Shown: positions 1 to 64,000 of the stretch, piece by piece
Layout of the letters: each line of letters begins with the position of its first letter
How positions within the stretch are numbered: position 1 is the first letter of the stretch
Assembly (NCBI RefSeq): GCF_018977255.1
Contig: NW_024704742.1
Span: 123,382,001 to 123,446,000 of the forward strand
Direction of reading: 5' to 3'
DNA from: Callorhinchus milii
Taxonomy: Eukaryota
Length of the DNA: 64,000 nucleotides
The notes under the pieces: generated by a model
Seen by the model: the letters and a program-made list of their open reading frames with translations, nothing else
What the model was told of the DNA's origin: nothing
Database searches by the model: none
Made by a program: the position numbers and the translations under genes

Positions 1-135
1 CTAGAAACTGTCACAGAGGGCTGGCTCGATTCCGACGATAGTCAAATAGAGTTCAAATAAGTCAAAGCAACTCTACCACTAGGTTTTGTGATGTGGGAGC
101 TTTGACAGTGAGTGTTGGCAGGCAGTTTCAATATC

Positions 136-670
136 ATAGAATATGACAGCAAAGAAGGAGGCCATTCGGCCCATTGTGCCTGTGCCGGTACTTTGGAAGA
201 CCTACCCAATCAGTCCCACTCGCCCACTCTTTCCCCATACACCTGTAAATGTTTCCTTTTCAAGTACTTATCTATACCCTTTTAAAAGCTGTTATTGAAT
301 CTGTTTCCACCACCCTTTCAGGCAGTGCATTCCAAACCGTAACAACTTTCTGTGTAAAAACAAATTTCCTCATCTCCCTTCTGGTTCTTTTGCCAATTAT
401 CTTAAATCTGTGTCTCCTGGTTACCAACCCACCGACCAGTGGAAACAGTTTCTCCCTATCTTCTCTATCAAACCCTTCATAATTTTGAACACCTCTGTTA
501 AATCTCCCTTAACCTTCTCTGTTCCAAGAAGAACAATCCCAGTTTCTTTAGTCTCTCCACATAATTAAAATTCTTCATCCTTTTACTATTCTGGAAAATC
601 TCCTCTGCAACCTCTCCAAGACCTTGATATCTTTCCTAAAGTGTGGTGCCCAGAATTGGACACAATACTC
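136..670 (-). mobile_element. CR1-type LINE 3' fragment
   Basis: Reverse complement of a CR1 3' end (ggccattcggccc..., tgcccagaattggacacaatactcc = EYCVQFWAP), similar to the end of 50953-52100. Confidence 0.7.
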
Positions 671-1860
671 CAGTTATAGGGGAGCAAAGCATCTGAGCCC
701 AATCCTGTCACCCACACTTTCACTTTACTGGTTTGTCACTGGACAGTTATCGGAAATAGGAAGGGAAACATTGCTGTGTTAACCTCATTAACCCAGGGAT
801 ATTGAGGTCAATTGGAGCATCTGTGCAACAACCTGAATGAGAGATCAGCTTCGTCTTCACAGCCTGCTATTAAGTCTTGATTTTCCAGGCTCATTTTTCT
901 GCTGAGCAGTGACTTTATCAATTCAGCCATCAGGAAGTAGCTAATGGCTGTATTGATTTGTACCGTCTCTGATACGCAACGTTAGGTTTGATTATCACCT
1001 CGTATTATACAATCGGCTGATTTCCACAAACAGACAGTAGTATCACAACTGATTTTGTTTCCAGTTTGTCATCAACCAGAAGTTTCTCCAGTAAAACAAG
1101 TCCCCCTGTGGGGACATTTACACTACTATGACTGTGCTTATGTAATCTGCCAACGTCCACTGTCTAAGTTCTCAGATGATGACTGACCACTTTGATGAGA
1201 TGGTGGACGCTGTTCATTTTGTGGCTTCGAGCAGAGGAGGAGGCAAACAAAGAGAAGAATAAATTCAGTGCCTTGTGATGAAAGAAATTCTCCCCACTCC
1301 ATCTCCTGAAGCCTCTGCTCGGCTGGCTCCAGCCTCCAGCTTGTCCCTCATCCCCTTCACTCCACCATCAGCAGCTTTTGCCCCTAAATTTTGGAACTCT
1401 CTCCCCAATCTCTTTGTCTTTCCCCTTCTTTAACCATTTTCAGATCATGCCTGAAGACCTTACGTTTCAACCGTACGTACGGTCACCTCAGCTCAGCATC
1501 AGACTTCACCACTGTTAAGTGCTTCAAGATGCTACGCCGTGTGAACTGTGCTATTACAATACAATATGATATGATATAATAATATAAGGTTCCAAAGCAC
1601 TATTCAGAAAGAGAAGGGAATTTCTTTCAGTGTCCAAGCCAACGATCTTCCAGTGCGTTATTCTCATCCTCGCTATGTATGGGACGTGGCTGATGCAAAT
1701 GGCTACACATTTAGCCCACAGTTGCTGAAGTTTACAGTAATTACTTGTGAAGCACTTTGAGCAGTTTCAACATGAGAAGTTGCAATGAAAATGCAAGCTC
1801 TTTCTTTTGTAATATGGCAGAGAGTTACTTTTACTTTATTTTTCAGTGTCTATCGGAATC

Positions 1861-1924
1861 ATGCCAGCAATAATACTGGTAATACTGTCGACATGCTTTC
1901 AGCTCAGTGTGTGTCATGAGGGGG
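1861..1924 (+). CDS. Gene A signal-peptide exon ([21 protein letters not shown])
   Basis: Acceptor tttcag at 1841-1846, ATG at 1861, hydrophobic leader, donor gtaagt at 1925; 64 coding nt, phase 1. Confidence 0.75.
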
Positions 1925-4900
1925 GTAAGTACAATTTCAATGAAATGTGACACTTCTGACCTTGTAAGCATCCTTACTTTGTAAACAAATGCCTGCGGAT
2001 AGTAAAATATAAATTCAGTATTATCCTAGTTTCTGGTGAGATGGTACATTATGCTAAAATTTGAATTTGTTTTAACAGTAATTACATTTGTGCTAGAAAG
2101 TTAAGAAGCAAGATTTTCCGTTTCATCAGGACAACAGAAGAATTGAACATGTTTGAGAGAATAGACTAGAACAATAATACTTATCCAACAGTATTCGTCC
2201 AGAACCATATTCGGCCATTTGGCTCATCGTGCCTGTCATGTGATTTCTGCTCTAATCAGATTTCCTGCTGATGGCAGCCTGACTTAACATAACATGTAGG
2301 AGCAGGTGTAGGCCATTCGGCCCTTCGAGCCTGCCCCGCCCTTCAATCATGGCTGATCTTCTAATCTAACTCCAGCTAACACCATAACCCTGCCTTATCC
2401 CCATATCCCTTAATCCCTTTTGCAATAAGAATTATCGGCAGGATTTGGAAGCGCAGACCAGTCACTGGGGGCAGGGAGTCATCCCATGCAGCTCCGGTTA
2501 AACCTGCAAGACAAAGCCCTAATGGGTAGGGTGATCCTAGCTGGACAAGCAGCAGGAAAGCTTGCCAGACAGTGCTATCAATGGCAAGCTATTTGGTTTT
2601 AGCTGGTTAGACTCCAGCAGCACCCCAACGCGCATTCTGAGATCCCCAACCCTTGGTTCTTGCCAACTTGCGCCTCATTCTTTTCGGAATTAGGTAAGTA
2701 GGATGTGTCCCTCAATGGAGAGAGTGCACATTCCCCTCCAACAATCTACCTCTGGGATTTCCATGTGTAGGTGGGATGCATAAAACTCTCAGTTTGGTCT
2801 GGATACTCTTACGCATGGTGATGGGTTTCCGCATGTGTCAGATACCCAGCTGACCAAAAAAAATCCTAGCTCTTTCTCTTAACCTTTATATATCTGTAGT
2901 CTTTAAGTGTGTATTGATTATATTTAATTGATTTTAAGTCATATCCTGATCTCTGAAGTATTTTTTAATTAAAAAAAACACAATATAGTTACTTTCCGGA
3001 ATTAGGTCATGGTGTATTCCTCCAGGGAATGCACCCTGACCTAGTTCCGGAAAGTAATCTATATTGCCCATTTCAAACACAGAGAAGTTCCATGTGTAGG
3101 GGTCCTATATATGTAGAAGTCACCTGTCGCACCCACTCTCCAACCTTCTCTGCCCCCCACCCCCAACTCGGGTGCAAAACCTGGACTGTCCAGCACCTTT
3201 GGCTGTCCTCCTGACGTAATATGCGCTATATAAATGTAAATTTGCATTGTATTGTTGTATTGTAACTTTCTGTCTGGTTTGGACACTCTTAACCATGGTG
3301 ATGATGAGTTTACGCATGTATCAGACGTCGACTAATGAAACAAAAATGAATGAACACTATATTTCCCTTTTAAATTACGTAATTGATATTCTCCTTTACA
3401 ACAACAACAACTTGCATTTATATAACTGGGGCATTCACATGGGCTAGCGTGTCAGAGTGCTTAAATTTCCTTGTGTAAGTAACATACATATGTAGAACTC
3501 ACCCCCTTTGTCCACCAACCCCCTCGGCCCCCATCCCACCCACAACTCGGTGCAAATCCTGGATCTTTGCACATCCTTCCTTTTTTTTAAATGAGTTCAG
3601 AAATACTGGCCTCAACCATCTTCCTGGTATCCTGCCAGTCACTACTTATCTTCTGGTAGAGAAATACTTCCTGGTAGCTGTGCTGAAATTTCCCTTTACA
3701 ATCCTAAACCTCTGGCCTCTTGTTCTGCTGTCTTGGTGTATCCAAAAGAATTGGTTTATGTTTACCTTCTCAATCACATTTAAAACCTTATATGCCTCTA
3801 TAAGCCCCCCCTGAAAAGCTGTTCCTTTTCAAGGCCGAAGAGCCCTAGCTTATCTAATGATTTATTCATAGTTCATTCCTCTAACACTGAGAATTATGCT
3901 TATTGCTCTCCTTCACACTGTCACCAAGGCCTGAGCAACAAACTTAAGTCATGCTACCCTGAACTATATGCAGAATTTTAGGTACTGATTGACCAGGGTA
4001 CTGTGTTCAACTGATTTGGTGACATAGCCTAGCATTTGGTTGTGTTGTTTCCTGCTCCGTCACACTGTTTTGATTTGCGGAAGTTACTAATACCCCTAGA
4101 TCTATTTCAGCTTACATTGGCAAGTTCTATTTCACCTATGAAGTACATTTTCTCCTATTTCACTTCCTATGTGTTACAACACTCACCAATTCAGCAACCA
4201 ATGCACATACAATACAATTTACATCTATATTGGACCTTTTGGGTTTGAAACCCCCCTCACGGAGGCCACGCCACCCGGCTACACCTCCCACCACATCCCC
4301 CGCCCCAACCGCCGTGGCGGTGGTGTTGCCCTTATCTCAAGGACACCACTTGCCCTATCCCCCTACTCCACTGGCTCTTTCCCCTCCTTTGAGCACCTCA
4401 CCCTCTCCCACCCCTCATTCCTCTCCCTTAAAATCCTCCTCCTCTACCGGCCCCCTAAAACCTCTCCCACCTTCATCTCTGACATTTCAACACTCCTCAC
4501 ATCTCTTTGCCTCTGCTCCGATCGCCTCATCATCCTGGGCGACTTTAACCTACACTTCACCCCCTCCTGCTCCATCTCCACAGACTTCTCTTCCCTGCTC
4601 TCCTCACTCAACCTCTCCTTACACATAAACTCCCCCACTCACAGTCACGGCCACCCACTCGATTTGGTGATCACCCGGGGCCTCAGTGTCTCGGATGTCA
4701 CTATTACCGACAAGGCCATCTCTGACCACTACTTCATCTCCTTCACCACCTCCACCCCCCTCCCCACCTCCACCAGACCCACCACCATCTTCTACCGCCC
4801 TTGGAAGAAGTTACCCCCACAATCCCTAACCGATGCCTTGGAGTCCTCTGAACTCCTCTCCCTCTGGCCTTCAACCCTCACCGACCCCTCTTCTCCTCTC

Positions 4901-7900
4901 TCCCTCCTCCACAATACCCTCTCCTCCACACTCGATACTCTTGCCCCCATCACTTCCCGCACTGTCTCCTACTCCCGCTCCTCCCCCTGGTACACCACCC
5001 ACCTCCGCTCACTGAAAAGCCAGGTGCGGGCTGCTGAACGCACCTGTGTCAAATCTGGCCTAACGGTCCACCGACAAATCTGGCTGGACCTCCTCAAAAT
5101 TTACCGCTCCACTCTAGCCTCGGCCAAGTCGTCCTTCTACTCCAGGATAATCCTGGAGGCGAAGAACAACCCCAGGCTACTGTTTTCCACCACAACCCGA
5201 CTCCTCCGTCCCCCCCGCCACCCCGCGCAGGTCATCTCCTCCAACCTTCACTGCGAGGAGATGCTGGATTTCCTTGAATCCAAGATCAAGGGAATCCGCT
5301 CCGCGGTCACTTCCCCTCCAACTTCCACCCACCACCCACCCCTTCCCTCCCACACTCCGACTCCTACCCATCCTCCCCTACACACCTTCGTACCCGTTTC
5401 CCCACCCTCTGTCACTGAACTCATCCTATCCCTAAAACCAACCACCTGCTCCCTTGACCCCATCCCCACTCCACTCCTTATCTCCCAGCTCCACTTTCTT
5501 GCCCCACATATCACTGACATCATCAACCTGTCCCTCTCCTCTGGCTCTGTCCCCATTCCATTAAAAACTGCCATCATCACGCCCACCCTGAAAAAACCCT
5601 CCCTTGATGCGTCGCAGCTATCAAGCTACCGGCCCATCTCCAACCTCCCCTTTCTCTCCAAGGTCTTGGAAAGAGTTGTCGCCTCCCAACTGCGCTCTTT
5701 CCTTTCCACCCATTCTCTTTTCGAACCCCTTCAGTCAGGTTTCCGTGCTGCCCATAGCACAGAAACTGCCCTGGTCAAGGTCACCAATGATATCCTGACC
5801 ATCTGTGACCAGGGCTCCCTCTGTCTCCTCGTCCTCCTCGACCTATCGGCAGCATTCGATACGGTCGACCACGCTATCCTACTCCACCGCTTGTCCTCCC
5901 ACCTCAACCTTCAAGGCACTGTCCTTGAATGGTTTAGGTCGTACCTTTCTCACCGTCTTCACTTTGTCTCGACGAATGGCTTCTCCTCCACCCCCCGCAC
6001 TGTCTCATGTGGTGTCCCTCAGGGCTCTGTCCTCGGTCCCCTCCTCTTCACCCTCTATATGCTCCCCCTTGGTGACATCATCCGCAGACATGGAGTTAAC
6101 TTCCACATGTATGCGGATGACACCCAACTCTACCTTTCCTCCTCTACTCTCAACTCCACGACCACCGATGTCCTGACAGCTGCCTGTCCGACATCGAGTC
6201 CTGGACGAGAGACAACTTTCTTCAGCTCAACGTGCGAAAAACCGAGGCCCTCCTGATTGGCTCACGTCAGCGCCTCCGCACCTCAGGCGCTGACACCATC
6301 AGCATCCAAGGCTGCACTCTCCACCTCTCAAAGCCAGTCAGGAACCTCGGCGTTTTGTTCGACCCTGAGCTGTCCTTTCTCCCTCACATCCGCACCACAA
6401 CTGGCACCGCCTTCCATCACCTCCGGAACATCGCCAGACTACGGCACTACCTCACCCCTCACGCTGCTGAAACCCTGGTTCACGCCTTTGTCACCTCAAG
6501 GCTGGACTATGGGAACTCTCTCCTCGCCGGCCTTCCCGCCACCTCCCTCCACAAGCTGCAGGTCATTCAGAACTCTGCAGCTCGTGTACTGTCCCGCACC
6601 AGGCTTCGGGACCACATCACTCCCACCCTCGCTCGCCTCCACTGGCTCCCCATCCCCCAGAGGATTGATTTCAAGATCCTCATCCTCACCTACAAGGCCA
6701 TTCACGGCCTTGCTCCCTCCTACCTCTCCAACCTACTATCCCCCTACCTACCTGCCCGTACCCTCCGTTCCTCTGGCTCCGGTCTGCTCCACGTCCCCCG
6801 CCCCAACCGCCCTACCATCGGTGGTCGGGCCTTCAGCCTCTCAGCCCCGAGGCTCTGGAACTCCATCCCCCAGTGCCTTCGCCTTGCTTCCTCCCTTTCC
6901 TCCTTCAAGGCCGGTCTCAAAACCTTTCTCTTTGACCGTGCCTTCAGCTCCCCTCTCGACTCTCTTCCCCCTCCTCGCTCCCTCCCTTCCCTCCCCTCAC
7001 CCTGACCATTTCCCCCCTCCTCTCTCCCTCCCTTCCCTCCCCTCACCCTGACCATTTCCCCCCTCCTCGCTCCCTCCCTTCCCTCCCCTCACCCTGACCA
7101 TTTCCCCCCTCCTCTCTCCCTCCCTTCCTCCCCTCACCCTGACCATTTCCCCCTGCTCGGGTCCTGACCCAACTGTGCAGCGCCTTGGGACGTCCTCCTG
7201 ACGTGAAAGGCGCTTCATAAATGGAATCTTGTTGTTGTTGAAACACTGATTGTCTTGGACCTTGTGACGCCCTCTCGACGTGAAAGGCACTGTACAAATG
7301 TAATTTTGTTGTTGTTTTACATTGGGAGAACATCCCAAAGGATTTTACACTGCTGGCTGAACCCCTGAGATGATGGAGTAGGAGCCGAGGGGGTGGGGAG
7401 GGGGAATAATCTTTCCCTATTCCCCCCTCTCAAAAACCCTTCATAATTTTAAATACTTATTCGATCTCCTCAGGGAGCTTGGAATTAGGGAGTTTGTTTT
7501 TGTATTACTTTCGAACAAAGCACAACAGCTGCAATGTTTTGTGCTCCCTCCCGGGCCTGGCTTGAGTCCAGGGACAGCTTTTTTTTAATTGATGCTCTAC
7601 TTTTAATGAAAACGCAGACACTGGAATATTTCTATTCGACTCGGAACTTAAAATATCACCATTTCATCTCTGTTCTGTCGAAGGTTTAGTTGCTTCAGTG
7701 CAGCCATTGTTTGCAGCCATTGTGTCTGGACAATAAGTACCGGCTGGGACTGAAAGGTGGTGTTGAGTGTTGCAACACTCGCTCTCAGGGTCAAAACAAA
7801 CAGAAACAAACCCACTCTTTTGAATGATTCATCTTTTATACGTTATTAATTCGGTAAATGGGGGTGAGCAGGCTTAACCTCGCTCACCAATATAAAACTA

Positions 7901-10900
7901 AATCTTCTGTACACGAACTTTCCCTGCTCTCCTAAAGGTGTCCTCCTACTCGGGTGTAGCTCTAGGCGCATCCTCGAGTATCGTGCCCAAGTGGCCATTA
8001 TAACAACACAAGCTTGTATTTATATATGCGGGTAGCATCTCAGAGCGCTTAAGAGCGGTGTGGTTTGACACTGAGCTGAGAAGGGAGGGGAGGTGACTGA
8101 AGGTACGGGCGAAGAGGAAAATCTGTGATTTGAAGACGGGTAAAGCGGGGGCAAGACAGAGGGTTTGAGGCAGGGAGTTCCAGAGATTCGGGGCACAGTG
8201 GCCAAAAACACAGCTGCCGTTACTTTATTATTATATTATAAATTATATCTTTCTGTTTTTCTACACATGAGTGTTGAATCATCACGTCTTTTTATCTCCA
8301 GTGCCACCTGAGAAACCCACCAATTTGTCCTGCATCACATATTACGATAGAAACATGACCTGTTCCTGGATTGTGGAAAGACACACACAAACTAAGCTTA
8401 AGCTGTCGTGAGTATCCAGTTTATTACTTCTATATGAAATCAAACAAGTAACCTAATGTTATCAGAACTTGTGGCCTGAATACGTACTATGCCATCTCAG
8501 GCTCATTTCCTTTCTGATATGCCCTGGCCATGATACATGAGGCAAGGATAAATGAGTTAGGAAGCTGCTGGGGTACTTTGCATTGATTTACACAGTACAG
8601 CACCGAAATAGGCTATTTAGCTCAACTAAACCTTGCCAAGTTTATTACGCCACTTGACCTTTCATCTCTCCTCATGCCCTCTGACTACCCTACTCCTATA
8701 CCCCTCTATTACCATCTCCCTCACGTAGGAACATAGGAATTGCTAGACAAAAAAGACCATGGTCCATTTAGTTCGCTGTCTACTATCCGGGTAGTTGCAT
8801 CCTACAATAATGGAGATAATAATAATAGCTGTTGATAGCAATTAATCCTGTATCAAACACACACATGCACACTTATTCAGGTGGAAATGACCATGTACTC
8901 ATGCACAGTTGTTTTTTTGTGGATCGATTCAGTAGAACCCAAACAGCAGTCAATTGCCCTGCCCGATAAGGCCACATAATGATCCAGAAACCAAGTTTAT
9001 TGTGGTGTTTAAGTAAAAGTAGGAATGGAACCAAGAAAGTGCAGTCTCACAGAGGTGGGGAAGTGATGGGGGAGGGTAGAATGATTTGAAGACAGCAGAG
9101 AGATTGAGATGGATGAGGAGGTACAGGGAGCTCTCAGCAGAGAAAGAGAATACTTATTTTGTGACTTTAGTAAAATGCTCACTCTCTCCCCTGAGGGACG
9201 CACTCTGCTTACCTAAAAAGACAAAGGTCAGTACGAGCAAAGGCTTGGAAACCCCAGAGTGCATAGGTGGGTTACTGCTGGAGTTTACCCAACTAAAACC
9301 ACATAACTTGACATTGCAGGCATTGTCTGTCTAATGTCCCAGCACTTGATCAACTAGAACCTCTCTAGGTTTAGGGGTTGGCCTGGGGAGTCAGCAGGAG
9401 ACAAATGGGAAGAATCGTTGACCTCACTGATCTGTCTGTCCCTCCAAGTCCAGCTGACAAGTACAGACCTACCTGCATTTTGCTTTCAATAAAGAATAGA
9501 TGTAGTTTTCATTGAATGAGATGCCACTGTTACCATAAATTAATCTGCATTTTGTTTTACTTTCCATTTTTTTCTGCGTTTCAGTATTTCTTCAGGACAT
9601 GTACAAGTCTGCAAACCAGAGCATTTCAACAATTTCTGCACAATCTTTTACCCAAATATTCACTACTATGTTGAGTATACTATTTGGGTGGAGGCAGAAA
9701 ATAGTTTGGGAAAAATTCTATCAGATTTCTTATTACTGGATGCAATGGACAAAGGTGATTATGTTACTTTTCACAATATGGTTTATTACCTTATAAAAAA
9801 CTGATAACTAATAAAAGTAGTGTTTAGTATGTTGTGATCATTTTCATGTTAAAAATAAATGAATGCAAATATATGATGGCACAGCAGAGAGCCTGATATC
9901 CTCTTTAACAGGGACCAGCCCCAGTGTAGATATCAGATCTCTATGTTTTTATATGTGTGTGTGTGTTTGTGCGCATGTCTCCTTCATCTCTCTAACCATT
10001 CCTCATAGCTCATGGCCCTAACACTGTAGATTATCCTTATTGGTCTCCTCCTTGACAGCCCCCATACAATGTGGTAACCATCTAAGTGCAATACTTCAAG
10101 TATAACGATTGGCCATGTGGCTGAGACATTGGAGGGCAATGCACACCTATGTGACTGTATCCCAGCAAAGATCAGTATTTTCTGAGGGGGATAAGGGATG
10201 TCTCACCAGTCTCCCCAGATCAACCTTTTACAAAGTCCAATTAATTGAAAACTACACTGCCCATATCTTCACTCTTAGCAAACCCAGGACCTCCAGGCCC
10301 ACCCATTATTGGGCTCCATTAGCTCCCTATCACCGAATGGTTCATTTTCAAAATCCTCACACATGCTTCATGCCCTGATACCTCCCAACCTCTCCAACTT
10401 GCTCACAGCCACTCTACCCATCCCATTTGCTCAACTGGCTCAGGTCTTTTGCATGTCCTTCAACCCCTCTGACGCTCCACCATCAGCAGCCTTGCCTTAA
10501 CCACAACACTCCAAGCCTCTCGAACTCTCTGCCTCAATCCCTCCAACTTGTTCCCTATTGACCCATCTTCAGATCACACTTGTAGACTTTCGTCTTTGAC
10601 CGTGCCTTCAGCCAGCTTCCCTTTCTCCTCGCTCAGCATCAAACTACACACTGTTCAGTACTCCAAACGTTACCCCACATGAAGGCACAATATGAATACA
10701 ACTTGTTGTTGTTGGGATAAACTTGTAACAAGAAATAAAATTGTTGTGTTAAGCAATAAGGACTGTAATAGTTTAACATAATTATGTACAAAATAGATGC
10801 TAAAACAACAATGATCCTAACATCTTGTATAGCACATTTCACGTATATATAATAATATATTCACTTTTGTATTTTAGTAAAAACTGAACCCCCGGAGATT

Positions 10901-13900
10901 ATATCAGTGCAGCCTGTGGGAGATCAGAGTGATGCCCTGTCAGTGAAGTGGGTAATCGATATGAAACTGCCTGCAGTGTTTCATTTAAAATACGATCTTC
11001 GATATCAAAAGATCGGCACAACGGACTGGAAGCAGGTACTGAACACAGGTTGTGCTTTAAAAGAAGACATTGGAAATTACTGATGTTTTCTTCATATGCT
11101 GTCATTTTTAAATACCTTTTTTNGAAATAAAGAATAAAATGGCTACTAATGAGCAATAAACAAGCATTCAAGGGAATGTCATTATCTAGTCAGTGGATAG
11201 AACATTGCCTCAATAATAAGGTGGCAATATTGGTCAGAACTGTGTGTGGAATGGAACCACACAGCACATAAAAAATGGTTCCAGGTTTATGCATCCCATG
11301 TCAGACTCTGAACTTGTGGGATATCTATTACCTCTTCATAAAGAGCCAGAAAGGACAAATAACTTTTGTATCTAATAAAGAATCTAATAAAGATTCTTAT
11401 TAGATTCAGGCAACTGATTTAGGTGCATGTTAATCTTGTGATGGAAATTCTTCAAAAAACTTGAATGAAGTTTGATAAAAAATGGTCCTAAATCAGTTTC
11501 CACTATGAACCATTTTGTTTTGATCAGGATCCATGTCAGATGTTGACTGGTTATTTTTTATACACGTATGGGTGTTCTTCAGGATGTCATTTCAGTGTAG
11601 AAATGTGAGTTTGGTGTTTTTCAACAAATGTTTTCAACATCTTTTCCCCCAGATTCAAATAGAGAATGCATCTCTTCCTAAAAAGTCTTTCATTATTGAA
11701 GGTCTGAAGCCATTTACTGTCTACACTGTGGCAATTCGATGTATGAACATAAATGGAAAAGGCTATTGGAGTGAATGGAGTTTGGAGAAAAATGGAAGTA
11801 CTTCTGAAGACAGTATGTATATCATAAAAATGCATAGAAATACTGTTATAATTCACTTCATAACTGTGTGTGGGACATTGCTGTGCGCAACTTGGCTGCC
11901 GCTTTAGCCTACAAATCCACAGTCACTACAGTAAATCCTGTGAAGATCTTTTGGATGTCTTAAAGTGTTTTGAGGCAATTATATGGGTCTTTAACTATGC
12001 AATTACTAACCAATGAAAAGGTTTTGCAGAATTATTGGTTGTTAATTACACAATCAACGCCTCCTGCTAATTTCCTCCCAACATATGTTTTACACATGGT
12101 TAACACAACCCTCAAATTAAACCCCATTTACAAACAACTAAAGAGGACTGATAGACAGACATTATTCATCCAGTCAAGGATTTGCCCTTAAAAGTTACTG
12201 CACTTTATCGAAAAACTGTGAAGGGTTATATATAATGGGTAAAATTCATTATTATTCATAATATTCTCCCAGAGAATGCAGAGTTGCTACATTTTATGGC
12301 ATATAAAACATTGGGCAAGTTTCCTTACTCCACAGTCCTCTGTTTATCTAGCAGTAAACTCGGTCGTTAGTCGATTGCCGAATCGCTTTTCACTGCTGTG
12401 TGCAATTGGCTGCTGCGTTTTGCCCACAAAATATACAGTCAATTCACTTCAGAGTAGATTCTGTGAGGCGCTTTGAGATGTCTGGAAGATGTGATAAGGT
12501 GCTATATCAAATGCAAGGATTATTATTATTATATCCTGTGACACATTTTAAGATGTCCTCCTGACACAAAAGACACTATATTAAATACAAGGATTATTAT
12601 ATATTTTGCATATTATTATTGTTACTATGGAGTCCTGTAGCTCAGTGGTTAGAGCACTCTCTTTGCAAGCGAGAGACCTGAGTTCAATTCCAGGCAGGGC
12701 GAAACCTTGGGCAAGTTCCTTACTCCACACGCCTAATAATAATCCCTCCAAAAACCAAAAACAATAATAAATTGGTCATTTTCAATCTACGACTGTTTGT
12801 GGGACATTGCTGTGCGCAATTGGCTGCTGCGTTCGCCCACAAATATACAGTCAATTCACTTTACAGTGTGTTCTGTGAAGCGCTTTGGGACGTCCTCCCA
12901 ACGTGAAAAGCGCTATATCAAATGCAAGGATTATTATTATTATTGCTATTATTATACTGTACCCTTTTCAACATGAATTTGTAAATCAATTTGAGATTTT
13001 AACATATAATCAGAAAATGTTGTCATTATTTTTTTTCGCTTCTGTTCCTTAGACCCATCTCAAGGTCCAGCCCTTTGGATGGTAAATAAAAATCCAAAGT
13101 CAGAAAACAGAACAATTCTAATCATGTGGAAGGTAATTTCTTTATTTATGTTCTTTGACTGATCTGAGCATTTCGTACTACTGTACGTAGGATTTCTTTA
13201 AATCAGACACATTTAAGCTAGACATTATTTTCTTATTGAAACATATTTTGATAACCCCCATAGTCTAATGTACAGAGTTTACTATATATAAGCTGCTGTG
13301 TGCAATTGGCTGCCGCATTTCACCCACAAAATACAGTCAATTCACTTTACAGTATATTCTGCGAAGCGCGTTAAGACATCTCAAAGATAAGGCACTATAT
13401 AAAAAGTAATGCAAGGATTATTACAGACAGGGACCTTGCAAGTTCAAATTCCAGTCTATGTCGTGCTTGCTGGTTTCAGTTGGAGCTGCATGCTGAGGCT
13501 AAATTAGTCCCAGGAGTCTCTACTGGTAGTGCACGTGACAAGAGGGTTATGTGAGATTAAGTTGAGTACTAACACTCGTTGCCAAGACTCACACATGAGT
13601 AATCACCAAGCTGTTGGAGAGCAATCAGCATCCATGGAACCCAGACCCCAGCACGAGAGGGGATGAAACAGAAAAATAACTGGGCACCATGAAATTATTT
13701 TTAAAAAAAGGAAACATACATATATTGACAATCATTTTTTTCCCATGAGTTCATGTACATAGGAACATATGTGCATGCAACCACCAGGAAGGTGGAAGGC
13801 GAACGAGATGGACCTTGGTCTTCTTTTCGAGTAGCATTTCTTATGTGCTTTTGTGTTTATTCCTGTGTTTGTTGAAAAACAAAACATCTGTAGGCAACTC

Positions 13901-16900
13901 TTGAGGTGTTGTTCTCTTGAGATGAAAGGCACTACACCAATTGCAAGGATTATTATTATTATTATTTTGTAATTTACATTGGAACAATCTTGTTTTGCCC
14001 TCAGGATCAATCTCAATCTCAATATTCTCTCTATTAAACATATCTAAGTTTGCAGTGTAGGCTGACCCTCCAGTGCAGTGCTGGGGGGATACCTGCTTTG
14101 TCAGAGGTGCCATCCTTTTGATGAGACACTAAAACAAAGGTTCCGTCTGCCTGTTCAAGTGGACATTAAAGATCCCGTGGATAGATCTGTTTAATTTCAA
14201 TTTCATTCCATTTTAACCTGCAGGAGGTGGGGGTATGTGATGCTAATGGAATCATCCTAGGATACAGAGTGCAAGTAAAAGAAAAGAGGAATCAGTCAGT
14301 GATACAGCTTAATACGACAAAACTGGAACACATTCTTGTTCTCTCAGGAAAAGCATATACAATAACTATTATTGCCTTCAACTCAGCCGGGGAATCCCCT
14401 GAGTCAACCCTGACCGTGCCCGCAGCTCACCAAGGTATTTAAACTTTGTAAAAAAAAATATTATTGTAATATTAGTTTAATTTTAGTTAAATATTATTTC
14501 AATGAGTGAATCTAAATAATATCTTTTCCAAACATATCCCTTTTTGGATGCACAAGCCACATTTTATTTATCTTCAAGTAAGATGTTATTCTTCACATGA
14601 CTGCACAAGATCACAGATTAGTTTGGATGAAGAAGGCCCTTCGGCCCATCTGGTCTCATCCTTCCAGAACAGCCACCCTACCATCCTTTCATCACAGGAT
14701 CTAGCTGTTGTTCTTAAATGAGCCAAGTATCCTGGCCTCAATCACCCTTCCTGGAAACATGTTCGTAAACTCAGTCAATGGAAAAAAGAATGGTATCTGT
14801 ACTTCCTCCACTTAGAGTCATCAATAACAAACTAAGGAATGTTTGAAGGAAAGTATTGACATTACAACAGGGTGCAGTATAGGACATGTCATGAGTTGGT
14901 ACACAGGGTGTCCTGAACAAAGGACAAAAGCCAGCAGCATCATGTTCTTTCAAGCTTAAGATAATAACCTTTGATAACAAGATTACGCCACAGTGACCGC
15001 CACTGTCAGAAAAAGCTGCTCAAAAATAGGCAGAATGCTCTTTGCCGCAAGAAACAGGGATCAGAACAAAAAAAACACTTATTTGTTTGTAGAAAAAATC
15101 TAAATCTAAATAGACCGGAACCTTGCATCTTGTTTGAGCCTCAACTATCCTTTCTAGTCCAGATCCGTGCCATGACTCACTTGTCTTCCCCCACCTCCGC
15201 AACATCGTCTGGCTCCACCACTGTCTCACACCCCGGGTCACTGAAACCCTCATACATGCATTCATAACATCCAGGCTTGACTATGCAAACTCCCTGCTTG
15301 TCAGCCTCACCAACTCCTCCCTCGATAGGCTGCAGATCATCCAGAACTCTGCAGCCTGTGTCCTCTCCCGCATTAGGCTCCGCAACCCTATCACCCCCAT
15401 CCTCTCCCGACTCCACTGGCTTCCCATCACACAGAGGATACAGTTCAAGTTCCTGGTCCTCACCTTCAAAGTCCTCCATGGCCTTGCTCCTCCTACATCT
15501 GCGACCTCCTAAACCCTCTCCTACCTGCCTGTTCCCTCCGCTCAGCGGGCTCTGGCCTGCTTCATGTCCACTGCCTTGCCCGCCCCACCATTGGCAGGGA
15601 GGCCTTCTGCCACTCTGCCCCTACCCTCTGGAACTCCATCCCGCAGTCCCTCCACCTCGACCTCTCTCCCTTGCCTCCTTCAAGTCCCGTCTCAAGACCT
15701 TCCTCTTCGACTGACTATCGATCACCCTGCTTCCCCCCCAGCCCTTCACCCTCCCCAATCCTGAATCTCAGCTCGGGTCCAAAACTCTGTCCAGCGCCTT
15801 GGGATGGCCTCCCGAAGTGAAAGGCGCTATATAAATGTAATTTTGTTGTTGTAAAATAACAAGTGAGCAGGTCTACTCCACTTTTTTGATGAAGATTCAT
15901 TGTATCGTCCACAAAAAAGTTTCTCTAAAGAAAACAGTTAAACGCAGTCTTGCATGGACTTTACATCATCCACGGACACTGTACAACAACTTCAACAACA
16001 ACTTGCTTTTATATAGCGCCCTTCACACAGGGTAGCTTCCCAGAGCACTTCCTGTATCAATGGTCACGCCAATGATTTGAATATTTAATACCTTATTTGT
16101 TTTTTTAAGTAACCAAATTTGCCCATGTAACACACATTTAAATTTGCCCATATAACACACATTCAGTGCTTTTCCAGGGGTAATAATTCCTTCAAAAAAA
16201 TAATAACAATAATAAATAGGTCACTCAATCCACAACTGTTTGTAGGACACTGCTGTGTGCAATTGGCTGCCGTGTTTTGCCCACAAAATATACAATCAAT
16301 TCACTTTACAGTTCATTCTGTGAAGCGCTTTGAGACACATCAAAGACGTCTTAAGGGACTATATCAAATGCAAGGATTATTATTATTATTATTATTATTA
16401 ATATAAAGGCACCCTTTCAGGATTCAAATCACATTTGAACTGCTTTCACAAACCAAACAACCAAAAACAAAACTGATCTTAATAAAAACGAAGTTTGAAC
16501 ACATGGTTCATTTAAGTACTGTTGCAAGAGTAGTTCAGATAAGGGGAACCCTTCAACTCATTTGATCTCTTCCTTCTAGGACAAAAATGATCTCAGCATG
16601 GACCACTGGGGTGATTCATATAATACTCTCCTCCCTCACCCATATTATATTGACTAGTCAAGTCCTGTAGCTCAGTGATTAGAGCACTCGCCTCACAAGC
16701 AAGAGACCTGGGTTTGATTCCCGGCAGGGTGAAATGTTGGGCAAGTTTCCTTACTCCACACGTCTCTATTTGCCTAGCAGTAAGTAGGAACCCGGTTGTT
16801 AGTCGATTGGTGGATCGCTTTTCTGAGGGTAATAATTCCTTAAAAAAATCAATAATAATAAATTGGTCACTTCAATCCACAACTGTTTGTGGGACACTGC

Positions 16901-19900
16901 TTTGTGCAGTCATCTGCCTGGTTTCGCCCACAAAATATTCAATCAATTCACTTTACAGTGTATCCTGTGAAGCGCTTTGAGACGTCTCGAAGATGTGATA
17001 AGGTGCTATATCAAATGCAAGGATTATTATTATTTATTATGATTAGCTCCTACTACAACTACTTTTTCCCTCTTTCTCTTCAGTAACCCAGTAATTAAGG
17101 TGTATGGCTTATTCTTGGCATACACTCACAGTTGGTAAAGGAGCCACTTGTGTGGCACTTTATCAAAGGCCTTTTGGAAGTAAAGGTGCAATACACCAAT
17201 TTGGGATGTTACATCCTCAAACAAATTCTTTAAAGTTTGTTGGCTGAGTTTTATTCCTTTTGAAACAGTATTAGCTGTCATTTATTAGGGTATTTCCATA
17301 CAGGAGCTCTTCAATTAGTTGATTAAACAATAATTAATATTGATTATATTTGTCTTCTGGTGATTTGATCATGGGGTAATATGTGCAATTGTGGCTCAAT
17401 ACAATTTACTATTTACATAACGTCTCCCATATCAGAAAGACGTCTCAAAGCACCTCAGGCGCTGACACCATCAGCATCCAAGGCTGCACTCTCCACCTCT
17501 CAAAGCCAGTCAGGAACCTCGGCGTTTTGTTCGACCCTGAGCTGTCCTTTCTCCCTCACATCCGCACCACAACTGGCACCGCCTTCCATCACCTCCGGAA
17601 CATCGCCAGACTACGGCATTACCTCACCCCTCACGCTGCTGAAACCCTGGTTCACGCCTTTGTCACCTCAAGGCTGGACTATGGGAACTCTCTCCTCGCC
17701 GGCCTTCCCGCCACCTCCCTCCACAGGCTGCAGGTCATTCAGAACTCTGCAGCTCGTGTACTGTCCCGCACCAGGCTTCGGGACCACATCACTCCCACCC
17801 TCGCTCGCCTCCACTGGCTCCCCATCCCCCAGAAGATTGATTTCAAGATCCTCATCCTCACCTACAAGGCCATTCACGGCCTTGCTCCCTCCTACCTCTC
17901 CAACCTACTATCCCCCTACCTACCTGCCCGTACCCTCCGTTCCTCTGGCTCCGGTCTGCTCCACGTCCCCCGCCCCAACCGCCTTACCATCGGTGGTCGG
18001 GCCTTCAGCCTCTCAGCCCCCAGGCTCTGGAACTCCATCCCCCAGTGCCTTCGCCTTGCTTCCTCCCTTTCCTCCTTCAAGGCCGGTCTCAAAACTTTTC
18101 TCTTTGACCGAGCCTTCAGCTCCCCTCTCGACTCTCTTCCCACTCCTCGCTCCCTCCCTTCCCTCCCCTCACCCTGACCATTTCCCCCCTTGCTCGGGTC
18201 ATAACCCAACTGTGCAGCGCCTTGGGACGTCCTGACGTGAAAGGCGCTTTATAAATGGAATCTTGTTGTTGTTGTTGCTGTTGTTTTACACTGCTGCTGG
18301 ACATCCAAGTTGTGGGTGGGAGCCAATGGGGTGGGGAGGGGAAAGATGACCAAAAGGGCAGTGAAAGAGGTAGGTCTTGAGATGGGCCATGAAAGAGGGG
18401 AGGGAGATAAGGACTCGGAGGGATTCTGGGATGGAGTCACAGAGAATCGGGGCTGAATTGCTGAGCCCCTGGCCATTGATGGTGGGACGGAGAGAGTGGG
18501 ATTCTGTAACCTGGAAAGCTAAGCTAAAATAATGGGAACTTACAGATGCCGTTTGTTGTAGCAGAGCAGTACAATCACTATTGTGATGGAAAAGAAACTC
18601 CTACGATCGCTTCAATTTCTCCCTTAGCAACAAAAAAATTAAATGTTCAATCTGTAAATACAAAGTGTAACACTTTCAGAACTACAATAATAGTCTGCGG
18701 GAAGAATATGCGCAGTTGCTGCGTGCAAATTGGCTGCCTCATTCACCTACAAAATACACAGTTACTACACTACCGTATTTTCTGTAAAGTGCATTAAGAT
18801 GTCCTCCAACATGAAAGGTGCTACATAAAATGATATTATTATTACCTACACATATGTACCCACAACAAAACTCGCTAAATAATAACTAGGATCAGGAATC
18901 TTGTGCTAATCAATAAACTGAACACAGATTGAATACTGTGTCTCCTTAAGGAAAAAAAACAAATCCATTCTAAATTTTATTTGGATTCTACACATCTTTA
19001 GAATATCTTGTATCAGGAAATGCATCTTAAATTGATTTAAATTCTGTATATTATTTCCGAATGGAACCTGGTCTAAGATTGAATTTTGTTTCCTCGGGAT
19101 AAATTGTTTTTGAATTGTTGTACCTTTAGACCTGGTCATCTCTATGTATGTCATTGGCTGCCAGGGAGCCTGAATAATGTAACCAATTAGGTCAAGTTTT
19201 CTTCCTAGAAGTTCCAATTTGTATTGTGTCAGTATCAATGAGCATTGCTTCATTGACTGTATAACTGGTATTTTTCACGGCTCATTGAATTTTGTTGTAG
19301 AACTTCTCACTTAGAAGTTTTTGCGTGGAACTAAATGAGCAGCGAAAAACATATAAATTAAAACATACCCTCACTTTAATTCGACAGACAAGTGCAATAC
19401 TCAGGGATCGCATTGGTCCATGAAGCATGAATTGGGCCTATTCTACTGCCAAAAAGTGGACACCAAATTAAATAGGTTTACATTACTGTATGCTTTATAT
19501 TTTAGCTCTGACGTGGTATTCGTTGTTGAATGCTGTAATTCAATTTTGTTTGATGTTTGTAGGAGAACTTGCACCAGTACAAAACATCAGTGCTTCTCCG
19601 TATGGTGATCAGTTGGTAGTGGAGTGGAAGTCTCCAAGTTCCACTGTAAATGGTTACGTAATTGAATGGTGTCTGGCTGAACTGGACAATGATCAATGTA
19701 GTGAGCAGGTGCATTGGAGATATGAACACAATACCACTGAACAGGCATTTGTACATGGTAAGTACTTCATAATGGCAAATAATTAATAACATCAACAACT
19801 CGCATTTATTTAACGTCCTTCACATAGGTCTGAGGCCGAGCAAAGGAAGAGATAGGCCATAGTTCTGGTGAAGAGATAGGCTTTTAGATGGAATTTGAAG

Positions 19901-22900
19901 ATGTGTAGGGAAGGACGAGACAGTGGGGAAGAGAGAGGGAGTTCCAGAGATTAGGAGAGTATTTGGTGAAGCCTCAGTCACTGATGGTGGCATAGAGGAG
20001 GTGGGGAATGCAAAGTTATCCCAAATTAACCAAGAGGAGGAAGTGAGCAGTAACGTGAGGTGACAGAAGGTCACAGAGATAGGGAGGTGCTCAGGTGTGA
20101 AGGGATTTATTGGGGAGACTGAGGGTCTTGAAGTCAATCTAGGAAATAGGGAGCCAATGGAGCCTGGCGAGGACGGAGCATGTTGATGGGTGTGCAGAGT
20201 TGGTGCGAGTGAGAATGCAGGCAGTGGAGCTTTGCCACCACTCCACTCCACACCACAGCAAAGCCTTTTTAATCCTCTCCAATGTTGGTATTTCATCTGG
20301 TGAATTGCATAGGTCATGATACATTACCAGAATTAGTAACTTAACCTCAATCTGTTTCTTCCGCAGAAAACATTGTGCCATTAAGGTGCTATAAGATAAC
20401 AGTTTATCCTCTATATAGTGATGGTCCTGGAGCTCCAGTTTCCATAAAAGCATACCTACAACAGGACTGTAAGTAAAGTCTAATAACATCACCCTGAAAA
20501 CTTTGGTAGGTGTCAGCCTGGCTCAATTGGTAGTAGCACTCTTGCCTCTGAGTCAGAAGGTTGTGGGTTCAAGGCCAATGTTGGCTCCTTGAGCCATGAT
20601 CATCATATTGAGCCAATCGTGGCAGGCACAGTCACATCATAAAGTCTAATTCACTACCATTAATCAATAGAAGGCCAGACATTCCAACTTGTGTTACCTG
20701 GTAAGATCATTTCTCTTAAAATGCAAGATCTCAGAAAATTGTGCAACGTTCTTCAATTCCATCTTAATATTGAAGTTGATTTTTCACAGATCTTGAAAAA
20801 AATGAGCTGTCAAATTAAAACTTGAATCTAAGAATGTTTCACAATTTCTACACAGTAAGACAAAATGGTCTTAACACCAACAACTTGCACTTATATACCA
20901 CCCTTTACGCAGGGCAGCATCTCGCAGTCTTACAGCCTAAGACTAGGTGGAATTGCAGGCTTTATATCTGTAAATGACTAGTTTACATTTTTCTTTTTCT
21001 TGCCTCTGAAGGTAGTGACATATGCTGAGCAGCAGATAAACGGTGCGAACGGTAGTAAAATTTTATCCTCTTCTCTCACCTTTTTTCAGGTCCAGCTCAA
21101 GGTCCAATAGTTCATCTGAAGAAGGTGGGAAAAACTGATGCGGAGTTTCAATGGGATGTGATTCCAGTAAAAGAACAGCGTGGTTTCATCACCAATTATA
21201 CCATATTTTATAAGAATCACAGTGGACATGGACATGCATCAAGTAAGTTTACCTTACTTATTATTGCTTCTGATATGAAACATTCATTATACTGCATGAT
21301 ACAGAGTCCTGTAGCTCAGTGGTTAGAGCACTAGCCTTGCAAGTGAGAGACTTAGGTTTGATTTTCAGCAGGGCGAAATGTTGGGCAAGTTTCCTTACTC
21401 CACACGCCTCTGTTTACCTAGCAATAAGTAGGAACCCAGTTGTTAGTCAATTGGCGGATCGCTTTTCCGGGGGTAATAATGTCTTAAAAAAAATTGGTTA
21501 CTTCAATTCATGACTGTTTAAGGGACACTGCTGTGCGCAATTGGCTGTCGCATTGCACCCACAAAATATACAGTCAATTCACTTTACAGTATATTCTGTG
21601 AAGCGCTTTGAGATGTCTCAAAGATGTGATAAGGCGCTATTCAAATGCAAGGATTATTATTATACTTACAACTGTAGTTGAGTTGTAACTGACCGAGCTG
21701 AAACACTGACCGCTGATTGTGGATTAGGCAGGGCGGTAAAGCAAGCCAGTTCTACTTAGCAGAGGGAGGGTTGGAAGGGTTTTAAACCCTAGGATTTAAT
21801 TTTCAAGCAGGGCAGAAACAAATGGTGGCATGTTTGCAGGCAATACCAAATTGAAGGGGGTTGCTAATACAGTAACAGAAGATACATAGACAGAATACAG
21901 ACATATCTGGATCGATTAAGGAGTTGAGCTGAAAAGTGGTAATTGTTTAATGTTGATAAATGTATGAAACTGGAACAAGCAATAACTGGTGGGGATATGA
22001 GATGAGAAGTAGAACATAACCCAGCAAAAGGATCTTGCAACTTGCTCTCTGAAACATTTAACATAATGTGTGTGTGGCAGAAAAAAGGTAGGCAAGCTAG
22101 ACTTTAATGCATTTAACTAAAAGAGAGAGATAGGTTGTAGGACGTAATGATTGAATTATACAATGCAGTCATGATTCTTCACCAGAAACCAAAATTCCAC
22201 CTGATCTTCATTTTTAAGACCATTTTGTCTTAAATGACAAGATAGCTCAGAATTGCGTAAAATTTCTAAATTCAGTCTCAATTTGCAAGCCTGTCTTTTG
22301 TAAGAACTGCAGAAAATTGGTTCCCAAGTTAAAACTGAATTGAAGAATTTTCCATGATCTTAAATTTTAAGACAAAATGGTCTCTTATCCGACTAAATCT
22401 ATTCAAGGCAAATCTGGTGTCCAGGCGGCATTGCCTTTAGTAGAAGCAAATAATCGTACAGATTTAAAAGGAAATTAGATTTCTGATGGCAGTGAGGGTT
22501 GAGAGCTATGACAAATATAATAAATGGGAGCAGCCAAGTGGATCATAATAATCTTTTCTTGTCTTGTGTACGTTATGTCATGTACGTTTAGGTAATTAAA
22601 GAACAACTCGAGGTGACCATTACTCTACTTAGCTGTTATTGATGTGCAGTGGGTCATCAGATGGCCTATGTAAAAAAATTCCATTATTTATTTTAATTTT
22701 TATTCTGGCATGTTTTCTGTTCAGATACAGTTCAGCAATTGCATCTCCATGGGTATTTATCAATGAGACATGGCATGGAACCTGCCATGAGCTGCAAGTG
22801 ACAAGTGTCCAAGCGGTCTGATTTCTTCCACAAGGATGAAATCAAATGGGAAAGTCTTTATGACTGCCAACCCGCAGGATGCCACTCTCCTTTTAAATGC

Positions 22901-25900
22901 TAGTGATAATCCCATATTGTGGCTCCAAGGACATATGGAATATTAAATGCCGTTATTAATGTTATCTAGTGGAGCTTTCACACATTTTGCTCCCATTGTC
23001 CAGAAATCTTTCCCTAAACCCCTCTGCTTCTCTCACTGCCTCTCTGCTTTCAAAACTTTTTTTTTGTCAAGTATTTTGTTTCAATCAGATTATGAAGATG
23101 CAAACACACGCGATGATTGCATGTGACCAGTAACGGAATTGCAGATTGTTCAATTTGCGAAAAGTTATCTCGTAAATTGTTTCCTTCAATGTAAACCAGT
23201 GTGTTATTTAGAACACTGTGGAAGCAGTTAGTTCCTCTTTCAACCGAACAACAACACTTTTTTNCAATCTGGTTTGAAAGGAAATGATTGCAATTGGCAA
23301 CATTTCCAAAGCTTGTCAGTTCCAGTAAATTATAAATCCCGTTCACATAAATCACAGCACCATATCATCTTCTTGGTTTCCTATCCACTTGATAACCGTA
23401 AGACCATAAGCCGTAGGAGCAGGAATAGGCCATCCAGCCCCTTGAGGCTGCCTCCCATTTAATAAGGTCATGGCTGATCTTCTAACCTAATAGCATTTAC
23501 CCGCCCATATCGTTTAATCCCTCTATCCTTTTCATGTTATTTCATTTATGAAAGTGTGCATAATTCTAAGGAGCATTATATAGGCTTTTATCAATGGTCA
23601 TCTAAAGAGCATAGATGTTATAAAGATTAGGCATCTTAGAAGCAAAATTCATCATTCACAAATCTAGAAATATTTGAGGAAACAACTAAATTGGTTTGCG
23701 TGGGTTTCCACATTCCAGTAAATTATGTGAAGCACTGTGAACCATTTCAGCAACACATTAAAGAGCTATATCAAATTCAAGGATTATTTATTAAATTTAT
23801 TATCAAATATGACTCAGGCTCCTGGAGCCAGAAAGTCTTAGGCTAAAAGAGCTTTTTGTCTTAAAATTTAAGTTTGAGCAGATTTGTGGAAAGTTCTGAA
23901 ATTCTTTAAGAACAGCAGAAAGCCAGCTTCCTAATTTCAGGCCCCAAAACTTAATGGTATATCAGCCAACTGGATCATTTGATTGTCTAAATGTATACCT
24001 AATATTTGTAGCATCCAATATCATTCTCAGACATATTTTTCCTGTTAATTTTGAAGATGTTAATAGATACAGCGTCACCTGGGAAGTAATCTCTGTGGAG
24101 ATGAGTTGATGACACGGTGACTTGCTTGGCAATGGAATATTAGAATCGAGTCAAACCACTGTGGTAGTCTTGGTTGTCTGGTTCCTTAGCCAAGCAGTCC
24201 ATAACTAACGTGTATAGCCTCCAATACCATTCTCAGACAGTGTTAATCCATTTATTTGTAGTGCTCCAGAGCAATGCTGTTAACAGATCACCCAGCCTGA
24301 CTCATCATCAGGACTTGGATGGGTAGATCTTTGTTGTAATCACATTTAAAAGCATAGAAACCTGTGACTCAGTAGGCCATTGTAATAATGCCCAGGTTTG
24401 CTCCTCCAATGAAATCACGATCAATCTTAATGCTGCTGGCATCCAGAAGACCTGTGTACATCATGGATAGGAAGCCAGCAAGTTAGAGCAGTAGCAGGAA
24501 GTGTACTGAAGTGCTTTGATACGTCTCAAAGACTTGATAAGGCGCTGTATCAAATGCAAGGATTAATATTATTATTATTATTGCTTGGCAGTAGGTCCTA
24601 TATTGTAACGAAACCCATTGTATACTATAATGTGGTCAGACTATAGTTGCTTATATTCTTGTGCACACCTTTTTGCAGATGTGACTGTTGACTCAGCAAG
24701 TCGGAAATACATGCTGACTAATCTAAGAGCTGATACCTTGTACCAAGTGCATGTTATGGCATCTACCGCAGAGGGAGGCACTAACAGTATCCCCATCGTT
24801 TTCAAAACATTACAATTTGGTAAGTAGGAAATTGGATAGATTTCTTTTAGGAAATAATACCTTGGGATATAGTATATAGTTTGCGACATGGCATGTGACT
24901 GCCAGGATGGTGGATGGACCTTGGGCAAGCAATTCTTCGAAGAGGAAGGTCTTGAGAAGAGGCAAGGAAGGGAGGGAGTGAGGCGAAGGGACTGTGGAAT
25001 GGAGTTCCAAAGGGTGGGATCAGAGAGGCTGAAGGCCTGACCGCCAATGGTGGGGCAGACCTGACGGGGAACATGGAGCAGGCCAGAGTCTGCTGAGCGG
25101 AGGGAGCCGACAGATTGATATGGCGTTAGCAGATCACAGAGATAGGAGCAAGACTGTGGAGGGCTTTGAAGGAGATTTTTGACTCAAAAATACATTCCAT
25201 TTCACTGTAATTCCTATGAAGCGCTTTGAGGCATCCTCCCACCTTGAAAGATGCTACACCAAATGCAAGGATTAATAATAAAATATCAAGGAAAAAACAT
25301 GAAACAAGGTATAAGTCACACTGCTCCTGATACCATTTTCTCATTTACACTAAAGTTGACTGACAAATTTTAGCTATTGTATGACACTTTCCAAATAAAA
25401 TGAAAACACTTGCCACTCAGAGCTTGAACAGTTTTCAATGTTATTGCAGGCTCACAGCCTCCTCTCTCTCCCCACTATCAATCCTTTCTGCTATATGTCC
25501 TCCCATTCAACAACAACAACAACAACAAGAAGATTGCATTTATAGAGCGCCTTTCACGTCGGGAGGACGTCCCAAGCGCTGGACAGTTGGGTCGGGACCC
25601 GAGCAGGGGGGAAATGGTCAGGGTGAGGGGAGGGAGGAAGCGAGGAGGGATTAGAGAGTCGAGAGGGGAGCTGAAGGCACGCTTGAAGAGAAAGGTCTTG
25701 AGACTGGCCTTGAAGGAGGAAAGGGAGGAAGCAAGGCGAAGGCACTTGGGGATAGAGTTCAATCTTCTAGGTTACAGTATTTTTATTTACATCCTCTGTT
25801 TTACATCTAAACTTATACAAAGGTCAGCTGATTTACATCTGAAAAATTATGCAACAAGCGAGATACACTGATAGATGTAAAATAACAAGCACAGCATCAA

Positions 25901-28900
25901 TATCTGGCATTGGCAACCTTCCCTTGTGGAGTCCTGTAGCTCAGTGGTTAGAGCACTCGCTTTGCAAGTTCAATTCCAGGCAGGGCGAAACCTTGGGCAA
26001 GTTTCCTTACTCCACACGCCTAATAATAATCCCTCCAAAAAAACAAAAACAATAATTAAATTGGTCATTTTCAATCTACGACTGTTTGTGGGACATTGCT
26101 GTGCGCAATTGGCTGCCGCGTTCGCCCACAAATATACAGTCAATTCACTTTACAGTGTGTTCTGTGAAGCGCTTTGGGACGTCCTCCCGACGTGAAAAGC
26201 GCTATATCAAATGAAAGGATTATTATTATTATTATTCCCGGGAGGATTGAACTCTGTAAAAATAGTAAAAACATGTAGATATCTGACTCATGTGGAAAAC
26301 CATACTTAAGAATATCCAAACCATATTGAGAGTTTCATACATTCATGCCACCTACGCATGGAAATTTTCCTGTGTCTTGAATGTATTGCACACTCTGTTT
26401 CTGAAGGAACACACCCGCTTACACAATTCTGAAAAGTATTAGGCATAGGTTGATGAAGGCCAAGACTTGGCAGTGCCAGAATGTGCGTGGGGTAGCAATC
26501 AAAAAATGTGCGTGAGAATACTGACTGACAAATTTCCTGCTGCTTGTTTAGCTGGGACCACACCCAATCAATAGGGATTTGGTTTAAAGATTAACTGGAG
26601 CCAATTGGGAAGAATTCCATTCCCAGTGACTGGTCTTTCTATCTAAGTCCTGTGGCTAAGCCAAGCAAGTTGGTATGGCATCAACGGTGCCTTGGAGTTA
26701 AAGCTTGCAATCCTGGTGCTCTTTCAGAATCCTGGGATTTCAGGATTTTAATGCCCCAAATTCCAGGATCCTGAATCTTACCTCGTCAAGGACGCCTGCA
26801 GACGTTTTCTGCACCAATGGGGGTACCTCAGAAAAGCTTTCTGCATGGGGAGGGCACCCGGAAATTTAAATACCCGCCCATCTGCTGCCACCAGCTAATC
26901 CTAACAGCAACGTGTGACCTGCTTCAGGTGGAGCAGGAAGACTTGCTTCCTTCTGCCCAGGTTAGGCCTTTATACAATACAGAAATCCCAGGATTTTGAG
27001 AGCACTATTCCCATCTGGGATCCTGGGATTGGGATTCCCAGGATTGCAACCCCTAGTTGGAGTACTATGGACTTGCTTGGCTCAGGAACTGAACTACCAA
27101 GGCTTACAACATTGCCACAGAGGGTTGTCTCAAATCTGATATTCTGTTCCCAAGGAAATCACCTGGACACAGCACAGCCCCGAGGAAACCCCACTTATCA
27201 TATGATTCCATCACTAGAATTTTTAGTACTTAGTATTAAATAGTATTTAGTACTTAGTATTAATTTTTTAGTACTTAGTATTGAATCTAAGTATTAAAGT
27301 CAAAGCTTTGTTGAGTTTTGCAGTTAACTGTGCAGCCATTGCTTTGTGTCTGTGAGTATAATGAGTTTGTCTTTCCATGTGTTTTTCAGCAAAAGGAGAA
27401 ACTGAAGCGATTGCAATTTGCATTTTCCTAGGAATCTTGTTCTTTGCTGCTTTATCCCTGTTTGTGTACTTTAAGCACAGGTAAATACCACTGATTGATG
27501 CATATTACAATGATAACTCGTTATCCATATTATTGGAGTTCTGCGGATTCACCGGAGTCAAAAACCAGACTACCAGACTGATACACAGGATAAACTCAAT
27601 CCCGATATTCCATTGCCATTTACCAGCTCAGCTCCAAGGAGATCCTGCTTTTATCCCCTTTCCCCTGGAGGATAGTTTAATTGAGAAGTTTTTTTTGAAA
27701 AAGAAATTCAGTAACTAATTAAGACTTAATTAGTTGCTTGCCTCCAAATCTGACTATCCAATGCCTTGGGATGTCCTCCTGACATGAAAGGCATGATACA
27801 AATGTAATTTTGTATTGTATTGTAAGACTGCATTTAAGATTTATCATCAATTCTGCCTGAATTTTATTTTGTGTTTTAAGATAAACTGGTATTACTGGCT
27901 AAAACTAATTGGAATTTTCAATCTGTAGTTTACAAAAGGATTAACACCAAATTCTTAGCTAGTTAATTATTCTTTTCTATTTCTTTAGAATTACAAAAGC
28001 CTCTGTTTCCAATATCCCAGATCCAGCAAATAGCATTCACTCTGCAAGTTCACCACAAAGTTCAGCTCTGGTAAGTTGGTTAAATAGAAATTTCAGCAGC
28101 AAAACTCAGAATTACATGTGTTGTAATGATACCTGAGTTTCATTATCAGGTGCTGACTCGTATATAGTTTCTGAGGCATCATAAAAAAATCTAGTGGCGA
28201 GTAGAATTGTCAGTTTGGCTTAGTTGGTAGCTATATTGCTTCTCAGTCAGACGTTGATGGTTGAAGCCTCACATTGGGACATAGATTGAGCGCATACTGA
28301 CTGTCGATCCAATGCAATCTGAGCGAGTGCTGAATTGTTGGAGGTGCTGTTCTCGTCTGACTTGAATGAGCCTTTGATTGGACAGATAGTTGCTTATCAC
28401 TCTTGACTTCATGAATATTCTACTGAGACTTTTAAGCAAGTAGACTGGATAGTGGTCAGATCTCCCAGATGATTTTTCTTCCTCTAACCCAGAGACACAA
28501 ACGACAATTCTATCATTGACATTATTTGTGAGATCGGTCAACCCAGCTATAGACTCGGGATCAAATTTAGGACTTTTTGTCTATGTGCTTAATATAAGGC
28601 CACATAGAACACCCATGTAGGCATGAGATGAACCATAAATTACTGTTACAGTTAACTTTATGATACCAATCAGGAAACTTGCTTTTGCAATCATTAGAGT
28701 CTGTTGGATTCTCATTTTTCCATTGCCAAACAATCACAAGTTTTATTACTGACCCTGAGTTACAACAAGGCTTGGTATCTCTCAGCTCCAAGGTATTCTA
28801 CTTGTGTTTGCAAGATAGCTGGAATATAAAAATAAGGAGCTGCTGCTCCAGTTATATAGAGTGCTAGTTAGACCTTATTTGGAGTTTTGGGCACTCAATC

Positions 28901-29706
28901 ATAGAAAGAATATATTAGTCATAATTCACTCGATTAAAACCCGGGCTGAAGGAGCATAGATATGATGAGAGGCTGGGTAAACTCAGATTATATTCCTTAA
29001 AGCAGAGAAGGTTAAGGGATGATTTGATTGAGGCATTTAAAATAATAAAAGGAATTGACAGGCTAGATAGTGGTTTCATAATCCAACCTCATAAATTAAC
29101 CCAATCCTTCTGTCTAATAGAGAGGGTCTAGCCTTAAATAATAACTAAAACTGAGTTACGGTTGAATTAATAGGGATATTTAAAAGAGAAACATAGTTAT
29201 TTGGGTAGTAGAGGTATTAAGAGATATGGTGACCAAGCGGGGCATTGGGATTAAATGATATGACAAGAACTAATAAAATGATGGAAAAGGCTTGATGGGC
29301 TGAACGTCCTCCTCCTATCCCTATCCTCCTGTCCGCTGTTCCCATGACTGATTGATAATCACTCAAATGTCAGTGCATTTATCTGCATTTGCTTAAAGTA
29401 TTTGTGATGTGAAAGGCGCTATAGAATTGTAATTTGTTGTTGTTGTCTTGCTTTTTATTTCAGAGCACCTTTAGTCTGAGTCAAGAGCCAGAAAAAGGCG
29501 GAGATGTCACTGTCAGCAATGTCAGTGTCAACACTCTGGAAGAGGAACAGAGCCACAGCTGTGATGCAAGTGACTCAGGAAGGAACTGTTCAAGTCATAT
29601 TGAAGATACAGCTTTAATGGAGAGCAACAATGACCAATTTTCATCAACAAGGGTCTCTGTACGATCAGAGTCCAGTCAGCTACTATTGGGCAATGAAGAA
29701 AACTAG
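1861..29706 (+). CDS. Gene A: gp130/IL31RA-family class I cytokine receptor (IL31RA-like architecture, no Ig D1), spliced CDS of 14 exons, ~651 aa
   Basis: Exons 1861-1924, 8302-8407, 9585-9754, 10878-11035, 11653-11812, 13053-13132, 14224-14434, 19563-19757, 20367-20468, 21090-21242, 24679-24819, 27390-27480, 27989-28070, 29464-29706. All GT-AG, phases consistent, total 1956 nt open. Contains signal peptide, four-Cys CBM, WSEWS, three FNIII, TM and a Box1-like IPDP. Confidence 0.9.
2436..2862. repeat. Unclassified dispersed repeat (second copy at ~30730-31260)
   Basis: Collinear similarity from ggcagga..tggaag..cagaccagtcactgggg through gctgaccaaaaaaa. Confidence 0.8.
4245..7240 (+). mobile_element. 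L2-clade LINE, 5'-truncated ORF2 (APE endonuclease C-half plus reverse transcriptase), one frameshift near 6180
   Basis: GDFN, THxxGxxLDLV and SDH endonuclease motifs; [27 protein letters not shown]-terminal HITPxLxxLHWLP; 3' tail ending in (TTG)n. Confidence 0.95.
6968..7152 (+). repeat. ~46-bp pyrimidine-rich minisatellite, 4 copies, in the L2 3' UTR
   Basis: Unit ccccctcctc(g/t)ctccctcccttccctcccctcaccctgaccattt, repeated. Confidence 0.9.
8302..8407 (+). CDS. Gene A exon, CBM N-domain first half ([23 protein letters not shown]...)
   Basis: PPxKPxNxSC...CxW signature; ccag acceptor and gtgagt donor. Confidence 0.9.
9585..9754 (+). CDS. Gene A exon, CBM N-domain second half (...[10 protein letters not shown]...[10 protein letters not shown]...)
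   Basis: Second Cys pair and a WVEAENxLGK motif as in gp130; phase 2 to phase 1. Confidence 0.9.
10878..11035 (+). CDS. Gene A exon, CBM C-domain first half ([11 protein letters not shown]...LKYDLRYQ...W)
   Basis: KTEPP resembles IL31RA; LKYxLRY FNIII strand; ag/gt boundaries. Confidence 0.9.
11653..11812 (+). CDS. Gene A WSXWS exon ([21 protein letters not shown])
   Basis: WSEWS motif, close to gp130 LKPFTEY..IRCM..GKGYWSDWS; 160 nt. Confidence 0.95.
12629..12943 (+). mobile_element. tRNA-derived DeuSINE-type SINE, short subfamily
   Basis: A box tagctcagtgg and B box gttcaattc head, Deu-like core gctgtgcgcaattggctg, L2-like tail, (TTA)n. Confidence 0.9.
13053..13132 (+). CDS. Gene A FNIII-1 exon a (PSQGPALW...ILIMWK)
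   Basis: PSxxPxxW...WK pattern; ttag acceptor and gtaatt donor. Confidence 0.88.
14224..14434 (+). CDS. Gene A FNIII-1 exon b (DANGIILGY...AFNSAGESP)
   Basis: ANGxILxY and AxNSAGxSP motifs; 211 nt. Confidence 0.92.
15115..15852 (+). mobile_element. Older L2 3' fragment
   Basis: Degraded [23 protein letters not shown]; tail gtgaaaggcgctatataaatgtaattttgttgttg. Confidence 0.85.
16660..17040 (+). mobile_element. tRNA-derived SINE, long subfamily
   Basis: Same head and core plus the internal gcagtaagtaggaacccggttgttagtcgattgg segment. Confidence 0.88.
17450..18275 (+). mobile_element. Young L2 3' fragment nearly identical to 6279-7240
   Basis: Its ORF matches ORF 6232..7005 with only a few substitutions; same tail. 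Confidence 0.95.
19563..19757 (+). CDS. Gene A FNIII-2 exon a (LVVEW...YVIEWC...HW)
   Basis: YVIEWC motif; tag acceptor and gtaagt donor. Confidence 0.92.
20367..20468 (+). CDS. Gene A FNIII-2 exon b ([26 protein letters not shown])
   Basis: Close to gp130 CYLITVTPVYADGPGSPESIKAYLKQ; 102 nt. Confidence 0.92.
21090..21242 (+). CDS. Gene A FNIII-3 exon a ([11 protein letters not shown]...[10 protein letters not shown])
   Basis: GFIxNYTIFY motif; splice sites present. Confidence 0.92.
21304..21662 (+). mobile_element. tRNA-derived SINE, long subfamily
   Basis: Same structure as the copy at 16660. Confidence 0.88.
24679..24819 (+). CDS. Gene A FNIII-3 exon b ([16 protein letters not shown]...FKTLQF)
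   Basis: TLYxVxxMAxTxxGG motif; 141 nt. Confidence 0.92.
24915..25175 (-). mobile_element. Degraded L2 3' ORF fragment
   Basis: FKALHSLAP...LKTFLF remnants on the minus strand. Confidence 0.65.
25508..25762 (-). mobile_element. L2 3' end fragment
   Basis: Reverse complement of [23 protein letters not shown] plus tail and (TTG)n. Confidence 0.88.
25928..26236 (+). mobile_element. tRNA-derived SINE, short subfamily
   Basis: Near-identical to the copy at 12629, with a small deletion in the head. Confidence 0.9.
26699..27055. mobile_element. Degenerate hAT-Ac-like non-autonomous DNA element
   Basis: Inverted ttgcaatcctgg (26705-26716) and ccaggattgcaa (27038-27049); right end reads TAGGGGTTGCAA on the minus strand; repeated subterminal atcc(c/t)gg(g)a motifs. 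Confidence 0.55.
27219..27297. repeat. Short tandem repeat (tttagtacttagtatt) x3
   Basis: Read directly from the sequence. Confidence 0.75.
27390..27480 (+). CDS. Gene A transmembrane exon ([31 protein letters not shown])
   Basis: ~22 hydrophobic residues followed by KHR; GExEAI as in gp130. Confidence 0.9.
27989..28070 (+). CDS. Gene A Box1 exon ([15 protein letters not shown]...), degenerate Box1
   Basis: 82-nt exon, phase 2 to 0, IPDPxxS retained; tttag acceptor and gtaagt donor. Confidence 0.85.
29464..29706 (+). CDS. Gene A terminal coding exon (short tyrosine-free tail with RSESSQLLL)
   Basis: Acceptor tttcag, phase 0, Box2-like VSNVSV, dileucine motif, TAG at 29704-29706. Confidence 0.75.
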   Translation, partial: STFSLSQEPEKGGDVTVSNVSVNTLEEEQSHSCDASDSGRNCSSHIEDTALMESNNDQFSSTRVSVRSESSQLLLGNEEN

Positions 29707-30729
29707 ATTTAGGACGAGAGATGTGGAATTCAAAACCTCTCCAAATACTTGACTGAGAGTATCATTGGAGGGTAAACTATAGGAATAAGAAAAACATTCA
29801 TACTCTTCTTGAGCAGTTAATATATCCACTTGTATAATGAAGCAGTTGACTGACTCAGCATGAACTCCATTTGCTAGAAAGGTGTACCATATGTCCATCA
29901 TCTGTGAAAGGCCATCTAACCTTTAGTTCAATTTTGTGTTTTTTTATTTTTCATTTGAGACTTGTTCCCTCTACTTCTGCTTTCATACGTTCAGTCAAAT
30001 GTCTGGATTGAAGCCTCCCCATAACATTAGGCCACCTGACTAAGGCCCCCCCACTCAGGCTCCCTGGGCTTTCCGCAGGACAGCAAGGCATGGCCGCCAT
30101 AGTCTGTGAGTGAAAATGTTCCTGGCGTGGGGGGGAACTGAGTAAATCTCAGGGTGTCCTCACCTCTGATTGGCCGATGGACCTGTCAGTCAAGCCAATG
30201 GCTCACCTTTAAGACAGGTGCATCCTTCATACTTTCTGCCACCCCAGTTTGTCTCCTCCTGTTCCTTCCCTTGTTTCCCCTACTTGCAAACTTTGGCCCC
30301 CATTTTTCCTCGTCCCTCTCCACCCTCCAAACTGCCCACCCGCCCAACTCTGACTACCATCCCATCTCCAACCTGGTCTTTCTATGGAAAATCCTGGAAC
30401 ATATTGTGACCACACAACTTCACTCACACATTTCCTCCACTCTTGCTGTATCCTATATTTATCTGTCTCTACATCTCAATCATTTCAGTAAGCAATGACA
30501 ATGTACAGCAAATTAAATTAAAAGAGTTCACTATCGTTCAGTTATTCCTTGTTGCAGTTTTCCTAATGGCCCTGCAGGAAGCCCAGGAAACTGATTTGTT
30601 ACAAGTTTTACAGTCTGACTTATCTCTTTGCTTTACCTCTGTATTACTCTTTCTCAGTCACCACTATTCTCCGTTGGGGGGTGCAGGAGGTAAGCGGGAT
30701 CTCCAAAGTGACATAGTAGCCAACAGAAT

Positions 30730-31260
30730 ATCTGAGTTGAGCCAGCCCTCTGTGACGTTCTCGGTAGTCCGGATCCTGATGGGTCAGCAGTATTCCAGAG
30801 CACTGCTGATGACACCACAGCCAGCCTGGCTCATCGGCAGGACCTGGAAGGGCAGACCAGTCACTGGGGCAGGGATTCTTCCCGCTCAGCTCCTGTTAAC
30901 CCTGTATGCCAACCCTAACGGATAAGGTGGTCCGAGCTGGATAAGCAGCAGGAAAGCTTGCCGGACAGCAATATCAGTGGCAAGTTATGCTTTTTTAGCT
31001 GGTTAGACTCCAGCAGTTACTCCAATGCACACTCTGGGGTCCCCAAGCCTTGGTTCTTGCCAATCTGCGCCTAATACTTTCCGGAATTAGATAAGCAGGA
31101 TGAGTCCCTCCAGGGAAAGATTGCACATTCCATTCCAACAATCTATCTCTGGTATTTCTATGTGTATGTGGGATGCATGGAAATCTCACCTTGGTTTGGA
31201 TACTCTTTAGCATGGTGACAGGTTTCCACTTGTGTCAAGACACCCGGCTGACCAAAAAAA
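30730..31260. repeat. Unclassified dispersed repeat, longer copy
   Basis: Matches 2436-2862; its gagccagccctctgtgac also occurs inverted at 10-27. Confidence 0.8.
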
Positions 31261-31579
31261 CAAAAATCGGTTACTATCAATTTCAGTTGCAGCCAACTTC
31301 TCTCCTTTCAAGCCTATTTTGTGGAATGATTTGTTTATGTAAGCACAAATGACTTTCATTCTCCAAGATATAAGGACTGAAATATATCAGTAATCACACC
31401 AGCTTGTTTTCCAATTAAAGAGTATGCTTTTAATTCATTGAATATGATAATATACACATATACATACATACAGACTTTAAAAGGAGGAATTAAAAGAATT
31501 AAACACAATATTTTATAAAATACATATTTTACTGATAATTTTTTTCGCTTGGAAAATGGTATTTTTCTTCACATTGTAG

Positions 31580-31634
31580 AATCAATCAATCAATCAATCA
31601 ATCAGTCAGTCAGTCAGTCAGGTCTCTCTCTCTC
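31580..31634. repeat. Compound microsatellite (ATCA)n(GTCA)n(TC)n
   Basis: Read directly from the sequence. Confidence 0.85.
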
Positions 31635-33954
31635 TTGGTTCCTTGTGTGATATTCCTGACCTGCTATCTTGATGTTCCCCCTCTGGCTTTACCAGATATT
31701 TCAGAAGTCTCTTCCACACCAGAATAAAAATCTTAAAATGATCATTGATACAAGTTTCAGGAAAACATTAATTCAATGCATTAAAGAACTTGGCCATTTT
31801 CTTTGAGAACATCTTAACCTAAACATATTCTCACCTGAGTGTGAGTAATTTGGAAAACAACACATTTCCAAACTTCTCCCAAACATAATCGAACCAATAC
31901 TTTTGACTGGAATCTGAAATGCTACCTCATGCGAAGAGTGTTCTATAAATGCACATGCACACACAGAGTGGCTCAGTGGCTGGGACAAGTTTACAATTTA
32001 AAAAACAAATTACAAACTCTTTTAGCAAAGGAAACAAAACACAATCAGTAGATACATATTTTCGTAAAATCTGTTACACAAAAACCAAGGTAAGGTTCCA
32101 CAGGCTAAGGTTCCAAAGCTGACTTCTACACAGTGTGTCCTTCATAATCAAGGAACATAACCTTGTTCTCATGTTCAAATATATGTAGACGTCACTGCAT
32201 AATAATAATTCTTCACAGTAATTCTCCCTCCTGCTCAGCGAACATAACCGTCCCTGTAACGTGCCTCAAGATGTTCAACCTATGTTAAAGATGCTGTATA
32301 AGTTCAAGTTGTACGTGATAGGAATGTTGGCCAAAATGTTCCATCACTAGACACTAAAATCAATTGTAGGTCTCACACTGTCGCTCCATCTGAGATTGGT
32401 TATCTAAACTCTGACCAGGCATCAAAACCAGGACCTTGCTGGTGCACATCACCCAGCACTGCATTTACCCACTGAGCCATAAAAACATCATTTGCAGGGC
32501 AACCTTGTTATAACACTTTAGGACCTTTTCATTCTAACCTCTCAGATAGTGCATTATAAGACAAGCATGAAAAGATTGCCAACTTCCAGGTGGTCAAGTC
32601 GGTGACCTTTGTTGTCACTTCCTCCTCTTTGTCTGCAAATGCCATTCGCAGGAATGCTGCAAACGGAACTTAATTTGCAAAGCTGATGTCAGTGACGCTT
32701 TCTTCACACAGTGTGAATGGGCTACATGGTCTGGTTGTCTGCAGACACGTTCAGTCTTCTATCCCTTCCCTCCTACCCCATATCCTCTCACCTCCCACTG
32801 CTAGCTCAGGTGATGAGCCATTTTCATTAAACCACTTGGGACATTCTCTAGGTGTGAAAAGCGCTAGATAAATATCAATTTGTATTATATTTTTATGGAA
32901 CAAAAATAAATGGAATTTAACAAATTTCACCCCAGCAGGTGAAATGTTTTTCGGTTTATGACAGTGTTGTTGACAAAATCTGGGACAACTTCTAGTGTCA
33001 TTATGCAAAAAATAAAATCAATTTTCTTCAGAATTAGTATGAAGTGCACAAATATTCCAACACTAAACATTTTAATGTTTCTGCCACTGCTTGCCTTTGT
33101 CTGCTAGATGACCAGGAGACATGATCATAATATTGTTAAGGGCTGTCCTCTCAACCAATGCTTTAAAGGTTTTTCTTTGAAGTATATGCAGAATATATCC
33201 TAAACGCCTTCTGAATTCCATATCCTATTTTGGTCAAATGCTTTGGTGAAATGTTTATCAGTAGTTATCTTAAATCTCGAGATAGGTGATGACCAGCACT
33301 GTTACATGGACCTGCAAGTGTAACATGGGTCTATGTGCTGCCACAAGCAACTCTTTCAGATTCCATTACCAACAGCCTTCTTCAACCAAAATGTCAACTC
33401 TCCATCCCTTTGTGGTAAACAGCAATAACAATAATAACTTAAACTTATACAGCAGCTTTACATGTAAGAAAAGGCTTTTGGTACGTTTTTGAAAGCAGGG
33501 TGAGTGCAAAGCAGAAAGGGATTTAGGTAGAGGGTCGGGGCAAAGTGCATGAAAGCTTGGTAGGGGATGGAGGAATTTAAAAGTCAGAATGAGAATCAGA
33601 ATTAGAAAAATCACATCTGGAGGTGACAAAGGTGCAAATGAGAGTTTTCGGCAGAGTTGGAGGTGAGATAGGGACAGTGATGAAGAATATTGGAGGAAAT
33701 GGAGAAAGAAAGCAAAATTGGTCAGGGACAGGATGAAAGGTTTAAAGGAGAACTGAGGAGAGCAATCACATCATTCAACCTTTATGTGAAAACTTCTGTA
33801 ATACTTTACTTCAATTATTACACAGATGCTCACACCTTTCAGAGTAGCTGCAGCACTAGAATCTCTAGAAACGTTTTGTCTTCACAGTTATGGAATACAA
33901 GTGGTGAGAGATGCTTTGCTTGTGGTTGTGTCACAAACACTGTTTATCTGGCTG

Positions 33955-34620
33955 TTAAGTTAAATTGTTCAGTTCATGTTCCAGCAATTCCAGTGTAATA
34001 TATGACCAGTCTATGTCATCCAGTTGACTGTTCTGTTGCTGGGGATCCAATGATCCAGAGTCTTTGGATATTGCCTTGATTACTTCATGGTTTTCATCAA
34101 AGCTGGGATCTGCTACCAAGCTCTCCAGGCTCTGTAAATTTTGGATTGTGATTGGTTTCATGGAGGACTTAAGATATGGATTTGTTTGAATAATTTCCTG
34201 AAACATATCACTTATTTGAACGTACTGTGGACATCCGTTTCCTGGAGCTGTTTGCCAACAATTTATCCCAGTTTCCTGGTCGTTCCTGCTTCCTTCCAAA
34301 GAATGTGAAAGTAGAGGCTGGTTTGACATTGAGCTGCTGGTGACAGGAGTTTGGCTCTTGTAGCCGTCTTCAAAGATGGTGTACATTACTGTATCCAAAA
34401 TGTCCTGTTCCAGCTGGCCACCACCTCTGATTTTATCATTGGGAGTGCTCTCCTGAGAGGAAGATGTAGTAGATGGACCTTCCATTAGGTGCTGATTCAA
34501 AGCATCATCGTTCCATAAATCGTATTGTTTAGTTTTTGCATGTAGACAGAAGACTTCCAATGTACTGAAGTCAGAGTTGACGACAGTTTCTGGATCCAGT
34601 ATTTTAGGAAATTGATTTTT
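33955..34620 (-). CDS. Gene B terminal cytoplasmic exon (YTIF, YKSQ, SNQPLL, NPYLKS, YITL)
   Basis: Acceptor at 34621-34622, 221 codons open to TAA, includes track ORF 33955..34560. Confidence 0.9.
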   Translation of the reverse strand, partial: KNQFPKILDPETVVNSDFSTLEVFCLHAKTKQYDLWNDDALNQHLMEGPSTTSSSQESTPNDKIRGGGQLEQDILDTVMYTIFEDGYKSQTPVTSSSMSNQPLLSHSLEGSRNDQETGINCWQTAPGNGCPQYVQISDMFQEIIQTNPYLKSSMKPITIQNLQSLESLVADPSFDENHEVIKAISKDSGSLDPQQQNSQLDDIDWSYITLELLEHELNNLT

Positions 34621-37600
34621 CTAATAATAAAAAGGCTAGTTAAATCATGTTTCAGAATATCACCTGCCTCTATCCCTATCTCACCCCCAATACAGCCAAT
34701 ACCCTCATTCTTGCTTTCTTCACCACCAGACTTGAGTTCTCAGATGTTCTCTTCACCGACCTTCCATATTCCATCAATCCATGGGAGCCCATATCCTCTC
34801 CCACAGTAGGTTCCACGTGACCAGCACACCATCCTGACTTCCTGCCCCGCAGCAGATCATTTACATATCATTCCACACCCTTGACCCACCTCTGCAGTCT
34901 CTCCCAGCCCCACTCTCCTACTCAATCCTACTCCACAAACATGAACCTGTTGCAGTCCCTCGGCCCCCTCATTCAAAACCAGCTTGTTGACGTGATGGGA
35001 GAACGATAGTTTGGGTATTCTAGAAGGATGAGATCAGATGGGCCAAAGGGCCTTGATAATCTGAACTAATCTTGTGATCTTGTGCCCACCTAATGAGAAA
35101 TGATCATGGAGAGAGCTTACCTGAAGTTGAGAATCGGGCAGCCAGCCAGCCATACTGCTCTCTGCGGGGTCTGGGACATTAGGCCAGATGACCTTCACAA
35201 TCCTGACAGGATCATGGGAGATTGATATTTAATCATAAATACAATAATCATAGAGAGTGTGGACATTTCATAAACTTTTACCTCATTTATCTTGGCATTT
35301 AAACCGTCCACATCGAAATAATCTCCCAAAAATGTGGAATTAATTGATGACTCATCTCTTTGCTGTTTCTATGATGTCATTGGTGCAAATTTGCAGCTGT
35401 ATTTAGCAGTTAGTTCATTTCTAATTTAATCTTATTCTATAAAGTGCTTCAAGACATTTCTTTTCTGCGATTGTCACTATTTACATGTAAGTGGTTATAT
35501 ATGTTTCTGTGGGGCAGAATGAGAGAATGAAAGAACTCCAATGAAATGGAGCATTAAACTTTAATTCAGGGAATCAAATGCTCCATAGAATTTACTCTCA
35601 AATAGAATGGGGTGATTGGAAAATCAAATGGAATATCTCAGCCACTCACAATGGAAATAGAGCAGTAACTGGCGAGCACGGAGGAGTCCACTGAGGGATA
35701 CTTAAGGGGTGGTGATGACCCCCTGATGTTGGTTATCGGGGGCGGGCAGGGGAAGCTGGGTGTACAGCAGAGGTGTGGGAATGGGATCAAGGGAGCAGGT
35801 GGTGGGTTTCCCAACGTAAATGAGGGATGAGAGGAAGATACGTCCAAAGATGTGGAAGGAGGGAGGATGTTGGAAGTAGAGGTTGGGGGAGGGGTGCTGG
35901 TAGACAGAGGCAGCTGAGTGAATCCGCTCGGAACCAATTAATCTAGAAGATGTTTGGCCGGGACACAGCAAAACTAGCTTTTTTTTAATAATGTCATGAG
36001 ATCTTTAACATCCATCAGAATAAGAGATGAGAATTTAGTTTAATGTCTCATTCAAAAGGAACGCTTCTCCAACAAATTACATGATTCCCGCATTATTTCA
36101 CTGAAGTTTGAAGCCTATTAACCTAGACTGTGATCTCAAGTCCCAGCGTGGGGTTTGATCCCACAACCTTTTGACTCGGAGATGTAATGAGCCAAACGGA
36201 CAACTAAAGTTGCTACAGAGGGCTGTAACTATTATCCTCTGGGTTTGTTGTCCTCCCAGATCAAACTCCTGGTGGAACATGTCAAGCAAAGTATTTTTTN
36301 GGAAAATCCCAAATTTTTCACACTCAATCAGATAGATTGTTACGGAATTGAAAGCAACTGTGAAACAAACTTAAGATTACTTCAATGATTTAAAGATAAC
36401 ATTAGAAGGTGATTTCCCCCCATCAACAAAATGTACTGACTTTAGTATATGCAATTATAATGCGTAAAACACCCGGACCTAGGTTTTGGGGGATTTTCAA
36501 TTGGAAAATAGTGCATAACCTTCTAAAAGAAGTCTGTGAATACCCCCATCACATTTATTTTCTAGCTCCTGAGACACTACCCCAAGTAAAGGGCACCATA
36601 TACATGCAAGAAGTTGTTGCTGTTGGTGCCTCCTTTTGATGGGAATACATGAGTTATTATAATAATATAATCCTTGCATTTGATATAGCGCTTTTCACGT
36701 CTTCTAAACGTCCCAAAGCGCTTCACACAATATACTGTAAAGTGAATTGACTGTATATTTTGTGGGCGAAATTGGCAGCCAATTGGACACAGCAGTATCC
36801 CACAAACAGTCCTGGATTGAGTGACCAAATTATTATTGTTTTTTTTCTTGAGGGATTATTATCAGGTGCGTGGAGTAAGGAAACTTGCCCAAGGTTTCAC
36901 CCTGCTGGGAATCGAACCCAAGTCTCTCGCTTGCGAGACGAGTGCTCTAACCACTGAACTACAGCACTCCTATTACTTGTGACAGGCAGTAATAGTACTA
37001 GTAGACTACCAGAAAAGGTCAATTATCAAGTTATCTCTATGCATTGAGTATTTTATCTGAACAGTTAAATTACATAAACTGCTAACGGTATGCTTAAAAT
37101 TAAATCATACTCACGATTTCTTATAGCAACCAATTAGTAAAATAAATATTATTATGATGCAGAAAAGAGGCACAACGATAGCCACGATATCTTGTATCTC
37201 TGCAAATAAAATGATCCACTGGTTAGTTATTTGAAGAAATCCAGCATAAACCTTTAATGGGAATATTAACATTCAGCTTTTCTGAGGATTCATTAGGTCA
37301 ATGTCAAAACAATATCTCGTTATTAGGCATTTTGTCCAACTTTAAATGCTCTAACTATGGTCTTGCTGGCTTATTAAGCTGCTTTGTATCAATGCCATCA
37401 GAATAATCTAGCCGTGCTTGTGCATACATGTAGGTGGCCTTTTTTTAAACATTATAAAAGCTGTATTACATACATCCTCTTTCCCCTTTCAATCTTGCCC
37501 AAGGTCAGTTCTCATGAGACCAGAATAACATATCTCAGATGCTTTTTTCCACTCAAGGAGTATTTTATGCTTCCATTTCCCCAATGATAACTTTTTCAAC

Positions 37601-40030
37601 CACAATGACTCCCTAGCCATGAGGTTAAGCACACTCCGCAACTGCTGCTTTCAATGGTTTTCAAGAGTCCAGGATATCTCCCATTCCTAATTTTCCCTCT
37701 CTCTCCACAGAGAAGCACAGCCTAGCTCCATGGCACAAGGCAAAAACTAGAACATCACTTGTGGGCAAATGTACATTGAGCCTGTATCCCGGTGCACCTC
37801 TGCGCAAATATGTTGGTACAACACAATCCAGTGTATATATTGCCCTGTCAAGCTTGGTATGTGGAACAGAAAAATGCATTGAAGACAAGTACCACAGTAA
37901 TAAAATTCTCCCTCTTATCAGAGTAGTTTTATTGTCACGTGTACAACTGGATGAATGCAGTGTAGCTTATTGAGAAATAACTGTTGAGATATTAATATCT
38001 ACAGTTTTACTTACCGAACAAAATTGTATTGAAGAATATTGTTGAGCTGTTTTTGCCACCCTTCACTGTAGATGCCATTACGAGCACTGTGTACATAGTA
38101 TTTTTCTGCAGAGATCTCAGAGTATATTCCCGAAAACTTGAGTTCACTGTTACAGCTGGAAGGCAGTAGAATTGCATTTAGAAAGAGAGGAAACAGATTT
38201 GCTAGTCACTCTGCTTTTTAACCCCAATTTATAAGCTTCAGACACTGAAATGGACACTTAGGTGAGGTAGTGGAGGTGACTGTGGAAATAACCTCAGCAA
38301 ATGTCAGGGCCGCAGGAGAGGGAAAAACATTTTAATATAATAATGATGATAACAATAATAATAATAATAGCATCCCATATGCATATAGAAGTGCCTCATA
38401 AAAACATAAAGTGAATGACCAAATGTCCTATACATCGAGAGAAATTTGCTTCTCTGTTTGAATACTGTCACGAGATCTTCAATGTTTACCTTAGTCCAGT
38501 GGTGACCAACACATGGCCCACGGGCCGGAAGTGGCCCATGGGGCCATTAAGAAATAGCCCGCCAAACATTTGCACTAGTCTACGTTAGTCGGATTGAGTT
38601 CAATGTTTTGTTTCTAGTTTTTTTCTTGATTGGATATTTCTTGATTTTTGGTATAAATATTCAATTAAGACAATTTATTTTGTTTATTTATTTTGATCAA
38701 AACTGTGGGCCACCACTGCCTTAGACAAACCAGCACTCCATTGGGGATTTAATTCTGTGTTACCAGTGGCTCCTTTCATTTTGGCAAATGATATATGGAT
38801 CAATGTAATCTGCAACAAATTTGTTTCAGTAACACTGAGCAGGATATTCCTATGGAAGGTACTGCTCAACTATCTCCCTGTGATGCACACTCCATGTGAG
38901 TACTAAGAACACTAGCATCTGTAGTCAGTCACAGCACTGACACACATCTGTCACCTCATATTAGTTTTATTAATCCATCACAAAACACATGCCCTCTCAT
39001 TAACTGGATGCAATGATATGGTGCTTAACAATAACTTACAGTTTTCACTGTTATTGGATTTGTAAAAGATGGTGTAATTGGTGATGAATCCAAACTGACT
39101 GTCCAATGGGATTTCATCCCACTTGATTGTAGCTTCTTTTGCCTTCACATTCTGAAAGCGAACATGTGGACCTTCCTTTGGAGCTGAAACAAAAGTTCTA
39201 GTTTAATGTGCTGAAGATAATTTGTATTGTTATTGTATGGAGACCATTAACATGCGGGGGAGGGGTCTAAAATTTCCCCTGGGTGGAGAATGACTATTTA
39301 TGTAGCATTTTAGAGCATTCAGAATTTGGAAAAATTGTTGAATTCAGTCTTAACTTTGAGGCTAGTTTTATGTAGATCTTAAAAGATCTGTAGTTTTTAG
39401 AAGAAACGCAGCTTCAACAGAATTTACAGAAATGCAGCTTCAAAATTAAGCTTGTTATGTAAGAATTATTATTATCTGATATTATACTTAAACAGAGTAA
39501 ATCTAGACCAAGTTGGATGAAATGCTCTGAAACTCTAGCCCATATGAATTACTGTTGTTGAATTTTACCTCAAATTATTTTTTTCAAACATGCTAGTTTT
39601 TCAGAATAACTATTGTATCAGTGTCATAGATCAATTACTTAGCAGCGCAGAGTGAGGTGGTAAAACAGATCATTTAACAGTGGAAAATGATTAGCAGTGG
39701 AAATTGCTCCTCACTGAAATGATATTTCTTAATACACTAATTTCCACACTATTAATTCACAGGTACACACAGACAAACATTAATGCAAGAGTGCTCGACT
39801 GACAATTCTGAGAATTGCTGCACACTGCAAGTCATTAAACCCTGGTAAAAGTTAATTGAACAAATATCAACAGCTCCTTGATGGATTGCTGAATCCTTAG
39901 AACAAACGCATACACATACATACACACAAGTATTCATGAATTAAGACATTATTAACTTCATCTAGATACTGAAGTGAATGTTTCCTTTAAATTTTGTTTT
40001 ATAGATAATATTAAAGTATGCCACAGGATG

Positions 40031-40085
<55 letters not shown>

Positions 40086-43000
40086 CCTTGCATTTGATAT
40101 AGCACTTTTTACGTGTTCTAGATGTCTCAAAGCGCTTCACAGAATAGACTGTAAAGTGAATTGACAGTATTTTCTGTGGGCAAAATGCAGCAGCCAATTG
40201 CGCACAACAGTGTTCCACAAACAGACATGGTTTGAAGTGACCAATTTATTATTTTTTTTTTTCTTGTGCGATTATTGTCAGGCATGTGGAGTAAGGAAAC
40301 TTGCCCAAGGTTTCTCCCTGCTGGGAATCAAATCCAGGTCTCTCGCTTGCAAAGCTACAGGACTCCATATATCACACTATTGTATGTTTTTGATATTATA
40401 TCTTTTTGTTAGGATAAGGTGAGTTTTTCAGGTATACAGTAAATAAGAATGTATCTAGTGTATGGTGTAACACTTGAAGCTTGTTTTGATCATGATTTTC
40501 AGAACAAGATCACTGCAGTTCAAATAACAAATTAACAGGAAAAAATGTTTTGGGATTCTTAAAGTTTTTTTTCATTCAGCAAAAAAAACAAATTACCAAT
40601 CTAACCCTAATCCTAACCCGATATGTTAGGTTGTTTAGGAAAGAAGGAAATTTTGCCCACAAAATATACAGTCAATTCACTTTACAGTATATTCTGTGAA
40701 GCGCTTTGAGACATCTCAAAGATGTGATAAGGCTCTATATCAAATGCAAGGATTATTATTATTATATGAACAGGATAAAATTGTAAGTAGCCTGGATTTT
40801 CCACTATAGCTTTCAATTGAACCTGTTAATAATTCAACAAGCGCTGGGTAAGAGTATATAGTTTATTGCATTAGATGAAACATAAGGTTTAACAATCTGC
40901 AATTCCCTCACCCCTGTTCATATATATTGATACAGTAGAATCGATATCGATTCCACTAGGAAGTGTGCTGACCTTCTATACAACTCCAGCTATTTCAAAG
41001 TTACATCATTCTTCTATGTGTTTCAACTCCAACTCCCCTTGTCACAGAGATAGCCCCCACCCTTCGCAGGCTGATTTACAGAGAGAGAGATATGGACAAC
41101 ATCTGGGCAGCCTTGAGATGGGCAGGTGTCTGAGGCTGCAGACATTTCTTTCTGTGGTCCATTGCTCTTACAACTATACTCAAGGACCCGATTGCTCATT
41201 ATCTCAGAGGAGTGAACATCTTCCCAGGAAAATTTGAAATGTACTCAGAAGCTAACCTCAGCCCGTCCAGCAAAGCTACTTTTAACCATTTAATTATCAA
41301 ACCTTCTGGAACATTCAGTTGCTTTTTGAAACATACCAATATATCTTCATGTGATAGTCAAAATATTTCAACAGTCCCCACCTTGAGAGTGGGAAAATAA
41401 GATTTTCGATCTCTCATTTATCTATGATTTATTAAGATAGCTAACTGTAAATGGTCAGATTGCACCCTGGTAGCCCTTAATAAGAGCGCAAATAACATCA
41501 AGACACAATCAATGTAAATAAAGTGATGGCTTGGGCAATCACAAAAGCATAAGACATGAGTAATAAGATATAATCAGTCCAATTAATTAATCAGATTGAT
41601 ACAGCGGCTGTCATTAGGAATCGACTTGTTAACATGGTTCAATCAATGTTGATTGGAGAATATCTCTTCTTAAGATCGGTTAGACTTGTCTTCTTCATTC
41701 CCAAATTTAGACCTTTTTAGTCATGTACGCCAAGTGGGCAATGAGACCTTCAACTGTTTGTTTTTACCATTCATTGTAGGGTTAAACACATATCCTTCAA
41801 ATTCGGTACACTCCTTTTGTTCTTTGCAGTTTAATATACTGATATTACCAATGTCTTTGTGATACGCAGAATCAGTTCTATTTCAGCAAACAAGTTCCTG
41901 AGTCTTTGCGATATTCTTTTTGGTTCAACTTAAGACAAACCAGAAATCTGGGTTTGCAAAATATCCAGTCCCCACCTCGAGTGGGTCAAGTAGGCAGCAC
42001 AGGCCCACTATCACCATCAGCATCTTCACGATTCCCTTTTACCTCAGCCACCACATCAATCCCTTCAAATATTATTAGAATCTCTAATTACAGCACATCA
42101 TTAATGATAATATCATGAGTAACAAACAGTATGGCCACAGAAATTTGAAATATAATTTCAATGGGTGTTCCCTCTATCCTTGCCTGCTGGATTTGAGCAT
42201 TACTGAAATAAGACAAATCAGCTACACTGTAACCCTTATATAGATAAACTAGGCAACAGACAGAACGGTAAAACAGCAATAATTTACCTAACACACACAC
42301 AGAACTGAAAACAATTTTTCTCCAACCAGGTTAGTTTGCTAATTTAAACCTATGCTCCGACCAATGTTAACTTTGTCCAAGTTATCTTTGTGCAGTTTAC
42401 CCTATAGACTCCCAGTTTGATCAACTGATCACAATGACTCGGGATACACGCCCTCCTGGCTGGGAATGAAGCTACTTTTAACCGTATAACTATGGAACAT
42501 TCAATTGCTGTTTGAAATATACCAATGTATCCTGAGGTGATAGTCAATATTTCAACAAACCCAAAGTGACACAATTTGATCAGTATTAGTCAAGTGATTT
42601 TTCCTTGTCACTGCAATCCAAGTGTTCCAGGATGCTCCCCACATGAAAGGTGCTACATAAATGAAAGTTGTTGTTGTTGTATGGACATTCAGCCTCACAA
42701 GCTCTTTAAACTGCAAGAATCTATGGAATGCAACTTCTTGTTGTTGGAAAGTCCCTTTCTATTCCCCTGCTGATCAATTTTCTCTTCCAAGTATTGTTTT
42801 CTTATCCTCCCACTCATCTGGAGTCTGACTCTTTTTTCTTTCCACTGCAGTATGAGCACTGGGGTCCATGTAGACCTCACTGGAATGACAGTTTTAGGAG
42901 TGCTGGCAGGCTGATGCTGCTGATAATTTTGCATTTGATTGCCTGATCATGTCAATGAGATGTATCAAAGCACTTCTATACTATACACACACAGGGAATT

Positions 43001-46000
43001 CTGATCAGAAGCAGGAATCCTGTCTGATTTGTGATGCCTAACTCTGAAGCCAAATCTAGGGCCTTATTCCCCACCCACCCCAACCCCATCTTCCCTGTCC
43101 CAATAATAGTTATCTCAGTGATGCCACAGCTTAGTTTAGCTAACTCTACACAGACCAGTGATAGAGCCTGTGATCATTCTGGCTGGTATGAAACAGATAC
43201 AGTATATGAATATGATATTCACTGAATAAGCTGATTGAGGGCTATGTGGAAACCTTTTTATAAGTGCACTGTGCTGCTGTTGTTGTGAATCATTGAAAAA
43301 GGTTCATCTTTCTACTTTAAAGGTTTGGAGGAACTCTACTTACGTTTTTGTTCTAGGTATGCCAATCCTGAAAATAGACGTCCAGGACCTTCATCATACA
43401 GCGCAAATAAAGTGATAATATAACATTTGAAGGGCATTATATCTCCTGTGGGAAAATTAAAAAACTTTATTAGATGAAGCAAAGAAGTTCTTCAATGTTC
43501 TCCAATGTTCTTTACTTTCCATCTGGAATCAAAATAAAGGCTTCCTATTAAAACAGTTTCTGATCCTAACCATGTAATATTTTGAATGTACACAGTGCAA
43601 TGCCACCAGCTTATTGACCATTGACCCAAACATTGCTAGTTATAATAGCGGAGCATCCATAATAAAGTCCGAGCGTTTGCCCTATCACATTAAAGCATCA
43701 CAAACTCCCTCACAATAACATTATTTTAAAACTGTTGTGACTGTTGTCTAGAAATAATAATCCTTGCATTTGGTATACTATCTGTCACATAAAGAGGATA
43801 TGCCAAAGCACTTCACATGATTTAGTGCAAGATGTAGTGACTGCATATTTTGTCAGTGAATGTGATAGCTAATTTGCAACAGCATTGTCCTTCAAACAAC
43901 CATGATGTGAAAGATGATGTGTTTTTCTGGGGACTTGTTGACTACACTAATCATAACCAGCAAAGACTTTTATTTAGGAACTCAACTTTAAATCCCACTA
44001 AGCACAAACATTTATTATTTTTGCTGTTTGGTAAAGGCTAAGCATTAGAATTAAAAATATGTCTCTTTCTCTATCTTGCTGCAGAGTGACTGAGTCAAGA
44101 TCACCCAGAAGACTTGCTCTATCAGAATATGATGACAGCTATCAGCTGTGTGTTTACTTCACCCTTTGTCTTTCTCTACAACTAAGAAGGTACAAAGAGG
44201 ATATAAAACACTGAAATGTTAAGTGATAAAGAATATCTACGAGCAGGGATTTTAGATATTTTACATACAATTAATTACTCCTATAAGTTACTTCTCTATT
44301 TTTATGATCAGTGCATATGGCAAAACAAAATCCTTATAATCTAAAATTCTTAGGTTTAAGAATATTGTCCTCAAATTTAAGATCAAATGGTGCTAAATTG
44401 GGCCTTTATTTGAAATCCAATCTTTTTCAGTAGTGCAGAGATCAGTTTCAAAACTAAGACTGTCTTCCAACCTGTCTTATATTTTACGAGAGTAATCTTA
44501 ATCCCAAAACGTGAGAAACTTCAGACCCCTGTAGTAAATATTGTATACACAGAGAGTATTTCTTTAATGTTCAGAATAAAGCACGTTCTCTGGAATAATT
44601 ACTCACTCTGTATGAAAGCTGTCTCAGATGAGTTACGCTCATGTTGCCAATGTAGCATTCCAGAACACAGTTTTGTATCCAGAGCCAAACACCATTCAAT
44701 CACAAATCCATTACCGGGCCGTTTTGGGTTCTTCCACTCTAACAGGAACTGATCATTCTGAGGTATAATTCGGACATGCTGGACAGGTGGAGGATCTTAT
44801 TCAAAGAGAAAGCACACACATCTTTTATTAACAATAAATAATTCATAATGACGTACTCTAAGTGCGCCTAAAAGCAAAATATTGTCTATTGTAACCCTGT
44901 TTATTTAATCAATGCAAAGCTTTATATTTTTGCCTTAGTATTTACATGAGTTGTTGAGCATAGTATACAAGTGATTCCAGTTCCTGTTTCTGAATTTATA
45001 TTTGACTAAACAGAATAGGATGGTCTTTTCTGACTGCACCTTCTGGTTAGTTCCATTGATGGCTGCATCCTCAAAGCCAACGTTACTGAGATGATGTTAC
45101 TGTGGTATGGATAATACTGTGCCAGTGGTTTTGTGATATACTATATTAGGGCACTGAACCATGGACTGTGAATTCTGGATTAAAATCTTATTTTAGATTT
45201 GAGCTTTATCCAATCAGCTGCAAGGAACAGCACAAAGTGTCGGGTACTCATGATGGCAGTATACATCGAATGGAACTTCTACTCCACACGTTGCATCTTA
45301 AAAAAAACAATGCTCATTGAGCTCAGAGCAGCAATGATGAAGGCTCTGAAGAAGTCAATAGTTAACCATCTATCATCTCAGCTTGCGATGTTGAGCAAAG
45401 CACAGTTTGCTGGGGAGATAGCAAGGGGTAAACTGGCCAGTGGGAGTGTTATGAGAATATTATAAGAATATGTGATTATGCTGGATTGTATTTCTTCAAT
45501 TATAATCAAAGGCCCTGGGGTGTTAAAGGTTAATCATATTTGTACTAACTAGACTCAGACAAAGAACTAAACCTATGTCATGATAGTGAAACTTTGTGAT
45601 TGAGTTGTTGCAAACTTTAACAAAGTTTAAAATAGTTACGCTGGAAAATCTAGATGGCAAAATCGGTAACCTGTGTTTGTGCATTGCCATATAAGGAAAC
45701 ACAATGTATGGCTAAGGACATGTAGTTAAAAATAGTAAATAACAAGGGTATAAAGGTAAGCTAGGAATAGGCACTTGTGCATAGACCGGCAGAACCTGTG
45801 CGCCTGGCGTTTCACCTTCTCCTAGGAAGATATTGAGAAGAGACGGATCGTATATGTTTCATATTTACGAAGTTTAGTATAGAAGTTGATACGTAATGTG
45901 CATCCATGCTTGAGAAATATATAAAGAAAGAATAAATGTTTAACATTGATTTGTGTTGTCTCTGACTCCCTCTGTTACTGAGTCTCACCAAACATCACAA

Positions 46001-49000
46001 TTTAAATTGGATTTAGTTGAACAGTCAACCATTGTCCTAAACAAAATTAATAACACAACAGCAGGAGGAACTGAGTTGACAGTGAAAGGTTCAACATTTA
46101 TAAAAGGGCAGATTAAAGATACTGAAACTTATCTTATTAAACATTTCTAGTTGACATCTTTGTCACAGTGAGACATACCTGTTTGGTTGACCGCTGGAAT
46201 TATCAAGGTTGAATTAGGAGAGTCACCAGCTGAGTTGTAAGCAATCACTGTTATAATATGGACTTCATGGGTCAGAAGGAAAGAATAATTCAAGGAGGTG
46301 TTGTAATCTTCTTGAATCACTGGTTCCCCGTTTTGTTTCTCAATCCATATTTTGTATCCTAGAATGATTCCATTAGCTTCGGACTTGTCCAGTGCCTGCA
46401 TCATAATAGCGGTCACATTGAAAACACAATTTTTATTATTTTCTATGTTTAAAACAAACAAGCCTTGAAGTAATAAAAGCTACTGGAAAGTCAAGATGAA
46501 CAATGTGTCCCCAATTAGGGTGACTGGAATTGTACTGAGCAATTGTCTGCGTTAAAACATTCAGGAGAAGACAGCAAAAGCTCTTTTGAAAACACAACAC
46601 TCTTTAACGTGGAACTAAAAAGTGGGGAATGGGAATGCAAACACGTCCAGTGTTTTGTTGTATTAGTGCCATGCAGCGTTAGGGTGCAGGTTGTCCTTTG
46701 CATTTAATTTGTAGGAGTTCTCAGATTCAAAATTTTTGACATTATAAATGCTATATCAAAATCAAGAACTAAAATGATTATGATACCACCATCAAATAAA
46801 TGTGAGGCAATTCTCCAGTAAGCAAGAGGTAAACATTAAAGTCTAAACTGAGCTGTATCATCACACTGGCGGGTGTTAGCAGAGCTTCAAGAGCATCTAC
46901 TGACCTTACATAGAAAATGGTAGGTGATGTGATATGCATTCAGAAGGGAGAAAACATCATAATTATAATAACCCATACATTTGGTTAGTGCCTTTCATGT
47001 CGGGATGGTGTCCCAAATCACTTCAGGACATACTATGTAATGTGTGAAGTGTTGTGTGCGTGCACTTTGTGGACAAACGCGGCAGCTAAATTTGCACACA
47101 ACCATGTTTCACAAATAGCCATGGAATGAGTGACCAATTTTATTTGGAGGATTGCTGGTTGGGACACCATGACAAACTCCCTTCTCTTTTTGAATGTTTT
47201 TTTTGGGATCTTTAAAATCCACTTAAACAGGGAGATGGGAACTGGTTTAATATCTCATCTGAAGACAGGCACCCCAACAATGCAGCACACCCCAGCACTG
47301 CATTGGAGTGTCAGGTTAGACTATATAAGGTCCAAATCCTGATGTGGGCCTTGAACCCACAAACCTCTGACTCAAGAGGCGAAAATGCTACCGCTGAGCC
47401 AGGCTGCCACACACCTTACAAAGAAGCCGAATGCTTCTTATTATAATAATAATAATAATCCTTGCATTTGATATAGCGCTTTTCACGTCGGGAGGATGTC
47501 CCAAAGCGCTTCACAGAACACACTGTAAAGTGAATTGACTGTATATTTGTGGGCGAACGCGGCAGCCAATTACGCACAGCAATGTCCCACAAACAGTCGT
47601 AGATTGAAAATGACCAATTTAATTATTGTTTTGGTTTTTGGAGGGATTATTATTAGGCGTGTGGAGTAAGGAAACTTGCCCAAGGTTTCGCCCTCTGCCT
47701 GGAATTGAACTCAGGTCTCTCACTTGCAAAGCGAGTGCTCTAACCACTGAGCTACAGGACTCCACAAATGTGTGGAGTCCTGTAGCTCAAATATTCTCAA
47801 ATGTGTGCAAAATTTACAATTGTCCAAATTTGCTGAAGCATGTCAAGCTAACTGTCAAAAGAAGGTACTTAACATTTTGTACTTTCAACACTGGAGGCAA
47901 ATTACCTTCAACAATAGATGCACATTTCGTTTTCCCTGAGAAGAGGAATCCTGAATTTGTCTCCAAATATCTGGGCCTTTTGATGGGTCTAAAAACAGAA
48001 GGAAAGAGGTAAAGAGGACAGGAAACACCAAAAATTCTCTTGAATATACCTTTTAGCATCCTTTCCTTTACTAAATCGTTTGCAAATGAGGAAGGGTGCT
48101 AACCTATTGTAGATACTTAGAACTGATAAATCAAGGTTTTATCTGTTTATCAGAAAGTATTAAAAGTGTGACTGTTTTCCAGCTTGAATTTGGAATCTGC
48201 TTACCTGTCATCAATTTTTGATAACGTTTTGTAAATATACAGAGGGGAAGAAAAAAACATTTTTAATTCAAAATCTTAGAACAACAACTTGCATTTATGG
48301 TGCCCATCATGTAGGGTAGCTTCTCGGAGCATTAAACTGTTACATTTCATGTGAAACATAGAAATGGTGAAGGATATTCTTAAGATAAGGCATGGTTCAT
48401 TGGCAAATTCACAACCACTCACCTTTTTCTTGGATACACTCAGCCCCTTTGCCAAGATTTTGTTGGGGTTATGATGTTAATGTGTAATCATATTACAGAT
48501 TCCATCTCAAATGGAAAGACTGAAGTCTTCAGTTTAGTATGCACAGAGCTAAAGAGGGCGAGCAAAAGGGAAGAATGGAAATTAGGGAAAGGTTTAGTGC
48601 AGAAGAGAGAAAAATGTTTCCTGTATAATATAAAGCCATGGCATGCACACAAGTGCATGCAATGGCTTTATATTGTACATGAGAAGGAGAACCATCAAGA
48701 TATAGTGTCAGATAGAAAAATGCAGTTATAGCAGTAGAAAGTTTGGTCAGCCAAGCCTGGTTATTGGCAATATTGCCAATATGCACAAATTATTTTCCTG
48801 TACCATTGTTTGCAAATTCCAGCTATGATCTTGAAGCTTCCATAATAATAATCCTTGCATTTGATATAGCGCCTGATCACATCTTCAAGATGTCTCAAAG
48901 TGCTTCACAGAATATACTATAAAGTGAATTCACTGTGTATTTTGTGGACGAAACGTAGCAGCCAATTGCGTACAATGGTGTCCCACAAACAGTCGTGGAT

Positions 49001-52000
49001 TGAGAGCCCCAATTATTTTTTTTTGAAGGAATTATTAACCCCAGAAAATTATTCCGACAATCAAATAACAACGGATTCCTACTTTCTGCTAGGTAAATAG
49101 CATGTGGAGTAAGGAAACTTGCCTAACATTTCACCCTATCTGGGAATCAAACCCAGGTCCTCTCCCTTATGAGGCAAGTGCTCTAACCAATACCACAGGA
49201 CTCCACAAATTGCAGGACGCACAAGAACCGTCCTCCTGTAAACATTCTGTGAATTTATACATTGTTGAAAGTCTCAGTACGTACTGGCTCCAGAAGCTGT
49301 TCCCGTTTCCTCTGAACTCCACTCACTCCAGTAGAATTGTCTTTTACTGCCAATGCAGCGGACAGTAACTGTATAGTTGCTCAAGGGTTTGAGATTCTTA
49401 AGCATTAATGAAGTCCCTGATGAATTTCCATCTACTGCTACCTAAAAGAAATGTAATGGTATGTATCATTACTGCACATTATACAAATAATTATCAATAG
49501 CAACTTGACAGCGACATTTGTAATATAACTGCTTTTACAATTGGTTTCCACGTTATGATTGAAACAGTAATTGATTTGTTGTTATACACACGGGATAAAA
49601 TTCCACATGTTTGCAGATGACGCACAAATCTACTTTGCCTCCTCCAGTACTAATTTCAGGTCCACCATTGTTCTATCAGCTTGCCTGGCAGACATTGGGG
49701 CCTGGATGAGTGTAAACTTCCTGCAGCTGAATGTGGAGAAGACAGAAGCCATACTCTGGTTCCCATCAATGTCTTCACGCCTGCAGATCTAAACCCCTCA
49801 ACCTCACCGAACCAGTGAGTTCGACCCCCAGCTGTCCTTCCTCCCCCCACTTTCGGTCCGTAATCAGGACCGCCTTCTTCCACCTCCGCTACATTCCCCG
49901 CCTCAGACCTTACCCCAAATGCAGCTGAAATCTCCCACCTGGATTACTCCAACGCACTCCTCGCCGGGCTCCTCAGCTCCATCAATCATAAGATCCAGCT
50001 CAATCAGAACTCTGCTGCCCACATACTGACCCAGACTAAACTCTGTACCCACATCTCACCAGCTCTGGCCAGGCTCCACTGGCTCCCCATCACCAAACGG
50101 ATCGACTTCAAGATCCTCACACTCGTGTTCAATCCATTCACTCCCTGGCACCCCTCTACCTCGCCAACCTCCTCACTCCCCAATCCACCACCTGGCGCCT
50201 CCGCTCGACTGGCACCGGCCTGCTCCTGCTCGTCCCTCACACCCTCCGCTTGACCATTGGAAGTCGTGCATTCAGCCACTGCACCCCGAAACTCTGGAAC
50301 ACTCTCCCTCAATCCCCCCCTTGCCCCATCTCTCCCCTTTTTCAAGTCTTTCCTCTTCGACCATGCTTACGGCTACCTCCCCCTTGTGGTACGATCCCTA
50401 ATGTACATCTTCTTATCCATTGTTGCCTCAACATCAAACCATTGTAGAATAATTTGCTCTGTTTACTGTTCCATAATAATAGTTACAGTCTTTTTAAGAT
50501 CAAAGCTAAAGAGCTGATTCTGTTAAATTTTACTCTCATGCTTAAAGTTCCCGCTTTCATGAATACAACAAAATAGATGCAACGTGGCTCAGTTGGCAGC
50601 ACTCTCCCTTCTGAACCAGAAGATTGGTGGAGTGGAGGGGGGATTTTAAGCTCCATATGAGTACTTGAGCTCACAGTATAGGCTGACAATCTAGTGCAGT
50701 ATTGAGGACAAGCTGGATTGCCAAAGGTTCTGTCCTTCAGAATAAGACATTAAGCTGAGGTCCCTTCTGCCTGTCCTCAGGTGAATGTTAAAGTTTCCAT
50801 CACATAATTTAAAAAGGAAAGGTGTTTCTCCCCTGACTAACAATCCTTCGGATGAATTGACAATTACCCAATGGATGTGTTAATACTACCAATACTACTT
50901 ACTACTACTATCACTAGGACTAGTAGTAGTAGTAGTAAGTAATAGTAGTAGCTACACAAGATTAGGGCACATGGAATTAACGGCAATATAATAGCATGGA
51001 TCGAAGAGTGGCTAACGGGAAGAAAACAGAGAGTAAGGATAAACAGGTCCTTCTCAGATTGGCAGGATGTGACTAGTGGAGTGCCACAAGGATCAGTGCT
51101 TGGGCCTCAACTATTTACAATCTATATCAATGATCTGGAAGAAGGCATAGAACTTAAAATATCTAAATTTGCGGATGATACTAAGCTAGGTGAGAGCGTA
51201 AGCTCTGAGGATGACACAAAAAGATTGCAAAGGGATATATATAGGCTAGGTGAGTGGGCAAGAAGGTGGCAGATGGAATATAATGTGGGGAAGTGTGAAG
51301 TTATTCCCCTAGGTAGTAAAAACAGAAAAGCAGATTATTTTCTAAAGGGGGAGAGACCAGATAATGTTAGTGTTCAGAGGGATTTGGGTGTCCTTGTACA
51401 CCAGTCACAAAAAGTTAGTATACAGGTACAGCAAGCAACTAGGAAGGCTAATGCCATGTTGGCTTTTATTGCAAAAGGGTTAGAATACAAGAGTAGGGAA
51501 GTCTTGCTACAGCGGTATAGGGCCTTGGTGAGACCGCACCTAGAATATTGTGTGCAGTTTTGGTCTCCTTATTTAACAAAGGATATGCTCGCCTTAGAGG
51601 GGGTGCAGTGTAGATTCACTAGGTTAGTTCATGGGATGAGGGGGTTGACCTGTGAGGATAGGTTGAGTAAACTAGGCCAATATTCTCTAGAATATGGAAG
51701 AATTAAGGGTGATCTTACAGAAACATATAAGATTCTCATGGGGCTTGACAGAGAAGACAGTGTGAGACTATTTCCCCTGGTAGGAGAATCTCGAATTAGG
51801 GGTCACAGTTTTAAGATTAAGGATCAGTCCTTTCAACCAGAGTTGAGGAAACATTTCTTCACTCAGAGGGTAGTGAATTTATGAAATGCTCTACCCCATA
51901 AGGCTGTAGATGCTCAGACCTGGAACATATTCAAGACTGAGATTGATAGATTTCTAAAGGATAAAGGGATTAAGGGATATGGGGAGAAGGCGGGCAGATG

Positions 52001-55000
52001 GAGTTAAGTTAGAAGATCAGCCATGATCTTAGTGAATGGCGGGGCAGGTTCGAGGGGCCGAATGGCCTACTCCTGCTCCTAATTCCTATGTTCCTATGTT
52101 ACTAGGACTTCTCAAAGCGCTTCGCAGGATTTACTGTGAAATTGAGTGGCTGTGTATTTGTGGGTAAACGCAGCAGGCCTGGAATAAGTGACCAATTTTA
52201 TTTAGGGGATTATCAGCCAGGACATTGGGAGAAACTCATCTTCTCTTTTCAAACAGTGCCATGGGATCTTTAACATCGACCTAGACAGGCATAAGATTGG
52301 GGGATATTTTTGTGTGAACTGCACTTCAATGAACCCAAGCATACTTTAACAGTTCAGTTTGAAATTGATTCATATTCTAGCATACCTGAGTCCAGGATTC
52401 TGTATCAACCATTCGATATTTAATGTTATATTTGAGAGGAAAATTAACTGGCGTTGAACTTCTAGGTGTCTGCCATGTTATCAACAAGCATCTCTTTTGA
52501 TCCTTACAAGGTTGAACAGCTACATTCTTCGGAGATGCAGGTTTCACTAGAATAAAGAAGATACCAATCATCAATCAACTAACATACAGGCACTTTCTCA
52601 TGGGAAGACAATTAAATATCATACCCACAATAGACCTAATACATAATTCTATGTTATAGGTGGACTTTCAGCTTTATGGAAGATAACACAGCTCTGCCTC
52701 ATAGAATATCACTTTGCCTTCTTTTACTGGAGAGCATGAAAAGAAGAAAAGGGAATAACACAGAATTGACTGGTCAACCCTCATCCCACAGTTTAGTCAG
52801 CCATGAATAGAGGTGCAGACGTTCATCTACAAATTCACAGTCACTACACTTTACAGTATATTCTGTGACCCACTTTGAGATATCCTCCTGATGCAAAAGG
52901 TGTTATATGAAATGCAAGGATTACTATTATTAAAACAACAGCCTGCATGATAGTGTTTCCTTCATGAAGGGAAGGGTCTTGGAGGGCTTTACAGTAGCGT
53001 ATCCTGACACCGAGCATCTTTACTCACGTAAATCACTTTGGTATACCAGCCATCTCCGCTCCCTTAAAGCCCAGGCACGTTCCGCTGAGCGTACCTGGCT
53101 TAAATCAAACCTATCTGTCTGCCTGGACATGTCAAATCCTACTGCTCCGCCCTCGCCTCCACTAAATCATCGTTCTACTCCAAGACAATCTTGGAGGCTA
53201 AGGATAACCCCAGGCTCCTCTTCCCCATCCTCCAACCAGCTCATCTACCCATCCTCACCTCAAATGCCAACTGCGAGGCGATGCTGAACTTCCTCAAATC
53301 CAAAGTCGAGGGAATCCGCTCAACTGCCTCTGCCACTGCAACTGCTACCCCCTGCCCATCTCCTCCTCCCACCCCAGCCCCTACCCACCCCTCCCTCCAC
53401 ACCTTTCAACCGTCTCCCTCTCCTCTCTCACCACCACCATAACCTGCATGAAACCCACCACCTGCTCCCTTAATCCTATCCCTACCCTAACATCGTAAAC
53501 CTCTCCCTGCTCTCTGGTACTGTTCCCACTCCTTCAAAAACCGCTGTCATCACTCCTATCCTTAAAAACTCTCCCTGGACCCTTCTCTACTCCCTAACTA
53601 CTGCCCCATCTCCAACCTCCCCTTCCTCTCCAAGGTCCTGGAACAAGTTGTTGCTTCTCAGCTTCTCCTTCCTTTCGCGCCACTCCCTTCTCAAACCTCT
53701 CCAATCGGGTTTCCGTGCACAGAAACAGCTCTGATCAAAGTGACAAATGACATTCTGTCCCTCTGCCTCCTCATCCTCTTTGACCTCTCTGCTGCTTTCG
53801 ACACTGTCAACCATTCTATCCTCATCCACCGCCTCTCCTCCCACCTCAACGGCGCTGTCCTTGATTGGTTCGGATCGTATCTCTCACACCGCCTGCACCT
53901 CATCTCCTCAAATGGCTTCTCCTCTAGTCCCAAGACCATCTCATGAGCCGTTTCTCAGGGCTCTGTCCTTGGTCCCCTCCTCTTCAATATCTATATGCTC
54001 CCTCTTGGTGACATCATCCGCAGACATGATAGATGTCAACTTCCACATGTATGCGGATGACACCCAACTGCATCTCTCTGCCTCCACCCTTGACTCCAGG
54101 ACCACTGCTGTGCTGACAGAATGTCTGTCAGACATCAAGTCCTGGATGAGAGCTTCAGTTGAATGTCAACAAGACCGAATAATGTAATTCCTCACCTCAG
54201 GCACTGACAACATCACCATCCATGGTTGCACGCTCCATCTTGGTAAGCCAGTCCAGAACCTTGGGTCCTTTTTTGATCCTCAACTATCCTTTCTACCCCA
54301 CATCTGTGCCATGACTCACTCTGCCTTCCCCCACCTCCGCAACGTCGCCCGACTCTGGCACTGTCTCACACCGCAGGCCGCCAAAACCCTCATACACGCC
54401 TTCATTACATCGAGGCTCAACTATGTGAACTCATTGCTTGTCGGCCTCCCCAACTCCTCCCTCCACAGGCTGCAGATCATCCAGAACTCTGCAGCCCGTG
54501 TCCTCTTCCGCAAGGCTCCGTGACCCTATCACCCCTATCCTTGCCCAACTCCACTGGCTTCCCATCACACAGTTCAAGATCCTGGTCCTCAGCTTCAAAG
54601 CCCTCCATGATCTTGCTCCCCCCTACCTCTCTGACCTCCTAACCCCCTACCACCCTGTTCGCTCCCTCCACTCAGTGGGCTCTGGCCTGCTTCACGTCCC
54701 CCGCCTTGCTCACCCCACTATCGGCGGGCGGACCTTCCACCACTCTGCCCCCACCCTCTGGAACTCCACCCCGCAGTCTCTCTGCCTCGCCCCCTCCCTC
54801 GCCACCTTCAAGACCCACCTCAAGACCCTCCTCTTCGACCGTGCTTTCGATCTCCTTGCTTCCCCCCCATCCTCCACCCTCCTCCACCCCAACCCTCAGC
54901 TCGGGTCCGTAACTCTGTCTGTCCAGCGCCGTGGGATGTCCTCCCAACGTGAAAGGCGCTATACAAATGTCATTTTGTTGTTGTTGTTGTTTATAAATAT

Positions 55001-58000
55001 TTACATTAAGTGGCAAGTCTGCCAAGTCACAAGCTGAAGGAGAGGAAGGCCTCAAATAGCAACCAAACTATATAAAGAAGGTTTTATATTCATCAAGCTT
55101 TGCGAGAACCTCAACCATCCATTACAGTTATGTTTATTGCCATAAAGATAGAATTTTCAGCAAAAGTTAAACCCTCTTTGTATGTATTTCGTGCTGTTAC
55201 AAGGCAACCTTTACATTGCTAGCTATCATCTGGGTTCAATATGTCAGAACCCACATTTATAAGGCAAGAAAAAAAATGGCCAACCTATTTAACTATTTAA
55301 AATAGTTGTTAAAAGAAGCAGAGGGGAGGTGACGAGAAATTGTTTCACACAGCGAGTTGTTCAGATCTTGAATTAATTGCCTGAAAGAGTGGTGGAAGCT
55401 GATTCGATAACAATGTTTAAGAGAGAAATAGATAATTATTTGGGGAGGACAAGTTTGCAGGGCTATAGGGAGAGAGCGGTGGAGTGGGAATGAATTGGAT
55501 AGCTCTTTTCAAAGAGCCGGCACAGACATGATGGGCCGAATGGCCTCTTTCTATGCTGTATAATTCTATGATTTTATGAGAAGCCAACCTTTTGGCAAAA
55601 AACACTTACTACTCCCTGCCCATGTGCATTGGGGCAAGAAGTGCCTCTGACATCACTTCTTTTGCAAAGTGACATCAGAGGTACTTCCACCACATAACAC
55701 ATGTGCACAGAATGCAGAAAGTGCTTCCTGTGCATAGCAGAAAGTGAGCTCAGTGTGACCTGATAAACCAAAAGTTGGCTTTTTTAAAAAAAAGCATGGG
55801 AAGCCAGTGGCAGAAGCCAGAGGTACCATGCTTCCTGCCAGTGTGGGTTCACAGTTCGCTCACACTCGAAGCAAATCCATACTCAACCCATGTGCTTTAT
55901 AAGGGGGAAATCCTGTATCTGGATATTAGTCATGCAACACAAGATACATTCTAAATGATTTGTTTCCGGCATTTCTCCATTACATCTGAAGCTGTTAACA
56001 TTAGTTGTGAAGTAGACCATCTAATGTGTGGTTAATTTAACAGTTATTTGTATAAAATATTTATAATTACAAATATGTGAAACGTCCAGGTACAATGGAT
56101 CAGACTGAGCTTTGCCCAAAGCATTCTGAGCTGTTACGCTGATCATGAGTTGTCCTTTACTGTACAGATGTGGAAACATGAAAGAACATGAATTACTCTT
56201 CAAGGTATTGCAGGTGTAAGGTTTTCTCGTACTCCTGAAAAATAATGAAACAACCATTTACGTTGAGTTTATAACAACCCTTGTTTTTATTATAGTATCT
56301 ATGATGTCTCAAAGTGTTTCACAAAAATTATGTGATGGTACTTGTAGGTGAATATAGCAGCTAATTACACAAACAACCATGAAGGAAAGACGACTAAAGA
56401 AATTAGTCATGGCTGTGTGTGGATCATTCTGGTGTTCGTTGGCTGCTGCATTCACCTATAAATACACAAACACTCACTCAACAGTAATTCCTGTGAAATC
56501 TTCAACAACATGATAGTGAACCATCATCAAACCTGTTCAAGCAACCATATCCATTCAGCAACCAGCCCCTGTTTACAACCACGCTGGAACAGCCACACAT
56601 TACATACGCACACACTCCAATGATCTCTTATTCAAAGGCCACTCTTATATAAGGCCACTGTGGCCCCATCTGCTGAGTGGCTGTTAAAGACAGGTTTGAC
56701 TCTATATCAAATGCAAGGATTATAAACATTATATAAAATAATATATGGGATTGAAAATAGTATTTCATATACGTGTACATCAAACCAGCAAGACAATAAG
56801 TCAGGACAGGAGTCAAAATTGATTTGCATTCAATAATAATAATAATCCTTGCTTATGTGATATAATTTAATTATAATTAATTTAATTAACTAATGTGATA
56901 TAGAGCATTATCACGTCATTGAGAAGTCTTAAAGCACTTTGCAGAACATACTGTGAAGTGAATTGACCGTATATTTGTGGGCGAAACCCAGCGCCTTGGG
57001 ACGTCCTCCCGACGTGAAAGGCGCTCTATAAATGGAATCTTGTTGTTGTTGTTGTTGTAGCAGCCAGTTGCCATAGCAGTGTCCCACAAACAATCGTTGA
57101 TTGAATGACCCAATTTTTTTTAATGGATTATTAATCCCAGAAAGAAATTCGATCACCGATCGAATAACAACCTACTTACTGCTAGCTAAACAGAGGTGTA
57201 TGGAGTAAGGAAACTTGCCTAAGGTTTCGCCTCGCCGAGGAATTGAACCCAGGTCCACTCGCTTGCGAGGTGAGTGCTTTAACCGATAAGCTACAGGACT
57301 CCACAATGTATTTTTACTGTTTTGATGCAAAGTAATCTTTTTCTGAAACAGTGAGATTTCTGATACTTACAATTGTTTAGTTACTGTGAAATTCGTTTCT
57401 AAGTCCGTTTCTCGCCCACGATCCCAGAAACAAGTAAAATTCTTCCTAAAGTATGCAATGCAGGAAACATTTTTCGGTTTGTCAGGTGGAGCTGGGGGAA
57501 AAATAGAAAGGCTGAATGAAAGAATATTCCACACGTATCAGTAAATAAAACATTTCAAAATTATATGGCAAAGGTAATTATGTGATGGTTATGAGGCCTT
57601 GATTGATGGTGGCAGTGTGTTCCTGTGTATTGTTTATTATTTGTATAATTTATATAGTTTATAGCTCTCACCCATTAACCATTCTTCATGTGGAAATGTG
57701 ATGCTGTCTCTGAGATGCTATCCTGCAGGAAAGGTGCTGTAAACTGCAAGTTGTTGTCAACAGCCTTTTCACCCATGGGCGAGAAGATATCACAGACTAA
57801 CCCAACTCTGTCCTCAGTGAATAGAAATAGATTTTATAGGCAAATAATCCATATGCAATATATCAGCACTTCAGGTTCACAGGGGCATTCTAACGGGCAT
57901 TGGCCTATGTCTTCCTTTTACAAAAATATATCCACCTGTTGGGTATTTGCAATATTTTCTGATTTTATTTGGGATTTCTAGCATTCCCAGTTTTCCATTT

Positions 58001-60495
58001 TAACTCCACATTTATAAAGTGACCACTTACATCCTGCTTTGACTATGAATATGTGAAGAGTGAGTAGTTTCCCTTTACTGTCAATCTCGCATTCCACTTC
58101 ACTTCTCGGCACATTAAAGTTTCTCAAGGACAGAAGGGAAACGCTTGCATTGATGGCTCGATATTGCTCCTGTGATGCTCGAACACCATTTACTATCCAG
58201 AATATGTGGCTTGCATTTGCTTCAAACTTATCAAAGCACTTTTCCCTCAAGCTGCACGACATTGTGAGATTTGAGCCGAGTTGCACTTCGGATGGAGAGT
58301 CGAAATCGTGACAAGTCATTCCCAATCCAACTGTCAATTTGTACATGAAAAGAACAAACATCAACATGAGGTAAGGCAGTGCAAGCAGGAATGAGATATC
58401 TACAACACAGACACAAGGGCTTTCAGTGATATAATAATAATCCTTTCATTTGATATTTGGGCAAGTTTCCTTACTCCACACAGAGCCTAATAATAATCCC
58501 TCCAAAAACCAAAAACAATAATAAATTGGTCATTTTCAATCTACGACTGTTTGTGGGACATTGCTGTGCGCAATTGGCTGCCGCGTTCGCCCACAAAAAG
58601 TCAATTCACTTTACAGTGTGTTCTGTGAAGCGCTTTGGGATGTCCTCCCGACGTGAAAAGCGCTATATCAAATGCAAGGATTATTATTATTATTATTATT
58701 ATTATACAGCATATTCTGTGAAGCGTTTTGAGACGTCTTGAAGAGGTGAAAAGCGCTATATTAAATGCAAGGATTATTATTATTATTATTATTATTATTA
58801 TACAGTTAACCTCTGCTGTGCTGGCTCCGGCCCCTCCACTCCATCATCAGCGGCTGTGCTTCCAACCACTATGCCCCGAAACTTTGGAACTCTCTCCCTC
58901 AATCCATCCGCCTTGCCCCTCCTTCCCCATTTTCAGATCACATCTCTTCAACCATGCTACCGCCTCCCCTGGCTGGGCATCAGGCTCCAGATAAGATTGG
59001 TCATTCACTTCATAGCTCCAAGCGCACTGGGATGCTACCCTACGTGAGGGGTGGTATATAAATGCATGGTGTTGTTATTGTAGCTGTTTGCGAGATATTG
59101 CTCTGTGCAAATTAGCTCCATATTTACTTATAAATATAATCACTACCCTTTATAGTAAATCTTGTGAAATGCATTGAAATGTTCGATGACATGATAAGAA
59201 GCTGAATAGGAATATGACTGGATTGAGATTATCCAAACATAGGATCTGAATTGCAGGTAGACAGAGGAGACTTTTACCAATCAGTTTGAACTGGATATGG
59301 ACCAATATGAACATAGGAAAAGTCAGAGCCAGAGTCACTGATTTCTCCAAGGAATCAATCCACTGATGAGTTCCAAGCTGAAGTTTCGTGAGCATGTGGC
59401 ACACAATAACAATTTGCATTTATCCAGTGCTCTTCATGCAGGATACTGCCTCAGACACAACAGATTCTCTGGACAAAATAATAATCCTATAATAATAATC
59501 CTTGCATTTGATATAGCGCTTTTCACGTCGGGAGGACATCCCAAAGCGCTTCACAGAACACACTGTAAAGTCAATTGACTGTATATTTGTGGGCGAACGC
59601 GGCAGCCAATTGCGCACAGCAATGTCCCACAAACAGTCGTAGATTGAAAATGACCAATTTATTATTGTTTTGTTTTTTTGGAGGGATTATTATTAGGCGT
59701 GTGGAGTAAGGAAACTTGCCCAAGGTTTCGCCCTGCCTGGAATTGAACTCAGGTCTCTCGCTTGCAAAGCGAGTGCTCTAACCACTGAGCTACAGGACTC
59801 CACAAAATACTACCTACTTTACAGGAAATGTTGCCAAGGCAATGTATTTAATACATAGAAAAGGGGACCTAAAACTACAGACACACACTAAACATTAAAG
59901 ATAAAATCACAAACACAAAGAGACAGAAGCCTGACCAGCAGAAAACAGAGATACAGACTGAGATAACATACACAACAACATACAAACTGAGATAAGAAAT
60001 TTCAACTGTCAGTGAGTTTCCCAACTTCTGGTTGTTTGTAGTGTGCACATCCCAATCTCTGCTGTTCAGGAAATGCATGGATAATTTATAAATAATTGTA
60101 AACACATGCAGTTAGTCAAAAAACACAGAAGAGAATGAAAGATCAACACATACAACTATACAATTTGCATTTATATAGCACTTTCACTCAGGATCCCATC
60201 TTAAAAGTGCTGTATAGAACTGGGTTGGATGTTGAGCAAGGAAAAAGGTGGAGGGCAGATGGCCATAGACATATGCACACAAACCAATAGAAGCAGAAAC
60301 ATGCTAAGTTAAAAGCATGTTGAGATATGTTACATATTCATAGATGAAAGATACTCACATTATCATTAACATTATCATAACTGCATATGACATGCATCAT
60401 ATAAATGTAATATTTATTTGACTTACCTTCACAACCATATGTATGTAGCAAAAACATCACCCAGGCCCAAGCAGAGATGATGTTTTCTGTGGTAA
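33955..60495 (-). CDS. Gene B: gp130(IL6ST)/IL31RA-like class I cytokine receptor with Ig D1, spliced CDS of at least 15 exons, ~890 aa; 5' start unresolved
   Basis: Exons in transcript order: 60495-60427, 58330-58031, 57491-57371, 56234-56071, 52546-52386, 49441-49285, 47988-47906, 46395-46179, 44795-44607, 43445-43344, 39183-39040, 38155-38015, 37199-37115, 35202-35121, 34620-33955. All GT-AG with consistent phases. Contains Ig, CBM with WSEWS, three [15 protein letters not shown] and YKSQ. Confidence 0.92.
35121..35202 (-). CDS. Gene B Box1 exon ([11 protein letters not shown])
   Basis: Identical to gp130 Box1 IWPNVPDP; 82 nt. Confidence 0.94.
36654..36970 (-). mobile_element. tRNA-derived SINE, short form
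   Basis: Reverse complement of the SINE family. Confidence 0.85.
37115..37199 (-). CDS. Gene B transmembrane exon ([25 protein letters not shown])
   Basis: Hydrophobic run with AIVVP as in gp130, followed by KK. Confidence 0.92.
38015..38155 (-). CDS. Gene B FNIII-3 exon b ([21 protein letters not shown])
   Basis: 141 nt; family motifs. Confidence 0.92.
38497..38718. mobile_element. hAT (Charlie-like) MITE, 222 bp
   Basis: TIRs CAGTGGTGACCAACA and rc CAGTGGTGGCCCACA (13/15 match); 8-bp TSD ccttagtc/ccttagac. Confidence 0.8.
39040..39183 (-). CDS. Gene B FNIII-3 exon a (PKEGP...WDEIP...[10 protein letters not shown])
   Basis: Family motifs and splice sites. Confidence 0.92.
40034..40366 (-). 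mobile_element. tRNA-derived SINE with expanded (TTA)n tail
   Basis: Reverse complement of the SINE; (TAA)n run at 40034-40085. Confidence 0.85.
43344..43445 (-). CDS. Gene B FNIII-2 exon b ([16 protein letters not shown]...AYLEQ)
   Basis: 102 nt; CYxIT..GPG..AYL. Confidence 0.92.
44607..44795 (-). CDS. Gene B FNIII-2 exon a (LLEW...FVIEWCLA...HWQ)
   Basis: VIEWC motif; gtgagt donor. Confidence 0.9.
46179..46395 (-). CDS. Gene B FNIII-1 exon b (EANGIILGY...AYNSAGDSP)
   Basis: Family motifs and splice sites. Confidence 0.92.
47442..47764 (-). mobile_element. tRNA-derived SINE, short subfamily
   Basis: Near-identical to the copies at 12629 and 59489. Confidence 0.9.
47906..47988 (-). CDS. 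Gene B FNIII-1 exon a ([11 protein letters not shown]...RNVHLLLK)
   Basis: 83 nt, phase 1 to 0, homologous to gene A 13053-13132. Confidence 0.87.
48843..49204 (-). mobile_element. tRNA-derived SINE, long subfamily
   Basis: Reverse complement, includes the internal segment. Confidence 0.85.
49285..49441 (-). CDS. Gene B WSXWS exon ([13 protein letters not shown]...YWSEWS)
   Basis: WSEWS; cttttag acceptor and gtacgt donor. Confidence 0.94.
49585..50370 (+). mobile_element. Degraded L2 fragment
   Basis: [22 protein letters not shown] and LHWLP remnants. Confidence 0.8.
50953..52100 (+). mobile_element. CR1-clade LINE 3' portion (RT) with (TTCCTATG)n tail
   Basis: ORF 51069-51884 has [37 protein letters not shown] and TQRVV; 3' ggggccgaatggcctactcctgctcct tail. 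Confidence 0.93.
52386..52546 (-). CDS. Gene B CBM exon (KPASPKNV...LKYNIKYR...W)
   Basis: LKYNIxYR as in gp130; splice sites present. Confidence 0.92.
53030..54990 (+). mobile_element. Degraded L2 LINE (RT plus 3' tail)
   Basis: [18 protein letters not shown] and LHWLP in shifting frames; (TTG)n tail. Confidence 0.9.
55305..55575 (+). mobile_element. CR1 3' fragment
   Basis: ttcacacagcgagttg...gatgggccgaatggcct...ttctatgatt tail. Confidence 0.7.
56071..56234 (-). CDS. Gene B CBM exon (C...SCSFMFP...VTAQNALGK)
   Basis: Second Cys pair, VxAxNALG; splice sites present. Confidence 0.92.
56895..57303 (-). mobile_element. tRNA-derived SINE (long) with a nested L2 tail
   Basis: SINE reverse complement interrupted at ~56990-57058 by a plus-strand L2 tail. 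Confidence 0.85.
57371..57491 (-). CDS. Gene B CBM exon ([35 protein letters not shown])
   Basis: C-x9-CxW and GRETxLxTNFT; 121 nt. Confidence 0.93.
58031..58330 (-). CDS. Gene B Ig-like D1 exon ([17 protein letters not shown]...ANASHIFW...EQY..IN..C)
   Basis: Aligns by eye to gp130 D1 VQLHSNFTAVCVLKEKC...NANYIVW...EQYTIIN; 300 nt, phase 1-1. Confidence 0.92.
58457..58800 (+). mobile_element. 5'-truncated SINE with a second tandem tail
   Basis: Starts at ttgggcaagtttcc; two successive tail plus (TTA)n units. Confidence 0.85.
59489..59802 (-). mobile_element. tRNA-derived SINE, short subfamily
   Basis: Near-identical to the copy at 47442. Confidence 0.9.
60427..60495 (-). CDS. Gene B putative signal-peptide exon (..[20 protein letters not shown])
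   Basis: Strong acceptor ttttctctccttcag and donor gtaagt, hydrophobic, ends in phase 1. No convincing upstream ATG was found. Confidence 0.6.
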
Positions 60496-61159
60496 CTGAA
60501 GGAGAGAAAAGTATCACTCAATTTAAATTGATTTTGATACACAATCAAACCTGTTAAAGCAAGTTTATTCAGCAACTACCTGCTGTCAGGACCCTCCCAC
60601 CCTGAATGATTTTCCATATTAGATTGTCTCTATTCGGCAAACACCAGTCTGTCTAACACCAACCGGTGGCCACTCCTTTTCTTTTTGCTCTGTTGGTGCA
60701 CAGACACCCTTCTCAGCGGCCAGTTCTAAGTGAATTTAAGTTTAGTTACTGGGAATGCATTACCATTCAGCACCTTGGGACATCCTCCTGACGTGAAAAG
60801 CGCTTTACAAATGTAATTTTGTATTGTGTATCAATAACTGGGTCTGCATGTAGATTCCTGCAAGACTCCTAGCCCATTTACCAACACTAGCTGAGCAGCC
60901 CATGTGATGCCCACAAGCTTCCCACCTCACCAGTGAGGCAACATTGGTAAATGTTCTAGGTGTCTAACAGGAGTCTACACACGGGCCAACAGAAATTTTT
61001 AGTCACTGTACTTAAAGCAAGTTTTAGCAAATAGTTTCAGTTAAACTTGGTTGAAAGCAAAACTTACCTGAACAAATGTAATTTAATTCAACAGTGTCTC
61101 AACATGAGAAAAGAACAGCAACTTGTACTCTTCATCTATACCCTATTAAGGTTATACAT

Positions 61160-61570
61160 GTGTTAGCCTGGCTCAGTTGGAGGCACTCTTGCTTCTGATT
61201 CAGAAGATTGTAGGTTCAAGTCCCACATAGCCTCTTCTAGGCTAACACTCTAATATAACGCTGGGGGTGAGCTTTATTGTGGAGGTGACATCGCTTGGAT
61301 GAGACTTTAAACCAAAGTCCCGTCTCCCTGTTCAGGTGGGTGTGAAAGATCCCATGACACAATTCGAAAAGAGAAGGGAGTTTCTCCCTGGGTCCTAGCC
61401 AACTATCCCCCAGATAAAATGAGGCATTTACGCCATGGATGTTTGTGGGGCATTGCGGTGCGTAAATTTGCTGCCGCACTTGCCTACAAATACAGATTCA
61501 GTACACTTTACAATATATGCTGTAAAACACTTTGAGAAGTCCTCCTGATGTGAATGTTAAATTATAATAA
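61160..61570 (+). mobile_element. Older, diverged tRNA-headed DeuSINE-like element (related heads at ~20512, ~28215, ~50582, and minus strand ~47405)
   Basis: tggctcagttgg...ctcttgc.tctga.tcagaag.ttgt.ggttcaagtccca head; tttgtggg.cattgc.gtgcg core. Confidence 0.7.
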
Positions 61571-63254
61571 ACGCAAGCATGTTTCATGCCGCCCACCTGA
61601 TCTGCCCCACCATCAGTAGGCGAACTTACAGCTGCTCCATTCCTGCACTCTGAAACTCCATCCCTGAATCCCCTACCTTGCCCCTCCCTCAACACCTTCA
61701 AAGACCACCTTAGGATATATCTTTTTGACTGTGCTTTCAGACTCCGTTCTCTCTCAACCCCCACCACCCACAGCTTTGAGATATCTTCACATTGTTAATT
61801 GTAATAGTAATAATGGGATTCTTTATTGAGAATTTTAAAAATATTGATTTCATATGTCATTGTAAAGGATTTACAAATTTTCTGGAGTTTAAAAAGTATT
61901 ACGTGATTCAAGTCACAAACTGCAGAACACCTAGATACAATGGTATTTCGTATTGAGTGATTGAAGGCAGGTATAGGCCTGTCACATACAAGTTCTACTC
62001 ATACATGTATTCGGTAAATAACTCCAGGAATTAAATCCTATTTTTCCCAAGGTCCTGCCAAAAAAGATGGGATTCTATCCCTGAAGTTATTTCTCATGTA
62101 AGATATGCTTAGAATTAATAAGTTGGTATGTGACAAGTCTGTGCAAGTTATCAAAATGAAACCATTGACTGATCACTTACCACAAATCTAGCGGCACCGA
62201 CTGCTTTGAATGGTCTGCTTCAAAAGCATAGTGTATGATCGCATTACACTCCTATGTCAGTTGTTCCTTTAGGTGCTATGAGCTCCTTCATTTGCCACAC
62301 ATCATAAACTATCACTTTTGCTTAAACGAATAATCGCAAAATCAATGCTGGTTGCCAGATTTAAGTATTAAGAACTTGCATTTTTATTGGCCTTATCAGA
62401 TCCAAATATATCCAAGTGATTATTTTCAGGTCCAGCGACTGCTTTTGTAATGTGAGTAGCCATTTGTGCACATCAATGTCCTACAAACAACCAAAAGGTT
62501 AATGACCAATTTGTCAGGGTCGTTGGTCAGAATACTGAAAAAGATGCAAACAGGATGCTGGGCTAGTTTGTTAAATCTGTTGAGTTTAAACCCCCAAGGG
62601 TGTACAGTGCTCTGGCAGCTAGAGAACTGCATTCAGTTCTGGTCACCGTGACATTAAGGTGGGGAGCCTAGAGACAGTGCAGAGGACAGCAACAAGGATG
62701 ATCCTCAGTGTTTGAGGAATAATAATACTCCTTTTTTATAATAATCCTTATTTGATATAGAGCCTTATCACGTCTTCTAGACGTCTCAAAGCACTTCACA
62801 GAATATACTGTAAAGTGAATTGACTGTATATTTTGTGGGCAGCCAATTGCACACAGCAGTGTCCCACAAACAGTCGTGGATTGAAGTGACCAATTTTTTT
62901 TTGAAGGAATTATTACTCCCAGAAAAGCGATCCGCCAATCGACTATCGACTAACAATCGTGCTCCTATTTACTGCTAGGTGAACATGAGATACGACCCCA
63001 AGATGGGATGCACCAAGACAAGAGAACAAGAAGATGTAGGTTTAGAGTTGTAAAGGACAACTCATTATGAACAACAACATCAAATGGGTCGAAGCACCTT
63101 CTTCCTCCAAACCAATCTTGTGATCTTGTGTGAAGTTGTAGGGCAAACCTCTAAGGTCACCATTAAAGTAATAGTATTCATTTAGTCAAATTCAGTATAA
63201 GGGCACTGAGCTTCAATTTAGCCCATAAATTACATCTAAGATGAAATGATAAAT

Positions 63255-63615
63255 GGAGTCCTGTAGCTCAGTGGTTAGACCACTCGCCTCGCAAGCGAAT
63301 CAAATCAGCAAAATGGAGAAATGTTGGGCAAGTTTCCTTATCCACACACCTCTGTTTATCTAGCAGTAAGTAGGAACCTGGTTGTTAGTAGATTGGCGGA
63401 TCACTTTTCCGGGGATAATAATGCCTCAAAAAAAATAAGAAGAATTTGGTCACTCAATCCACAACTGTTTGTGGGACACTGCTGTGCGCAATTAGCTGCC
63501 ATATTTTGCCCACAAATATGCAGTCAATTCACTCTACGATATATTCTGTGAAGTGCTTAGAGACGTCTAGAAGACGTGAAAAGCACTATATCAAATGCAA
63601 GGATTATTATTATTA
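63255..63615 (+). mobile_element. tRNA-derived SINE, long subfamily
   Basis: Head, internal segment, core and tail all present. Confidence 0.85.
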
Positions 63616-64000
63616 TAAATTGCTCTATAATTTAGAAAAGGACCATATCTCAATACTGTAATCTAAGTAAAATGTTTTTTGGGCATAACATTGCCTCAGG
63701 AAATTGACTGGATGGAACAGAATACAAGTTACGGGAAAATTTACGTGAGTCTGAAAGGAAAAAGACATTTTGGGCCAAATGACCTTTCTTCATTTTGTGC
63801 TTTCTTACATTCTTAATATTATTTCCTTCCTGATATGCAATTCCATTGTATGAGTTACTTGAATGTCAATAAAATCATGTCAATATCAACAATACTTTCC
63901 TTCCGTCCTTCTTTCTGTCCTTCAGATGAGATGTTAAACCAAGGTGTGCCTGTTCAAGTGGAATGTTGAAATATCCTATAGTACAATTCGAAAAGAGAAC

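Follow-up and report, generated by a model that had tools for sequence, protein, structure and literature searches.

A gp130 duplicate without Ig domain and signalling motifs, next to an Ig-bearing IL31RA, as a candidate membrane decoy of cartilaginous fishes

The window analysed here, i.e., the whole stretch of 64,000 nucleotides of Callorhinchus milii DNA, contains a gp130-type receptor gene (A) that keeps the cytokine-binding part of gp130 and is without the signalling parts, which suggests a built-in decoy damping IL-6-type signalling. We favor, with a probability of roughly 0.55, the reading in which A acts as a membrane decoy and scavenger in the gp130 slot of IL-6-family complexes, within a locus formed by gp130 (IL6ST), A and IL31RA, the last of them being the second gene of the window (B). 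Both genes are real and lie tail-to-tail, A on the forward strand (1861..29706; 14 exons, 651 aa, ATG at 1861 and stop ending at 29706) and B on the reverse strand (33955..60495; 15 coding exons). GT-AG sites and open frames are found throughout the two gene models and the proteins match C. milii models: residues 111-651 of A are 100% identical to XP_007890430.2 (P0008), and B is 99.6% identical to P0012 and 100% to XP_007890363.2 (P0010). Both can be classified as gp130-type class I receptors, with a Cys plus WSXWS module, three more FN3 domains and one transmembrane helix.

A previous reading made from the sequence only had described convergent genes with matching exon phases, equal exons of 102, 141 and 82 nt and stop codons ca. 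4.2 kb apart. The intron phases do agree exon for exon, exons of the three sizes are present in both genes and the stops are separated by 4,248 bp (29707..33954), mostly 3' UTRs, with A contigs reaching 30586-30831 and B contigs 31637. The 11 remaining exon pairs are unequal in size and the proteins are only 38% identical, so the match reflects an old family and not a recent duplication.

Placement of the two genes

In a tree of 43 ectodomains (a set of 79 rows minus 36) A was sister to shark gp130 (support 100/99) within the gp130 group (98/97), and B was sister to the IL31RA of bony vertebrates (93/91, a clade that is not starred). A FastTree run with the 79 rows did not resolve B. When the ectodomain was split in halves, A joined shark gp130 in both (91 and 83), and B went with IL31RA in D2-D3 (92) and leaned to gp130 in the D4-transmembrane half. 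Placing A outside all canonical gp130 was weakly rejected by the AU test (p = 0.044). On these grounds A is assigned to the IL6ST lineage as a duplicate of gp130, and B is probably the IL31RA orthologue, retaining what would be an ancestral Ig domain.

The coding exons of B are located at 60495-60427, 58330-58031, 57491-57371, 56234-56071, 52546-52386, 49441-49285, 47988-47906, 46395-46179, 44795-44607, 43445-43344, 39183-39040, 38155-38015, 37199-37115, 35202-35121 and 34620-33955, all on the reverse strand. Position 60495 is a splice acceptor and not the start codon of B; the window yielded no start exon upstream of it. The Ig-like D1 that had been attributed to B is indeed there, as a 300-nt exon of phase 1-1 (58031..58330) recognized as gp130 D1 (E = 9e-10) and as PF06328. 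The description of its tail as a full signalling one holds in that there are 251 residues and six tyrosines; the type, however, is that of IL31RA, with one YxxQ against the three to five of gp130. The last exon (33955..34620) encodes YTIF, YKSQ, QPLL, NPYLKS and YITL, and a C-terminal Y[IV][TA][LV] was present in 11/11 B and 0/24 gp130 tails.

The sequence-only reading had left the choice between the IL31RA/IL6ST locus and an additional duplicate pair. It is probably that locus, with the roles swapped, and it does hold an extra duplicate. The implied mapping of A to IL31RA and B to IL6ST, i.e., clean one-to-one orthology, fits the convergent orientation of the mammalian pair and its presence and absence of Ig. 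However, it is refuted by the AU tests, which reject A with IL31RA (p = 0.0002) and B with gp130 without A (p = 0.003), and by the existence in C. milii of a third gene, located outside the window, which encodes a canonical gp130 with four YxxQ (P0033/P0295). In addition, the Ig domain is present in the IL31RA of axolotl, rhea, lungfish and gar and missing from mole and echidna among the species scanned, which, with the shark genes, would place the loss of Ig from IL31RA late. Consecutive accession identifiers in four genomes give the gene order gp130, A, IL31RA; that B adjoins IL6ST near SLC38A9 comes from identifier order and published bamboo-shark coordinates, not from the DNA itself.

Three gp130-like copies in cartilaginous fishes have already been published (PMC6238376), and all three could be lineage-specific copies of gp130, in which case B would not be IL31RA and the function of A would be a separate question. 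Section 19 of that paper describes two lineage-specific duplications, the D4-transmembrane tree joins B to A and shark gp130 (at a support of 52, inside the gp130 group at 91) and B keeps a gp130-like YTxx/YxxQ/QPLL stretch. We consider this triplication improbable all the same. The AU test gave p = 0.025 for A+B+shark gp130, B tails scored better on the IL31RA than on the gp130 tail profile in 11/11 cases, and the motif NPYL appeared in 9/11 B and 9/10 IL31RA and in none of 24 gp130. The term "IL-31" is absent from the main text of PMC6238376 (the text, not the figure), and the accession of B is named IL31RA in Table S2 of PMC12284397.

Retained and missing parts of gene A

The exons of A are found at 1861-1924, 8302-8407, 9585-9754, 10878-11035, 11653-11812, 13053-13132, 14224-14434, 19563-19757, 20367-20468, 21090-21242, 24679-24819, 27390-27480, 27989-28070 and 29464-29706 (forward strand). 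In the gene model the signal-peptide exon (1861..1924) is joined directly to D2, phase 1 to phase 1, a junction also found in the gene models of seven shark species. A D1 profile run across the window matched the exon of B alone (E ~ 1e-23; the next match had E = 0.07 and was on the wrong strand), intron 1 of A is free of N, and PF06328 was absent from 6/6 shark A proteins scanned. The statement that A has neither Ig D1 nor a full signalling tail is confirmed. A near-intact LINE with endonuclease and reverse transcriptase lies in intron 1 (4142..7018, forward), and, being young, it does not account for the Ig loss that the A genes have in common.

The cytokine-binding module D2-D3 (8302..11812) has its four Cys and a WSEWS motif, and exon 2 is shorter than that of B by an in-frame deletion of 15 nt. 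F191 is the gp130 anchor for OSM (PMC11557873); A has Tyr at this position and Val at V252. This aromatic anchor of site 2 is kept as Tyr or Phe in 6/6 aligned A, against 0/4 B. The transmembrane exon is located at 27390..27480. Inside intron 7 there is a frameshifted and inverted relic of a canonical gp130 transmembrane exon (18544..18627, reverse strand), with its donor intact and its acceptor lost. When shark gp130 profiles were slid along the window, it scored 24.2 and 17.0 bits, compared to a best of 9.3 in the reversed-window control; the remaining non-exon matches in the window reached at most 10.8 bits.

The tail has 110 residues in C. milii and 100-111 across A versus about 270 in gp130. 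The box1 exon (27989..28070) is degenerate, without Trp or Pro at gp130 positions 652/653 and without the interbox Trp, although a PxP is present. Trp652, Pro653 and the interbox Trp were found in 0/9 A, in contrast with 12/12 shark gp130 and 11/11 B. The SHP2/SOCS3 tyrosine and YxxQ are likewise gone from their gp130 positions in the nine A tails, and A is without box2. The last exon (29464..29706) is collinear with the gp130 tail up to the dileucine motif, has no tyrosine and stops six codons past LLL. Searches for the gp130 distal tail behind this stop and elsewhere in the window gave nothing (best E = 15). The dileucine internalisation motif is retained in 9/9 tails (the upstream acidic residue in just two), and of 124 aligned columns 14 are invariant, five of them belonging to LLL and EE. 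Shark A tails have 1-3 scattered tyrosines, YxxQ matches occur in 2/9 tails near the membrane at a non-gp130 position, PxP in 5/9, and a Cys occupies the box1 Trp position in 8/8 shark A. The gp130 tail profile gave all nine a better score than the IL31RA one did, a minor support since only two exceeded the best shuffle (9.9 bits). These tails represent about three lineages and are not independent.

Gene A was found in at least 10 cartilaginous species, chimaera and sharks. The 120 matches listed, out of 161, included no A from Heterodontus, Carcharodon, Cetorhinus or Pristiophorus, nor from six species of rays and skates, which is weak evidence of loss because the gene may be unannotated. Identity between Callorhinchus and sharks was 57-63% for D2-D3 of A (55-56% for gp130), and the D4-D6 stalk was conserved as well as that of gp130; in the tail the values were 23-42% for A and 72-75% for gp130. 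Both genes are spliced in public contigs, A in three of the four runs (X1-X4), which are not recorded as RNA; their status as RNA is an assumption supported by the spliced joins. The contig mapping of A covered exons 8-14, joined in one contig, and contigs of A and B co-occur in the same three samples. In run X4 there were B contigs, and the listed coding positions of A were uncovered; since contigs indicate presence and not absence, we have not counted this gap as absence, and read depth was left out of any ranking of the two genes.

The decoy reading and its alternatives

As we picture it, A would have been born by duplication of gp130 in an early cartilaginous fish and would later have become a membrane decoy. 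The exon of Ig D1 was lost in frame, D2-D6 remained under strong constraint and the site-2 anchor was kept, suggesting that A should take the place of gp130 on cytokines of the IL-6, IL-11, LIF or CNTF type. From known structures, a receptor without D1 could not serve site 3, and hence A would form no gp130-type dimer with itself. Given the missing box1 Trp-Pro, interbox Trp, box2 and SHP2/SOCS3 and STAT3 tyrosines, there would be only one working JAK in a complex that A forms with gp130 or LIFR, and the dileucine would drag A and its cargo to endosomes without JAK. Human gp130 gives precedents. The mutation W652A blocks IL-6 signalling (10.1101/2025.10.10.681590), truncations past residue 641 act as dominant negatives, and so, still, does S789*, just behind the dileucine (PMC12288962), and internalisation needs the dileucine but neither ligand nor JAK (PMC8204807). 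Several data count against the decoy. W652A gp130 still binds JAK (10.1101/2025.10.10.681590), IL-23R binds JAK2 despite having no box motifs (PMC4945146), retention of the dileucine weakens the dominant-negative strength of the human variants, all of which have D1 (PMC12288962), and some tyrosine-rich fish receptors are also without box1 Trp-Pro (interbox Trp in 10/11). The PxP of five tails, the stray shark tyrosines, the shared descent of the tails and the unstarred placement of B point the same way.

A could also be a helper chain similar to IL-12Rbeta1, carrying a JAK and pairing through site 2 with a signalling chain that serves site 3, be it gp130, LIFR or B, so that one duplicated shark IL-6 gets its own receptor. 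The architecture is the same, the human IL-12Rbeta1 tail having no tyrosine and a box1 Cys at the gp130 Trp position (PMC4945146), like the Cys of shark A, some of which keep PxP; IL-6 is duplicated in cartilaginous fishes (PMC6238376). However, IL-12Rbeta1 has all three box1 prolines, and A is without the first in 9/9, the third in 4/9 and the interbox Trp in 9/9, and its juxtamembrane tail is poorly conserved, unlike the ectodomain. We take this as unlikely, if worth keeping in mind. It would cover the asymmetric A/B heterodimer proposed previously, for which the one point in favor is that three samples contain the transcripts of both genes; we found nothing else that connects A to B. The idea of an activating/inhibitory pair fared better, A looking inhibitory, with the difference that its natural activating counterpart would be the canonical gp130 outside the window and not B, an independent signalling chain in our preferred explanation. 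Rather improbable, too, is a non-signalling carrier or presenter that concentrates the cytokine, transports it by transcytosis or passes it to gp130, with a net effect other than inhibition. In gp130 the dileucine doubles as a signal for basolateral sorting (PMC8204807), the motif is the best-kept part of the A tail, and the stalk is conserved; yet A sitting at site 2 would keep gp130 off that cytokine molecule, a point in favor of competition. Decay without selected function would agree with the lack of any A, among the matches listed, from rays, skates and four shark genera that do have gp130 or B, with the RefSeq model of C. milii beginning in exon 3 and with the deletion in exon 2. Against it, frames are open and splice sites canonical in 14/14 exons, spliced contigs exist and the ectodomain is conserved like that of gp130 across the chimaera-shark split, making this explanation very improbable.

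Comparison with known systems

If the decoy reading is right, A would bind IL-6-family cytokines at site 2, block their receptor complexes and clear the cytokines by endocytosis, a control of the family that bony vertebrates lack and an evolved counterpart of the human dominant-negative alleles. Its losses (D1, box1 Trp-Pro, interbox Trp and tyrosines) and single kept tail motif would separate gp130 signalling from trafficking, and B could in principle signal as a homodimer. That a dedicated membrane gp130 decoy gene has been kept since before the chimaera-shark split, next to an IL31RA in its ancestral Ig-bearing state, is a tentative proposal to which we give slightly less than an even chance; it would be a natural, long-conserved example of a gp130 decoy. 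The "three copies of GP-130 in cartilaginous fishes" (PMC6238376) are almost certainly gp130, A and B, and would be corrected to a single gp130, an IL31RA and a signal-dead copy. That paper reads them as added signalling diversity, and its passages on the three copies describe no loss of D1 or signalling motifs. The literature searched (few subscription papers, text without figures) yielded no account of a shark gp130 that is Ig-less and signal-dead.

With its parent gp130, A has in common D2-D6, WSXWS, the site-2 anchor, the start of the transmembrane segment and the tail up to the dileucine, and it differs by the absence of D1, box1 Trp-Pro, interbox Trp, box2, the SHP2/SOCS3 tyrosine and all gp130 YxxQ. 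To our knowledge there is no separate gp130 decoy gene in mammals, which rely on soluble gp130 and SOCS3. Retention of the ligand-binding part with loss of the signalling part is common to A and to soluble gp130, IL-13Ralpha2, IL-1R2 and BAMBI. However, soluble gp130 is a product of the gp130 gene itself and has D1, while A is a paralogue that stays in the membrane and carries an endocytosis motif. B has the NPYL and C-terminal Y[IV]T motifs of IL31RA, is like it without the aromatic anchor that gp130 has at site 2 (PMC13587731), and probably belongs to its clade and locus. It differs from the mole and echidna receptors in its Ig D1, and it has kept the gp130-like YxxQ and QPLL. Among the human dominant-negative IL6ST truncations of hyper-IgE syndrome, S789* leaves a membrane gp130 cut just behind the dileucine, like A (PMC12288962). 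These are disease alleles with D1, S789* also having an intact box1 and one STAT3 site; A, which has none of these, is a conserved gene of its own. Finally, IL-12Rbeta1 and A are both Ig-less tall receptors with a tyrosine-free tail (in C. milii A), but IL-12Rbeta1 belongs to another clade and has a full three-proline box1 that binds TYK2 (PMC4945146).

Two convergent genes of the gp130 family

Gene A (+ strand) has 14 exons and encodes 651 residues, from the ATG at 1861 to a stop codon ending at 29706, and gene B (− strand), with 15 coding exons, extends from 60495 to 33955. In both models every intron is GT-AG and the reading frame is open. The stop codons lie 4,248 bp apart, the intron phases all agree and three exons have the same size in both genes (102, 141 and 82), so that the sequence-only reading had described a real tail-to-tail pair correctly. 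The two proteins are only 38% identical and the matching phases and sizes can thus be taken as conservation at the level of the family. The second exon of B codes for a gp130-type Ig-like domain (D1). A D1 profile from 26 receptors, run in six frames over the whole window, matched this exon only and nothing in A, bearing out the contrast reported earlier. The first intron of A contains no N, and the Ig exon, being of phase 1-1, could have been lost in frame. Canonical gp130 (IL6ST), which carries four YxxQ motifs in Callorhinchus milii (proteins P0033/P0295), was looked for in the window and is absent from it.

An IQ-TREE tree of 43 ectodomains, built on 530 columns from D2 to the transmembrane segment, placed A together with four orthologues from sharks as sister to cartilaginous-fish gp130 (100/99) within the gp130 clade (98/97), and B with five orthologues as sister to the IL31RA of bony vertebrates (93/91, not starred). 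The orthology implied at first, A as IL31RA and B as IL6ST, is therefore reversed: AU tests rejected A with IL31RA (p=0.0002) and B with gp130 without A (p=0.003). A group of A, B and shark gp130 was also rejected (p=0.025); that A arose earlier than the divergence from bony fish was rejected only at the borderline (p=0.044). In half-ectodomain trees (D2-D3 and D4 to transmembrane) A stayed with shark gp130 in both; B joined IL31RA for D2-D3 only (92), and its other half leaned to gp130; gene conversion or slow rates may explain this. Evidence separate from the ectodomain trees comes from the tails of B. The IL31RA profile scored above the gp130 profile in all 11, NPYL is found in 9 of 11 (IL31RA 9/10, gp130 0/24) and a C-terminal Y[IV][TA][LV] in 11 of 11 (IL31RA 7/10, gp130 0/24). 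Nor does the D1 of B argue against IL31RA, because PF06328 was above cut-off in four of the five non-mammalian IL31RA-type proteins scanned (neither of two mammals). We consider A very likely a gp130 duplicate and B probably IL31RA, in which case it is the expected gene in its ancestral state. Two proteins of 724-726 aa (P0175 and P0211) that group with gecko IL31RA seem to begin at D2, which hints that the Ig domain of IL31RA was lost a second time, in a lineage other than mammals.

Conservation and probable role of A

Orthologues of A were found in at least 10 species, including Callorhinchus, Heptranchias, two Scyliorhinus, two Chiloscyllium, Hemiscyllium, Stegostoma, Mustelus and Rhincodon (partial). 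In seven of nine shark species the signal peptide is followed directly by D2; the remaining two models have a more internal start. In comparisons of Callorhinchus with three sharks, identity in D2-D3 is 57-63% for A and 55-56% for gp130, in D4-D6 60-65% and 56-65%, and in the tail 23-42% and 72-75%. At the position of human gp130 F191, the site-2 anchor (PMC11557873), six of six A proteins have Tyr or Phe; such a residue is absent from four of four B, as also from human IL-31Ralpha (PMC13587731).

The tail of A is collinear with that of gp130 until the dileucine motif, where it ends. None of the 9 A tails has the box1 Trp, the first Pro of box1 or the interbox Trp, all of which are present in 12/12 shark gp130 and 11/11 B. 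Other residues stand in place of the SHP2/SOCS3 tyrosine and of the first YxxQ, no box2 can be recognised, and the truncation removes the three distal YxxQ; the terminal LLL and EE do not vary. At the gp130 Trp-Pro position (27989-28070, +), eight of eight shark A have Cys-Gln, a membrane-near Cys that could be lipidated, and Callorhinchus has Val-Ser. At 35202-35121 (−), Ala replaces the first Pro of PxP in 10 of 11 B and in Callorhinchus gp130; B of the window keeps the Pro.

IL-6-family cytokines bind gp130 D2-D3 through site 2, and gp130 D1 or LIFR through site 3 (PMC10105715), so of these two sites A should take only site 2. In a complex with either gp130 or LIFR, A would contribute no working JAK, since W652A abolishes the IL-6 signal with JAK binding persisting (10.1101/2025.10.10.681590) and without the interbox Trp the binding of JAK1 is disrupted, with a dominant effect (PMC5394478). 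Human truncations that stay anchored in the membrane act as dominant negatives, among them S789*, which ends just after the dileucine (PMC12288962), and internalisation of gp130 requires the dileucine, ligand and JAK being dispensable (PMC8204807). With the dileucine kept and the transducer parts gone, A appears equipped as a sink and not as a transducer. Against a dead tail, PxP is retained in 5/9, shark A tails have 1-3 unaligned tyrosines, two show a YxxQ match, and certain fish receptors without Trp-Pro carry tyrosine-rich tails. A helper similar to IL-12Rbeta1 (PMC4945146) seems unlikely, and a carrier slightly more so. We infer each functional step from mammalian gp130, and favour A as a decoy or scavenger (probability about 0.55), which would probably give cartilaginous fish a gp130 decoy.

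Transcripts and repeats

Contigs of four public runs (X1-X4, presumed RNA) were compared with 19500-39300. A single 2,988-nt contig of X2 joins exon 8 of A to exon 14, the 569 nt between them being exactly exons 9-13. Its upstream remainder of 1,101 nt, compared by length since the 5' part lies outside 19500-39300, fits the Ig-less model (949 coding bases needed, against ~1,250 with Ig). X1, X2 and X3, three samples from one study, have contigs departing from the genome at exon edges of A and of B, which shows that both transcripts co-occur by sample and says nothing on shared cells. An X4 contig (34593-34997, −) continues B's last exon into intron 14, and database protein P0013 (V9KDM6) continues past the end of exon 14 (edge 35121, −) into the same intron, ending without the tyrosine-bearing tail; both are signs of short B isoforms. 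Between the genes (29707-33954) a gap of ~0.8-1 kb is left between the two 3' UTRs in the contigs, which break at repeats, and antisense overlap is possible.

Intron 1 of A holds a near-intact LINE (4142-7018, +) with endonuclease, reverse transcriptase and one frameshift. Intron 7 carries a 3' copy of 741 bp (17450-18190, +) that is 98.9% identical, indicating a recently active family; older copies (53039-54848, 15117-15711, 49598-50346) are 65-74% identical. A short interspersed family has many intronic copies (21296-21671, 25924-26236, 36653-36970, 47437-47789, 59456-59806) and very high contig depth in X1-X4.

Gene order and published records

Intron 7 of A also contains an inverted, frameshifted relic of a gp130 transmembrane exon (18627-18544, −), of canonical type and more similar to the gp130 of sharks than to either A or B, which by its sequence points to additional local copying of gp130. 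No further gp130 relic in the window rose above control level. Identifiers run consecutively as gp130, A, B in Chiloscyllium punctatum (GCC26714, 26715, 26716), C. plagiosum, Heptranchias and Callorhinchus, suggesting that gene order from numbering, not from DNA.

Gp130 is described as triplicated and IL-6 as duplicated in cartilaginous fish (PMC6238376), so that the count of three gp130-like genes was already known. B as IL31RA is already in a published table (PMC12284397), where its elephant-shark accession is entered as both IL31RA and IL6ST. The bamboo-shark IL31RA of that work is B's orthologue by accession; the accessions of A sit between those of IL6ST and IL31RA and are missing from its tables. 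We found neither the conserved loss of D1 and signalling motifs in A nor a decoy reading in the literature searched (most subscription papers, figures and the genome paper given as source of the triplication were beyond reach).

In bamboo shark 176 kb separate IL31RA from IL6ST; the distance in gar is 3.3 kb and in chicken 8.7 kb (PMC12284397). Gar and reedfish have two IL31RA genes each adjoining IL6ST (Tables S2/S3 of the same work), so three-gene clusters occur at the locus in ray-finned fish too; the single gar protein in our tree grouped with sturgeon IL31RA, not with A. From the numbering and the published coordinates, the tail-to-tail partner of IL31RA would still be a gene of the gp130 lineage, as in mammals, but that gene is A.

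Follow-up and report, generated by a model that had tools for sequence, protein, structure and literature searches.

gp130, encoded by IL6ST, is the signalling chain common to IL-6, IL-11, LIF, OSM, CNTF, and IL-27, and its cytoplasmic residue W666 is needed for JAK1 binding. Elsewhere in the family, IL-12Rb1 is not known to have the N-terminal Ig domain. In structures, the gp130 D2-D3 domains bind site II of CNTF, CLCF1, LIF, and IL-6, D1 serves site III of IL-6 and IL-27, and roles have been assigned to the site II residues of gp130 (PMC10022904). The gp130 mutant W652A is reported to bind JAK still and to give no STAT3 response (bioRxiv 10.1101/2025.10.10.681590). Human IL-12Rb1 is described as having no tail tyrosine, yet it is required for signalling as the TYK2 carrier (PMC4945146). 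The human IL6ST allele S789*, truncated near the endpoint of the protein described here, is dominant-negative for IL-6 and IL-11 (PMC7971136, PMC12288962) and has little effect on LIF, OSM, and IL-27 (PMC7971136). Truncations that keep the dileucine, of which S789* is one, show no accumulation and are milder inhibitors, acting mainly on IL-6 and IL-11 (PMC7971136, PMC12288962).

The Drosophila protein Latran (CG14225) is encoded by a tandem duplicate adjoining a gp130-like receptor gene, has a shorter tail and no YxxQ, and antagonises its neighbour by a route reported not to involve a defect in Dome internalisation; the same paper raised the question of whether short non-signalling receptors govern vertebrate immunity too (PMC2914635). 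A first-pass annotation of the DNA studied here had called a membrane-bound inhibitory relative of gp130 unusual, for which Latran is a precedent (PMC2914635). "Three copies of GP-130" have been reported in cartilaginous fishes and read as a widening of IL-6 signalling (PMC6238376). Here we describe one gp130-like gene of the elephant shark, Callorhinchus milii, which we call gene A. With slightly better than even confidence, we consider it to encode an inhibitory or scavenger chain that would bind at site II only, as a vertebrate analogue of Latran.

Gene A lies between IL6ST and an IL31RA-type gene

The window analysed is a 64,000-nt stretch of C. milii DNA (assembly GCF_018977255.1, contig NW_024704742.1, forward-strand positions 123,382,001 to 123,446,000). 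Gene A, on the + strand, is a receptor gene whose 14 exons encode 651 aa. Its frame is open throughout, in agreement with the first-pass reading that the ectodomain and transmembrane (TM) exons are open, and 13/13 introns are GT-AG and match in phase. The features are as follows, in window coordinates, with X1 to X4 denoting sequencing runs.

1847..1924, + strand: signal peptide exon, including 14 nt of 5' UTR (ATG at 1861, 64 coding nt; a start here agrees with the length of the X1 record 1 contig)
1925..8301, + strand: intron directly between the signal peptide and D2 exons, with neither an Ig-like D1 exon nor any trace of one found; L2-type LINE at ~4142-7000 (LINE ORF)
8302..8407, + strand: D2 exon 1, 106 nt, 15 nt under the 121-nt exon of gene B; 5-aa in-frame deletion relative to shark orthologues
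9585..9754, + strand: D2 exon 2, containing YYV as the site II loop, which corresponds to gp130 Y190/F191/V192, as well as the D215 equivalent
10878..11035, + strand: D3 exon 1, V252 equivalent retained
11653..11812, + strand: D3 exon 2, with the WSxWS motif as WSEWS
13053..13132, + strand: D4 exon 1
14224..14434, + strand: D4 exon 2
19563..19757, + strand: D5 exon 1
20367..20468, + strand: D5 exon 2
21090..21242, + strand: D6 exon 1
24679..24819, + strand: D6 exon 2, 3' end matched by loose contig ends at 27389 in runs X1-X3
27390..27480, + strand: transmembrane exon, with the gp130-type start GETEAIAI
27989..28070, + strand: Box1 exon, Box1 at 28002-28025
29464..29706, + strand: last coding exon, with RSESSQLLL at 29662-29688, EE at 29695-29700, and TAG at 29704-29706
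29587..29589, + strand: Cys codon, Tyr in one X4 contig (29588 G>A); possible allele
29707..30100, + strand: 3' UTR within spliced contigs; distal gp130 YxxQ remnant not detected
33955..60495, - strand: gene B, convergent IL31RA-type neighbour (context), with D1, intact Box1, and a Tyr-rich tail

The four conserved Cys and the WSxWS motif that define a cytokine-binding module are present in gene A, as are three membrane-proximal FnIII domains and a single TM helix. The exon at 27989-28070 reads (R) followed by 27 residues, and the exon at 29464-29706 ends in a 17-residue stretch before the TAG. The best PDB match of gene A is gp130 (E 3.9e-99), and its match to IL-27Ra is weak (E 1e-7). The RefSeq protein XP_007890430.2 has a tail identical to that of gene A and is a 5'-truncated model. 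The last exon was found in a single copy in the genome, and an AlphaFold prediction from a 9-row alignment was uninformative (pLDDT 46.8, pTM 0.24).

Gene A shares its strand with the true IL6ST, which sits 38-79 kb upstream of the window and is canonical, with a D1 exon, a VWPNV Box1, YSTV, and four YxxQ motifs. The first-pass annotation had compared the Box1 of gene A with that of gene B; it had read the gene B motif, IWPNVPDP, correctly, but the proper comparator is the upstream IL6ST. The bamboo-shark cluster of gene B contains XP_043544791.1, which a published supplement lists as IL31RA beside IL6ST XP_043544832.1 (PMC12284397). From this label and the position of gene B, the locus order is IL6ST, gene A, IL31RA-type gene B. 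The gene A orthologue XP_043544805.1 is not one of the six listed matches with its accession prefix in the same supplement. We also considered gene A as the IL31RA orthologue and rejected this assignment, since it is gene B that has the convergent position and the IL31RA-type tail.

Gene A is spliced in C. milii

Contigs from 4 of 12 listed runs, belonging to two studies, were mapped over 27300-30100; they are guessed to be RNA-derived, and their joints are GT..AG. The junction 28070>29464, which the first-pass annotation had proposed for confirmation, was seen in 4/4 runs, the junction 27480>27989 in 3/4 runs, and loose ends matching exon 24679-24819 in 3/4 runs. Gene A is spliced in C. milii. 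The stop codon is unchanged in the contigs: no difference is listed at the TAG at 29704-29706, with three contigs reaching at least 200 nt beyond it and the fourth stopping 7 nt beyond. One contig of run X4 (depth 11.6) carries 29588 G>A, which changes TGT to TAT and Cys to Tyr in the context YSSH, with no YxxQ.

A search of 28070-33900 for alternative last exons gave six phase-0 candidates, none of them gp130-like, and the contigs use the exon at 29464 only. Read-through after the Box1 exon (21 aa, one Tyr) is present in no C. milii contig examined. For Heptranchias, RefSeq predicts a short isoform that resembles such a read-through.

Absence of the D1 domain and retention of site II residues

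A D1 profile made from 25 of 26 chosen proteins was run over 194 kb. It recovered the D1 exons of IL6ST (E 1.8e-40) and of gene B (E 4.2e-33), and no other match had an E-value lower than 0.26. Profile, tblastn, and blastn searches of the 45 kb from IL6ST to exon 8302 gave no D1 exon or remnant over noise. An X1 contig extends 1555 nt upstream of the TM exon, compared with the 1554 nt predicted by a D1-less model, and from this length we infer that D1 is missing from the gene A mRNA. Shark models with an intact N-terminus pass from the signal peptide to D2 in 7/7 cases, and the Pfam Ig domain is found in IL6ST and gene B and not in the Heptranchias orthologue of gene A. The N-terminal Ig-like D1 (site III) that is a criterion of gp130 proper is therefore not found in gene A.

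The site II residues Y190, F191 (as Tyr, which is also the residue in C. milii gp130), V192, D215, and V252 are retained in gene A; W164 is not kept, and it is missing from shark gp130 too. As D1 provides site III in gp130, a chain without D1 would be able to take site II only. The loss of D1 was overlooked by the first-pass annotation and changes the predicted mechanism to one of site II binding only.

Shark orthologues and conservation

Orthologues of gene A were found in nine shark species, Heptranchias perlo, Scyliorhinus canicula, S. torazame, Mustelus asterias, Chiloscyllium punctatum, C. plagiosum, Hemiscyllium ocellatum, Stegostoma tigrinum, and Rhincodon typus. The R. typus orthologue is partial and has no tail, and the nine tails compared below are those of C. 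milii and the other eight sharks. No ray orthologue was present among the best 120 of 161 matches, though ray gp130 and gene B proteins appeared there; this absence may represent loss or missing annotation.

Selection was gauged by protein identity per domain. In comparisons of C. milii with sharks, identity in the five ectodomain domains is 55-68% for gene A and 42-71% for gp130, whereas in the tail it is 27-45% for gene A and 71-74% for gp130. The nine tails have 13 invariant residues, six of which (S, LLL, EE) fall in the C-terminal 13 aa (any-window P 0.033). Because there are shark orthologues and the ectodomain is conserved like that of gp130, gene A is almost certainly no pseudogene and is firmly placed as older than the chimaera-shark split.

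The cytoplasmic tail and its signalling capacity

Residues of the tail were mapped on mammalian gp130, in a numbering that agrees with the human positions of the cited papers. In C. milii the Box1 W652 position is Val (28005-28007) and the P653 position is Ser (28008-28010), with PDP retained (28017-28025), and the interbox W666 position is Ser (28047-28049). Across species, gene A tails have V/C at W652, S/Q at P653, P at P656, P/A at P658, and no Trp at W666. The Box1 was earlier described as broken, which is right for the W-P pair, W652 and P653 being lost in 9/9 tails, but both prolines of PxP remain in C. milii; P656, the P2 proline, is invariant in 9/9 tails, and P658 is kept in 5/9 and lost in 4/9. 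C. milii still has a hydrophobic stretch like Box2, which is eroded in sharks.

Full-length shark and ray gp130 tails (12, excluding a truncated Pristis model) all have YSTV and both Trp, and the W652 and W666 equivalents are thus present in 12/12 gp130 tails vs 0/9 gene A tails. In a family set of 95 representatives, each having a TM and at least 60 aa of tail, 88 have a recognisable Box1, and both Trp are missing in 5 of these 88. Three of the five have the Box1 form CQ-x-[IV]PD[PA], as do the shark gene A orthologues, and these three presumably resemble IL-27Ra-type chains.

The canonical docking sites for STAT3 and SHP2/SOCS3 are missing, as first proposed. The Y759 (SHP2/SOCS3) position is Asp (29605-29607; GAT vs TAT in IL6ST), the Y767 segment is a gap, and gene A is without YSTV and any gp130-homologous YxxQ, all four gp130 YxxQ sites having been lost. 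Comparison with other chondrichthyans, another check proposed at the outset, shows that the losses of W652, P653, W666, Y759, and Y767 are common to 9/9 gene A tails. The 110-aa C. milii tail (~270 aa in gp130) contains no Tyr in the reference, as had been claimed, but the claim does not extend to sharks, where 8/8 tails have 1-3 cytoplasmic Tyr, or to the one C. milii contig with Cys>Tyr. A YxxQ directly after Box1 in 2/8 shark tails (S. canicula and Mustelus; His in S. torazame) is not homologous to those of gp130. At the TM/cytoplasm boundary, a Tyr (VYFKH) is invariant across gene A orthologues.

All nine tails stop shortly after an invariant LLL-x-x-EE. The dileucine, LL at 786-787, is kept in 9/9 tails, apparently under selection, which on sequence grounds upholds the earlier reading of a retained endocytosis motif. 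The Ser782 equivalent of STQPLL is kept in 5/9 tails and missing in four carpet-shark tails. No remnant of the distal gp130 tail was found 3' of the gene A stop (tblastn best E 0.048). Judged by these sequence features, gene A belongs to the tall class I receptor family and falls outside gp130 proper in D1, Box1/Trp, and YSTV/YxxQ. The features of a Latran-like decoy, no canonical STAT docking and a ligand-binding face that is kept, are found in C. milii and partly in sharks.

The C. milii JAK1 FERM-SH2 (P0304, identified as JAK1 by PDB matches) was modelled with the gene A tail. The score of 0.41, vs 0.01 for the best control, is a weak pass of a mark reached by 51/78 solved complexes and 2/108 mismatches. 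Passes at <=0.60 comprised 5/78 solved complexes and each of the 4 mismatches, out of 180, that passed at all. Partner pLDDT was at least 47, and runs shared at least 66% of contacts. The predicted score may reflect likeness to solved JAK-receptor structures.

It is against this background that the description of gene A as signalling-dead has to be narrowed. The canonical STAT3 and SHP2/SOCS3 sites are gone, but the P2 proline is invariant, the JAK1 model passes weakly, shark tails have Tyr, and IL-12Rb1 supports signalling without one. Gene A might instead be a positive partner chain of the IL-12Rb1/IL-27Ra kind, which would contribute site II binding of a particular cytokine and JAK, with a D1-bearing partner (gp130, gene B, LIFR, or OSMR) providing site III and STAT docking. 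We regard this as the leading alternative, serious but rather unlikely. It has a mammalian precedent, D1-less and Tyr-less, in human IL-12Rb1, whose Box1 is required (PMC4945146), and it would account for the invariant P2 proline, the Box2-like stretch of C. milii, and the JAK1 docking score (0.41 vs 0.01). IL-6 is duplicated in cartilaginous fishes (PMC6238376), which makes a new ligand-receptor pair plausible. However, the first Box1 proline and both Trp are gone in 9/9 tails, P658 is lost in 4/9, the Box2 stretch is eroded in sharks, and the membrane-proximal tail is not the conserved portion; moreover, W652A alone abolishes gp130 signalling (bioRxiv 10.1101/2025.10.10.681590).

Origin of gene A

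In trees of the D2-TM alignment, gene A forms a single clade (100/100). In a careful tree (30 of 70 aligned rows) its sister group is chondrichthyan gp130, with support of 94/94 that falls slightly short of the star mark, and a quick tree (45 of 70 rows) joins gene A and chondrichthyan gp130 with an SH-aLRT of 95. The last exon of gene A is 61% identical to the last exon of IL6ST in DNA over 171 nt (E 2e-5), gene B gives no match of that order (best E 0.049), and RSES-x-Q-x-LL-x-NEE is common to the gene A and IL6ST tails. The first-pass assignment of gene A as a gp130 paralog is borne out by its position beside IL6ST on the same strand, its IL6ST-like tail, and the sister position in the best tree.

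Whatever its mechanism, gene A could predate the jawed-vertebrate split or belong to the IL31RA/gene B lineage and have been lost in bony vertebrates. AU tests rejected neither a gp130 clade without gene A, corresponding to duplication before the jawed-vertebrate split (p 0.165), nor a grouping of gene A with IL31RA/gene B (p 0.135), and the best tree stands at 94/94. Mammalian IL31RA is also without D1 (P0164), and a lamprey IL6RBL3 without C-terminal tyrosines has been reported (PMC12284397). We nevertheless think such an origin unlikely. Gene A is on the IL6ST strand, its tail is like that of IL6ST in both DNA and protein and unlike that of gene B, and no bony-vertebrate protein of gene A build is among the best 150 profile matches. 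Axolotl IL31RA and gene B keep D1, and the mammalian loss of D1 is therefore a separate one.

Possible function

The reading that we prefer is that gene A is an old tandem IL6ST duplicate, older than the chimaera-shark split, that would have been remodelled into a STAT-silent, site-II-only chain. By analogy with human gp130 structures and mutants, it would bind an IL-6-family cytokine at site II in competition with gp130. Without D1 it would be unable to complete an IL-6/IL-11-type hexamer, and in a LIF/OSM/CNTF-type complex it could replace gp130 beside LIFR or OSMR, bringing neither an activatable JAK nor docking sites; it may still bind JAK without activation, like gp130 W652A. The retained dileucine would internalise the complex, with no build-up at the surface, which would make gene A a tunable antagonist or cytokine sink. 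The site II and D1 structures, the W652A mutant, and the human dominant-negative truncations together point to a competitive, internalising inhibitor as the most likely role, one in which ligand binding, inhibition, and uptake are each predicted and which we judge probable by a modest measure. A more specific version, in which a membrane-bound gp130 antagonist and scavenger gene, kept since before the chimaera-shark split, engages IL-6-family cytokines at site II alone, with LIFR/OSMR/gp130 complexes blocked and the ligand removed by dileucine uptake, is tentative and falls somewhat short of an even chance.

Several observations sit uneasily with an inhibitor: the weak JAK1 pass, the invariant P656, the Tyr and YxxQ of shark tails, the Ser782 equivalent lost in 4/9 tails, and W164 not being kept. 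The human dominant-negative mutants keep D1, and the cytokines on which S789* is reported to have little effect, LIF, OSM, and IL-27 (PMC7971136), are those of the setting in which a D1-less chain would act.

A non-signalling co-receptor for capture or trafficking, which would concentrate, present, or transcytose cytokine for gp130/LIFR and so help or localise signalling, appears improbable. It would suit a strongly conserved ectodomain combined with a silent tail and a conserved sorting-type end, and non-signalling helper chains are known in the family (PMC7971136), but gene A retains the gp130 site II face, which the signalling chain itself needs, and its stalk of five FnIII domains is tall, in contrast to the short alpha chains that bind site I. 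A decaying duplicate, pseudogene, or assembly error is largely refuted and very improbable, for although the tail changes fast, C. milii D2 has a 5-aa deletion, and no ray orthologue was found among the best 120 of 161 matches, the 651-aa frame is open, spliced in 4/4 runs with the stop intact, and matched by nine shark orthologues with an ectodomain conserved like that of gp130.

The gene triplication is already published, and for the architecture of gene A no description was found in the open full-text literature on shark gp130 paralogues; the large elephant shark genome supplement (PMC3964593) may discuss the three copies, and the other PMC3964593 supplement gave no gp130/IL6ST/IL31R match. 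Of the three gp130-like genes, one is IL31RA-type, and gene A looks built against STAT signalling. It is a conserved, testable candidate for a short non-signalling vertebrate receptor, in which site II binding, JAK activation, and endocytosis would be separated in one natural protein, and this bears on the dominant-negative human IL6ST alleles and on gp130-based inhibitors.

Comparison with known systems

Gene A is like gp130/IL6ST in its D2-D6 exon layout, the four D2 Cys, WSxWS, site II residues, TM start, and dileucine region. It differs in being without D1, the Box1 W-P, the interbox W, and gp130-homologous YxxQ, in having Asp for Y759, and in a tail of 110 vs ~270 aa. IL31RA, the type to which gene B belongs, shares the locus and family of gene A and is D1-less in its mammalian form, but it keeps the Box1 tryptophans and tail tyrosines and lies on the strand opposite to gene A. 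IL-12Rb1 and IL-27Ra are likewise D1-less site II chains, and the human IL-12Rb1 tail is described as Tyr-less (PMC4945146); in them, however, Box1 works, whereas gene A derives from the IL6ST locus and matches IL-27Ra weakly.

The dominant-negative IL6ST truncations are also membrane-anchored chains from which the STAT sites are gone, and the S789* stop falls just past the dileucine (PMC7971136, PMC12288962). They are disease or rare alleles with D1 and Box1, most of them without the recycling motif and accumulating, whereas gene A is a fixed, separate gene. Latran resembles gene A in being a tandem duplicate with a shorter tail and no YxxQ, but it is without membrane-proximal FnIII repeats, whereas gene A has kept the stalk and the dileucine and lost the Ig domain (PMC2914635); the two presumably arose independently. 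If our reading is right, gene A would be the vertebrate counterpart of Latran and would combine, in a natural protein, the deleted-D1, W652, and S789* mutants of gp130.

D1 loss and the IL31RA-type neighbour

Gene B, the IL31RA-type neighbour convergent with gene A, retains the N-terminal Ig-like domain D1 that gene A lacks, and combines it with gp130-like tail features, namely a dileucine and Tyr at both the 759 and 767 positions (human gp130 numbering). Axolotl IL31RA also possesses D1 and mole IL31RA does not; together with gene B, this pattern implies at least two losses of D1 at this locus. The 57371/56234 junction of gene B reads through in frame, yet RefSeq breaks the gene there into two models. 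The introns of both genes contain LINE fragments of the L2/CR1 type. The copy at 4142-7000, which has a 704-aa endonuclease/reverse-transcriptase-like open frame, lies in the intron of gene A from which D1 is missing.

Gene B and intronic LINE fragments of genes A and B (window positions)
33955-60495, (-) strand, gene B (IL31RA-type)
4142-7000, LINE fragment
15138-15800, LINE fragment
17369-18200, LINE fragment
50952-51884, LINE fragment
52934-55037, LINE fragment

Box1 prolines and variation in the gene A tail

Individual PxP prolines are variable even among true gp130 proteins, because Ala occupies the P656 position in canonical C. milii gp130 (Box1 VWPNVADP; IL6ST Box1 exon at locus L009) and the P658 position in Mobula gp130.

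Box1 exon of canonical C. milii gp130
L009, Box1 exon of IL6ST, ~41,300 bases before the start of the window

One contig from sequencing run X4 carries G>A at window position 29588, changing Cys to Tyr in the gene A tail; two further differences in gene A, at 29496 and 29499, are both synonymous. Among the shark gene A orthologues (P0009-P0013, P0129-P0133), 8/8 tails have a Cys that immediately precedes the LLL dileucine region and another at the W652 position, and C. milii has neither residue. Speculatively, these shark cysteines are candidate acylation sites.

Distribution of gene A and related loci

Among the matches listed, no gene A orthologue was found for rays and skates, whose gp130 or gene B proteins are present there, or for Carcharodon, Cetorhinus, Heterodontus, and Pristiophorus, despite their gp130 or gene B proteins. 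These absences may reflect either gene loss or an annotation gap. Two further loci, separated by 49 kb, match the exon of the FnIII domain D4 with the same score; they may represent another member of the family, either recently duplicated or present twice through an assembly duplication.

Loci matching the D4 exon
G000:C1 138.35 Mb, L004
G000:C1 138.40 Mb, L005

A possible parallel to gene A is lamprey IL6RBL3, which is described as lacking C-terminal tyrosines and grouping with IL6ST/IL31RA (PMC12284397).
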